Of a DNA stretch of 64,000 nucleotides, positions 1-64,000 are shown one piece after another. Every line of letters begins with the position of its first letter. The first letter of the stretch is position 1. The notes beneath the pieces are model-generated. The model searched no databases and was not told where the DNA came from. It was given only the letters and a program-made list of their open reading frames with translations. The position numbers were made by a program, and so were the translations under genes. The stretch comes from Syncephalis fuscata S228 (Eukaryota; Fungi; Zoopagomycota): the NCBI GenBank assembly GCA_025786725.1, contig JAHLTZ010000016.1, forward strand, positions 310,001 through 374,000, in the 5' to 3' direction.

Positions 1-1060
1 GATCGCCTATTGCCGCTGTTATGATAATGCGCGGATGGGAAATGCAAGATCTTCAACTACCCGCGTGGTGTCGTCATCAAAATATTACACATCCATGCGA
101 TCCATTGGTAATTAGACTAAAATTGTGTATTAATTATAATGATAAATTTAATAACTATTTTATTGATAGGCTTATCGTGTTGAGCCATTGATTATGGAGA
201 AATATGCAGATATTCCGCCTATACAAATAGATCACTTGCCTCCTCGTTCGCGTCGCCAGGCACTCTTTGACTGGATGTCACCAAGGGCGCCAACATCGTT
301 TATACCTGGTGTTGGCTATGCTTATCGATTTTTCTCTGCCTTTGCCGGCTATATGTACGGCAGCTCGGACGCTGGATCGATAAAAAGCGACGGCGATGAG
401 AATGAAGATAAGACAAGCGATGAAGCCGGTGCTAATGGTGAAGAACCGGTGCGCCATTATAGAAAACGTCGTCGAGTATCCGAAAGCAGCGAAGAACCAC
501 TGTGGTCTGAAAATCAAGAATTGTTAAACGATACTGAGTCTGATACACAATCAAATTGTAACATTGTTGTATTAGTAAGCGATGATAGTGAAGAAGAAGA
601 GGAGGAGGAGAAGAAGGAGGAGAAGGAAGAAGTCGATGGCAATGATGATGTTAAAGTAAACTCAATAGCTAAAAAACGACATAGATCGACTGCATCTATT
701 GATATAGCTGTGGATAGTACAGCTGCATCAATTAAATCATCGAAAAATGCTAATATATCGGTGGAGATTATAGATACGGCCACGATTGCCTCGACAGAGC
801 TTGTTGATCAAGATTATGTTCATATCGACATTGATACGGCTATTCGATATGCTACTGAAGATCCGAAGCCATTGGATCAACGTATTGATTTCATACTTTA
901 TGAGCCGCGATTAAGAACGCTTAACGAATATGTTATTGGCATACGTGCTCATTTCAGCTATTGGCACAGCCGTGATCTAATGCGCCATCTTTTACGATGT
1001 TTAGGTGTACATCCTATCCCCAAGTCATCATCTACCACTTCTGACACTTCCGAAAGCTGA
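1..1060 (+). CDS. 3' part of a hypothetical protein with an acidic low-complexity region; gene starts before the window (exons <1-107, 170-1060)
   Basis: Open frame 3-107 ends at a GTAATT donor; TAG acceptor at 167-169 joins in frame to ORF 188-1060. Contains an E/D/K-rich tract. No family recognised. Confidence 0.6.
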
Positions 1061-1562
1061 TACATAAGTATTATAATTATTATTGCTTTAATTAATAGAA
1101 AGATATATATATAAATTTTGATAATAAATAAGTTTAATGCCAATACATTATTGTTATTATTAATAATAGCAATACTAGTATTGCTTTGATTCATAGTATA
1201 TACATATAGTAATAAATAATTCTAATAATTATTAATGCCAATATTTGTTAGATATTCTTTTCAAATAAATCTTATTACAAAAAATACCAGTGTATTTATA
1301 TTAACTGGTCAACAATAAACATTAGTAAATAATTAAACATTATACATAAATTTGTAGAAAAACACGATACACTAGTTTAGTTGTGAGTTTACAAATTGCA
1401 ATTATTAACTATATACATATAGTCAGAGAGGTAAGATGCTAGAACAATAATGCCAAAGATGCGAAATAAATAGTGCGCGTACATGCCGAGAAACGGAATA
1501 ATAACAAGCGACACGTTATGCCTCTGAATGGCCGTGACACGCGCGCTTATGACTGTCGTACA

Positions 1563-2867
1563 CTAGATATGTGCAGCGGTTAAAGACGCCACCTGCCATG
1601 TCGACGAGTCTAATGATTGATCCGTCATGCCAAAAAGAAGAGGAAGCTCTGGCTCAGTGTTATCGGCCATCGCCGCTCCAAGCATGGCTTTTGAATTTAA
1701 GACGTCATTAGGATCTTGCCAAAAATCATGCACATCACTAGGATTGAATGGATACTGGCCGGTATACTGCAATGGCGATTGTTGTTGTAGCTGTTGGTGT
1801 TGATAGTGATGATGATGCTGCTGTTGTTGTTGTTGCTGCTGGAACTGGTCCATGCTAATGCTAGTATTGATGCCCGACAAGAGCTCATGGGTAAGGAATG
1901 CATCGGCTGGCATACCGAGTAATAGATTGGCATCCAATGTGGCATACATGTCGGGGACAGAAGGGGGCGAGTTTAACAACAGCGTGCTATCATGAGCATT
2001 GATATCTGAAACATCTATTAATAAAGTGGATCGATTAGTAAACTAGAATATTAACGGGTATAATCTACACCGCCAAAGATATAGATGACGTACCAACGGA
2101 GACATTTGGTGATATGCCTAAGTGGGCCTCAAACTGGGCCAGACCCTGAAACGATGGCGAACCATCCTGACAGGCCGATAATGTTGGACTTAAAATGGTT
2201 GGTAGCAGTGTTGGGCTGCCGATATGTGGCGACATCAAAGGTGACATTAACGCCGGTGGGCTTGGTGGCATCGTATCGATCGACTCGTCAAATAGATCCG
2301 ATGAAACATTTGATGGACGCAACTTTGGATGCTTTTTTTTAAAGTGAGCCGTCAAATCTGGACGACGAGTGAAATGGACATGGCATAACTAGAGTATAAT
2401 AAATAAATAAATGAATTGTTAATATTAGCGATGATGATCAATAATGAATAATTGTAGTAATAATGGGTAATAGCCAGTAAAATACATTAATATTAATACA
2501 AATATTAATAATTTTAATAATGTCTATCATCATTACACCTTCATTAATCCATAATAATGCTTACCTCGCAGGCAAATTCCTTCCAGCCTAATTCACGTGC
2601 CAAATGGCCACGGATATGTGCTTCAGTGCTGTAGGAGCCGGGACGGAACCGCTTAGAACAAGTTCCCCAATGACACTCGACGGTAACATTTGGATTTGTC
2701 GTCGTTGCACGATAGAACAATCCATGATCTTTACGCCAGTGGTCGAGCAGCACTTTGCCGGAGCCATAGCTATCGGTGATAAACGAGCAGCCCTGCCATT
2801 TACACCGTAGCGATGCTGGTCCACGATGTACCGCCCGGGTACGTGCTGTTGCTGTTGCTTGCTTCAT
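1563..2867 (-). CDS. ZF-1: divergent PacC/Rim101-like three-finger C2H2 transcription factor (exons 2867-2565, 2388-2094, ~2013-1563)
   Basis: CKWQGC...H...H and CHWGTC...HIRGH fingers carry the Trp-containing CxWxxC motif. Finger 3 is FACE|LCHVHFTRRPDLTAHFKKKH after splicing. Ser/Pro/Gln-rich tail. Confidence 0.8.
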
Positions 2868-4168
2868 GATGAATAGATGTTATTTGAATGAAAGAATGCA
2901 AAAAGAAGATATTGACAAATGGATAGACCCGTCAGACGCAGATCGATTCAAAAAGAAACAAAATAAAAATGAATCGAACCGGCTCGGCAGTCGAAAACCG
3001 AAAAATGAAAGTAAATGACAAAAGCGAAATTAATTGCGTGCGTATTGTGGCGGAGCCCATGGTACTCGGCCTTTGCATTGGCGTATTTATTACCATTTCA
3101 CGAGACAGCACCACAATCCATATTGCCACTTTCTCTCCGTCTAGGCACCAATGCCCAAAACGGATTGTTTCTTCAAAGATAGTCACCTTGCTGCACAGCA
3201 TAGCATGTGCACCGCTAATAATTGCTACTCAGTCATCATATGGTCGTCCTATTGCCGTCGTTGTCATACCGTCTTCTTTGCTGCATTGTGAGCGCGAAAA
3301 TAGGCCACTTTCGTAGTGTGTGTAATGTAAAATAGGACATGCCAACCTGCTGTGTAATGTACACACATTGTGATGCCTATTCTTATCGCAAAACTGCACA
3401 TGGTGTGTCATTATCCAAAATTGCGTTGTCTACGTGTGCTATAATCGACCTGCACCGCTCACTAACCAATCAATAGACTAGTTTGTATCACACGGGCACG
3501 GCATAAGTTCCCGTTTAATTCTGTTCGGCTATTCTTAAACATTCACACAAATACACTGCATACCGCACACTACACACTACACACTACACAATACACATTG
3601 AACACACGTCTACGCATTGTCTGGATTAATGCAGTGCTTCAACGCTCTTTTGCAATCAATAAAACATGAATGTAAAATAATTGAATTGAATTGTAACACA
3701 AAGACTCTACTGTTATTCTTGGCACTTGCAGAATGAACATTGTTATACTTATGACAAATCACCAAATGGAGGAACATCCGCGCGACACAATAAGAATAAA
3801 AAACGAATGATACATGCCACGGCCAAAAGGCAAAAAAAACAATAGTCGGAACTGGACGGCGATAATATGACGAAATGACCAAACAAGGAAGTGCTGATCA
3901 TTACGCCATAGTGAATTGTATTCGTTCCTTCATCTGAATAGTGATAATTAAAAAAGAAAAGGAAAAAAGCCAAAATAGTATTAATAGAACCATGATGGCA
4001 ACAACAACGACAATTATGACTGATAATGGTACCCATTATTATTACTATTACAAGCATTAAAAAAACTGACTAATAATAAATAATAGGTACTATTATTACA
4101 ACAACTGATACTACTTTACTACTACTACTACTACATGACTAATTATTGCACAAATTGTCAACGTTTCA

Positions 4169-5479
4169 TTAAAATCCGTGACTGTAGTCGGGCACCTCGA
4201 AATTGAAATCCAATGAGCTGAACAATTCAAACTCAGGTGGTTGCGTTGACAATGGAGTAGCATACGTCCTATCGGCGGTAGATGGTAGCTCCGGCTCACT
4301 TGCAAGGTCTAATGTTTATTTTTATTAATGTGATGGTAATAATTTTGATAATGACGATGTTTTTTGTTTTTGTACGTATTGTCGGAATTTGTATTAGTAT
4401 TGCTTCTATTTTAAAATAAAAACTCCGACATACCTTTTGTGCGATCAAGAGTTGACCAGTAGTTGCTTGTGGTCAAATTCTGTTCAGCTAATGAACAAGG
4501 CCTCAAATCTTCATCACTCTTGTTCGCGCTATGTTTAGCAGACGCTTGTTTCGATACATCTTGCTTTAGGTCGTCCAATTCGTCACTAATAGTGTCTATG
4601 AAACAATAACAGTGGTCGGTTTAAATGAGCTAAAGCTTTATAAAACACCCATTTTAAGACACTTACCTTGACCATTTTGCTCCATATTCAATAGTATATT
4701 AAAATACTGATAATTCATGTATGCTGGATAGCTATGAATAAAATTGATCAGATCGGGTGCAGTTATGCTTAAAGTATTGCCATCGGGCATACTGCCAAAT
4801 GAAGTACCATGGGCCGTATCTTCTAATGGCGTGGGTACTATAGCAATGGATGTAGTATCCTGATCTATTGGGGTGAATAGCGAGACGGCTAATGGATTAG
4901 TACACGTTCCTGAGACAGCATGGTCATAAGGAACTGGTATTATTAGAGGCGACGGTTTCGGCGTCATATCAGGCTCGTCGTCCTTTGGATTGCACTTATC
5001 CACTTTAGCGCTATTTAGTGACGATGGCGGAAATTTACATTTTTTGCGATGGCGTAATATTTCAGACTTTTTGGGCGTTCGCATCGGACATCCCTTTTGA
5101 ATCAAGTATTATCAACATAAATATAATAAACATAAAACAGAACCCAATTATTAATGACAATCAAAGCTAAGATAAAGATAGATAGAAACAATAAACAAAA
5201 ACCTACCAGATGACCGCACAAATACGGCTTTAATCCATAAGTTCGGCATGTCTTTCGTGACAAGTGCGACTTGAGACAAAACTTTTTCTTTGTTGCGTAA
5301 GTACAACTGGGATAGGGACAGGTGAGTTTGTCGGAAGAACTGCGTGAGCTATGAGTCACAAGATGTTCTACAAACGCAGCAACGTCCTCTTTCTGACACG
5401 ATGTAGCGTAGGAGCAGCGTACTGTGTAGTCGCCATAAGGGCAAGATAGGTTATACGATCCATGATGAGGATGTATCAT
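4169..5479 (-). CDS. ZF-2: highly divergent zinc-finger transcription factor of the same cluster (4 exons; first 5479-5207, second starts 5093)
   Basis: LTCPYPSCTYATKKKFCLKSH, linker LKPYLC, and finger 3 CGHL|GCPMRTPKKSEILRHRKKC. Phase-consistent GT-AG exons can be traced to a TAA at 4171-4169. Confidence 0.7.
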
Positions 5480-5623
5480 AGCGCTAGCAAAAGGGATATA
5501 GTAAAAAGTATAGTGCAAAAAGACAAATTAATACCAAGAAAGTTAAGCAGTACTAAACGAAAGCTATATACGCTTAAGCAAATAGACAGAGGACGGCGTT
5601 GAGTCAATATAAAGGTGTATTTC

Positions 5624-5626
<3 letters not shown>

Positions 5627-5657
<31 letters not shown>

Positions 5658-5726
5658 TTTGTATGGGCTAGTTTACGAACAAGCGGATATGTGCGCGCGT
5701 GTGTGTATGTGTGTGTGTGTGTGTGT
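5627..5726. repeat. (GT)n microsatellites upstream of ZF-2
   Basis: Two GT dinucleotide tracts. Confidence 0.85.
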
Positions 5727-7490
5727 ATGTATCGACCAGTGAAATATACGGGCTATTGAGGAGATGAATAGTTCAGTGGTAACCTGACGAGAACAGCAGT
5801 TATGGTGTGTGGTGAGACTAGTGGAAAAAGACTACAACTCAACCAGAGCTGGCACAATTTTTCGCTGTTTAAGAATTGATAGTTGGGCGTTGCAACCTAC
5901 ATCAAAGGCAAAGCCGGTTAACGGATTTTAGCCTTGAAAAACATCGAGACGTTAGGCACACACGTTGGTATTAAAAGGGAGCAGCGTTTAATGGGCCTTT
6001 CGTAATAAAATAACATCATCATTGTTGCTAGAATGTCATTGTTGTCATCGTCACTTTAATAAATACTCTATTGCTATACTAGAATGTGGAAATATGCACT
6101 AATAACTATTGTTATCTTTAATGTATTGGGGTGGTGTATAATGCACACACACACCCACAGTAATATTCTTTTCAAACGGGCCATTTTTTGTGTAAGGGAG
6201 TAAACTCAATTGTTTTATTGGTACGATACTTAAGAAAGAGCAGAACAATTGTGGAGATTACCGGCTACTACGTGCATTATCTGTCAGAAATACTAAACAG
6301 CTGTAGATGCTTGTTCACACACGGAATGTGGTATAATTGTAGGGATTTCTCTAATACTATACGCTGCAGTTTCAACGCACTAAGGGCGTAACCTGTGAGG
6401 GAAATTCTATTGGTTCGTAAAGTTTCTTTGTTCGATATTGCCGGCTGAAATGCACTTTTAAATACTAAAACGCCATATAGAACCGCAATACGCCAAGACT
6501 TTCAAGGCGGCCTTTCTAGTGACAGATATCGACTCAAGTTGCACAATGGTTACTGCGCCAAGTGGCTATTAGATGTTTACTTTTAATGATTTTAACAAAG
6601 AAAACCATGTAGCAATGAAGGTGAGGAGGAATGGGCAGAAATCAAAGAAACTAAAAGTGGGAGATTGAGAGGGACGGAGTCGTAGGTAAAGGTAGCGGCG
6701 GCGGTAATAAGGAGGGGAAAGAAAGAAAGCGAGAAGAGTGCGCATTGTTAAGTTATACGATGAATAACAAAATAATAAGTAAAAGTCTAAGTCCATGTAT
6801 CCGTGTTTTACCACCACTATAGCTTTACCAATGCATAAACAATAGACAGTGTACAAAAGCACCATCTATAAGCAATGATACTGCGTAATGGTATACAAAA
6901 CACGGAGATTAAGGTGGAATACTTTGTTACCGCCGTAATAATTCAACGACTATTGGGCAACTCGCTCTCGCTAACTCTCTTGTCGTGGCAAGTGACCATA
7001 CAATCGCTTGCACGCACAGTAGGCAAATTGACTGGACAGTGCAAATAAAGAAGGAAAGAATACAGGGAAGATATGCTAGGGACATGCAACGCCGAAGTGT
7101 CGACGAACAGCAGGAAACGACCGAAGAAAACTGGATAAAACACAAAACAACGCAACTGGAAAAAGGAAAAACTATAACGAGTAGAGGAAGATGTAAAAAA
7201 ATAAGCGTTGTATGAATGAGTAATTGTGCGTGCATGCGTGCGTATAGATTGTATAAATTATATTATAATGTTAACAGAAAAGATTATAATACACCCATCT
7301 ATTAGATCGATATACAAATAATCACTAATTAAACCATCATATTATATCAATAAACAACTGTACACACTACCATAACAATAAAATAGTGGCATAGCACATT
7401 ACATCGCTTCACACGTCATTCACCTTTCTAAACTTCACAATCGAAATAAAATGATTGGATGCTACTACTGCTATTCTGCTACGGCTGCTA

Positions 7491-9350
7491 TTACTGGAGA
7501 TGAGCGTGGTGATGATGATGGTGGTGAACGGTAGTGGTGGTGGTGGTCATTGGCTGTAGCATAGTTGGCAGTTTACGGGCGCTGCTAGGCATAATAGGGA
7601 AGTTGGCCTGAGATAATGGATTGTAAGCAGGATCGCATTTGCCATAGATCATAGGCGATGGCATATTTGTAGAGGAGAAAAGAGGATGATCGAAGCTATT
7701 GGCGGAGACGGTGCTGCCAAGGCTTTTCACGCTAACGTTATCGCTATCGTCCGAGTCGGATGACGACGACATAGCAATCTTGCCTTCCAAGAGTGGCAGC
7801 CAATGGGAGACATTATCAAATGCGTTGTCACCTTGGACTAGTTCGGAAAAGCTGGCACCATCACCACCATTAGCGTTCATAGTATTATTAGCAACCATTG
7901 ATGGGCGTTGTGCTTGATAATAATGATCATCCATACTTGGACTTTGGGTTTCAGTGTCTCGAAGACCTGTATAAATAAAGTAGTATAATATAAATAAAAT
8001 AATTGTTAGCATAATAAACATATAAATTAATAATAACAAAATAGTGCAAAACAACCAACCAACCAAACAAACAAACAAACAAACAAACAAAACAAACACG
8101 CACACACACAACGCTTATCGCCAATATTTAGCAAAAAGACACGTACGGGGATAAAAGCGGCAGTCCAAGTTAGCGGGACAAACGCGCATACTTGCCTTGC
8201 GGATTGACCAATATATGAGCCATTGGGTCCGTTGGGCAAGCTACCGGTGCACTGACGGGCGCCTCGTTAAGGTGTGGTATGGGAAGGCAAGTGAGCCAGG
8301 GTGATTGACAAATTGTTGATAGCCATGGCCAGGCTGATTCATCGACGAAAAGTCGGGTGACATGGCAAAGTGGCCAGCGGCTTCCATCATCGTCATTAAC
8401 GAGCTACGGTGGTCATTCATGCCATTAGGGGCCATTGGGGCGCTAATGGGGGATGCCGCCGATACAGCTGTAAAGGCATAGTCCGATAGTGCTGGCGGTG
8501 GGGCCAATGGACCAGAGAAGGTTGGTGGAGCAGAGTGGGTAAATGAATACTCTGGCATAGCATCACACGGCTGTGAAGGAGGAATGCAGCTAAAGTCGTC
8601 CTCTGGAATGCTTAAACGGCGTTCACGTTCCTCCTTAACGCGCGATGCAGTCGAACGACCAGCCCGTGGGCGGAGTGGAGTAGCATCAGGGTGCTTACGC
8701 GCTAGATGCTTCTTTTGGTCGCCGCGGTGTTTGAATCGTTCATCACAAAGCTATAAAAGGCAATAATAAATACACGTGAATTAGCACCATTGACTAACAA
8801 ATAAAGGCAAATCATATGAATGCAAATGATTATGGATGTGTGTACACAAACACGAGTCAAATGCCAATGTACACAGCCCACATAGGCATTGCTGTGCCAA
8901 AATGGTCATTGCTGTATGAATACTTACCTCACAGCCAAAGGGGCGCCAGTCTAAATGTTTCTTCATGTGCGACTTTAGTCGGAAAAGACTTGGTCGAACT
9001 TCATCGCAGCCGACCCAACGGCAGGTAAGGCCAGAGGCACTGGGCTCAGCACTACCTACAGCTTGCAAGCGAGACGACAAATGCTCAGTTTCAATATGTC
9101 TCCAAATTGCATCGCCAGTAGCAAAGGCGTGATCGCAAAGCATGCAATCCTCCCAACGGCAAAAGAACGGGCCGAGTAGACGAGCATTATTGCCATTACG
9201 GCTAGTCGTGATACTGCCACGACGAATAGGGCCGGCAATACGACCGTTCATGGACGGCGATGCGCTCGGCGACAACGACGGGCTGTTATGGAAGGGAAGC
9301 ATACCGTTTTCAGCTACCGACGACAAGGAGAAGTGGGCAAAATTGTCCAT
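7491..9350 (-). CDS. ZF-3: PacC/Rim101-like C2H2 transcription factor (exons 9350-8928, 8750-8196, 7966-7491; apparent 1-nt deficit near 8282)
   Basis: CRWEDC...HIETEH, CRWVGC...LKSHMKKH, and RPFGCE|LCDERFKHRGDQKKHLARKH. Poly-His C-terminus. Confidence 0.8.
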
Positions 9351-10094
9351 TATTAAGTTAAACAAGTATAATGCAATTGACGACTGAACAAAGAAGTAAA
9401 AGCGTGCTTGCGTGTTTCAGCTACAGAGTAAAGCGGAATGCAGTTTGAAAAGTACAATAACAAAATGGTTTCACGCGAAGCCTAGATTATTATTGGTGTT
9501 GATATTGATGTGGTGGGTTGGATTGTTAATAAAGCAGTAGCAGCAGGAAAAAGAATATCACCGTAAAAACGTTAAGACAAGCAAATCAATCAAACAATTC
9601 GTGATATCTTTGAATGAATAGAATCGTAGAAATAGCAAGTATGTAGAGTGTGAAAGTGAGTAGCGTAGCGTTATTGGCAAGAATGTGACCAGCAACGTAA
9701 AGATCAAAGCGTAAATCAACTAAAACGAACTATCCAATAAATTGGTTCGTTAAAGACAGTGAAAAAAAGGATAGAGCGTTGGTAGAAGAAGTAGAAGATA
9801 GTAACGATGCTGTTTGCAATAGTAGTAGCGCAGCAGCGGTTGGTGTTTTGAAGCGTAAAAGAAAGAAGTAAGCACGAGCGATAAGAGGATGGGGCGGAAA
9901 ACTAAGGCGACAAGCAAGAATGGTGCAGAGCGTGACTGTACGACAAGTGCTGGTAAAAATAGCTAACACCGAAAGATATAACAATGTGTGTGTTGTTATG
10001 TGGTTTAGAATGAGTGGAAAAAAATGGTTTCAAGAGATATGGAACGTAGACGGAAATAAATGAGCTGATAGGAGGAGTGGTGTGTGATGGCAGA

Positions 10095-10168
10095 GTTAGT
10101 AGTAGTTAGTAGTAGTAGTAGTAGTTAGTAGTAGTAAGTAGTAAGTAGTAAGTAGTAGTAAGTAGTAA
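10095..10168. repeat. (AGT/AGTA)n degenerate microsatellite upstream of ZF-3
   Basis: agttagtagtagttagtagtagt...aagtagtaagtagta. Confidence 0.85.
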
Positions 10169-10355
10169 ATGGTAAGTGTGTGTGTGTGGGACGGTGGTAG
10201 TGATAAGCTAAAGGGAGTCCTGAGCAATGCTGCGATAGATGGGTGTATAAAAAAGAACCGCTGTTTGGGAGTGTTTTATAAAGTCAATTAAATAGAACGT
10301 TTCGACACAGCGTAAAGCGATAGTGCAAGACGGAGAGACGAAAATAGAGAAACGA

Positions 10356-13300
10356 GCCAAGAGTGCAAAGTGGGTGTAAATGTGTGTATGTATTGGCCAG
10401 CCATCATAATTGCTTGTATCATGACTGGTGTACAACCGGTTATGCCTCCGCAGCGGAGTCTCGTTCAATGAGCGTAGCCAACGGCCAGCCAACAAGACGA
10501 AGCGACGAAGGAGGAGGAGGAGGAGGGGGGACAGAACGAATGCCAGTTGGTGTTACCATGTTGATGAATATTTGCGTCAATGGCTGCACCCGGATGAAAA
10601 TGCAAGCCGGTCTCGACTTCGGCAAAGCAGCCAATCAGCAAGAGCGGTTTGGACAATGTTTTATTAAAGAATTGCTGCTTTATTCAGTTAACAATGAAAA
10701 TACGCATTGCTACATTACATCATTGATGGTGCTACTGTTGGCAATCTAAATAGATTATGCATCATTGCCTGCTTGTATACCTGTCTACCTGTTCGTATAC
10801 CTGATGCTGCTGCTACCCCATCATCGTATGGCGAGCAAGTGAGTAAGCCCACTAACGTGAAAAATACTTGTGCGCGCATGTGCATGAGAATTAATACATG
10901 TGTGTGTGTGTGTGTGTGTCATAGTAAAGCAGAGATGGTTGCACTTACGGTGGCACACACACACACCAACATACACAAACTACGCACCCATTATCAATCG
11001 ATGGAAGCGCAGAGGAACAAGGCGCACTTTACCAATCGAGAAAGTATCATGATGAAATAGGTTGAACACAGTGTTATGACAATACAAATACATACAAAAG
11101 TAGCGAAACAAACTTACAGCCCCTTGTTTCGTAAAAATGTGCCACCAAGTCGATGTTTCTTTCTTCCATCGTCGCCTCGACGCCGTCTTGTACAGCTGAC
11201 CATGCAGTAAAATGGCATTTTGGACCCTTACCGGCAATCAGCCAATGATACGCGTTAGCGAACTATAGATCACATGAAAACATTTTTAGTGCTGCTGTTA
11301 TTGAAACGATGGCGTTGTAAAGCCGTCGAACAATCTAGCAATGAATTACTGGTATCGGATGATAGATATACCGCATGCTTGTTCACGGATTGGACACATT
11401 ACTGGTTGCGAAATGCATCTTATGGCAACGATTACCATTAGTAGATGTTTATTACTAGTTATTATCATTATTGATGGTCAAAGTTTTCACAGCCGTACTA
11501 GAATACACCTTTAGCATTGGGTATTGACCGCGCTAAGTATGCACGAATAACAAACGAATAAACGAATGAATGGTTGCTGCTGAAAGAACAAAGGATAGCC
11601 TGTTTTCTTTCTCATTCTTGCCTGCTTCTAGCAACATGCAAAGTGCACGTTTCGGGGGCGAGACTTTTGCGCTTTCGCTAGTTTTTTCAGAAAACCGGTC
11701 TTGCGCATTTCTTTTTATTCATTATCACTTTCTCAAAAATGATCGTGCATGAGCGACCCCGCCCATAGGCAAGCCAGTAGTACGGTGCTGAATGAGCGTC
11801 AACAAGCCTTCGTTTGTGTTTCATATCGAGGAGCTCGTTTATGGTTACTCAATAAACGTAAAAATGGCCGGTCATCATAGTTAATGGCGTGCTGTTTCAT
11901 AATAAATGATTGAAGATGTGTAGCGCAGACAGTGAATAAACTATTTTACAAATATGAGGTGTTCCACGTCGCCCTGTCGTTCTGACTTAAGCAAGTTGAA
12001 CACGGCCTTGAGCCTAGGCCGTGGAAACTACAGCTATTTCCGTAGTTTATGGCTACCTTGTTAGAGGCGGTCCGCGGAAATTTGTTTAATTCAAGACTGA
12101 TCAATATTCATTAATATAGACCTGTTTGCGAAACCCAGTACAACCTTAGATATGCCTTGGCAGTACTATTCTTAACTGCCATCCAGGTATCCGCCGCTTG
12201 CCTTTCGCTACAAGAGGCCAGCTTGTATTCAAAGTCCTAAGGTCTTATGCATCCAGATCGTCCCCAAGATCTACCAGTATTTTTGGCCAGCACTGTAACT
12301 TGTCGTTAACGCCACAGTCAGCACTGTTGCTGTCGTTGTTGTTGCAGCTGTTGCATTTGCTATCAGTGCCATCAGTGCTATTTTTATTGCTGCACACATA
12401 GCTACAGCCATGATAAACCAATGTCGTGCAAGCATGGAAGGGAGAACAGGCGTTGAGTCGATCCATAAAAGAGATTAACACAATTGCTTTTCGTTCACTC
12501 CACCAATGCTGACAATGGATTTAAAACTACATTACCATACTTGGACACTAATTAAAAACTACTAATTGAGTTGGGGCGATAGACACTTTGAATGGATGAG
12601 GTGCCAAGCGTTCCCCACGTGCATGGTATCCATTTTGGGACGCAATTATTAATCTGCAATGAATGGCCGTGGTCGGTGAATGAAAGCCCGAAATCACCAC
12701 ATGAAGAATACTGCCTTCCTTGCATTGTAGAAAAAACGGCTATCATTGCACAATCTCTCACATTCACTCGCACACACTTGCACTCACATCACATCACATC
12801 ACATTACGGCAAATTGTACAGTACAACTAGTCATGTTGATGTGGATCTTTTTTAAGAAAAACAAGATGCTGTTGATGACTGTACTAAATTGAGCTGCATA
12901 GCTTTTAATAGCCATTTACCCGAATTGCGCTTTTGCCGGCTAATTGCATAGAATAATGCATTGGCGGCATCTGCGATATAGTTACCGACAAAATTATAGA
13001 TTGCTTGACTGATGAGTAATGACTATCTATTACTTTGATAATTCGCTTGGCAGATGTGTTTTATTGTTGTTCCCGTTCCAGCCACGCGACATGATGAGAC
13101 ATCCATTGATCATGTTATCTATTGTACAGCAGCAATAAACAATGTTAATAAAATTTTATTCACAGTCCCAGCAACATCCATAGCAACAAAGCCATCTCAT
13201 TGAGCAAAAGGTAGCATTATGCCCATATTGCTGGTCACGAGAACAGCGGTAACATAAACGCTGCAGTCGGAGTGTGCCATGCATTTGGCTGCCGCTTGGC

Positions 13301-13419
13301 CTATATTGGTATACACGCCTACGCTTGGCTAATAAGCTGCTCTATTTTTGTTTACGCAAGCTGAACAGTTCCCGGATAAATATTATGTGTCTGCTTCTAT
13401 GAAAACAATTGCTGCCAAG
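10356..13419. promoter_or_regulatory. Seven PacC-type GCCAAG sites in the divergent ZF-3/ZF-4 intergenic region
   Basis: GCCAAG or CTTGGC at 10356, 12156, 12603, 13046, 13295, 13324 and 13414. Confidence 0.5.
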
Positions 13420-13727
13420 CAATGTCTACTTGTTTTATTATTCTAAATTCGTGATAGTATAGATCCTCGCGACAGGCTCTATCGTTTCACCGTGACTTGC
13501 GCGTCATTCTACCGCACGTCGATCTTTTATTCGGTGTAACAAATGTCGGAGTTACTTTCTTATAAAATGAACATGTTAGAAAAGCACGTTGTTTTTTCTT
13601 TGACTAACCTCGATTCATATTTCGTTTTATCAACGTATCCGTTCTACATTCATTCGTTTATTACTGTGATTGTTGTATCAAAGTATAAGAAATACTATTG
13701 AAGTTTACAAACACTATCAATAGTTAT

Positions 13728-13794
13728 TACTACTACTATCTTCATCACTACTACTACTTACTACTTACTACTACTACTACTACTACTACTACTA
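13728..13794. repeat. (CTA/CTTA)n degenerate microsatellite upstream of ZF-4
   Basis: tactactactat...ctactactacttactacttactactactac. Confidence 0.85.
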
Positions 13795-14656
13795 TCTTTC
13801 TATTACCGATACGATCTGTGCGGCAATAGTTTTCAACGCCAACGTAAGCTGACGCTCTTCCTTCTACCTTCCTACCTTGCTGCCTTCCTTCACCTTCCTA
13901 CCTTGCTATTTTACTACTCCTTTTCTCCGACCCTATCACCATTGTTGTGCTATTTTTGCCTACACGCCCCTTCCAATTACCGACGAAATACCTTTTGTGA
14001 ATCTATTTTTAGCTTTGTGCCCCCTATTTTTGGAACAATTCGCTCGCTGTGCGACTACATAACCACTGACTAAAGTGTGATCCACGACTCGATCAGCACC
14101 TTATAACAAATACGCACACACTTACCACTCTGTCGCAGCCTATTTGATCTATCGATCCATAGCTCTATAGCCACGACCATACTGTCGTTGTTGTATCTTT
14201 TACTCCGCTGCCATTGTTATTCACTTACGTCTCCACGTGTGTATCTTTTGATTTTGCCTGTTCGTGTAGCCGGCCTGCCATTCACAGTTTTAAATATTGT
14301 CGGCAAAGTTGTATTGCTATTACACACACTATTACCCGAGTTGGACATTGTCAAGCTTTGTCTTTTGTCACACTGTCTTTCTATTCCGTTTTGCAATCTA
14401 GCAATTTTGTAGCACTTGTTCCTTTATTGTTATCCATTATCATTCTTTATACGCCTGTTATTATCACTATTAACCAAGTCACACACACACACACACACAC
14501 ACACAATCACAATCACAAACAGTCATCACATTATCTGAATAGCTGCATAACTAGCCAGCCAACAATCCATTCACACTTCGTTGGCCATTCTTTTACCTAT
14601 TATTCTGATTTGACTACTACACACCGCCCTGAATCATCATCATTATTATCATCATC

Positions 14657-15614
14657 ATGAATAGCGAATTTTCTAACGCAATGATTCAAAAGTCGCTTGA
14701 TACGACGACAGAGTCGGTTGATTCGATACTGAACAACGTACTGTATTGGTGCGCGGTAGGCTACTTCCCCGCACAGTTAGAAGACTTGACTAATCAACCA
14801 CCTGTGGAACCCATTTCGCCAAATGGTTCGCCGCTATTGCAACAGCAGCAATTCGATGGACATGCTTATGAACATTTGCACTCACATTCACATTCGCATC
14901 CATCTTGCGAGCCAGCAGCCGTCAAACTGTCGCCAACCATGCCACCGTCGCCGCTATCGATGCCTGCTTCGCCGCTGACCATGAATACCGCTTGTATTAG
15001 CTTGCCAATGATTAAGCCAATTGCGGCAGGTGTACTGCCCAGTCCACAGTCGTCGCTATGCATGGAGCAACACTGCTACTCTATCGAACATTTGGCGCCT
15101 CAATCGCTCGAAATGCAGCCATCGCTTAGTTTCGACACGACAATCTCATCCGCATCCTCGTCTTGCGACTATGATACACCAAAATTCTCTGTACAGCATC
15201 GGTGTTTATGGGACGGATGTGGCCGCGAGTTCGACGTGCAGACGGACTTGCTTCGGCATTTGAGCGAAGATCATGTTGGTCGCAGCCTGCGCGGTAATTT
15301 GTGCCTTACTTGCCGTTGGCCCGGATGCTCACGTGTGGCAAAGAAGAGAGATCACATGGTCTCTCACCTAAAAAGCCATGTTCCCTTTTGGCCATTTACC
15401 TGCAAGGTGGGTTTATTTACTTTCTCAAAATGGCTATCTGCAATTAATTTGCCGACTTGCGGCCTTTTGGAAAATAACAATTATCATCATCAATACACAA
15501 TACTAATTTTTCTTTTTTGTTTGCTTCAAATAGTATTGCGGTAACCGGTTTAAGCACGCCACTGGATTGAATCGTCATATCAATCGTCATGAAATGCGTG
15601 GAGAAACTCAATAA
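14657..15614 (+). CDS. ZF-4: PacC/Rim101-like C2H2 transcription factor with C-terminal fingers (exons 14657-15406, 15534-15614)
   Basis: [51 protein letters not shown]|YCGNRFKHATGLNRHINRHEMRGETQ*. Confidence 0.88.
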
Positions 15615-18600
15615 GTGCGAGATAGAGCGCCAGGTGTACCTGCTGGTGCAAGTTATTACCGCTGTTGTTTTTACTATGACCTTGTTAGCTGTTGTCATGT
15701 TTGTAGATATGTGTAGTACTACACCAGTATTTCTGTTTTGTTTGTGTTCCCGTCGTTTGCTCGTTTGTTCTTTTTGGAGCTAATGCGCTTGTCGTCGTCC
15801 AGGTCACATCCCAAAATGGCTGTGTACTTTGGCGCGCGTGCATGTCCACTACTGCATAACCTCTCTCTCTTGTTTGTTTGCGTTTTCTAGCGCTGTCCTG
15901 TTCTTTATTCGTTCGCGTCTTATTATCTTGCCATTTCGCCACTTCGCTTTCTCTAACTTTGTTCTTTCTCGCTTTCTCTTTCTCTCTCTCTCGCCTCTTG
16001 TTCTTGTTGCTGCACTGCTATTGCCGTACTCTTACGTCCAAGACGTTTTCTAACGAACGACCATTTTTTTTCTACTACTATTGTTTTTCCGCTGGCCGGA
16101 AGTAGCAATAGTAGTACAACAACGGCCGCTTTTCGCATCGGTTATAACGATGCGCGCCCAACCTCTTTTGTGTGTGTAACTGATGACTTGTTAAGCAACA
16201 TGGCTGTTTTCACGAAAGCTAAATAGTGTGCTGGGTCATACCAGCATTTCACGAAAGTTTTGTTTCAACCATGTATTCATTTATATTGTTTTGCCGTGCT
16301 ATTTTTAATACGCGGTTTAACGGCTGTTTATTTAATTTCCTTTTTGTGACCACCAAAAAATAGCAGCAATGTATTTTTCTATTTTTTGCAAATCTGTTTA
16401 CGACAATTGCTTTTTCTTTTTTATTTCAACCAACATATGAGTACAACTATTTTTGCCTCTAAAACTACACTACTATTGATGGCAATAGCAGGTCAGACGC
16501 TTTGTCAATTTTTTTGTTTACACAATTTGTTTAAAAAAAGTATATACATTTTCAACAATTTATATTCAGTATTTTTTGTTTAAGTGAATTTATTATTTAG
16601 TTTTATAATTATTTAATAGTATATTAAATTTAAAAAAGGCACAAATTAAATCATTTTTAGTTTTATTATTATTGTTACGATGTAATATTATTGACATAAA
16701 TATACTGTCGTCTAGCTTGAGAAATGATAGATTTATAGTATAAAATCATTTGTAAATCTATTGTGGGTATGTGAATCAAGCTTCTTTAATTGTATCTATT
16801 TGGGACGATCAGCTACAAAGTAACACGGAATAGGCAGTTAATAGTACCACACGTTATTTTATAGATATTTGTCTGTTAGTTTCTGCCTAATTCAATGTGG
16901 TTAAGCTATCCCATGATATTCTTGCATTGATTCTTCCACATGCATGTGCGTGAGAGAACAAAACGAAAAAATAAACACATGCAGTAACAAAAACACAACT
17001 ATTGCGGTGCTGCAAATAGCCATTTACTTTTATGTCCGTCCACTCCGATACTGCAATTTATTTAATTATCGTCTACACTCATCTTATCCTTGCATAATGC
17101 CGACTCTATCACCTGATGGACCATTATGCTGTTGGCCTTTGCTTCATCATTATTGGCATTATTGACTAGCTATTGGCCTACTATGTGTTTTATGTGTGTA
17201 CATGTGTATGTGTGTGTACATGTGTACCATTGCGTTGCCGTGTCACTCTATCATTCCATCATTAATAGTACACGTCTACTTTGTACCTTCAACGCCCCAA
17301 AGTACAGTTTCACTTTATTGACAAAAGTTATTATTTATTTATTTAAAGACATTGTTAAAAAATCAACTAGTAGTCTACACTTTACTATTAGTAATTATTT
17401 ACTAACTATTGACGTATTTTTAAACACTACAAAATAAATCCCTAACTATCATTTTTACTCTCTACACTTTACATATCTATATATCTCGCTGTGTTGTATT
17501 ATCTGTTTCTTATTCTTGTTCTACCCCTTCGTCGGTTAGCCACCCCTTAAAAACTTTACCATTGTCTATGGCTATTGACTCCTCGCCTACTGGTCCCACC
17601 TTGCCGTCCATTCATTCACACTAGTTACTGCAATATTCGATGCACCTTGTTGCTCATTAACCATTACTGCTTCGTATGCAATATTGTAGTCATTTCGCTA
17701 TATCTATTTATCTATATCACGCAGGCAGCGTGCAGTGTGAATAGTAGAACGACAAAAAAACAATATAGATTTTATGCAGCCATCAAGGTGGATTTGGTAA
17801 ATTATTCGCTGTCGTATCACCTACACGAGTATTATCGTCATTGTTGCTATTGTTGCTGCTGCTGCTCTGTTACGGTTGCTGCCACCATCACGGTCATCGT
17901 TGCTTTACCTTTACCTTTTGCATCCTTGATATACCTGTTCCGCCTTGCACTCAAGCCAACCTTTACGAATATTCGTAAACTCTGTTGCATAATAGTTCCG
18001 ATAATCACTAACTGTAGAGAAAACACCTGTAACAATCTCTACAATCTGCTGTGGCTATTAAGCATCTATTTTCATATTATCCACGCACGTACAACACGCG
18101 TGTTATGGTCGAGCCTTTTTCCTTTCTAATCTTTATTCATATTAAGCCACATTGGTAAATAACAACGTATCGTTGGATTGATACACACGCAGGCACGCAG
18201 GCTCTTACTCGCTCGCTCATTATCATCTCCGTTCTATTCATCTCTCGTGGCCCATCTCTGCCCACGTACTACCACATCACCATCACCATCACCATCAGTA
18301 TCACCTATTTACCAATCTATAAACGCATACGTCTGGCACACGACTACCCGCACGCACATAGGCACACAACTAGTTATCGTCCACTGATCCATCAATCTGT
18401 AACTGGTTTGACTTCTCTTCTTCTTTACTTCTCTCGCTTGCTCACTTTGCTATTTGAGTATCGGTTGGCCACAGCTCGTTCGTTAGTCAGTCTACCTCAA
18501 CCTCAACCTCAACCTCTCTCTTTCGCTCTATTTTACTCACCCACTCGCTCACACTCTTCTTCTCCTTTTGCGTCGACTGTGTAAACGAGCATTACTCGCT

Positions 18601-19284
18601 TACTCATCTCTGTTATTTGTCGTTTGTTGTCGGTGGTCACCTTATTTGCTCTTGCTATCACTCGTTATTTACGCACGTTGCCACACTAAGCCACTGATCA
18701 TCATTGGCCATTTCTTTCATTACGTCCTGTATTTGGCTGGCTAGCTTATTAGATTGCTTTTTGCTTACTTGTCGGGTATCGTAGACACATATCACCAAAA
18801 ACTATCGAATATATGAAGGTGTGAAGTGCCTGCTTCATCATTCTCCGCACTTTGCTCCATTACTATATTCGTTAATAGGGCACAGCATTTTGGTCGCTTT
18901 TATCCGGCTCCGCTCTTGGAAAAACGCCACCGCTGCCGCTGAGCAATAACAACGACATACTCTCTTTACTAGGTCATCATTCTTTTGTTTTCACACATCA
19001 TTTGTTACATCCAGTGCTCGTCTCTATATACATCTTGGCCGCACTAAATAGTCGCGCCTTCTTGAACACCAACCGGTTTATTCAAGCAACAGCTAATTAT
19101 TTCTACCACCAACTACTGCGGAAAAACGCATATATATTCATATAGAATATCTGCATTCCATATATCTCGTTGCCTTTGGCCTCGTATCTATATTTGTTTG
19201 TTTGCGCGCTATCGCTTGGCCTGTGTTCTCGCCTAGTTTACTATCATCTAATTGCAATTCTGCCTGCTACAGAACTTTAGCATT

Positions 19285-21950
19285 ATGGACAACACTGTTG
19301 CCGGACCAGGCATGCTGTCCTTGTCGCTTCGTCCTCTTAACGAGGATAGTCAGCAGCTGGCCTGTCGCTGGCGTGGATGCCAGGATGGAAATCGTCTATT
19401 TTGTCCACAGTCGTTGTATGACCATCTTTGTCAGGCTCATGCCAGTAGTTCCTATGCTGCATTGGGTCTAGCACAGGATTTGTCTGTCGGCAATGGTAGC
19501 GCTGTGGATGGTGATGGCAAAACAGGTGACATTGGCGAAGGTGTAGCTTGTCTATGGGAAGGTTGCCAATATCGCTGCAAGAGTAAAAAACGCCATCACA
19601 TGAACAGCCATTTGCGTAGTCATGTGCCACTGTCCCCATTTCAATGTCATGTAAGTGGTTTGAATAATGTATATTACTGAATTTTACGTTAATTTTAATT
19701 TTAATTTTAATACCAATTAATTTATTGTCTTGGGCATCAATATCATATAGATTTGTGCTGTTACATTTAAATGGAAGTCAGATCTTACTAAACATCTCCG
19801 ACGCCAGCACGATATTACTGGCCCGGCTGCCAACCAGGCCATGTCTGCCGAAGACAATGCTCTAGAGACCGGTTCAATGATGTCCGATGAAATGGACTTT
19901 GCCTCAGTGCCTAGTATGGGCATGCAAGAAGATGTACGATATGATCCGTTGTTCAGCCAACAATGTAAGCAATAGCATATTAGATAGTAATTTGAAGCTA
20001 TACTATTATTACAATTATCCATTATAATATGTATACTTACATATTATGATTATAGTGCAGGCAAATATGGCGGCTGTGGCTGCTGCGGCTGTGGCTGCCA
20101 ATAACAACAATGGTATGTCTATTAATGGACAGCATGGTAATGAGATGGATGCTGCGCAGCTACAAGCGAGCCGAGAACGTTCAATCTCGGTATTACAACA
20201 CTTTATTCAAGTTGTACGTGAAGGTCGCCTTCAGCCACATTCAAATGATCCTGGTAAGCAGTCTAATTAGCGCAATGCCTAGTTGTTATATTTCAATCAT
20301 TTATGATATCAATCATTACTTATACGCTATATGCATTTTTTAGCACTAGCAGTATGGAGCGAAGAATTATCTAAATTAGATCTTGCTACAATTAAACCAT
20401 TGTTAGCAAGTAATCCAGATGCACTTCAAATTATTGAAAGCTTTTTGGATGTAATGAATGTAGAGTCTGGTAGGTTATTATAGTGTGATTTAAATCATTA
20501 ATTTACACATAGCATGGCTGAAATGACACATGATGACGAATACTTACTAATAATACATCTACAATGTTGACAGGCCACGTTGCTGTTAAGAATGAAATGT
20601 CGACCTCGCCACAGCCTGTACCAATGATGGATAGCATGTCCTTCCTTGGACATAACAATGTTAGTCCATCTGTACCTTCTAACGACAAAAGTATTACTTC
20701 ATCACCGGCTATTATGGCTGCTGATGGCTTTAATGGTGGTGTACCTCTTACAAACCCACTAAGCTCAATGGGTGGCTTATTTGCCATGGACCAGACACAG
20801 TCGATGTACTCGGCTGGTGTTACCTACCCGGCTGTCACTGCAACAAATGACCCAGCTGGCATTGCTGCTGCTGCTGCTGTCGCTGCAATGACTAACGCTG
20901 CACATCCAGCAATTTTCTCACCACCAGCTCAACATGCGCCGTTTTCGCTGCTTCAATCGCATCAAAACTCGCAGCAAGCTACTCCATCGCCGCATATGTC
21001 GTCCATGTCGCCACCAATCGATGAAAGTCTTCTATTTGGCAGCTCGATCGATAGCTCGTCCTTTGTATACTCACCACCAGCTAAAATTGACGAGGAGCCA
21101 GTGTCATCGCCAGGAGCTCCATTGATGGATGCACAAATGGCCGCTGCATCGCAACTCGATGTTGCTCAATATAATTGGTTATTAAACCAAGAGGTAAGCT
21201 ATGTGCTCGACACTATATGAATTTATCAGCAAACAGATTTTAATCAATATACTAATTATTATTTTGCATATACAGTATCCAATGGGCATTGAGTCGGCTA
21301 TGGGCGTACAGCCAAGCGAGATCTTTGGTGCCATGTCACCTACCAACATGGTAGCTCAGCAAATGGCCAACAATCCACAAGCACATATGTTCAACTGGAC
21401 TAATCAGCTCCGGCATACGAATGGTGCCGATGAACGATCACTACGCCGAGTACAATCAACACCGATGCTTGTTGAACATGCCCAGCAACGGCCAACAATT
21501 CGATCGCCAGGCTCACCTTCAATGCTACGTCCAATGAGAAGCACAGAACTACGCGCCCGAATGGTGTCGCCGTCCCGTAGTACCGAACGCGCCACACGAC
21601 CAACACAGCACGCTACAAAGGCTAGCATGTTGCGCGCCTCACAATCAGTTGATGCGCTACGTATGCACGCGGCAGTAGCAGCCGCAGCCGCAGCCGCTAA
21701 TCCAAATCCCACTATACCCGAACATGGCAATGCACCCGACTTTAGCGCTAATCCCGCGGCAATTGGCATGGTTGGCGTTAATAATCCGGTTAATCCAGCG
21801 ATACAGATGGATAAGCGAGGCAGTGGCCGCGGTCGTCTCGACACGGTTCTTCGTCGTATGCAGCAGCTAACACTACGCAATCCTACCGGTGTCACTGGTC
21901 AAGTGAAATTTAAACGATCACTTGAACGCATTCGTTGGCAGGGCCAGTAA
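19285..21950 (+). CDS. ZF-5: PacC/Rim101-like C2H2 transcription factor (exons 19285-19650, 19751-19964, 20056-20253, 20344-20469, 20574-21193, 21276-21950)
   Basis: CRWRGC..LYDHLCQAH, CLWEGC..KRHHMNSHLRSHVPLSPFQCH|ICAVTFKWKSDLTKHLRRQH. All junctions are GT-AG and phase-consistent. Confidence 0.85.
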
Positions 21951-24349
21951 TAACTTTTAAGGCCGCGCTTGATCTTACGGGCTTTCTTTAGCTCACTATA
22001 CCTATATTTATAGTAGTGCAATATGTGAACTAGACGATAACCAGGACTGATGATGCTTTTGTTCGATCCACACACAAACACAACCACTTACATACACATA
22101 CACACCGACACATACATATTTACATACACATAGATGGATAGATGGGGTATAAGATATGGATCAAACATCAGTAACACGGTTAACATTTAATGATATCGTA
22201 ATTAAGCGCGCGCACCTATTTAAACGTGTATGTGTACTTTTCGTGACATGTTATTGATCGTCCAATCGACGGATTTCTATACCATTTCTCTCTCACTCTC
22301 TCACTTATTATTACTATTTTTCTTTTTACCTTTTTGGCCTTTAGGCAAAGCAACGAACCCAGTGCGGCTATGCTTATGTCGAAGAGGCGAGTAAAGACGC
22401 TACGTCTCTCTTTGAGCATGTCGAATGGGGCTGTACCGATCGAAAGCATCTACGACGCATTTTATTTTTTATTAATACTAAAGAAATAACTAAAGTTAGT
22501 CCATCATATTATACGGTATAATAAATATGACGTTTACATAATAACGTTGCAAATGTAACTTTTATTAATACAAGTATCTATAATATAATTATTACTATTA
22601 TACACCATTATATACTATACTGAATACAATTTATTTATTATATGATTCAATACACTTTACTCGGTCTACTTATTGCAGCATATACATTATAGCGTCGACA
22701 CCACTTATCTTATTCTTCCCGTTGTATATTCAATATATTGTATGTCATTTTATTATATGCTAGTTACATAATATTTAGAGCTGCTATTAATTTGACTCTA
22801 TATCTATTAGTAATAAATGAAATAATATATATATAATATTGCCATAATACAAATTAAATAACTAAATAAAGCATCGCACATAGAAAGATTGTAAATAGAC
22901 TAATCATTACCAAAATAAAAGATCGTCATGCTGTTATATAGTAGCAGTGTTTTTACGCAACAGCTACTAACCAGGTGCAACAACCTTATTATGAATAAGC
23001 TTTAATAGCATATAAATGATATTATTGCTGACTCCTTAATTATATGTATAAAAATATAATGATAAAACACAATAAATAGAATAGACAGTACGAGTATAGT
23101 GCGTGTATAATATCGTTTATTGGCTATATTCTTAGCATATTTTTACTGAAAATAACAGCTATTGCATTTTATGTTGAATTATGGTCGAAGATATGCGTGG
23201 CAGTATAGACATATACGTCTATCATAGAGTGAATAACATATGGTCAAAATATCTCATTCTATATTACTAAAAATATGACGCACAAAAAATAATGATTTTT
23301 AAAGTTTTAGCCCATAGTCAAGGATCCAGTATAAATGAATGGATAAAGCTAAAGAACGTCATAGCATACGCACAGTTTACATTACATCATGTTTCCAGTA
23401 ATGATCATATTAGCATATAGTAATAGTAGCTCTGTATATTTAGATAGAAAACTTTGCATGGCACACACTATAGATAACATGCTGGTAGGTGTACAACCTT
23501 ACAATAAATGATGTGTGGACTAGCACTTACACGCATGATTATAACCGGTTGATATACCATGCATTGCTCCATTCCATTCAAAACTGATTACGTTTGGTGG
23601 AACTGTCTGCGGTGTGGCCCAATATTGGTATACTGCGCTATATACAATTCGGACTATTTACATTATTTTAAGACTGAGCAGTTGGCTACATTTGTGCTTG
23701 ATCGCAATAGTTTATTATAAAGCTACATATATTGGGCGGCCAGCAATTAACATTAGCAGCCAATTAAAAATGGTTTTTATATTGATTGTTTGTAGTGTTG
23801 TAATAAAACAAACAGCTCATTCTCTAAGCAATAGCCACTATGTCGGATTAAATGAGCATGTGAACCAACCAGCGTAGTTTCATAATCAAGGAACTACGGC
23901 CAGTCTGCGTGCGACAGTACGTACCTGTAAAAAGCACAAGTTCAATGCACTAGTGCTGCTACTGTACCGTTTTTATGTGCTGTTGGAAATACTTGCAGAT
24001 ATTAGGGATTGGGATTGTTAGTGAAAGCAACTGCAAAGATATAGCGATGCATCATCACTACTTTTGTAGAATCAATGGATTCAGTTTGCACCATATGGTT
24101 CAAATTGTGTAGCATCATTGTAAAAATTAATAGATAAATTTCTATCGCATGTGTACTGGCTAATTAATATTGCCGAGCAGATTGAAGTAAAGACTGGGCA
24201 GCATGATACCACATCGTTGATATGTTGGTATACGAATGCTTCAAATCACCATGTGGATGTGCTGTTATTGGTTTACATTGTACATCAATGTTATAGACCA
24301 TACAATACAGCATGTTGGTATCTTAGTATAATCACAAATTTAAATAGCT

Positions 24350-24356
24350 TATAAAA
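24350..24356 (+). promoter_or_regulatory. Candidate TATA box of the micro-exon peptide gene
   Basis: TATAAAA lies ~130 nt upstream of ATG 24485 and is followed by a C/T/A-rich leader. Confidence 0.45.
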
Positions 24357-24484
24357 TACACACAGATAGCCAGCAGTACCACTATTTTACTCTACTTTCT
24401 GCCAAATATCTACTACTACCTACTTTGCACCAAACATACTCTGTAGTTCACTCTACTTGTTTGTCTTAACAAATTAATATCATC

Positions 24485-25222
24485 ATGAGGCTTTCCCTTG
24501 CTGTCGTCTGCATCCTCGTCGTGGCCTTTGTAGTCAATACAGCCATGGTGGACGCTAACCCAAATAGAATTCGTCGTGGTATGTTACAATCAGAATAAAT
24601 ATGTTAATAATGTACCAGCTAACATTATGGTTGGACTAATGATGGTACTAGCTCGTAAGTCTTAATTATGAACTATTGCCCCAAAACTTACTGTATACTT
24701 TTATATGCATAATAAACGCGATAAATATATGTAAATAGTCGGTAAGTTTAATTATACATAATTATTGGCGTGCTAATTGATTTTGCCTATTAATTTAAAA
24801 TGGGGTGAACCAGTGCCATTGATTAGAAGTAAGTTTAGTACAAGATTGCAAGTCAAATACTACACTGAGAGTGCTAATATGCTGAATTTCCATCAATAGG
24901 AGGTAGACTAGACTAGAAATAATTAGTTGCTTATTTAACTAATAGTGTTTATATTTAATAATCTGCATCAACAGCTGGTAAGTAGCGTTGTATATTAGTT
25001 GATTATATATTAAACATGCAATACACATTATTTATACTTAATAATCTGTGTTAATAGATTGTAAGTGGTATTGTATAATAATTAGCTATCAGCTAAATGT
25101 ATATTGTGTATTGTTTTGTACTTAATAATCTGCACCAACAGTTGGTAGGTAGTATTGTATATTAATTGTTTTATACATTAATTATATGACATATGATGTA
25201 TATATTTATAAATATAGCATAA
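24485..25222 (+). CDS. Micro-exon gene for a 43-aa secreted peptide precursor (exons 24485-24578, 24652-24654, 24739-24741, 24814-24828, 24900-24902, 24975-24977, 25058-25060, 25142-25144, 25218-25222)
   Basis: Signal-peptide exon followed by eight 71-84 nt GT-AG introns, with AG-NNN-GTA micro-exons between them. The joined sequence is exactly 44 codons ending in TAA: MRLSLAVVCILVVAFVVNTAMVDANPNRIRRALVPLIRRADFA*. Confidence 0.8.
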
Positions 25223-26865
25223 CCGGCACTTCCAAGATGTTGACATAGGTATTGTGTTTAAATTTCTAGTGCAATACACTTTAGGTATATATTCAGTAAA
25301 GAACTGGGCCATTTGACAACTATTGCTCAGACTATTTATATATCAAGTTCCATTCAATGTTCGGTTTGTTCAACTTTAATCAATGGCGCCATTATATTTC
25401 CAGCAAGTCTGTATCCAGTTGTGCCTATCTAACTATGCAGAATTGTAGTAATAAACATATGGTTCCATTTTAAATATATGCAATTAAATGATTGTAGTTA
25501 TACTTATGTTTAATTTCCATCCAACCATTAGCAAGTATTAATCAAGTAAACGTATTAATAGCAGATTTTGCAAGTGCATCACATTAACTACAAGCATAGC
25601 CTAATACAATATAGCAATAATGTTGTTAATATAGCAATTTGCGTGATATTATGTTAAACTAGTATAGTAATAATTAAAAAACATGATAAATGAGAATAAA
25701 TAGCACATATTATTGAGGCGAATAAATGGCGTAAAAATGGTTAACACTTCCTAATCAATATACAGCTATTCTTTAATATAAGCAATATTGGTGAATTAAC
25801 ACATGTAAATTGTTTTTTTTAAATCAATACTAAACTTTTTTTACTTATACTGGGAATGTAGCTACAAGATGCTATAAATAATAAGTAGTTAGAGAAAGTG
25901 CGTGGATATTTGCAATGAAATACGATAAGCACATATATGTATATGAATAAGTAAACCAAATTGGAATTTACAATAAATTAAAATGCATAACAAACACGGT
26001 TGGCAATAAATAAGTAACTTTTATCAACAGTTTATGACTAGTAATCAAATTAAGCAAATGTCATCAAGATAATCATTTAATTATATTCAATAAAACAAAG
26101 ACTTGTAATTAAATATTAATAATATATACATTTCAATAATTAATTAATTTTAATTAGGTTTTTATAATGCATAGTTTATATAAAAAATTTAAAGAAACGT
26201 AGACCAAAAAACAAATACACGGCGAATGCGCAGCACCCACCGTTGATTATGGCCAAGCGTAAACACAAACAACTACAATTAACGTAGTGTGTCTTTTTTG
26301 CTAAAATGAAAATAATAGGCAGCACACAATAATAACAATGACAATGATGATGATAATGCGATTATGATGATGATGATGATGATGTAATGTATGGTTGATA
26401 AGGGCAATATAAATGAGGATGTGGTATAGTAGTATGGTCAATGCTTATGTACGATAATAGACCACGCATAAGGCGTAGCCAAAAAGAAAACAACTATAAA
26501 AGAAAAGAAAAGAAAATGGTCAAAAGATCGGCGTAACAACGTTAAATGAAAACACGGAAAACAAAATGTAAGTCAAATAAATCAAGAAAATGGTGAACCA
26601 CCACCACAACATCGATCAGTAGCAAGAATTGGACCTTAGAAAAGGTTAAAATAGAGAGACATGGCAACAAGTACCTCTCATACTTTAAAAGATCATCGCA
26701 ATCCAAAAGGGCGACGCGTTAAATACCTTTTCTCCTACCGCATGTTGGTTCTGGCCATCTTGATTGGATGCAACATCAATTATAAATTACTATCTACATC
26801 ATTTTCTATAATTAATTCTATTGAATTAAAAATAAAATTGCATCTAAAACAACATGTTACACAAT

Positions 26866-28620
26866 TTAATAGTGCATATGATGCTGTGACTGCGGATGTA
26901 AATGCTGCTGCTGCTGCTGCTGTTGTTGTTGTTGATGATGATGTAAATGATAATGATGAAGACCAGTTGGGGAAGCAGGATGGATAGAACCATAGGCAGC
27001 ACTAGTGGTAGGCGTAATAGGTCCGTTCATAGTCGTCGACAATCTATCCGATGCACTGGTAGACCAGTGACGTGTATGAGACGGCTCATAGTGATGGGTA
27101 GCTGCTGATGGTGATGATGCCGAGGGCAATGGTAAATAGCTAGCTGAAGATGAGGCAGAACTATTTGCCGTCAATGATGGCGGTGGTAACGAGGGAATAA
27201 AGCCATGGTGTGATGGTCGATGATGAAGCATTGGCTGCGGACATGAATTTGATCGCTGATGCTGAGATGATACTGATCCGGTAGCAGCAATAGGTGAAAT
27301 AAGACCCGATGACATCGTCGTTTGATGGCCGTGTGGTGAAGGCAACGTGAGAGTGGATGGTGGATAATGGGCTGATACCGGTGTGGGTACTGGTGCTGGC
27401 AATGTGTGTCCTATGGGCATTACAGATCGGGTGCCAATGTTGCCATTATTATTAATAGTGCTGTTGTTCATTGATATCATCGCATGGGGATGCGAATTTA
27501 CCGCGGGAAGTATTGTGCCGGGTAGCGGAGACACCATACCCGATAATTCTAATCCCAGCTGATTGCTTTCAAGTTCACGTCGTTCCATATGTTTCCGTTC
27601 ATGTTTCTTTAAATCTTGGCGGCGTTTATAGCGCTTATCACACACGCGGCATCGTAGTGGCGTTAATGGTACATGAACTCGTAAATGAGATGTAATATGG
27701 TCTCGTTTGTTGGTCGATGTTTGACAGTCCTCCCATCGACAGGTTAGACAAAGATTACCACGAGCATGTCGTCCTACGTGATCATCACACAGATGCTGGT
27801 AAAGTGTCTCAGGCCCATGAAAGGTACGTGTACATTGGCGCCATCGACAATGATACAAATGCGACTGTCCGCCTTGACTACTGCAATTGTTGCTGTTGCT
27901 GCTACTATTGATGGGTGATGTACCACTAGATTCTAATAAAATAGTAGATGTTGTACCATGATTATGATTCATTGCAGAAGCAGATAACATTGAAGTAGAA
28001 TATGGCAGCTGTTGTTGTTGTTGTTGTTGCTGTCGAGCTGCTGTTGGATGATGGACAGCATTTAGGCCATTCGACATCACAAGAACCGGTGATGCAGATG
28101 CCGTACGATTGGGTGTGCTATGATAGCTATAGTTACTAGCACTTGGTAGGCTGTCTGCCGATGGATAAGGCGAGTGGGCCAATGATGGATGCGGCTCCAA
28201 CAGGGTGGACAATGAAGGTAAAGGTGGATGCTGCATTGGATGAACAGGTGACGGTGTAGAAGCATAAAAAGGGCCCGTTCTAATTGACAGAGGCGGCGGC
28301 GTTGGTGGTGTATGCGGTGTGGCAGCTGTACCCGTAGCAACGGTCCTTGCCGATACAGCAGTGGTATTTGTCGCTATAGCAGGTGGTGAAACTGAACCCA
28401 TTCGATGCTCCAAATGACTAGTAAACATCAATGGCGGTGACGGCGATGCAGATGATACTGAAGATGCCGATTTACCGCTATTGTGTTGCTGATAATAGGA
28501 CTGAAGTGGCGGTGACAATTGTCGATTGCACGGAATAGGTAAACACTTTGAAAACGCAAGTTCAGTAGGAACAACCTGCGGTTCAATAATGTGGACGGGC
28601 GACGACGACGAATACGACAT
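26866..28620 (-). CDS. pacC: ZF-6: intronless PacC/Rim101-family transcription factor, the most canonical copy
   Basis: [69 protein letters not shown] closely matches the PacC DNA-binding domain ([27 protein letters not shown]). The family assignment is secure; strict orthology is not. Confidence 0.85.
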
Positions 28621-29392
28621 AATTTAGTAACTTGTTAAACTTTCAGTATAGTAACAACTCTTTGAATGAGTCTATCTGTGGAATAATTTCTATAGAACCA
28701 ACGTAAGTACACTGTCATACAGAGAAATAAACATATTCTATTTACGTGATATTTAAACAGTAATACGCAATGACATTAACGCCATTAAAGCTATGATTCA
28801 CAATATATAAAACTATCTTTGTCCTTCCTATAATAGTATAACGAGCAACAGCAATACTATACGCAACTGAAGTAGCAGTAGTAGCAGTAGTAGTAGAAGA
28901 AGAAGAGGAATGAAAGAAAAAAGCAAGTTCAAGTCAATAAAATAATATTGTACTAATAGCAAGTCGTTAGTAACCAGTAATAGTAACAAGTAGTAACAAG
29001 TATACGCAAGTGTAAAAGTAATAATAGTAAAAAGTAGTAGTACCAGTAATACTAATAAAGCTGTAGTAATAAGCAAGCAAGTTTAAAAGAATAGTAAATA
29101 TACGAGGCAGTGAGAGTACAAGCGCGTTGATTTCATTTGCTTATTCCAAAACTGATATCCGACGTCTAGCAGAGCAACCAGTACTTTATATTTATAAAAA
29201 TATAAACTATGGCGGAGGAATAAGAAGGGAAGAGGGTGCGCACGGAAATTACTCCGGGCGGCCTTGCTCCGTTGTATTCTTGTATAAATGTGCCCGTCTG
29301 CTCTTATTCCCATATACTTTTTGGGCAATAAAGGCTGACTGCGTATGGATGAATGTGGGTGAGTGGGCAGTGTTGTTAGACTGGTGCAAAGG

Positions 29393-29396
<4 letters not shown>

Positions 29397-29426
<30 letters not shown>
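29397..29426. repeat. (GA)n microsatellite
   Basis: Pure AG tract upstream of ZF-6. Confidence 0.9.
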
Positions 29427-29428
<2 letters not shown>

Positions 29429-29836
29429 GACTGCATGGAATAAGCAATAGAATGCCGGATGTAAAAAAGAGTGACATGAATGTATTAAGTGGCTGAAATG
29501 AGACTATTTTCGCCGAGATGCCGAGCATCAAGGGTGGGAACGAAGTTTAGTAAAGGGGAAATAAAGCGTGTGTGTGAGCAGTGTAGTAATTTAATTACTA
29601 TGATAGTCATGATAGACATATCAGTTATCATAGTGTGTAGTCATATATCACTCTAATAAGAATGAGGAGACTGATGATGATGATGATGAGGCCGGTAATA
29701 CCAGTTTGGCATATCTCCTTTCAAGTGTGTAAGGAGATGGAAATAGTAAAGGCAAGCATGTGCATTGGCAAAAACAAGATGTGGAAGGACAAAGATAGAA
29801 ATGTCAGGATAGTGGCCACGACAGCGCGGGCAAATC

Positions 29837-31166
29837 CTTGGCGACTGTTTAAACAGTATGCATACATTAGATTTTATATCGTGATGCAGAGTCACCATTA
29901 CACGGCCACTGCATTCACGTCATAGCAATGGCTGCAATGGGCACGTTAAAAGTGCAGCAGCAATAGCTACTGTAGCAACGGCAGTATTAGCAATAACTGT
30001 CGGTGCTAACACAGTAACAATCATGATCAAAGTCATTGCAACCATGGTCATGTTATAAACAAAATAGTCCGCTGACTATTAGTGCGGCAACATATCTATT
30101 AATACTAATGCATGCTACTGATATATGCCGAGCAGCTGCAGTAGATGCTGTACCGTGCAGATTCTATTTACCCTCTATTCGCCAAGACTTACCCTGCTGG
30201 TTACTGTCACGATTATTATACTGCGGCTAAACTTAAAAGGCGTGATATGATACTAAAGTATGTGAACACAAACGGATAACGACTATGACGTCGGCGATAA
30301 GAAAATGAGAAAGCGCAAATGATGCGAACCTCGCGACAAGCAAGAAAAAGGCAAGTCAAGAAATGTGGTTGCAGATCGGATGAGTAAGCACCGTCAACGG
30401 ACAAATATTCAGCCGATCAATAAGACTACTGGAGAAACGGTCGTACCGGCATTCGCCGTTTAAATATCCAACAAATCCAGCTAATACGTGTGGGTATGTG
30501 TGTGTGTGTGAATTGGTGTATGTATGGATTTGTATTAATAGCAAAATTAGCCAATTGAGGAAACGACAATTTCTTGGCAACAATAAAACAAGGATTGTTT
30601 TGCTTGGCGTGTAAAGCAAAAGGCGACTAGGCAAAATAAAGCAGCTAGAGGGGAAGTGATTGATGAGTGTAGTAATAGTGGTAGCAACAGTGCAATAATC
30701 AATCTGGTGCAGCCTATGTTATGCAGTTCATATATAAGAAAAAAATTAGATCAGTGGGTGCTGATTCATCAAGGCGTTTGGCGATGGCGAAAGATAATGG
30801 CTTGGCGATTCGCTTTCTTCCGTGTCAGTGTGTCAGTGGGGCGTCTGTGTCAATACGATAAAAAGTAGCCTAAATCGACCCTTGGCTTTTTATCGGTTAT
30901 AATTAGGTAAAACAATGAATGCTTCCAGTGCCGAATTCCTTACAATGTCAAAACGATTCAGTTACAATAATAGGATGATTATTGATAAATAAATAAACGA
31001 GACAAGTTAGCAAGTGTTTAAAAATGTTTTTAAATAATTGCGGGTGTTTAACCTGATTCTTGGCAGGGAGTACCAACTGAAAAGGATCTGTTCGGGAATA
31101 ATGTGATATGAATTGGTAAAAATAGCACTTGAAAGTGAAGGGCACAAGTAATAATCACACTGGATG

Positions 31167-31201
<35 letters not shown>

Positions 31202-33415
31202 TTGCCAATAACGGACTGCTTATAGCGGCAATATTAGCAGTTGTATGGCGATATCGGCGCTGGTGCCGACTGATGAATAAAAGTAGCAAAGCAGCTGAAA
31301 CACTCAACTAGAAATACGGAGTATGATTAGTATACACAATGTCGGGTCAAGGCGAAGAATTTACGGCTAAATAACGGAGTGAGTCACGCGCTTCCACAGC
31401 AAGGTAAGAGAGAGCAAGCGATAGAGATGGAAGAAAGAAATATAGATACAGGTACATACCCATACACGTGCACACTTATAGTTGAATGATAATAAACTAA
31501 AAATTGTATAAATGGCTATTTATTAATAGACACGGTGTAGTAACTGCGTGCTTTAACCTCCTACCATGTGTGTGTGTATGTGCGTGCGTGCGTGCGTGCG
31601 TGCGTGTGTGTGTGTGTGTGTAGTGCACATGTACGTGTACATTAATTCAATAATATAATGATAATCATCATAATAAGCCATTGTAGGTTGTTAGTACTAC
31701 TTGTAAATAAACGAGCGTATTCTTGGTCAATTTGCGCCAAGACTACGAATGCTTAGCGGACTGGGTACTCAAGGGCTGTGGCATTTTTTTCTCAAGTAAA
31801 ATACTTGAAAATGCTAGAAATAGAGCATACCATCCTTGATATTGACGCTATAGTTAGTACCTGAAGGCGTGGTAGCTCGTTTTCAGTACGAATATAGATG
31901 TGCTAACGCTTTAGGAATAAGCTATTCGGTAGCACATGGATGGGGCCGATCGCCGCCTATACTAAAGTAAATCCGTCGGCGTTCGTGTGTTGCCACCTTT
32001 CTTTCCCCCCGCGCACCATGCTCAAGGAAAAGGATGTAAACGTGCAGAACCAGTTGCCGTCAGGGGCTTTATACATGGAAAGGAGGCTTGCTAGTGCAAA
32101 TTGGTAACTAAAATAACGGATATACAACAAGTTGTACCGTGGTGTTGGAAGTAAGTAAGGGGCAGTATCAAAGCGTCACCTACTCTTAATACACACTTGC
32201 ATAGCAACGAAGGAGCAAGTTTAATTGTTGTTGTTGTTGTTATTATGGTTTACTTTTAATACGTAAATTTAATGTAATAAGATGATTTGACTACATTTTA
32301 TCGTTATGCATAGACTCGGATTTAATGCTTCTATGTACATATGAAAAGTTGAAACCACCAAGCTATGCATGCATGTTGTTCAATAATACGACCGTAGCGA
32401 TAAACAATGGGCAGACAAGAATGAAATGATAATAAATATTATTAACAATTAATAAAATACTAATAACGTTAACAATTGCGTAATAATTAAAATATGAATA
32501 GAATAAATCAAACTATATATTATTATTAAAATAAATACACTATTTAATAGCAATAATAGCAAATGCATATCCGCAGCTATTAATTCTTTAAATTATTTAT
32601 TTAGAAGGTTCGAATAAGCCATTAATCCTAATGCTTGCTAGACCGATGAACGGACCAATGAATTACTAATGAATTAATGGTTTGGTCAACTCTAAGATAC
32701 CCCCCCCCCCAGTACTAGAAGAGTATCAGGCTGGAATAGTCAGTCAGGCTTTTGGCCCCTTTGTCCAACTATATCCTTAAATCCACCTCTACTTTTTCTC
32801 AGAACCATGGTCTAGACTGTTTGGCCAAGGTGATATGCGTCATAGACTATGCATGCAAATGTGATATGCCAGTGTACGCCAAGGTTGGCTACCGAGTCAA
32901 TGGCTGCATTGGTAAATAGGAATTGAAAAAATAAAAGGGCGCATAGGCTTGCAGGTTTTTTAAACTCGTTTTTTCCTACCACAATTACCTATGATCGTCA
33001 TTGGTGGTTAAATAGATTAGTCATGACAATAAGAATAATACCATGCTATTGCTATAATTAATGTTAATATACTAGTATTGTTATTATTACTAGTAATAGC
33101 AACGCCAATACTAGCTATTTACACAAAACAGTATTTTATAAATAAATAAATGAATCAATTAGTATTCATGCCATGTGCGTCAAATAGCTCAATTCAACGA
33201 TCCTTGAACAACATTAACCAAATGGTTGCTGTGAGAAGATGCACTTCGGGCCGAAAATAGCATCTGCAATAAAAAAGAAAACACAGGAATGTGCTTATCA
33301 CTGAGTCTCCTCATTTGTAGTCAAAACATTACACATTGTACGCCGAGCAATGATGTAATGTTACTACAGTGTGCACAAATTATTGCAAATAAATGGCATT
33401 TTTTCTACAGCCAAG
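29837..33415. promoter_or_regulatory. Eleven PacC-type GCCAAG sites upstream of ZF-6
   Basis: GCCAAG or CTTGGC at 29837, 30181, 30573, 30603, 30801, 30881, 31059, 31736, 32824, 32878 and 33410. Confidence 0.6.
31168..31200. repeat. (GAT)n microsatellite
   Basis: About 11 GAT units, intergenic. Confidence 0.9.
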
Positions 33416-33860
33416 GCTTGCATTCTTGTCAGGGTGATATCAAAGATAATTGAACGGTATTTAGTACTCCAGTAATGATTTGTGCGCTATTATGCAAGTA
33501 CAGCTGCTTTGCAGCTAACTAGACGAATATTCGATAAAGCTAAGGGGATTGTAAACGAACTCTTATTCCATAGACACGATTATACAAACATTACAAATAG
33601 TTGGAATCACATTAATTATATTATATTAATAAAAGTAAATTATCATGTAATTTATTAGCTTAAAAGCCCTACAAGTAGTAATATAACGAATGGAAAAGAT
33701 ATTGCTGTAAATACATTTACAAACCCTTTAGCCATTTTGTATATAGCCACCGGCCCCATGTTCACAAGAAATAGGAAATTGGTGCTTGTATATATGTAGT
33801 ATGTAATAGGTAGGTATCCTTTAGACATGCACCATACAAATACAAGGAAATCAACTCTCA

Positions 33861-36800
33861 TTATTCCTTATTTGTAGATGCAGCCTCTGGACTGGTCTTG
33901 ACACCTTCTGACGAGTCAGCTGAGGTCACGTTCGTTAATGATGCTTTTCGCGTAGCTGCACGAGCCTGCATCATCTGTTCAACATGTTGTCTTAAACGCA
34001 TGAGCAGTAAGCGTACACGTTCAGACTGTTCAATTTTGGGGTCAGCAATCTTTTGAGCTGCATCATCATCATCATCATCGCCATTATTGTTATTGCCGGA
34101 GGTTGATGCATCGGTTGCAGTAGTCGTTGTTGCCTCTTCCAAAAGTTCCAATGATTCTCTTTGAAGTTTACTAAAGGATGAACTACGAGCGCGTGCCATA
34201 CTATTTACCGTTGGCTTATCGTATCGTTTGGCAGCTCGACTTGGTTTTGCCGTATATCGTTTCACGCCATCCCTGGCCGCTACTTCTGTAGAGTTAGAGG
34301 CGGACGGTTTTGTATCTGCGGCCGATGCATTGCTCGATGCTGTGCTATCCATCGAAGGTCGACGTGTATTTTTATCGTCGGTAATTGATGGTGCAGATAA
34401 GCGCAGATTCTTTACCTTGTCCACTATCGATGATAGCATAGACGAATCAAACGAATCCTTCTTAGCATGGCCCAAATCTAGACCTTTATCAAGTCTAACT
34501 ACATAATTGGCTACAGGTGGCGGCATTGCTGGAACGAATGGCGGTGGAGATGCAGCATTTGTCTCGCTTAATACAGGGGATATTGGTTGAATACCAACTG
34601 TATTCGAAGGGAACAGACCCTCGCTAGGCGGGCTCATACACGATGACATCTGAATCTCCAGCTGTTTCGATAAATATGTTTGGCATTGGTGTAACTGTTC
34701 AAGATGTTCTGAAGATGTACTACGAACTAATGTTGCCAATGTATTGGGATCAATAATGGACATTTGTAGAAGCATGATTTGTAGTGCTATAGGTCAATTT
34801 AGCAGTATAGGCCATCGTTAATCATTTGAAATATAAATCGTTTTCATCATCAATCAATTCGCATATATTTTAACATTTGCATTAATAAAGTAAATAAATA
34901 AAGTTTAAATCCCATGAAAATAAATGTTATAGAATAGAAATCACAGTAATTATAATGATAATATAAATAGGATAATAGGATAATAATAATAATAATAATA
35001 GGAATAGGAAAAAATGCAGGTCATACGCGGAAAACAGTCAATAAAAGCTGAATAAATAAAGACACAAACAAACAAAAAATCATGACTATAAGCTGTCATC
35101 GAGAATAGAATAGCATAAACAAGAATGCTGTCTATTAAAAACGTAAAAAAACTATACCTACAACCAGTTGAACTAACTATAATGCTGTATAAACATACCT
35201 TCATACGATTGTGCACTATAGTATGTTATTAGTAGGCAAGTAGTAAAGAAAGAATACGCAAAGGAAATGAAACAAAATGCACATCAAGCTTGATATTGAA
35301 TACGACAAAAGAACGAATACGAACGCAAGCGCAAGTGTAAAAATAGACACGTAGTACATCAGCATAATAAAACACCATAATCGCTACAAAAGGGCGAGAT
35401 AAGTGAACACGCAAATGATTTGTCAATAGTTTACACTGCCGTAAATAACGAATGAATAAAAGGAGAAAAAAGAAGAAATACGGAAAGAAATGCGGAAAGA
35501 AGCTGGTTAAAATCAATATCGCTATAGAATAGAAATAAGATGGAAAGATGGAAAAAATGGAAAGGAAATAACGCTGTATGGAACACGATCGCTTATAGAT
35601 ATGCTATTCAAAGCTATTATCTATTAGTGTGTTCCGTCTATGTTTAATTGAAATGATTTAACTTATAATAAATTAAGGATGGGCATTGGCACTAGGCTCA
35701 TTTGAGCATGATCGTGGCCGAATGACAGGCAATACAGAGGTAGAACAAGCACGTCGACGTACATTACCATTGCCATTAGCACTAGCACTAGTATTGTACG
35801 GATGATGTACACTCTTGCGTAACAGTGCCCGTTGAGGAGAAAGTCGCGTCGATTTAGCACGTGGTGGTACTACTGGTGTCATACCATGACTATGACCACC
35901 AACATTGTTAATACTATTATACGAACTATAGTTATAATGATTAAATGCTGGGGAAAGTGTCGTCATGGATGGATGATAGACACGCGCCGCTACACTCACC
36001 GCCGAATAATTAGGCGCTGAATGAGGTCGCGATAAAGGCAAATGACTATAGGCCAGCTAGACATTAACGATTCATAACTGGTATGACTATAGCTATCATG
36101 ATCATCGCTATTATCGTTATTATTGAGACTATTCATAGAAGAATAGCAAACACCGCCACTACCACTACTTGATAGTGTGATAGGCTGTACTGAATTACGA
36201 GACATCAATGGAGTATGCATAGGCGCAGACATGCCAACTCGCATCATACCTGACGATAAATCAGCATTGGTGTATTGTTGTGTGGCCGCCACATTAAGGA
36301 ATTGGTGATATACTTCGTGGGCCGTTGGTTGCGGTAAATAGCCATCAGGGCCAGCACCGAGCATTGCCGGATCGATCATGTCGCCGGTAGCTGACGAGGG
36401 GAAAATGGCTTGGGTATCAGCTAGAGGTTAAATAGCGTTAGTATACAGCATATAAAGTTGCGTAAATATAACTGCTTACCATTATATTCACTAGAGGCGC
36501 TAGTGGTCAGGCCAGGCGACATGCTCGCCATAGGAATGTAGTGCTGTGAGTGCATGCCCGGTGTGGACATAGGCGACGGTGGCAAAGCATAAGCAGGCGA
36601 TAAACTGGCATCGACTGTGCCATACGGTAACGGCATGGATGCAAAATGACCAACTCCCATTACGTGATCGTAATCGGTACTGGGAGGCGATTGCATTTTG
36701 TCACGATGTGTATGCTCGTGACGCTTCAAGTCTGATTGGTGCTTGAATCGCGCGTCACATAATCCACAGCCATACGGCTTATAAGAGAGATGGCTTTTAA

Positions 36801-37041
36801 TATGTGAAATTAAATGATCACGCTTTGACTTTGAAATGGTACAATCGGCCCATTGACACTGAAGACATAGATTGCCGGTAGCATTGCGACCGACATGATC
36901 CTCCGTAACATGAATGAACAGGTCTTCGGCGTTTATCACCTGCTTGCCACAGCCGCGCCATAAACACACCTGTGGCCCATCACTTATTGCACCATCCGAC
37001 AAAGCTGGACTGCCCATAGATAATTCAAATGATGAAGACAT
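33861..37041 (-). CDS. ZF-7: PacC/Rim101-like C2H2 transcription factor (exons 37041-36480, 36420-36250, then either 34786-33861 or read-through toward ~35673)
   Basis: CLWRGC..HVTEDHVGRNATGNLCLQCQWADC..KRDHLISHIKSHLSYKPYGCGLCDARFKHQSDLKRHEHTH. A phase-1 donor GTATGA at 36249 matches a phase-1 acceptor at 34787-34788 that leads into ORF 33861-34775. Confidence 0.8.
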
Positions 37042-38733
37042 GGTCAGCAATTCAAACTAGTTCTATGGAGTAAAAGATATAAAACGACAAAGTAAATAAA
37101 ATCAATTAATCAATAGCAACTAGGTTGTTGGATAGTGTGAAGCACAGTTAAATGGCAAATGCGCGTGTGTAAATAAGGATGTGTAGAAACAAAATCAATG
37201 CGGTATTGGCCATTCGTATTTATAGAATTTAGAGGCTATCAATAGATACGCCTTTTTGATGTTACAGCTACGTCCACATTAACTCTATTCGCACTAAGCC
37301 ACAGCTACCAGTTAGAAAGTTCACTTTAGTCGTACGAATAAACGGTCAAGGCGCGTCAATAAACCGTCAATAGACCCTTGTTGGCTAGAAGATAGATCCA
37401 CCACTACTAAGCCATATCATACCATGTCATCGGTCATTTGCCATCACATCATGCATCCCACCCCATTCGCTCTAGCTCTATGATTTCCCATTAGCAACGC
37501 GGTGTGCTCGGCTCAGTTAATTATTTTAAAAAACCGGTCACCAAGCACATGTGGTTGACCACTACGCTATGGTACAAGTATCGCTCTAATGTCGCAAAGT
37601 GGATGATCAAGGAGAGTGTGTGCGTGCGTGCGTGCGTGTATGAGAGAAGGGTAAGGGTCGCCTTCTTTGGCCAACAGTGATGCACGCACTCAACGCGTGT
37701 CTCCTTCGCTCAGTTCGCCTACAGCGAGAAGGCGGCCTGTTTATTACTGCTTGGCACCACACATAGCAGAAAGTTCTACCTATAGATGACAAACCAGGGA
37801 AATAAACCAAGTCTGCTTTAGACAGCACGAAACATACATCCGTATCCACCCCGTACTCGTTAATTCACAAGTGCACATGCGTTCATACTGGCAATGACGA
37901 TAGCTTAATAAACGTACACCACCAGCAAAGGTCCAAGCAATTCGGTGTTTGTCAATTACCGCAAACCCAAGCAATAGGCAAAGCCTTGTAGTTTAATATC
38001 TGAGGCTGTTTTAGTTGCTACTAGTTAGCATAGGCTGTATTTGGAAACACTAATCAATAACAATAAACGTATATACTATGTTAGTAGAAGTCAGATGAGT
38101 AAGAGTGAAATGGGGAAATGGTAGGTGAATTGACATCATTGTCGTCACCATTATAATGACTAATGCCGATTATATTAACATTAATAAAACACTACGGTTA
38201 TTACAATTATTGTATTGATTTATCAACATTGTTATCAACATTGTTGCTATGACTTTTACCACTATTACTATCGTGATCAATAGTATTATGATTATTGTTA
38301 TCGTTATTACCAAAATTAATCATTTCAAACATGTGCTGTCCTAAGAATATGGCAGCTATATTTAGATGTTTGTATATTACATCACCTTTGCCGAATAACT
38401 CAAGGCTTCTAGTTTATTATTAGAATAGTCTTGGTCAGTCGTCCTCTCCCCTCAAACATCATCAAATCATTACTATTGACACTTAGATGATACACCAACT
38501 CATAGACAAGGCGACAAGCAATAGGGTCAAATGGTGCGTTGAGCTATTAACATGTTTGTTTACACATAGTAAACAGGGCTATACCAAGCAATAACATGTA
38601 TTGTTTCACAACCTTTTACAAGTAAAAAAATAACATCGTTATGTAACTTTTGTATAGATGTCACACATTTCCCACCATAAACACGTTGAACAGTACGCGA
38701 GTGTAAGTGTTACAATTTCTTGATTGGTTTGTT

Positions 38734-41700
38734 CTATATCAGCTGTTCGTTGTTATGGGCCTTGTCCATCTCATTAACACTTGTATTCGTCGTATTATCA
38801 GTGGTTATTTTGTTGATAGATAGTTCGTGTACTACCATGGAAGGTGTTGATACCGATAATGGCATGGCATTAGGCTCGCTTATGTCTGTCGATGCTTGTT
38901 TTGATGTTATTAATGCATTCTCAGTAATGGTTTCTGATTCGAGTTCAGTTAAAGCACGTGGAATAACACCCTTGGGTAATTGAGTTACCGAGGGTAAGTA
39001 TTCAAAATCAGGCCCAAAATTAACGGATACTTTGGCGTTCATATAGCATGAAATAGCTGGGTAATATCTACCTATAGTATATATATATATCTAATTAATA
39101 TATATGTATATAGATAAAATAACTTACCTAAAAAGATATTGGTAAATGCAATACCGGCCAGTTCTCCGTTAACGTAATAACGCAATTCACTTCCTTGTAC
39201 GCGCGGCATTACTGACTCGCCTATTAGTTGGGTGTCTGGAACTGAAATAGTCTGCTGATTAATGATATGTTGTTGTTGTTGTTGTTGCTCTCCTCCTTCT
39301 CCTATTCCTCCTGGAGAATAGACTGCCTTTGGCCGAGCATATCGGAAATGTTCATAATCTGCACCGAATTGCCAACGTCGACCTTCTAAATCGGACTTTT
39401 CCGCCTCATTCAATGATGGAATGTAAAGCAGTACACCCAATACATCACCTGGTTCTAACATAAGTGAATTAACATAATGAATTAGTCGTGCTTGGCAGTC
39501 GTATAATTATTATAGTATAGTATTTACCGGCATAACCTTTACCACCCATGAATCGTCCCACTGATTGGTGGAATACTGTGCCTGGTCGAGCTCTATAGCC
39601 ATAACTAAAATAATCAAAACCACAGGGACCTTGCAAATCGCCAGATATTTGTGACCAGCCAATTCGTGCATTACTGTTGGCATCACCTTCAAATCGTGCC
39701 TCATAATACCAAGCACCTTCAAATACACTGTGACTTGCCTTGGCCATTCTATATCCCTATTAATTATTAACAATGTTGTTATTAATTAATACATGCATTA
39801 ATTAACATAATTAACATAACTAGCATATTGGCTAACTTTGTCTATTTAATTGTTATAAAACTTACTTTTTCATTGGATGTTGTCATACCATCTTCTGAAA
39901 CAAATACCCGGGACGCTGTATGAGTAGGCTGACGTGATAACCGTACCGGTCCACCTGGATTATCGAGATCTGGATACATGGCTATAGTTCTAGTTAGTAT
40001 TTATTTGTTTACATTAATTATTAATGGTTAATTACCAATGGTTTCACTTAATTCAACCGAAGATGTTGAAGATGATTTGGTTGCTTTTGATTCTGCTTTC
40101 ATACGTTTGTATTTTGTAGTAAGTTCAGTTTTCTATTCATTAAATTGGTCAATTGTTACTAATATTCATATTAACACTATTAATAGCTTACATTAGCTGT
40201 ATCGTCTGAATCAGATCTTTTACGCGAACGATCTGTATCCAATACTGGCGTCTCTTCTAAAACTTTCACTTTAACTTGCGTATCTTCATCTAATAGCGAT
40301 ACCAATTTTCCTGATGATATAATATTATAGGCCGGTTCTCTTAATGCTATATCATTTGATGTAGCATAAGTAAATGGAAATTGACTTGAAACTTTCAATG
40401 CCCATAACCCTATCATCTATTAGTAGGACTAACTAACAAATACTTACTTACCTGTACGGCCAAACATCGCTTCACCTGATACAAATCGTTCTTCAGTGCA
40501 TCCAGTCTTAAGTGCCGATATTACTTGTTCCTCCCATGATTCAATTGGAGTAAGATCTATTAACCAAAACTGCTCCCATCGTGAACGAATTAGTGCACAT
40601 ATATCTTGTTTTGTTGCAAAATAAACACGTCCATCTTCCATTGGATCACGTTCCTTCCACGGCGACATATGGGATAAGGTAAACAAGGCCAAATGAACAA
40701 CTTCAATCCTAATTAAATATTAATATATCATATTATAGTATAATATAGTATAATATAATATAGTATAGTATATTCTTACCAAGTTAATTGAACTCGTTGA
40801 AATACTTCACGTCCTGCTCCACCACCACAATCAGAACATATAAAGTAAAAAAAGTTATCACCAGGAACAATAGCCTTCCAATATCGATGAGTAACAGGAA
40901 TACAGTCTATTGTTATTATTATTATTATTATTATAAATTAGTATTTATAATTTATAATTTATTACTTTATAAACTAACTTACCAACATGGAATCGTGTCT
41001 GACATTGATGACAAATAATCATTGGTCTTAGTGCACTATTAATATGTTGATTAATAATTAATAATTAATATTGTTGTCGTTGTTGTTAACTTACGATTGA
41101 CGTTCACGGCTACAATAACAACGTTTTGCTTTATTCTTTTTTGTTCCTCCAATTGTTTTAGTTGCAGTTGTTGTATCACTTGTACTACTGTCTATACCAT
41201 TCAAACTATTAATAGTTGGCATTTCTTCTAATTTAATAGTGGCTTGTTCTTCAGCATCGTCAGTCATCGTAATAGTTGATAAGGGAATTTCTGCTTTACT
41301 ATTAATAACTAATTCAGGTTCAATATCCATAGTATTAGATAACATAGCTGATTCTTCTTTAGCCTCTAATTCAATATCCAATTTGATTTCTTTAACTATT
41401 GGTACTGTCTCGGTATCACTTTCATTAACTGTCACATCTATCATGTCTTCATTCTTAGATGTTGTTACTATTGATGTTTTATCAACTGTTTCGCGGGATT
41501 CTTCCAGAGAATCAACGTCAATCTCTTCTGTTTCTGTACTATTTGATGTGGTAATGGGCGTAAGTGTCGTTACATCTACCAATTCTTCCTCGCCTTCCTC
41601 CAAAAGCTCAGCATCAAGTTCACGTTCTAATAAATCAATATCAATATCCATTGCTTCGTGATCTTCTTCGTTTCTACATCCAATGGTAATTGTATAATAT

Positions 41701-42324
41701 CATTTAATTCAGGCTTATGGACTGCTTCAATCTCTATTTGAATATCATTATCTTTTTCAACATCTACATTTGTGTTAACTTCAATTTCAATATCTTCTGC
41801 GGGTACATTAACTATAGTAGTTGCTATTGGAGATGGTGTAGTGTCAATAACCTTGATTTCATCTACATTTCATTTAATTGCACATCATCTGTTGATGATA
41901 TAGGTATTGCTGTTGGTGTTGCCACTGTTTCTGTTACTGGATGTGGAGGAGGTGATGGTGATGCAGACATACCGCCAGCGGCTAATTGTAACAATAAAGA
42001 TGCGCCTTCATCATCTCTTTCGCGTTCTGCTGCTGCTGCCGCTGCTGCTGCGTCTACATCAACTTTTGACGATACTTGATGGGCAGGTGCAACTGTTTTT
42101 GTTGTTTTTGTTGATTCAACGCGTGTGGTTTTGTTATCAATTAAAGTTACAGTAGCAGTCTTGTCGTCGGCAGTTGTTGTCTCTTTCTTCTCTTGACTAT
42201 CGCCGTCTACTACTAAGGTCGTGGCATTTTCTTCTGAATCGTCGCTAAATGAACCAAAATTGTTTTCATCATCGGCTAGATTCGTATCGCCACCCGTAGG
42301 ACTGATGAGTGCTGAAATGTCCAT
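38734..42324 (-). CDS. ASH2: ASH2/Bre2 subunit of the Set1/COMPASS H3K4 methyltransferase complex (multi-exon)
   Basis: Acidic N-terminus, PHD-like Cys cluster (CYC...CHQC...CSDC), winged-helix-like segment, and SPRY motifs (KASHSVFEGAWYYE, ARIGWSQISGDLQGPCGFDYFSYGYR, YPAISCYM..VSVNFGPDF). The 3' end is approximate. Confidence 0.88.
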
Positions 42325-42876
42325 AGGGATCGCAGATAATATAGAGACGTGGTGGTAACATTCAAAACAAAGGATAGTTGCCATATAATAGCAAGCTATG
42401 TGTAAATAAGATACGAATTTCAATAATGGTTGATTCAAATCATTTTGGAATCTCTTTTCTTACAACTCAATTTGGCTGTACTTAATAATACGTAAGCAAA
42501 ACTTTTTTTACAAAAATGGAACTGTTTAATGAAGCTACAAGCTGTAGTTTTTCATCAATAGTTGATATGTTTATTACTATGCTGCAATACCAGCGCACAT
42601 CTGTCGGAATAATGTACTGATTATTAGAGGTGATGATAATACTAGCTTCAGTAATCTTGCTAGTAATCTTACCACTTCCAATCACAAAAAAAATACACTT
42701 TTTTATTCAATCGATTAATATAGTCAAAAATTAGTTATTAATCAAAACAGTGTCGTTATTGAATATATTAACAAAGAGTATTATTATTATAAATAACAAT
42801 TAAATACAGAATAATTTGAATTATGTAAAATCGATTACCCAATTATAGGCAAATGTTTATTGTATTAGTGAATTCA

Positions 42877-43964
42877 TCACTGGCCACAAACAGTAGTAGA
42901 AGCGGCTATACCTACTGGTTCACCTTTTGAGCATTGCGAGTTTACAGCAGGCTTTGGTGATTGCACTGAGATGTCTGGAAGTGTATCAGTGGTAAGCGAT
43001 GGCGCAGTACCAGATAGACCAGAAGCAGCCATTTGAATATTTTGAATTTGTTGAATTTGTTGCACTGGCATATTGACAGCTAGTTCAGTAGATGGGCAAC
43101 CAGTAGTCGATGCACAGGCAGTCGATTGTGATTTGGGTGCGATTATAACTGACTGAGATATGTCAGGCTGTGGATATTCGTTATTTGGCTTGCTTTTAAT
43201 AACAGCCGGCATATTGGGCTTGGTGGGAAACGTATTTTTAGTCATATCTGTGCCATTATTATTATTATTATTATTGTCCTCGTCGCCATCATCATTACCA
43301 TCATCGTCACCGGAAGTAATATCAACTGTGGGTTGACACATCTGTGTTGATAGTTCTCCGTTGCAATGAATCAAAATAGGCTGCTCTGTTGTTGCAGCCA
43401 TACTTGTCGCGTCATTATCCGGTGTCTAATCGAATAAATGGTTATTAAATAAATAAATGTATATATTTCCGCTTACTGTATCTGGCATTTCCATAGTCGC
43501 TTGGCGTGCCATTAACCAACGATGATGTGGGCGATGCGGATGATGTGGGCGATGCGGACGATGTGGGCGATGCGGACGATGTGGGCGATGTGGACGGTGA
43601 GGGTGGTAAGGATAATATGGACGACGAGGGGACGGTCATATGAAGAATATTGACGGCGATTAAGACGGTAACGAGTTGGAGGTATAAGTGCGCATTGATT
43701 ATCCATAAGCCAATGGCCTTCGGTGCATTGTAGACAAGATGCTGGTGGGATCATAGTAACAGACCATTGCCAACGAGGCATGGCAAAATCTGGATTATGT
43801 CGAATAGCGCAGGCTAGATTAATTTTTGCTGGAATAAAGGTAGTGATGGCAGTCTCGGATGGTATAGCCATAATATGTGCTGCTCCATTGGCTACTTTAA
43901 TGACATAGGACAGTCCTGCCAAAGTAATGGCTAGAATAACAGTAGAATAATGGTGTATCGCCAT
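42877..43964 (-). CDS. Secreted protein with a Cys-containing N-terminal region, a (Pro-His-Arg)n repeat and a Ser/Thr/Pro-rich tail (exons 43964-43477, 43425-42877; 1-nt deficit at 43628-43631)
   Basis: Signal peptide MAIHHYSTVILAITLAGLSYVIKVANG. Adding one C to the C4 run (minus strand) gives one continuous frame to a phase-0 GTAAGC donor that splices in frame to ORF 42877-43401. Confidence 0.65.
43521..43596. repeat. Tandem 18-bp coding repeat with 9-bp subunits
   Basis: About four copies of a GATGTGGGCGATGCGGAC-like unit. Confidence 0.85.
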
Positions 43965-44869
43965 AATTATGACTACAATGGAGATTAAAGGTAAGAATTG
44001 TTGATAAAACGCTTTAAAGATGTTATGAATATTGAGTTAATGGTAGCGATGAATAATAGTAGTAAGGAGCAGGTAGTAAAGAGAGAAGATGATAATTGAT
44101 GTTGTTGATACTAACATAATGATACTAAAACGGCGGCTATTTATTTAGTGAACAGTACATTTGACAGATACAATTATATGATCAATATCATATTAAAATG
44201 ATACATGTCACATTACAACAAATTATATATTTATTATCATAATGACATAGTATAAAAGCGGTAAATGTCATTCAAGAAATGTATTGTCAAGTAAAATATA
44301 CAAATAATAATGCAGTATTTAAATAAATTTGCTATGTTTTGATATAATCATTACCAATATTTACTTAATATAATTACACCTAAATATTTATTAACTATAT
44401 TCAAATATTAATAATGCATCTATCTATGTGACTGATAACACATCATTGATATTGTTTGCCATAGGTTATGGCTTGTACAAGTCATACCATGTGATGATCA
44501 AAAGTACATTGCATAAATACACATTGAAATAGATACAGTTATATTTGCTTGCAACATACTTTTTTTAGTAGAATGTTTGTGAGTGTAGTCAATGTAAAGG
44601 TGTACGAGTAAAGTAAGCCACTTTGCACAAAAAGAAAGAAAGAAAGAAATAGGCGCACGTCGTGCAATCAACAAAAAGTAACAACGATGATTGCACAAGT
44701 CATTATAGATCGGATAAAAACAAGCGGCATCAGGCAAAGCGCGTATACACACATGAATGCACCGCATACACGCTATTGTCATGCTTCTTCCTCTTTCTTC
44801 GGAAAAGCTTGTACAGGCATATACGCTACTTCCTCCAGCTTTGCCATGACTTCCTCTCTTTACTTTCAC

Positions 44870-46239
44870 TTATTGTGTTTTTTCATTCGCCAATTTACCG
44901 GCGTTTATACGCGACTCCTTTTCAATCTCTAGCTGATGGTACAGCAAGTAGAGTGCCTTTTCGTTGGACTCGGCCGTACCTGTAATCGTAAACATACGAT
45001 CGTTGCTATCGTCGCTAGCTGCCTTGGCAATGCTAATACGGCTACCACTTGTGCGACGGATCTCTGAAATGCGTTTGCCACCCTTGCCGATAATGCAGCC
45101 AACGTAGTCGGACGGGATGGAGATATGCTGAATGCGCATGGCTTGAAGGTACGGATCGCGGTCTGGATCATAATGAGCCGTTTCATAAATTGGACGTGCA
45201 AAGTCAGCACCGTGACCGGTACGTGGTACACGTGGAAATAGCATACGGTCACCAAACAACATACCTCCGGTGGCCACAGCCGTGCCTGCGCCCGTAGTAA
45301 GACGAGCAACTGGGTTGTAGTGCACGGTGCCGGCACCACGTTCTGCGTCTTCGATAAGGCATTTACCAATCTCCCAGACAGCAACACGGATCGAGTCGAC
45401 CATGCCTTGTACGTCAACCACGCGCTCAGTCGATTGAGGTAGCATTTCCTTATTAGCCACCATACGAGCACCAGACACGTCTTGGATATGCTTAATCTTC
45501 ATACCTTGACGGCCGATGATCGTGCCCATAAGGTTATGCGAAATCAAAAGACGTACAGTAGCGATGGTGCCAGCTGGCTGAACACCCTCAATGGTTTGGG
45601 GGGTGATTGGATTTTCAAGCATTGTTTGAGCGATAAGTGAGTAAGCCTAGTATTAGTTATTATTATTATTATTATAATAATATTAAATTAATAAAATTGT
45701 TATAATTAAATTAATAAAATGATTAAATAATTAAATGATTAAATAATTAAATAATAATATTGCAATAATAAAATGTAATTAGATAAGATCAAGTAATACA
45801 AATGTAATCATATTAAGTCATGATTGACCCCATAGATACTTACCTTTGCAACACCATCCAAAGTGCCAGAAACAGTAAGTACACGATCCTGGACACCTGG
45901 CACTACTTTGGAAACGCCAGCTTTCACGCCAGTTTGCTCGCGCAACTCAGCGACATTACGGCCAGCCTTGCCGATGATCACACCAGCCTCTTTAGTCGTG
46001 ACAAGAGCACGAAGCGTCAGTTCAGAATTACCATCAGCCTCGACTTTATTCTCATCATCGCCTTCGACTGGATGTTCCTCGCCGGCTGATTGCTGTTCAG
46101 CAGGAGTGCCATCGGGACTGGCGTTATCGGCACTGCTAACATTGAGATTATTCAACTGAGCGGCTGTCTCATCCACAGCAGCATTATTCTGCTGGGCAGC
46201 AGCGGCAGTAGAGGTTGCGTCAGCAGTCTGTTCTGACAT
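44870..46239 (-). CDS. Three-KH-domain RNA-binding protein, Rnc1/Hek2/PCBP-like (exons 46239-45844, 45646-44870)
   Basis: KH GxxG loops IIGKAG, IIGRQG and IIGKGG with typical flanks (LTLRALV, EMLPQSTERVV, RMFTITG). Confidence 0.92.
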
Positions 46240-49200
46240 GATGGGACTATCCACGATCGACCAATCAATATTATTATATATTCTGGCAGTTAGATTCTAT
46301 AGTGCTTACCTTTTGTTTAATAGATCGTTCGGTCGTTCGGATGCCGTGAAAGGGGCAAAGGAAGAGATAGACACGGGAGAGAAGCGGAAGAGCTACAGAA
46401 ACTCAGTAACGCACAAAGGATTATCTACGTGCGTGGACTCAAAGGGACAACCAGACGGATAGAAGAAGAAACTAGTAGTAGTGGTGGTGTGGTAGATATG
46501 TTTGTGTAGTAGTAGAGCAATGATCCTACTGGCAACTAATAGTAACAAGTAGCAAATAAACACGGGATGCAAGCAAACAAAAGTAGCAATGTAGTTGGAT
46601 AGTTAGTTATACGTATCAGTGGTAGTGCAACTACGCATAAGTCAAACTACAACTAGAACCACGACAGCAACGGCAACAACTTCCTAGATCACCTTCCAAC
46701 AAGCGAGTGGCTGTAGTGGTAGATGGAAAAGGTGACGAATTGAATGACAGCGACAAGGAAGTGTGGACGGAAGAGAGAGACGGCGATGAAGGCGAAAGAG
46801 AGTGTGTGTGCAAGCGTTTGAAGTGAAGCGGAAGGCAACGAGAAAGAGACGCGAAGAAGCAAACGGAAGAGAAGATTGACAGAAACTGTGAGATTTGAAG
46901 TGTGTTGCGCGAATACGTACACACACACACACACACAGAGTGAGAGTAAAAGAGAGAACGAAAAGAGCGATGGGAGTGGGAAGCGGAACTATGGTGACTG
47001 AGTGAACGAGTGAGGAGAGAGAGAAAGTTGTAATGGAAAAAGGAGAATGAAAAGATGACGCTACTATTGACATATTTTCACTTGTCCACTCGTTCAATCT
47101 GTCAATAGGTATTTATGTATGATTATGTATATAGATATGTATGTATAGATATGTATGTATGTATATGTATATGTATGTATATATGTGTGTGTAGTTATGT
47201 GTATAGATATAACGCAAGTGATTCGAGTCAAGTGTTACTTACCATAAACAATACAAATTGGCTTCTAGACCTTTAATCTTATTCTAATGATAGACCAATT
47301 AAAAGTTAATTACCTTTGTTTTAATTTATTCATACACTGTTACAGAATGGCTTTGATGTTTTAATTGTTAATTATTAACAATTACTTTATTTAAATTTGA
47401 TAGAAATGTTACAACTGCAACAATAATAGTAATAGCAATACGTTTAATAACAAATGTGACCAATAAACCGTGCATTGTTGCTATTAAACTACTACTCCGC
47501 CAGTTGTATTAATTATTTCAAGGTCAGATAGGAATGTATTTAATATGATTTGTAAATATAAACAATAGAAGCAACAATGACCAATAATTTAATTATTCAA
47601 TGCTTAGAAATAGACGTGCTAATGCTGATCATTGTAACAATAAAGTGTGACGTGAATCAGTTGATATGGCTGGTGTCGGTGATAACTCAAGGTTACAGTG
47701 CTAACAACTGCATATCATGTGGCCAACTTGTCTTTATAGACCCATGGTCCGCGTGGCCACCTATGTATAGCTTGTATCACACCGGCCTTGGTAATGTTAC
47801 CGCACGACCATACACATACACACGACTACGTACACACACACACAGAAGAGAGAGAGAGAGAAAGATGTACACACACGACTACCAAGTAAACATACGTCGT
47901 ACTACCTTCGCCAACTTGTAGCCATATCGACAAAAAACAAGGCTACATTTAATTGTAGTGACAGAAAAACGACTTTCTGGCCCGTGAGTTCCCAAACATC
48001 TAAAAGTACCCACCTGATGTACATCGGCCCGCATGCCCCTCATGTACTTGTACTTGCGTGGTCGGTGCTAAATAGGAGTAGAAATGCGCCAAAGTATGTA
48101 CTTATCCCAATAGATACTTTATTACGATTACTAAGACGGCTATACAATAACAATAATCCTAGACAGTTAGGTACACACACACATATATATATATATACAC
48201 CAGTTCATACACATACAAACACACACGCTCACTTGCATACGCATAGACATAACTAGCCTCGCCCACCCATACACGCGCCTGTGTGTGTACAGCCAACCAT
48301 TCGCTCTTTTCAGGTCACCTATTGTTTTATTAGTACGCCACTGTTCTTTTCCTTATATCAATACGCTTCTTTACTCTTATTCTTTACACTTGTTGGTATA
48401 GGTACTCTGTATCTAAACGTTTATTTGTGCCTTTCTATTTATGCGTTGGGCTCATTTATTATTACAGCTAGCTTTCTATTTATATTAATTCCGGCTATTG
48501 ATTCTCCTGTAAGACATAGCCATCTGACAGTTAGAACCAGCAACAAATACTATATTCTAGCCTTTAACAGAACAAGTAGCCATCTGTGTCCTATTTACTA
48601 GGTAAGCAGTAGTGTGTGGGGAATTGAAATAGACCTTATAGATGTGGTTATACGCAATGACAAGCGTATATGTATAGTAGTGTTTACACATGTGCCCATC
48701 CTTGACCGCCTTTAACGCGAGTGATGAACGCCACGTGTGGCTAGGCACAAACCACACACCTATGTAGTCTATAGAACAGTGTAATAATAGTCATAGCAAT
48801 AACGGTAATAACAAGCATAACCATAACCATATGAGATAATTATGACAAGATAATCATGGGCTGGGTATCAATAGGTGTTAATGAATAATGGCCATGACCT
48901 TTTAATATGAATGGATTTCTATATTAATGATCATGATAGACACTTATTCATATTCACCTCTTCCCATTAATTATGTGTGACATTTCTTATCTTTGGATAG
49001 AAACATCATTAGAATGGTCTTTATGTGATTATTAATATTAATAATAACAATAACAACAGCATTAATAATAACAATAATAGTGGTGGTGGTGATGGTGCCC
49101 CTTTATTAATGTGATACATCTCTCTCTTTCTCTGTAACAACAACTATTGATGCTGAGTAAAAAGGAGCGGCATTCTTTGTTGTTACTGCCGTTTCATTTC

Positions 49201-49613
49201 CGGCCACTTCTTTCCTAACAAACTAAAACACACATTTTCATTTGCGGTGTTGAGAAATTAATTCACTATTCACTTGACTCCGTTCTGTACTGTAACTATT
49301 CCTCTTTATCGACCAACGTTCATTCGTCACTGACTAACTAACTAATACGCTTTCTACACTTCTATTGTATGGTCAACGTTGGTCGATAGTCGGCAGACAC
49401 GTTATCGGGAATATCCGAGTTTTGTACTAAATAGAGTACGAACGGCAATTCAACGCTTTGGTCATCTACAATTATACCACTAGCAGGACCAATTGGCATA
49501 GACGTTGAATAGTCGTGCAGTCTTTTAAAGCATACGCTTTAAATTATTAAATAACTGGTATTTGTAGTCACGCGGATTAGCCACGTATTAACAACAGCGA
49601 TAACAACGATAAT

Positions 49614-52318
49614 ATGGCCACCGTGTTTAAACCTAAGCTTAAGTCGTTCAAATCGGCATCAGAGCTATTTGGACGTGGCCGCAATCGTGACCAAAGCCCA
49701 ACCTTTGGTTCCAACGAATTATCCGAGCATGGCGAGCCGATAGACGATAATCAGTCGATCTACTCGACGGCCTCGGTCAATAAAATGGCTCGATTTCGCA
49801 GTCTATTGCGTCTGGGCAATAATAGTTTTCACCATACCAACGGGCATGATATTAAAGAACACAGTTCTGAGAAGGATTCAGATGATAGATTGTCTTGTGC
49901 TCCCTCCTCGTCTTCGACCTATTCGTCATCAGGCGTGTACGGCAACGGATTATCGGCCACACCAGTAATGTTGGCCTCTTCAACTATGGCGTTTGAGGCT
50001 GGTTCGTCTAAAAGTGGATCGGGCACTTATAGTAAATGTAAGTTGTATTGTTACTGGCGATTCTATCGACACATCGTGACACTGATGTATTTATGGTAGA
50101 TTTATCGGCCAACGAACAGAATCGGTATCTTCGTCGTTGTCGATCTGAGGCTATTCATAAGATGACGATAAGTCCGGCCACTTCACCCAGCTCCTCACCT
50201 CGTCTTAGTCCCTCCTCTGCTATGACGAGCCGACAATGTCGACGACAATACTCATCCAACTCTATTCGGGTTACCTCGATAAGCGTAGGTCCTAGCGACT
50301 TTACAAAGATTCGTCTTTTGGGCAAAGGTGATGTTGGTAAAGTGTATTTGGTAAAGAAGAAGACAAGTGATCGGCTCTACGCCCTTAAAGGTAAGTTATT
50401 GATAGATACAATATATATATGTGTGTGTGTGTGTGTCTGTGTGTGTAATGAATACTAATTGAATTTATTTTTACGTATTTTTAACAGTGTTGTCAAAACA
50501 AGAAATGATTAAACGTAAAAAGATTAAGCGTGCATTGGCTGAACAAGAAATTCTAGCCAGTTCCAACCATCCATTCATTATTACGCTTTATCATTCTTTC
50601 CAAAGTGATGATTATTTGTATTTATGCATGGAATACTGTTTAGGTGGAGAATTCTTCCGTGGTAAGTAGCGAATAGTTTTTTGTATAATGAAATATAATA
50701 TAACGGATATTTTATATAATTACAGTACTTCAAAGTCGCCCTGGCAAATGTCTTCCTGAAAAGCATGCTTTATTTTACGCGGCTGAAGTTGTTTGTGGTA
50801 AGACCAATAATGCATAGATATTTATATTTTATATATGATTAATTATGATCTATTTGTATAGCATTGGAATATTTGCATCTTAATGGCTTTATTTATCGGG
50901 ATCTTAAACCTGAAAGTAAGTGTATTGGCTAAATAATTGTTATTAGTATTAACAGACAAATAAAGACATTCTACTTCACGAATCTGGACATATTATGCTT
51001 ACCGGTTAGTATAGTATAATAGAAGCATAATCGTTGTTATTGATTCAAGCATTTATATTATAATCTTTACTAAATAGATTTTGACTTGTCTAAGCAATCG
51101 GTGCGAGCCAGTCTACCCGGTGTTTCAAAAAGCAATTCTTCAGTAAGTTAACAATTTGTAGCATTATTATTATTACAACTATTACAATTATTAATATTTA
51201 TTATATAGCAGGCACCAGTGATTGACACCAAAACGTGTACCAAGAATTTACGAACCAATTCATTTGTTGGCACGGAAGGTAAGTTGTTATTTAATATAAT
51301 TCAAGTATATTACTGATCAATTGATTAACATTTAATTAGAATATATCGCACCAGAAGGTAAATAAACTATAATATAGATATAATGAGTATTAACAAGATT
51401 ATTTTAATAATTTATCACAGTTATTAAGGGTTGTGGTCATACAAGGTAAGTTAATACTAAATAGTATATCCATTAAATAACCATAAAATCATCTATAGTG
51501 CTGTAGACTGGTGGACCTTGGGTATTCTTATTTATGAAATGATGGTATGTTTATTAATAGCCACGATTAGTATTTACTAATTATAGGTTATTCTAGTTTG
51601 GTACCACTCCATTTAAAGGCCCTAATCGAAATGGTACCTTTTCCAATATTCTAAAGAACGACATTCAGTATCCAAACCATCCAAATGCACAACAGGTAAA
51701 TAATAAGTGATTATTTAAAAGTACAAATACTAATAACCACAACAACCATAACAACCATAACAATAGATCCATAGGTAAGTTATTAGTAAACATAACCAAT
51801 TATATTATATTAACGCTATTTATTAATATTATAGCAATACAAAGAATCTTATTAAAAAACTATTACACAAAGATGATCAAAAGCGTCTTGGATCCAATAG
51901 TGGTGCATCGGATGTAAAAGCACATGTAGCATTCAAGAAAATCAACTGGGCATTATTAAGAAATATGGAACCGCCTATTATTCCACCACCGGTTAATCCT
52001 TCTGATTTGGCACATTCACAAAATGGCATGTCGATAGTTTGTCACTAGACTTGGAACAAGAAGATAGAAAGAAGCGAGTAAAAAATGGACGCAATCCATT
52101 TGAAAACTTTAGTTCAGGTAAGTAGATATATATATATATACCATTGAAATGATCATAAAAGTAACCTTCTATCTACAGTCACACTGTTACATATGGGCGA
52201 TGAAGGAGACGAGGAAGAGGAAGCATTACGTATGGCACAAGAAGGCCGCTCTTCTACAAGTAATGAAATGGGCGGTGAAGGTGCAGATAGTGACATTTCC
52301 ACCGGTCATGACATTTAG
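49614..52318 (+). CDS. AGC-family Ser/Thr kinase of the Nrc-2/Fpk1/Kin82 (phototropin-like) type, with many small exons
   Basis: Motifs [37 protein letters not shown] (DFD instead of DFG), [22 protein letters not shown] and C-terminal [11 protein letters not shown]. Confidence 0.92.
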
Positions 52319-52701
52319 ACCAAGTTACAGTTTGCATACCGGACACACAAGTCGTCCAGTTATATTATCATTATCATCCATTATTGCTGCACTTCCTACT
52401 ACTACCATTACTATTTCCTACTTTTACTACTTTACTACTTTACTACCATTACTATTCGACTATAGGGGCGTTTGCGATTATTGCAAGATTATTTTTGTTC
52501 TGTTTGGACTTTTTCTAAATATTCTAATATCATTTTTATATTATTATTATTCATCTTTCTTTAACCACCCAACCAGATATAATAAAGTATTAATTCGTTT
52601 ATTTTACTTAATGACTCGATATGATTTAATAATGTTAATTAATACAATTTATAAATAAATGTAATTAAATGGATTAATAAAACACTTTTCCTTTATTAAT
52701 A

Positions 52702-54149
52702 ATGTCACTCTCATTTGGTCTTAATCTTACAAAAGGCAGTCGAAAGAAGCCTAATACTTCGTTTAATACCGCGAGTAAGGCAAGAAAGAAGCCGTCGAAT
52801 GTATTTGGCAATGCTTCTTCTTCCGACGATGATGATGAGGCTTATTTCAAAGAAGACGACACGTCAGAAGGAAAGGATAAAACTGGTCTAGATGAACAAA
52901 GAGCCGCACAACAACGCGTTAATCGCGATTTAAAACGACAAGCTCAATCAAGCAGTTCTAGTGGTGGTGCAGCAGGGAAAACACCAACCGAAGAAGATGC
53001 TTCAATCTATGCATATGATGAGATTTACGATGACATGAAAGCAGCAGAGAATCAACAACGTACAAAGCATAAGAGTAACGATAAAGAACGCAAGGTAATA
53101 CTAATGTAATAGCTAGTCTTAATACTTATTATATATACATATATATATATATATATAGCCACGATATATGACCGATTTAATGCGATCGGCTGAAGTAAGG
53201 AAAAAAGATTTAATGCGTGCTGAAGAACGTAAAATACAACGAGAAAGAGAGGCTGAAGGCAGTGCATTTGCTGATAAAGAGAAATTTGTAACAAGCGCGT
53301 AAGTTATTAATTTTAATATATGCATAAATGTGTATGTTATTAATCACATTGTCATTATATGTATTAGTTACAAGAAACAACAAGAGGAAATGCGTAAATA
53401 TGAAGAAGAGGTTCGACGACGTGAAGAAGGTAAGTTATAGAATAATCATAATAATCATAATAACCAATTAATAATCAATTAATGATTATTTAATTATATT
53501 ATTTAATTAAATAGCGGAAAGAATACAAGGTCAAGGGGATATTACCGGATTTTATAGAACAATGCTTGATCATACGGCAGAAACAAGATCAGCCGCATTG
53601 AAAGTAAGCCTTGAAGGGGCATCATCGATAACATTGTCGGAAGAACAAAAGAAAGAAAAGAAATCCATTAAGCAAAGTGGTGGCGACAATAACGATGAAG
53701 TAGAACGAGCAAGAGCAGCTGGATTAGACGTGCGATTGAATGCCGATAATGCTGTGATTGATAAACGTGAATTGTTATCGGCCGGTCTAAATATAAGTCG
53801 TAGTGCTCAATCTTATAGTGTACGTCAAGGAGTGGTTAATGCCCGAGCCCGTGATGAAGCAGCAGCAGCAGCCCATAAATTAGATGCAGATAAGAGAGCA
53901 CGGGCCGCCGAGGAACGAGAACGACGCCAAGCACTTGAACGGAAACGACGTGAAGATTGGCAAGAACAAATGGCCGAACGTAATGCGCAACAAGCCGCGG
54001 AACAAGCCGCAGAACAAACAGCCCTGGCTGAGAAATTGGCCCGCCGTACCACTACTGATCAAGTAAGCGATGCACGAGCACGATTTTTAGCTAGACAAGC
54101 AGCGAAGAAACAAGCCAAACCGGCCGATGAAGATAGTGATTCATCTTAA
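52702..54149 (+). CDS. NSRP1: Nuclear speckle splicing regulatory protein 1 (CCDC55/DUF2040 family)
   Basis: YAYDEIYDDMK, PRYM..L...AEVRK...ERKIQREREAEG..FADKEKFVTSAYK, and C-terminal ARARFLAR. Confidence 0.85.
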
Positions 54150-54365
54150 TTAATAATGATGACCTTTTCATTATCATTTCTGTATTAACTATACATAATA
54201 AATAGTAGTTGTTTTGATTACTAGATATAATAGTTTCAGAGTAACATTTTTGATTTTATTAAATCAATCCATTGTTTACTCGAATATAAAAGTGTAAATG
54301 CCAAATAACCACAACAGCAACAACAACAACAACCATAGCATAATTACACGCACACAATGTACCAT

Positions 54366-56248
54366 TTATTTCTAATTCAATAAATTAATAAATAACATTA
54401 ATTAACTAATTAATCAATTAATTACTTACCTTCTTTGGTGCATTTTTAACAAATGGTAAAAAGTCACGTCCACCCATATAAGGTTGTAATACGGTGGGCA
54501 CACGTACACCTTCAGGTGTTTGATAGTTTTCAATTACACAGCAAAGTGCACGTTCAGTGGCACAAAGTGTCGAGTTTAAGCAATGAACATACTTTTTCTC
54601 GCGATCTCCCATCTATTAATATTAATATATATTATATTAAGAATATATATATATATATTATTTATTAAACCAACCTTTTTACTGCCACAACGAATCTCCA
54701 AACGACGGCTTTGATAATCAGTACAGTTGGAACAGCTGACCAATTCCTTATAAGCACCTAGAATATAAATACATAGATTGATTGATAAATTGGTATGGTT
54801 ATCTATAGGTAATTAGCTAACCTTGGAATGGGAACCAAGCTTCCAAGTCAAACTTTTTAGCTGCTGCATTATTTAATGCACCTGAAACAATAGCCATAAC
54901 CCGATAAGACAAGCCCAACTATTAATAATATTGTTAATATTAACATATATTAATATACTACTACTTACTGATTGATAAAAGGCTTCACTTGTTTCAATCA
55001 TTTCATCAAACATTTCCCATGACTTTTCCGGTTCAGTTAGACAGAATTGTTCAATCTTTTCAAATTGATGTACACGGAAAATACCCCATGTATCTTTACC
55101 ATGAGCACCAGCCTCTTTACGGAAACAAGTAGAGTAACCAGCATATCTATACAATGGCATCAACAGATTAATCAAATCTATATTATACTATTCATATAAT
55201 ATATTACTTGATGGGCAATGTTTCGGATACTTTCTCGAACCATTCATTAGCATGGAAAGCAGAAATTGGCTGTTCAGAAGTAGCAATAAGGTATTTGTCA
55301 TCGCCATCACCAGTTACCTAATTAATAATATTATAAATATATTATTACCATATTATTATTAACGTATTATTATTTGCTATTTACTTTGTATAATTCTTCA
55401 TCAAATTGCTCCAATTGAGCAGTCTTGGCCATAACATCCTTCTTCATCATAAAAGGTGTTTGTAACTTCTTATAGTTACGCTTTCGAAGGAATTCCAAGC
55501 CATACATGATTAAAGCAAGGTTAAGATCAACACCATCGTTGGTCAAGAAGAATCCACGATGTCCAGCCACATTAGAGCCTAGTTAATTCATTATAGTTAT
55601 TATATTGTATTAATAACAACAACATAAATAGCCATCTTACCTCGTTCCGCATCAAATCCATCAAGTCGATAAAGTACTTCATGATGTGGTAGAATATCGG
55701 TACGATGTTCAGGTGTCTTGTCATCAACATTCCATGAACGAATCAATGCATTGTTGTCCTCATCCATACTAACTGGAACACTGTCATGTACTAAATTGCC
55801 CATACTTGCCAATTTAATCTTCCAAGCTGATTCAGACTCAGTAACTTGTGCTTCAAGGGAATCTTTTTCCTTTTGTTGGTATTCTTTTTTTCAATCAATT
55901 CACTGGCATCTTCTTTGGCCTATATTAAATAGTCCATTAGTAGATTAGTAGATTATATTATTAAATCTACTATTTTAACTTGCCTTCATTTTCTGTCCAA
56001 TTTCCTTCTTTATGGCATTCATGTTGCGATTAACTTGGTCTAGATCAAATCGCACTAAATATTTATATATTATATTAAGTATATATTGATTAATAGCCAT
56101 TATGTTGACACCTACCACGGGTCCAAGTCTTGTAGAGCTCAATCACTTCATCAACGACTTCAACTGGGGCACCACGACGGCGTTGGGATTCACGCACCAA
56201 CTCGGGATTGCCACCCTTATCTTCAAATAGAATATTGACATCCAACAT
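54366..56248 (-). CDS. SES1: Cytosolic seryl-tRNA synthetase (multi-exon)
   Basis: [90 protein letters not shown] and [12 protein letters not shown]. Confidence 0.96.
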
Positions 56249-56422
56249 GGCGATTCACTATGAATAGATAATAGGTACGATCAATATATATATATATATA
56301 TAAATAGAAACCAAAAGAAAGAAAGAAAGAAAGTAAGAAAAGTCAAAGATGTTAATTATAAAAACTATCCAGTTTATATCGGCGACATAATTAGTATACA
56401 AACACTACAACACTTACTTATT

Positions 56423-56450
56423 CACTTACCACTTACCACTTACCACTTAC
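56423..56450. repeat. (CACTTAC)4 heptamer repeat in the SES1/NDUFA13 divergent promoter
   Basis: Four perfect tandem copies. Confidence 0.85.
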
Positions 56451-56537
56451 CATACACGGCTCCTTTTCTTTACTCTTCTTCCTTGCTATTGGTCTTTACT
56501 ACCACTATTGCTACTACTATATACGTGTTATAGTATC

Positions 56538-56993
56538 ATGGCGAGTCAAGAACTACCACGTCCAGGAGGCTTTCCCGCTATCCGCTATCAACGCACCTTG
56601 CCTAACCGTGGACCGTCTGGATTTGTACTAATCGCTGGTCTTTCGGCCTTTTGCGGCTATGGATTCTATCATGTGATTCAATCTATTAAAGAAACAAAGT
56701 AGGCAAGACCAATGGTAATATAGTAGTCACTACTAATAACAAATACGTGTTTATTGATGAGTAGCGAGATTAAGCGCGAGAAACTATGGGCGCGTATTCA
56801 TCTAGTGCCTATGCTACAAGCCGAGACAGATCGCGATCACTATCGACGAGAACAAGCACTGCAGGCTGAAGAGGCTGAACTAATGAAGAATGTACCAGGA
56901 TGGGAAGTCAATGCCAAGGGAGGTGCCTCGTCAGTCTACAATACAGATCGATATGTGCCTCGTACTATTATTGCCAAACCTGAGACTAAATAA
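56538..56993 (+). CDS. NDUFA13: NADH:ubiquinone oxidoreductase subunit A13 (GRIM-19/B16.6); exons 56538-56698, 56765-56993
   Basis: QELPRPGGFPAIRYQRTLPNRGPSG, a transmembrane helix, REKLWARIHLVPMLQAETDR and MKNVPGWEV. Confidence 0.94.
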
Positions 56994-57267
56994 CAATGAT
57001 TTCTAGTTATTACAATCATTTATAAATTATAACCGAATGAATATAGTCATCGTATTAATAGTCATTGTATTAATAGTCATTGTATTGTATATAATACATT
57101 TATTTATTGTAAAGTGACATGTCACGATCAGCATCACAATAATGTAATATTTATAATATGGAGTGTGTAAAATCATAATGATGATGATTAAAAGACTAAC
57201 CAACCATTGAGTGGAACCTTCTGTTTCTCTTCTCTATCACTTCTTTCGTATTTCTTCCAAGTTCATC

Positions 57268-60200
57268 ATGGGTGCAGCAGAAAGTAAGCTTGCATTTCGT
57301 AAAAGCATATTTCGTTTGGCCGAGGAACAGGTAAGATAGAGTTTATTAGTGCACTATAGACAGCAGAGGGGAACAAGTATTGTAGGGTTGAATTGACACT
57401 AACCTATGAATCTATTACACACCTCCTTTCTATAGCGTATACCTAAAGATAACGATGCTTTCTGGTCACAGGTAATAACCAATAGAGCGATAGTAGCGGT
57501 AGTAGGAATAGGAGGATAATAAGCATTGAAGCCATAAGTTACTGTTCAGTTCATACTAATCGTTTTTGTATTGGTAATATAGTTTTGGACGGTGCCTGAA
57601 AATGCTGAAGATGTATTTGCCCTAGTGACCCCCGTTGATATTCGACGTATACGTGATCAGTCACGTAGTAACTTTATTACATTAATAGAGAAGGTATGTA
57701 GACGTGTATTCGATATAGACTATAGACTATAGACTATAGAGTATTTATACTGTTAATAGACTATTGATCAAATGCTACGGATTATGCATGCCCCCGGCTA
57801 TCCATCGCCTGTACATTCAGTTGAGGCCTTGTTGAATACAATACGTTTATTGACTCGGTTACTGCCATTTCTATTTGAAATGATGCCTGATGATGCACTT
57901 GAATCCAAGCTATTTTGGACAAAGAGTAGCGATGATGCTAATGTTAATAGCAATAATTCAATGGTAATTAACATAAATAATAGTATAGTATAGCCAAGTA
58001 GCTTATAATATGTTATAAAAGAAGAATGAATTATTAGGCGAACAATTAATGATAGCAGCTATTGATTTGTTATTTCTTAAAGAATTAACCCTGCCATCTA
58101 CTGAAGCAACTCGTCAAAGCAGAGTTAACTATTTGATATGGTACTGTTATATATATATATATATATGTTATAGTTCATTATAATAAAATTAACCTATATG
58201 TATATTAGGGAACGAGGTATTGCCATGAAGAACGATGTTATATTGTCAAAGGAAATACAACAACATCGAATTGAAGTACTTCGTCTAGTTCTATGTCTAT
58301 TATCCAAGGCTATGTATGCCACACCTGGTAATCTATTGAATTGTATATTAATATTATTCCATGCTTACCATGACTAGATGGTCATAAGAAAAATCGGTGG
58401 TTGACAACTGTATCGGCTTGTACGGATAAAAAAGCCAAAATGGCATTGCTATGTAGTCTATTAAATACAGTAGCCAATTATGGTAGTGGTCGATGGCAAT
58501 TACCGTAAGTTGTTTCTAGTATATATATATATATATATATAAAAAGTAGATTATTAAATAATTCATTTAGTTATCAACACGTCATGTTTCATGATAATCA
58601 ACAACAATTGGCCACATTATCTGCTCAAGTATTATTGGTATTATTGGATCAACAAGTTGTATATAGTCAAGACTTTTTATTGGCCTCTCCTACACAATCA
58701 CTTTTCTCAATTACTGGTGGAGATGACGATGACGATGAAGATGAAGATGAAGGTGGTGGAAGACAAGAAATGCAGGAAAGTGATGCTGTGCCATTAGTAT
58801 CACGTTCTAGAAATCCCTCTACTATATCTGAAGTATCTACAGCTGTGTAAGTTTAACGGTTAAATATATACACTAAAGACTAATAGTTTATAATTAGATC
58901 TAGCCATTCTGCTAAAGTAAGTTATTGTATAATCAATAATTAATAATCAATAATTAATAATACGGTTTAAATAGGACAATTTATTCCAATTTTATTTGGC
59001 TCGTTTACATCGACCTCAAGATTTACAATATTTGTCTGATGAACTTTATCGTATTATTAGTCAACCACTAAAGGTATGAATATAAATAGATGGTTGATTT
59101 ATATCCATATTTAATGTCATATAGGCTAGAAATAGTTACTTGCCCAATTCAGCTCAGCCGGTTACTTTTCAATTAGAAGCTATTCTATTATTTTGGCATT
59201 TATATCTAAACAACGAGGTAATAATGATATTATGTTGTATATATATATCATAGTATATTATAGAGTATATTATTAATATTAATACAATAACTATTAGAAA
59301 TTCAAACAACAAGTACTTAATACACATGTGGCTGATCTATCAATTGCTATACTTTATACGGCACTGGCTCATAAATTAGATCCAGGTATTATATTTATAT
59401 ATTATAGATTACTATTAAATATTTAACCATTAACTAATACTATTTATATAGCGCAAATAGGTCTAGTACGACTATGTGTCTGTGTATTGCAGTCGTTTTC
59501 GTCAGAACCCAAGTTTGGTAAAGCACTTAATAAGATATTTGTTGATGAAACAAATTTGCCTGCCGTTGCTCGAATTCCCTCTTTTAGTGGTACATTTGCC
59601 GATTACTTGATTATTGTAAGTAAATAGTAATATTAGTTTATTAATAGTATTAACTAATCATGATTATCCCATTAGTCGGTCAATACGCTGATTACATCAA
59701 CGCGTAACACACTTTCCAGTTTATATGAGCCACTTTTATCTATTCTCTGTAATCTATCCCCTATTTCATGAATGTGTCAGTTGTAGCAGCACACAAACTG
59801 GTACAATTACTTAACATATTCTCGTCACCTGCTATGCTATTGGCCGATCGACATCATCCACGTCGACTAATTCTAATGGCGGATACACTCGACCGTGTTG
59901 TGCAATACGGATTCAAAGGTAAATATACGATTATGAGTATAATATAGATTGATATCAACACTGTATAGATAATCCGCATGTAATCTATGCCATTGTGAGA
60001 GCCAATGATAAGATTAGACTATTAAAAAACTTTACTTTGAATCGCATTCGTCAAACTAACAACACAACGGTCATGGTCAGTCGTAGTGATAGCAATAGCC
60101 ATAGAGGTCGTGAAAATGAAGCGAATAGAGATGAACACCAAGAAGAAACAGAAATGGGAGAAGCAAACGTATCACCGTCATCTTCGGCCTCGACTACGCG

Positions 60201-60926
60201 TAGAACACATGATACTGCTCCATCACCGCTTTCTGCAAAAGCATTGGGCAAATTACCAGTTGGTACATTGCCTACTAGTACACCCAGTACACCCATCACA
60301 CCTATTACACCTACTTCAATCTATCTTGGTGGTAATAATACATCGAATAATTTTGTACCAACTGAAGAATGGGTAATTAGCTAATAGCAATCAATTTGTT
60401 AACTTGTACTGATATCGCATTGATATAGGTGGCTAGCTGGCTACCCAAAGTGAAATTAGATAGATTACTACACATGTTGGATGTTGTAGTGCCTCAAGTG
60501 GAAGCATTGTGCTCCAATGGACGTTTAACAAGTGATCAAGAGATATTGGTCCTGTTAAGATCAAGCGACTTATTGGAAGCAGTCTATCCTCGGCAAGAGG
60601 TGCCGTCCAATGGCGATAGCGATGAAGAGCAAAGGGAAAGGGAAGATGATACCAATACCGAAAAGACACAACTACCCACAAGACCATTTCAATGGAATAA
60701 TCGTGTAGCTCATTGGTGTCGGTCTCTATTATGGGGACATGTATATACAATGTATCGAGCACCGATTGGTCTATGGCAAGGTACTACAGTTCAGCTATTC
60801 CAAGTTAAATCAGCTATGACATCACCATCGAGCAGTACTATCACCAATAGCAGTACCCATGATAGTAGCAATGCTCCGACTGTGAACACCAGCAGTGATA
60901 ACACGAATACTAATACAAATCCTTGA
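57268..60926 (+). CDS. HID1: HID1/Ecm30 family Golgi protein (multi-exon)
   Basis: Myristoylation-type start MGAAESKLAFRKSIFRL; EDVF...DIR..RD; IRLLTRLLPFLFE; LARLHR..D; F.PTEEW..SWLPK..L; C-terminal GLWQGTTVQLF. Confidence 0.88.
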
Positions 60927-61766
60927 ATGCATTACAATAAAGCCATTATTAATTCACGTGTAAAGTCAATTGTATAGATCATTCAATTTGTTGCCCATTT
61001 AAAGATTTCGGCTTGTTTGATGTCCATGTTTAACATCTTGTACGATCATTGAAATGATTCGACCAATAAAGCACCTTATCGCCCCTCAAATCAGCGCGCC
61101 CCATATTTTATTCGCCCCGCATGGACATAGTGATTGGGTTTTTGAACACTGTTACACACTCATGGGTGCTAGTAAGTAAGAGGCCAGGTATAGCAATTTA
61201 GCTTGAGGTAGCAGATACCGTACTTCAACGGCCTTTACTATTCAACTCAAACGCGTCCTTTTTTTTCGCTTTTTAAGCAATTTAATCATATATGAAACAC
61301 GTGAACCGTATCGGCTGCATGTTTATTAATACATTGATGGTGAATGTACCACGTGTAGGTTAGGCGTAATAATCTGGAGCACTTTTATACCAAAAGATGT
61401 CATTGTTTCTGCTTCACACTCTTCCTACGAGGAAAATTGAGCACCATCGTGGCTATTTGCCCATTACAATGTTTACAGATTGATTGAAATAAAAATAGAT
61501 CGTATATAGAAAGAGCGTCTTGTAGTATTTATTTGTTTCCATACTCAAAGTCCATCCTACCATTATCATTTCATTTATAAGTGGCATTTACAACCTCTGT
61601 TTAACGAATATCAGTGTGCCAGCAAATTTACGTTCTTATTACTCTTATTCACTTGACGATAACCGTGAATATTGATTCAATTTTAAATATATCTACATCT
61701 GCTGATTTACAGGATCTAAAACAAAACAATACTTATTAAAGCTCAAATCCAGGCTGCTCTACATCT

Positions 61767-64000
61767 ATGAAGCTATTAGCCGTTGCCATCGCAAGTCTGC
61801 TGGCTTGCCAAACAGAGGCTACGTCGCTTAAAGATGCACCAATGACAGATGCATTTGCGTTTTTTTCCAAACTTCAAGCACCTAGCGCGTATTATGGTGA
61901 CCGCGAATCTACATCGACCACCGATGATGATGTACTTGTAGTGCCAACGGAATACGGTAGAATAAGAGGCAAGATTGCTCGTATATCGTTGACTTCACGT
62001 GTAATGGACAAAGTACTTGGCTGGACGAATAAGTATAAACTTGATGCCAAACAATATCCGCGTTCTTTCCAAGGGTAAATAGGAGTGATGTTGTACATCG
62101 GTAACACTAACTAGTCTGTAGAATACCGTTTGCCGCGCCACCTATTGGCGAAAACCGTTTTAAACATCCACAGCCCTTTAATGCAAGCTGGGGTGGCATT
62201 AGAGCTGATGGTAGCACATATGGCAAAATACGCGATGCTACCGTCTTAGGCAATGAATGTCCACAGCCATTTCCGCCATTTTCACAAAGTGAAGACTGTC
62301 TCCACCTTAATGTATATACACCATCGGCCAAACGTATCAAGGAACTTGGCGGTCGAGTTGCTGTTATGTTTTGGCTATATCCGGGCGCGTATATTGTCGG
62401 CGGCTCCTATCAGTATGGCTTCTACGATGGCGCGTATTTAGCCGAGAAAAAAGACGTTATTGTAGTGACCTCGAACTATCGTATGGGACCACTTGGCTTC
62501 TTGGCGGCGAGCGATGACCATGCCAATGCGGGTATTGTCGACCAGGCAAAAGCACTAGAGTGGGTTAAGCGTAATATTGCTTCATTTGGTGGCGATCCGG
62601 ATAATATAACACTTTGGGGCCTAAGTGCCGGTGCTTACTCGGTGCTGATCCATATGACGTCGCCCGCCACACCGCCGGGTCTATTTCATCGGGCTATCAT
62701 GCAAAGTCCACCGATTGGTCATCGCGTTCGTTCACGACATGACATAGAAGCAGAGAATATGAAATTGGCCAAGCAGATGCGCTGTAGCATTCCAGTTAGT
62801 AGTGGAAATGTGATTGATATGGCTTGCCTGCAAAAAGTTTCATGGAAAGCAATCGTTGCTGCATCGGCATTATGTATCACTTATGGTACACCTGGTATTA
62901 AAGAAATCACCGATGAATTCAAGGTATTTGCGCGATTAAGTTTGCATTAGCCTAGACTAATTTGTGTTTTAGTGGTGGCCATATCGTGATGGTAAAATTA
63001 TTACTGATGAACCAAGAAATCTTATTTTATCAGGTCATTACAAAGATGTACCGATCATCATTGGATCCACCAAGTAAGCGACTAGCAATAGTTTAAATGT
63101 CATTTGTTTATTCATTTGTGTTAGAGATGAAGCAGGCCTATGGAGTATGCTATTTAGCCTACCAGTTATCAAAAAGGTTATTGGCTCGCACAACGATTAT
63201 ACGGTCAAAGGGTACATGGAACGTATTACCCGAGTGTTTGGTAATTTTTCTGAACAAGTAAGTATAAGCACATTTATTTTATTAGCAATATTGAATTATT
63301 TTTTAACAAAATATGCTATTAGTATTTGGAATTGTATCCAATCAAGAAAAATGATGTGGAAATCGAGGTGGAAACATCCAACGGTGGCACTGATATTGTC
63401 TGGCGTTGCCCAATCGACCGAGTAAGTCGATAGATAACTAGATATTGTTTAATCATTAACACATTTTTCCTCAAATTAATACAATCATTAGACAATGGCT
63501 TCAATAGCAAAACGTGGCGCGACCGTATACGTGTATGAATTTTTGCAGAAAAGCAAAAAGCCATGGTTTGGTAAGCAAAAACAGTTTATTTCAGAGTTAT
63601 CTACTAATACGTTTATTACAGGAATGTGCTTGCATCGTAGCTGCCACATGGGTGATTTAGTGCAGACATGGAAAAAAGATCACAATATAGTAAGTGCTGT
63701 ATTTACATACCAATATAATGTACTAACAACGTATGTTATATAGCTTCTTGATAAAGAACAAGAGAAAATTGGTGATGATATCCAAACTTATTGGACTAAT
63801 TTTGCCAAAACTGGTATGTAACGATTTGCGTCCTAAAATGTACTATACTAATGAGCATTCAAATTACTAGGTAATCCCAACACGGATATTCCATTAAGAA
63901 ATTCGTTACAAGAATCTCGACTGAACTGGCCTCGGTTTGATGAAAATAAGCGACTTCGTTTAAATCTCGACGATCAGCTAGCGGTGACTTCCAATAAATA
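61767..64000 (+). CDS. Secreted type-B carboxylesterase/lipase (alpha/beta hydrolase); runs off the window
   Basis: Signal peptide; GIPFAAPPIG..RF; SEDCLHLNVYTP; NYRMGPLGFL; FGGDPDNITLWGLSAGA (GxSxG); H-M-G-D-L His motif; YWTNFAKTGNPN. Confidence 0.92.

Follow-up and report, generated by a model that had tools for sequence, protein, structure and literature searches.

A tandem array of ten three-finger C2H2 genes, very likely descended from PacC, in the mycoparasite Syncephalis fuscata

In many fungi, adaptation to ambient pH as well as virulence is controlled by a master regulator that normally exists in a single copy, PacC/Rim101, and the presence of several genes resembling it side by side in Syncephalis fuscata, a parasite of other fungi, raises the question of where these copies came from, how old they are and whether they still read the same DNA. 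A first-pass annotation of the window analyzed here, a 64,000-nucleotide stretch of contig C68 (positions 310001-374000), had described seven three-finger modules on strands -,-,-,+,+,-,-, and all seven (ZF1 to ZF7) were found where it had placed them. The CxWxxC signature reported for six of the seven genes was located in fingers 1 and 2 of those six, the exception being ZF2, and ZF4, ZF6 and ZF7 do retain the HVGR..GNLCL.C.W and KRDH..SH motifs. The cluster, thought at that point to comprise seven genes, in fact extends over ~57 kb and contains ten three-finger C2H2 genes of very likely PacC descent, three of them, the minus-strand copies A, B and C, being located past the left window edge at C68:290129, C68:297502 and C68:302141, respectively. 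The first fingers of the seven window copies start at positions 2804 (ZF1, minus), 5443 (ZF2, minus), 9161 (ZF3, minus), 15203 (ZF4, plus), 19363 (ZF5, plus), 27849 (ZF6, minus) and 36966 (ZF7, minus), and a DDHD-domain gene (188-1060 and leftwards) lies between C and ZF1. Intergenic spacers measure 2.7-5.3 kb in our gene models. The polar divergence previously proposed, with the leftmost copies most derived, does not hold once A, B and C are included, since these far-left copies resemble PacC and B departs little from the canonical form. A search of the 29.4 Mb genome with a profile of all ten copies returned the window copies and A, B and C only (58-104 bits, all on the same contig) and no further array member elsewhere in S. 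fuscata; since only array genes score with this profile, the seven-module cluster is not a chance assembly of similar domains.

Gene models were established copy by copy. ZF1 (1563..2867, minus strand) has a complete, open coding sequence of 349 aa in exons 2867-2565, 2388-2094 and 2014-1563, with GT..AG boundaries in both introns, fingers 1-2 at 2804-2565 and the remainder of finger 3 from 2388. ZF2 (4169..5479, minus strand), whose 333-aa coding sequence (exons 5479-5206, 5092-4667, 4595-4434 and 4308-4169) is likewise complete and open, is the most derived copy, with CPY-type knuckles and a finger 3 of the form Cx4C...Hx3C. ZF1 and ZF2 are expressed as spliced transcripts: the contigs of one run (X1), taken to be RNA from their spliced joints, match every intron of these two genes. 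For ZF1 this is seen at one joint (2014/2094) and one loose end (2390), and for ZF2 at three minus-strand GT..AG joints that coincide exactly with the model introns, the finger-3 intron (5093-5205) among them. ZF3 (8173..9350, extent approximate, minus strand) comprises a first exon reaching 8928, a finger-3 intron at 8751-8927 and a second exon open over 8750-8241, and the 365-aa Syncephalis pseudoplumigaleata protein P0246 aligns across 9350-8173. On the plus strand, the 5' part of ZF4 (14657..15614) consists of an ORF from 14657 with fingers 1-2 at 15203-15406, a finger-3 intron at 15407-15533 and finger 3 resuming at 15534, and the finger region of ZF5 (19252..19975) follows the same plan, with fingers 1-2 at 19363-19650 joined by a 36-residue linker, an intron at 19651-19750 and finger 3 resuming at 19751. 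The two rightmost copies, both on the minus strand, lack the finger-3 intron; ZF6 (26866..28620) is a single unbroken ORF of 584 aa with fingers at 27849-27589, and the first coding ORF of ZF7 (36421..37050) carries its fingers at 36966-36706.

The family to which these genes belong is clearest for ZF6, the least diverged copy, which has a near-zero branch length in the inferred tree. Its finger region returned 1461 protein matches, the top ones named PacC/Rim101 (55-69% identity, E-values of 1e-33 to 1e-38). Copy C, beyond itself and its own orthologues, matched Fusarium PacC-type proteins, and ZF3 matched its own Zoopagales orthologues best and, after them, generic C2H2 proteins. Among the reference modules extracted from the ZF6 matches, 117 of 119 span exactly 87 residues, a length shared by A, B, C, ZF4, ZF6 and ZF7, all of which also carry the conserved F1-F2 linker (HVGRK..NL.L.C.W) and the finger-2 helix KRDHITSH. 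These six copies score 96-147 bits against the PacC HMM (96 for ZF4, 108 for ZF7 and 147 for ZF6), whereas the other tCWCH2 genes of the genome do not exceed 54 bits per domain. ZF1 (100 aa), ZF2 and ZF3 (98 aa each) and ZF5 (116 aa) depart from this length, and also differ in linkers and finger-2 helices; their PacC HMM scores (12-62 bits, with ZF5 at 62) are no better than those of the genome's other tCWCH2 proteins.

These four genes could accordingly be members of other tCWCH2 classes (Gli-like, Zap1-like) that merely lie near six PacC-derived copies. Tryptophan occupies the CxWxxC knuckle of fingers 1 and 2 in nine of the ten copies, and such pairs are the hallmark of 11 gene classes, of which PacC is one (PMC2837044). 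Sequence searches of the PDB found no PacC structure, only generic C2H2, GLI, ZIC and ZAP1 matches, and GLI fingers 1-2 rank among the best matches to solved structures for ZF1 and ZF3. A first tree, inferred without orthologues, was unresolved, placing ZF1-3 near the outgroups with no support, and the AU test did not separate the alternatives (p 0.35). Against this, eight of the ten copies (A, B, C and ZF1 to ZF5) share a phase-0 intron that interrupts the finger-3 CxxC one codon ahead of its second cysteine; the same intron is present in Mucor lusitanicus pacC and Gymnopus pacC and absent from ZF6, ZF7, Coemansia, Phaeoacremonium and the same-genome tCWCH2 outgroup genes. The genome's other tCWCH2 genes (L007, L009 and L010) have TGE/DKP linkers, whereas the cluster genes, these four included, have three fingers and no TGEKP-type linkers; pairwise scores for ZF1, ZF2, ZF3 and ZF5 favor cluster members and PacC over the same-genome outgroups, and one Thamnocephalis gene carries motifs common to both ZF3 and ZF2.

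The addition of orthologues resolved the tree, separating the outgroups from PacC, all ten copies and their orthologues with support of 98/98, on a short alignment in which the branches of the diverged copies are very long, and with outgroups drawn from the same genome rather than from animal Gli/Zic or yeast Zap1 sequences. The phylogeny suggested by the first-pass annotation thus places the finger domains on the PacC side, and the AU test does not reject grouping the 20 Zoopagales sequences as one clade (p 0.47). The assignment of ZF1, ZF2, ZF3 and ZF5 to PacC rests on intron, position, architecture and this short-alignment tree, and we consider a mixed origin of the cluster very improbable. 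The finger-3 intron can, moreover, serve as a marker of PacC descent in strongly diverged genes; a ZF6-like metagenome contig (L028) ends without a recognizable finger 3, and so does not date the loss of this intron in ZF6.

The ten paralogues are best explained by one ancestral pacC gene that was duplicated locally, time after time, within the order Zoopagales, and orthologues recovered for four lineages (ZF2, ZF3, ZF4 and C) indicate how far back this process reaches. In Thamnocephalis sphaerospora, ZF4 and ZF3 lie head-to-head, and the gene after ZF3 occupies the position of ZF2; in S. pseudoplumigaleata, ZF3 is followed by ZF2 in synteny; and one metagenome contig from a relative carries C and then B, adjacent. 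No cluster member of Syncephalis plumigaleata was found among the protein matches listed. The ZF3 orthologues from S. pseudoplumigaleata, Thamnocephalis and metagenomes show 65-85% identity, and the Thamnocephalis ZF4 orthologue shows 81%. The helices of C, ZF3 and ZF4, including the finger-3 helix of Thamnocephalis ZF4, are identical in orthologues, and the ZF2 helix is nearly so; the S. pseudoplumigaleata ZF2 orthologue even shares the odd features of ZF2, among them the Tyr/Pro knuckles. Syncephalis and Thamnocephalis belong to different families, and the ZF2/ZF3/ZF4 block, at least, predates their split. The synteny comparison recommended earlier hence bears out a recurrent gene order, and the proposed tandem expansion from PacC stands, on the PacC matches of ZF6, the tree and the shared intron, but not as a recent, species-specific event, because this block is older than the two genera.

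A further explanation is that a single working PacC, ZF6 or B, persists amid non-functional or drifting duplicates. In favor of this, the copies are at most 54% identical to each other and sit on long branches, while the same domain is ~57-67% identical to ZF6 across the four reference phyla compared. All zinc ligands are nevertheless retained in every copy (with a cysteine replacing the last histidine of finger 3 in ZF2), splice sites are consensus throughout, ZF1 and ZF2 combine intact coding sequences with spliced transcripts, and four copies (ZF2, ZF3, ZF4 and C) have derived helices that have been maintained in other species, which together make decay a highly unlikely account. That the array is a chimera, as raised in the first-pass annotation, or a product of collapsed or expanded repeats found no support and can be practically dismissed, given that copies at most 54% identical cannot be assembly duplicates, that the same genes appear in the same order and orientation in separately assembled genomes of two other species and in a metagenome, and that contigs of the separate run X1 are collinear over 1500-7400. 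Taken with the evidence for family origin, these observations make it very likely that the locus is an ancient, functional tandem array derived from PacC.

Each copy would encode a sequence-specific DNA-binding protein with the layout of PacC, in which finger 1 packs on finger 2 through the paired tryptophan knuckles (the tCWCH2 unit) and fingers 2 and 3 read DNA. The canonical contact residues (K-D-H-S in finger 2 and R-Q-D-K in finger 3) occur in ZF6 and B only, the other eight copies having sets of their own. The finger-3 helix KRPQDLKKH is exact in B and reads KRRQDLKKH in ZF6, with the same contacts R, Q, D and K; it differs in the remaining copies. A, C, ZF4 and ZF7 retain finger 2 and present a new finger-3 helix (H-S-D-R in ZF7), and both helices are changed in ZF1 (G-Y-S-A in finger 2, R-P-D-A in finger 3), ZF2, ZF3 and ZF5 (K-H-H-S, W-S-D-K). 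Judging by these residues, ZF6 and B probably still bind GCCARG, the PacC consensus, and carry the classical PacC role. With eight copies bearing contact residues of their own beside two canonical ones, the array most likely comprises regulators that differ in their target sites, and diverged DNA specificities among the copies appear likely. Since related species retain the new DNA-reading residues in the four lineages with recovered orthologues (ZF2, ZF3, ZF4 and C), a single regulator has probably given rise to several distinct ones, most with altered reading residues.

Several of these features have parallels in known systems. The array copies share with PacC of Aspergillus nidulans and Rim101 of Saccharomyces, Candida and Cryptococcus the three-finger module and paired tryptophan knuckles, the 87-residue spacing (six copies), the HVGR..NL.L.C.W linker and KRDHITSH helix (ZF4, ZF6 and ZF7), the canonical contacts (ZF6 and B) and the ancestral finger-3 intron (eight copies), but differ in forming ten clustered genes instead of one, an exceptional copy number for PacC, and in the altered recognition helices of eight of them. 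Additional PacC homologues beside a core orthologue are also found in Fusarium, another host-dwelling fungus; those three copies, however, are dispersed, transposon-flanked, devoid of the C-terminus and restricted to two strains, with a conserved DNA-binding domain, whereas the ten S. fuscata genes form one array, conserved between families of the order, whose DNA-reading helices have diverged. In Mucorales, likewise an early-diverging lineage, PacC is also duplicated, with two copies in each of Sporodiniella, Benjaminiella, Zychaea and Parasitella, and Mucor pacC carries the same finger-3 intron, but the Mucorales pairs have near-identical canonical fingers and very short tree branches. The other tCWCH2 classes (Zic/Gli/Glis, Zap1/ZafA and fungus-Gli-like; PMC2837044) share the finger 1-finger 2 unit with a tryptophan in each knuckle, and ZF1 and ZF3 match GLI fingers 1-2 in the PDB, but the array differs from them in its three fingers, its PacC intron and the absence of TGEKP linkers, and is set apart from the genome's own members at 98/98. 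By analogy only, animal KRAB zinc-finger clusters also combine local C2H2 duplication with change focused on DNA-contact residues; that family, however, is unrelated, turns over rapidly and has many fingers in each protein, whereas the helices of the array have been fixed across genera. In the library searched, no paper links PacC with Syncephalis, Thamnocephalis or Zoopagales.

What changed in the PacC array, and then became fixed across genera, is the DNA-reading residues and not the scaffold, making the array a natural series for studying the re-targeting of a three-finger module. It also indicates that the poorly studied Zoopagomycota can have sets of regulators markedly unlike those of Dikarya models, and its copies are candidate regulators for mycoparasitism in Syncephalis and its relatives.

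Clusters of GCCAAG sites in some promoters are the only hint at the co-regulation, and at the possible developmental or host-interaction role, put forward in the first-pass annotation. Over the whole window, GCCARG occurs 54 times versus 32.6 ± 5.7 in shuffled sequences. The 5.2-kb region upstream of ZF6 contains eleven GCCAAG sites (29837..33415) where 3.4 would be expected (Poisson P of about 7e-4, calculated post hoc), which recalls reports of PacC sites in the promoter of pacC. The enrichment is weak in the 5.3-kb divergent intergenic region between ZF3 and ZF4, with seven sites (12156..13419) versus 3.4 expected (P about 0.06). Such sites could mediate cross-regulation among the copies, and pH dependence of array copies may also be envisaged. 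A far broader reading, which we consider unlikely, would see an order-wide syntenic PacC cluster of at least eight regulator lineages, radiated from one ancestral pH regulator and each with its own fixed DNA code, wired through GCCAAG and derived sites and running the host-sensing and infection program of obligate mycoparasites; were it true, the cluster would be a fungal equivalent of the developmental regulator families that occur in clusters in animals.

Outside the fingers, neither a PacC_helical or other Pfam domain nor a recognizable C-terminal processing region was detected in the array copies, and a BLAST comparison of the ZF6 ORF with 120 PacC proteins found no similarity beyond the fingers, and none to the reference C-termini. 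For the Pal/Rim pathway, a Pfam search of the genome for PalH gave no match but is uninformative, its control having given none either, and calpain-like genes are present in the S. fuscata genome.

A six-frame scan of the window recovered PacC-like three-finger C2H2 modules in the places and orientations described by the first-pass annotation, with first fingers starting at 2804 (ZF1, minus strand), 5443 (ZF2, minus), 9161 (ZF3, minus), 15203 (ZF4, plus), 19363 (ZF5, plus), 27849 (ZF6, minus) and 36966 (ZF7, minus). Six of the seven carry the CxWxxC signature in fingers 1 and 2, replaced by CPY-type knuckles in ZF2, and the HVGR..GNLCL.C.W linker and KRDH..SH helix are retained in ZF4, ZF6 and ZF7. 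These seven genes stand, but they are not the whole cluster: a whole-genome search with the ZF6 fingers identified three further copies adjoining it to the left of the window, all on the minus strand, at C68:290129 (A), C68:297502 (B) and C68:302141 (C), which brings the array to ten. The copies at this far left end are PacC-like, and the polar divergence previously proposed along the cluster does not hold. A profile of the ten copies (alignment A1) detected exactly these ten genes in the 29.4 Mb genome, at 58-104 bits, its next match being a Gli-like pair on a different contig; the entire PacC family of the genome thus lies within one ~57 kb stretch. The array also contains a DDHD-domain (phospholipase-type) gene between C and ZF1 (window 188-1060, plus strand; 7201-7986, plus strand, in sequence L021) and is interrupted between ZF5 and ZF6 by a micro-exon secreted-peptide gene (24485-25222). 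Large intergenic regions harbor (CA)n/(TG)n microsatellites (10884-10976 and 31570-31642) that give rise to spurious Cys/His-rich open frames, which a simple motif scan can mistake for zinc fingers. S. fuscata is a mycoparasite of the Piptocephalidaceae (Zoopagomycota, Zoopagales), and its mitochondrial Hsp70 shares 95% identity with the S. plumigaleata counterpart.

The ZF6 finger region matched 1461 proteins in a protein database search, the best matches being named PacC/Rim101 proteins (55-69% identity, E 1e-33 to 1e-38) from Basidiomycota, Mucoromycota, Kickxellomycotina and Ascomycota. The module is exactly 87 residues long in 117 of the 119 reference modules extracted from these matches, and likewise in A, B, C, ZF4, ZF6 and ZF7. 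On a PacC HMM built from the reference modules, the copies scored 147 (ZF6), 134 (B), 132 (A), 108 (ZF7), 103 (C), 96 (ZF4), 62 (ZF5), 47 (ZF3), 36 (ZF1) and 12 (ZF2) bits. Because other Trp-knuckle proteins of the genome reach up to 54 bits per domain on this model, ZF1, ZF2, ZF3 and ZF5 cannot be assigned by sequence alone. The CxWxxC signature marks 11 gene classes, PacC being just one (PMC2837044), and in a search of solved structures ZF1 and ZF3 matched GLI fingers 1-2. The membership of these four weak copies in the PacC family is supported by a shared intron, pairwise scores and phylogeny.

The finger-3 CxxC of A, B, C and ZF1-ZF5 is split by an intron: the open frame stops at a GT donor, one codon short of the second Cys, and resumes after an AG acceptor 57-285 nt downstream to give a complete finger. 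The finger-3 knuckle of ZF2 is Cx4C, and its intron was read directly from RNA data; ZF6 and ZF7 have no intron at this position. The same phase-0 intron is found in the pacC genes of Mucor lusitanicus (C-N|F-C) and Gymnopus (C-E|I-C), and is missing from those of Coemansia and Phaeoacremonium and from the other Trp-knuckle (tCWCH2) genes of the S. fuscata genome. It is an old pacC intron, inherited by eight genes of the cluster. It has been lost several times, in ZF6, ZF7 and some ZF3 orthologues, namely those of Thamnocephalis (L038 5926-6219) and a metagenomic relative (L039 5047-5340), and is retained in ZF3 of S. fuscata and S. pseudoplumigaleata.

In pairwise comparisons, ZF1, ZF2, ZF3 and ZF5 each match cluster members and PacC with higher scores than they match the outgroups, which are other tCWCH2 genes of the genome. 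Alignments and trees were built from joined exons and database searches run with single exons, and orthologues from other species were added to break long branches. In the resulting maximum-likelihood tree, the three outgroups split from PacC and all ten copies with 98/98 support, and, together with the intron in eight copies, this supports the earlier proposal of a PacC-family tandem cluster. An AU test did not reject a topology that unites all 20 Zoopagales sequences in one clade (p 0.47). B is nested in the canonical PacC clade (95/94) and the ZF6 branch is almost of zero length, the other copies forming an unresolved basal set with long branches, a placement that we read as a sign of accelerated evolution, not of great age. 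The tree derives from a short alignment with some very long branches, and its outgroups all come from the S. fuscata genome. One of them, at C68:227268-227858 (L009/L017), ~60 kb left of the array, lies in a 701-codon open frame with several consecutive Trp-knuckle fingers and encodes a protein resembling Zap1. A Gli-like tCWCH2 gene, with TGEKP linkers, is present in two copies with identical translated exons and opposite orientation ~45 kb apart (C46:353001-353237, plus; C46:398690-398926, minus), in what looks like an inverted segmental duplication; both fall outside the PacC family.

Synteny comparison, suggested by the first-pass annotation, showed that the gene order recurs in S. pseudoplumigaleata, Thamnocephalis and a metagenomic relative. 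The first exon of ZF3 has clear orthologues (65-85% identity) in S. pseudoplumigaleata, Thamnocephalis sphaerospora (family Sigmoideomycetaceae) and metagenomes. In S. pseudoplumigaleata, ZF3 is followed by ZF2 on one strand, as in S. fuscata. In Thamnocephalis, ZF4 lies head-to-head with ZF3, followed at the ZF2 position by a ZF3-like gene that has the FCLKSH motif in common with ZF2. The metagenomic relative carries C and then B on a single 8.3 kb contig, and ZF6-like and ZF3-like contigs are present in the same metagenome. Each orthologue is far closer to its own paralogue than to any other copy, with C-type sequences sharing 63-66% identity with C and at most 40% with the remaining copies. 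The shared order and paralogue-specific matches therefore place the duplications of at least the ZF2/ZF3/ZF4 block before the split of the two Zoopagales families, and the C, B and ZF6-like genes of the metagenome place those of B, C and ZF6 before the split from that relative. The orthologous loci have 57-59% G+C in S. pseudoplumigaleata and Thamnocephalis versus ~39-40% in S. fuscata (window 1-40000), a large change in base composition even between congeneric species, despite which the ZF3 fingers are 79-90% identical in protein.

We compared DNA-contact positions -1, +2, +3 and +6 of fingers 2 and 3. The canonical PacC residues (KDHS in finger 2, RQDK in finger 3) are found in B and ZF6. 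Finger 2 is also KDHS in A, C, ZF4 and ZF7, with RHDK, RPAR, HTGR and HSDR, respectively, in finger 3; both fingers differ in ZF5 (KHHS, WSDK), ZF3 (SFRS, HGDK), ZF1 (GYSA, RPDA) and ZF2 (KFCS, KSER). On these residues, ZF6 and B would retain GCCARG binding, and the remaining eight copies are predicted to have shifted specificities. Three organisms share the same finger-3 helix in C, as do Syncephalis and Thamnocephalis in ZF4; both ZF3 helices (fingers 2 and 3) are identical in four organisms, and the odd finger 3 of ZF2 is nearly identical in two. Judged from these orthologues of ZF2, ZF3, ZF4 and C, the derived helices are under purifying selection.

The window contains 54 GCCARG sites, an excess over the 32.6 ± 5.7 of shuffled sequence. 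In a post hoc test, 11 GCCAAG sites were found upstream of ZF6 (3.4 expected), and the motif is also concentrated upstream of both A and B and weakly so in the interval separating ZF3 from ZF4. Such a distribution would fit a scheme in which the canonical members regulate their own genes or other genes of the array. No known domains were found outside the fingers. The PalH/Rim21 Pfam model had no match in the genome, its control likewise giving no signal, and two calpain-like loci are present (C201:209084 and C2:186783).

Several Mucorales harbor two canonical PacC copies each among the ZF6 database matches. In clinical Fusarium oxysporum, three extra pacC copies are truncated, dispersed and transposon-flanked, with conserved fingers (PMC6994591), whereas the S. 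fuscata copies form a tandem array of ten with re-coded recognition helices that are kept between families; no such ten-gene pacC array was found in the literature searched.

Contigs of a public sequencing run (X1, 2017, labelled 'RNA?') cover ZF1 and ZF2 (window 1500-7400). Four contig joints have minus-strand GT..AG ends and one loose contig end runs on into ZF1 exon 1; together they agree with every intron of the two gene models, which yield open coding sequences of 349 (ZF1) and 333 (ZF2) residues. The two most derived copies, ZF1 and ZF2, are thus transcribed, and their introns are correctly removed; as contigs of one run over two genes, these data speak to the presence of transcripts, not to expression levels. 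Unspliced contigs of the same run lie over intergenic sequence that precedes ZF1 and ZF2 (2770-4008 and 6199-7400) and may represent extended untranslated regions, non-coding RNAs or carried-over DNA, and a low-depth plus-strand GT..AG joint overlapping ZF2 (4613/4694) may reflect antisense or alternative splicing.

Follow-up and report, generated by a model that had tools for sequence, protein, structure and literature searches.

The gene at positions 24485-25222 of the window (the whole 64,000-nt stretch of Syncephalis fuscata S228 DNA analyzed here) is probably a short member of a family of secreted prepro-peptide genes, in which the product would be made from the full, ordered chain of exons and variety would be made in the DNA. 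A constant leader is followed by 3-nt exons in phase 1, such that each codon straddles a junction, taking its first base from the end of one exon and the other two from the start of the next. S. fuscata is a parasite of Mucorales moulds and is not known to cause disease in people, animals, or crops. The initial annotation had proposed a hidden gene for a secreted peptide assembled from 3-nt exons, which is supported; it had overlooked the predicted paralogues, which number about a hundred or more.

The exon blocks lie where they had been placed, with introns of 71-84 nt and a terminal exon from 25218 (Table 1), and our splicing model, with all exons included, reproduced the 132-nt predicted CDS, which encodes 43 aa with the tail DANPNRIRR-ALVPLIRR-ADFA*. 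The seven internal exons (3, 3, 15, 3, 3, 3, and 3 nt; six of 3 nt) are, as claimed, all multiples of 3 and in phase 1 (7/7). The introns measure, in order, 73, 84, 72, 71, 72, 80, 81, and 73 nt, and the CTAA-type branch motifs reported for several of them were seen as CTAAY or TTAAY words 10–50 nt before the acceptor in six of the seven introns examined. The remark that these introns match others in the window did not hold: the one ordinary intron that we located, in a KH-domain gene whose product is identical to an S. fuscata protein, is about 197 nt. A hydrophobic core found by inspection of the 94-nt exon 1 is the basis of the signal-peptide call. What had been described as an IRRA repeat makes more sense as a pair of dibasic processing sites, of which the family conserves the first as RR and the second as KR or RR. 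Single acceptor-exon-donor blocks gave 5 matches in the 64 kb vs. 3.1 expected, a count that is unremarkable alone; all five lie on one strand within about 500 nt.

Table 1. Features of the peptide gene (window positions) and of loci used for comparison.
Feature	Position	Strand	Remarks
Upstream region, family-conserved (putative promoter/5' UTR)	24155..24484	+	19-34% diverged vs. paralogues
TATA-like word in upstream region	24339-24347	+	
Exon 1, 94 nt: predicted signal peptide (~24 aa) and short pro-part ending RR	24485..24578	+	phase-1 donor GTATGT
Exon 2, 3 nt, leader	24652..24654	+	position conserved among paralogues
Exon 3, 3 nt, leader	24739..24741	+	
Exon 4, 15 nt, spacer before second dibasic site	24814..24828	+	sole open phase is 1
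Exon 5, 3 nt (GAG), conserved	24900..24902	+	completes second Arg of KR/RR site
Exon 6, 3 nt, first mature-peptide array unit	24975..24977	+	
Exon 7, 3 nt, array unit	25058..25060	+	
Exon 8, 3 nt, array unit	25142..25144	+	
Introns 5-8, copies of the family's ~80-nt array intron	24903..25217	+	13-21% from best paralogue matches
Terminal exon, coding part: two bases and TAA	25218..25222	+	
3' region conserved in family (3' UTR and beyond)	25223..25530	+	end approximate
Family members without intron 1, with downstream family 3' region	G000:C2:225326, C2:244718, C58:1345, C135:96007, C350:652559		
Array-intron insert	L029:1134-1558; also L019, L023, L025, L026, L027, L049, L052, L054		same intron place
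nank-like NACHT(-ankyrin) NLR genes, then about 30 codon-sized exons	L069:5275-8261, L149:5340-7900, L077:5233-7400		
Very AT-rich contigs with 3-nt-exon arrays	L092:90-1600; L058, L130, L146, L162, L166		introns about 90 nt; stop-free in phases 0 and 1

The window locus resembles about 40 other places in the S. fuscata genome (66-78% DNA identity), and exon 1 has at least 150 matches there. The genome scan for chained 3-nt-exon blocks that the initial annotation had suggested returned 2,880 adjacent pairs vs. 1 in a reversed control, and of the places with a strict pattern for the end of exon 1, 85 continue into the intron-1 donor and 27 into another base. Several pairs of family loci are nearly identical, and haplotype duplicates may therefore inflate these counts; roughly a hundred predicted secreted-peptide genes of this build are present. 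Searches used exon 1, single exons, flanks, and database proteins as queries, and joined models were translated for frame checks and statistics. We read about 39 family loci, biased toward those closest to the window gene, with an internal-exon parser that is blind to reading frame except for a preference for lengths of 3, 6, and 15 nt; the intronless and partly intronless loci were placed by their coordinates.

Nearly all loci read have a 94-nt exon 1 and, after it, 7 to 48 internal exons, with a median intron of 79 nt. Most internal exons measure 3 nt: the first parse of the family gave 445 such exons among 478, and 471 of the 478 were multiples of 3. Members have in common a promoter region, a 94-nt exon for the signal and pro-part, Kex2-type dibasic sites, and a last exon that reads NN-TAA; TAA followed two bases in 26 of the 32 terminal exons called by a parser that favored such a layout. 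With every exon included, the predicted product (43-84 aa across the family) opens with a signal peptide and a dibasic site. One subfamily then has a second spacer, which ends in KR or RR. The mature part that follows is 4 to 45 residues long and Cys-rich, Pro/Arg-rich, or Gly-rich. As had been anticipated, gene predictors miss this layout: the JGI models of family members P0121 and P0122 follow the chain only through exon 1 or one micro-exon further. The named homologues of the leader were S. fuscata proteins only, a metagenome scan with an exon-1 profile returned no relative, and a search for contigs encoding the protein queries returned nothing. In P0138 (BDF19DRAFT_443925), what follows the family leader is a single-domain von Willebrand factor type C (SVWC, PF15430, with a score above cut-off); structured cargo is carried by this leader too. 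By eye, P0130 resembles an alternative frame of P0126-type sequence after a frameshift near the leader end. A frame-breaking exon call was met in five sampled genes, which may be pseudogenes, assembly errors, parser errors, or genes with obligately skipped exons; 2-nt exons break the frame in L020, L021, L048, and L051, where close paralogues have 3 nt.

The initial annotation took the array for a splicing-based diversification system with up to 128 in-frame isoforms. Part of this stood: no premature stop arises in any of the 128 exon subsets of the window gene, which give 126 distinct peptides. Such tolerance is weak evidence because this gene has only one T-ending exon, with two downstream partners, and skipping as the purpose was unsupported by the family statistics. 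These were taken on junctions in 30 non-redundant genes, with shuffled exon order as the control and with paralogues that are not independent. Adjacent junction codons contained 1 stop in 634 vs. 22.7 ± 3.6 after shuffling and 66 Cys codons vs. 32 ± 4, and the dependence between bases across the junction peaked at lag 1. Phase 2 showed no avoidance (41 stops vs. 36), and TGA is the phase-0 reading of three S. fuscata exons. When one exon was skipped, the junctions gave 28 stops in 599, all non-adjacent pairs gave stops at the shuffled rate (232 vs. 249 ± 22), and stop-making skips were present in 22 of the 30 genes. Since stops are avoided at adjacent junctions while skipped junctions stay at chance, selection acts on the full ordered chain and not on skipping of the schistosome micro-exon gene (MEG) type, and we rejected 128-way skipping as a design on the chance rate of stops at skip junctions. 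Even Cys counts fit the full chain as well, with 4 or 6 Cys in all eight complete in-frame products that contain Cys. The statistics argue strongly, if indirectly, that the micro-exons are spliced and translated. A generator of isoforms like the MEGs or the Tuber nank genes, with stochastic skipping of 3-nt exons as the main source of peptide variety, is quite improbable. It would be consistent with internal exons in multiples of 3, with the tolerance of the window gene, with the premature stops given by only 21 of 506 single skips family-wide, and with alternative splicing of the fungal precedent; against it, stop-making skips are not depleted in the family, in Cys genes 81 of 220 single skips alter the Cys count or give a stop, and in phase 1 each skip rewrites a codon, whereas nank-like arrays avoid phase-0 stops (0 vs. 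7.7 expected). Some skipping as noise or as a minor source is likely.

The same statistics bear on whether the arrays are coding at all. Their introns are homogenized and resemble tandem repeats, as a non-coding satellite or a set of recursive-splicing sites might, in which case the product would be exon 1 alone or joined to the last exon; but stop avoidance that depends on exon order, Cys enrichment at junctions, Cys counts that are even, and an intronless paralogue collinear with the leader micro-exons (see below) would all be unexpected, and this is hardly credible. A functional family in which the window copy has collapsed or is fading, its array down to three units and its product of little or no role, is a better proposition, albeit a rather unlikely one, and is compatible with our preferred explanation at the family level. 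At 4 aa, the mature part of the window gene ties for the shortest in a set of 26 complete genes, in which it reaches up to 45 aa, and frame-broken and insertion-bearing members are common. On the other side, its upstream region, signal peptide, dibasic sites, splice sites, stop, and 3' region are all intact, and L029 likewise has a 4-aa tail. The window gene keeps all 16 splice dinucleotides despite a divergence of 21-38% from sampled paralogues in introns 1-4; by simple arithmetic, the odds of keeping 32 bases by chance at about 15% change per lineage are near 0.006. Intact splice sites, frame, dibasic sites, and flanks despite this divergence indicate that selection maintained the window copy through most of its past.

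In the preferred explanation, an ordered full chain with variety made in DNA, we strongly infer that the selected product contains every exon in order and is secreted, and that a Kex2 cut at the RR/KR sites frees the mature peptide, which would be 4-6-Cys, Pro/Arg-rich, or Gly-rich in paralogues and four residues long in the window gene. The homologous introns of ~80 nt that flank each codon would allow unequal crossing-over and conversion, by which single residues or blocks could be added, removed, or swapped without frameshift, under diversifying selection. Array introns are homologous, about 23–25% diverged within a gene and 33% between genes. Units whose introns are 3-6% apart encode different residues in 77–88% of pairs (random: 91%), which could reflect either positive selection on the triplets or conversion that homogenizes the introns, and both act in DNA. 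Close paralogues differ by whole units or blocks (L053 has 8 units more than L050). Diversity apparently originates in the DNA, as ~80-nt units of intron plus codon are gained, lost, or exchanged. An introner inserted at every codon was considered and rejected: the units look like tandem duplicates, and we saw none in the window's other genes. A 360-420-nt insert sits in an array intron of at least eight loci (Table 1), and in four of them it starts T-rich and shows clear target duplications of 15-16 nt. It looks like an antisense, site-preferring non-LTR retroelement inserted repeatedly at the same intron site; it carries a cryptic AG-CTT-GTGAG block, and an Rfam search with it found nothing real. 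Read in this way, the retroelement-like insert with its 15-16-nt target duplications shows reverse transcription acting at family loci.

Four annotated family members are encoded without introns. The intronless P0134 (C1:523550-523882) has a leader identical at 29 of 31 positions to that of the array-bearing L020, the same eight-residue spacer ending KR that exons of 3+3+15+3 nt give, and the family upstream region at the usual distance. A plain retropseudogene was rejected because this upstream region, a putative promoter/5' UTR, is kept; its retention favors in-place intron loss via cDNA over a plain retrocopy. In a comparison limited to nearest neighbors over 31 aa, three of five intronless leaders were nearer to intron-bearing ones, one was tied, and one was nearer to an intronless one; we take the direction of change to be intron loss rather than gain. 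Some loci without intron 1 have the family 3' region 2-4 kb downstream, two of them with arrays in between (Table 1), and apparently represent partial intron loss at the 5' end. In-place loss in some copies, probably through cDNA, would complete the proposed course of events, in which the peptides have a putative role directed at the host or at competitors of this mycoparasite. AlphaFold gave a low-confidence helical hairpin (pLDDT 63) for the mature part of the intronless P0132, and structure and Atlas searches with this model found no informative match.

Conotoxins, legume NCR peptides, and fungal Kex2-processed peptides form superfamilies with a conserved leader and hypervariable cargo, and the mature peptide lies in one or few exons. 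The S. fuscata family shares with them a constant signal/pro region, dibasic processing, fast-diverging Cys- or Pro-rich mature parts, and many paralogues. In KEPs, the core peptide is repeated; here, a signal peptide and dibasic sites are present (RR at the end of exon 1 and KR/RR at exons 4-5, with cleavage predicted), and repeated core peptides are absent, with one mature peptide per gene that is unrelated to the spacer. Schistosome MEGs, the parallel drawn by the initial annotation, have micro-exons no longer than 36 nt, and sequencing has demonstrated their skipping isoforms (PMC4015677, PMC4671649). The likeness is real in the long 5' signal-peptide exon, the central symmetric micro-exons below 36 nt, the small secreted products, and the parasitic way of life; it fails in that nearly all exons here are 3 nt, skipping is not favored by selection, and there is no homology.

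The annotation also knew of no fungal equivalent, which is wrong for the architecture: codon-sized exon arrays in fungi are already published for the NACHT-ankyrin (nank) genes of the truffle Tuber melanosporum, which have tens of codon-sized exons that are alternatively spliced (Iotti et al., 2012, as cited in PMC4986451, PMC13449251). Like the S. fuscata genes, these form an expanded fungal family with tens of tandem 3-nt exons, probably tied to interaction with other organisms; nank genes differ in encoding intracellular receptors reported to diversify by alternative splicing. The S. fuscata family, in another phylum, encodes predicted secreted Kex2-type peptides in phase 1 with dependence on exon order; its tandem arrays reach 48 exons in paralogues, with six 3-nt exons in the window gene. 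Array exons of nank-like loci avoid phase-0 stops, as whole, cleanly skippable codons would, whereas S. fuscata arrays are in phase 1. No sequence similarity was found between the S. fuscata genes and the nank-like loci L069, L077, and L149, and neither exon 1 nor nine annotated family proteins had a NACHT or ankyrin Pfam match. By sequence criteria, the S. fuscata family belongs to neither MEGs nor nank genes and, on present evidence, is unlike both as an isoform generator. The literature searched, which covered few subscription journals, held no description of micro-exons in Syncephalis or in fungal secreted peptides, or of a phase-1 secreted-peptide family.

A generic 3-nt-exon pattern scan of metagenomes, in which many matches were simple TAAG-type repeats that we set aside, recovered the nank-like genes of Table 1 (donor phase 0 in L149) and yielded about 25 contigs with varied 3-nt-exon arrays, including the very AT-rich contigs of that table. 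In further contigs with varied arrays (L067, L071, L084, L093, L094, L096/L113, L100, L101, L108, L148, L153, L165, and L171), phase-0 stops numbered 0 in 260 exons vs. 11.6 expected. The L092 array precedes a kinase ORF with named relatives from Funneliformis and Rhizophagus (Glomeromycota), a candidate array-kinase link only. Two contigs (L062:14-3300 and L156:6880-9300) bear 33-45 periodic AG-GGA-GT blocks about 72 nt apart; given the MarR and MFS genes next to L156, these are probably a prokaryotic repeat array (possibly CRISPR) and not exons. The 3-nt-exon-array architecture is probably wider than published, and the scan suggests that comparable arrays escape annotation in other fungi, with arbuscular-mycorrhizal-like contigs among them.

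A broader proposal, which we hold tentatively and rate a little short of evenly balanced, is that secreted anti-host or anti-competitor peptides evolve residue by residue in the germline: codon cassettes would recombine via their homologous introns, with single residues inserted, deleted, or swapped, up to about 50 consecutive 3-nt exons would be joined unskipped, and some products would be fixed intronless via cDNA, in a system that would occupy about 1% of the genome, with similar arrays having arisen separately in several fungal phyla. Faithful splicing of dozens of consecutive 3-nt exons would approach the presumed limit of spliceosomes, and the family would supply many natural substrates on which models of intron definition and splice order could be tested. 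The layout would also be a route to peptide evolution by single-residue indels and swaps without frameshift. Secreted peptides rich in Cys or in Pro/Arg, probably a large set and mostly unannotated, make this parasite of Mucorales a plausible source of antifungal peptides.

Around the peptide gene, within 23 kb, lie three Zap1-like C2H2 zinc-finger ORFs (window positions 14657-15544, 26866-28620, and 36421-37050).
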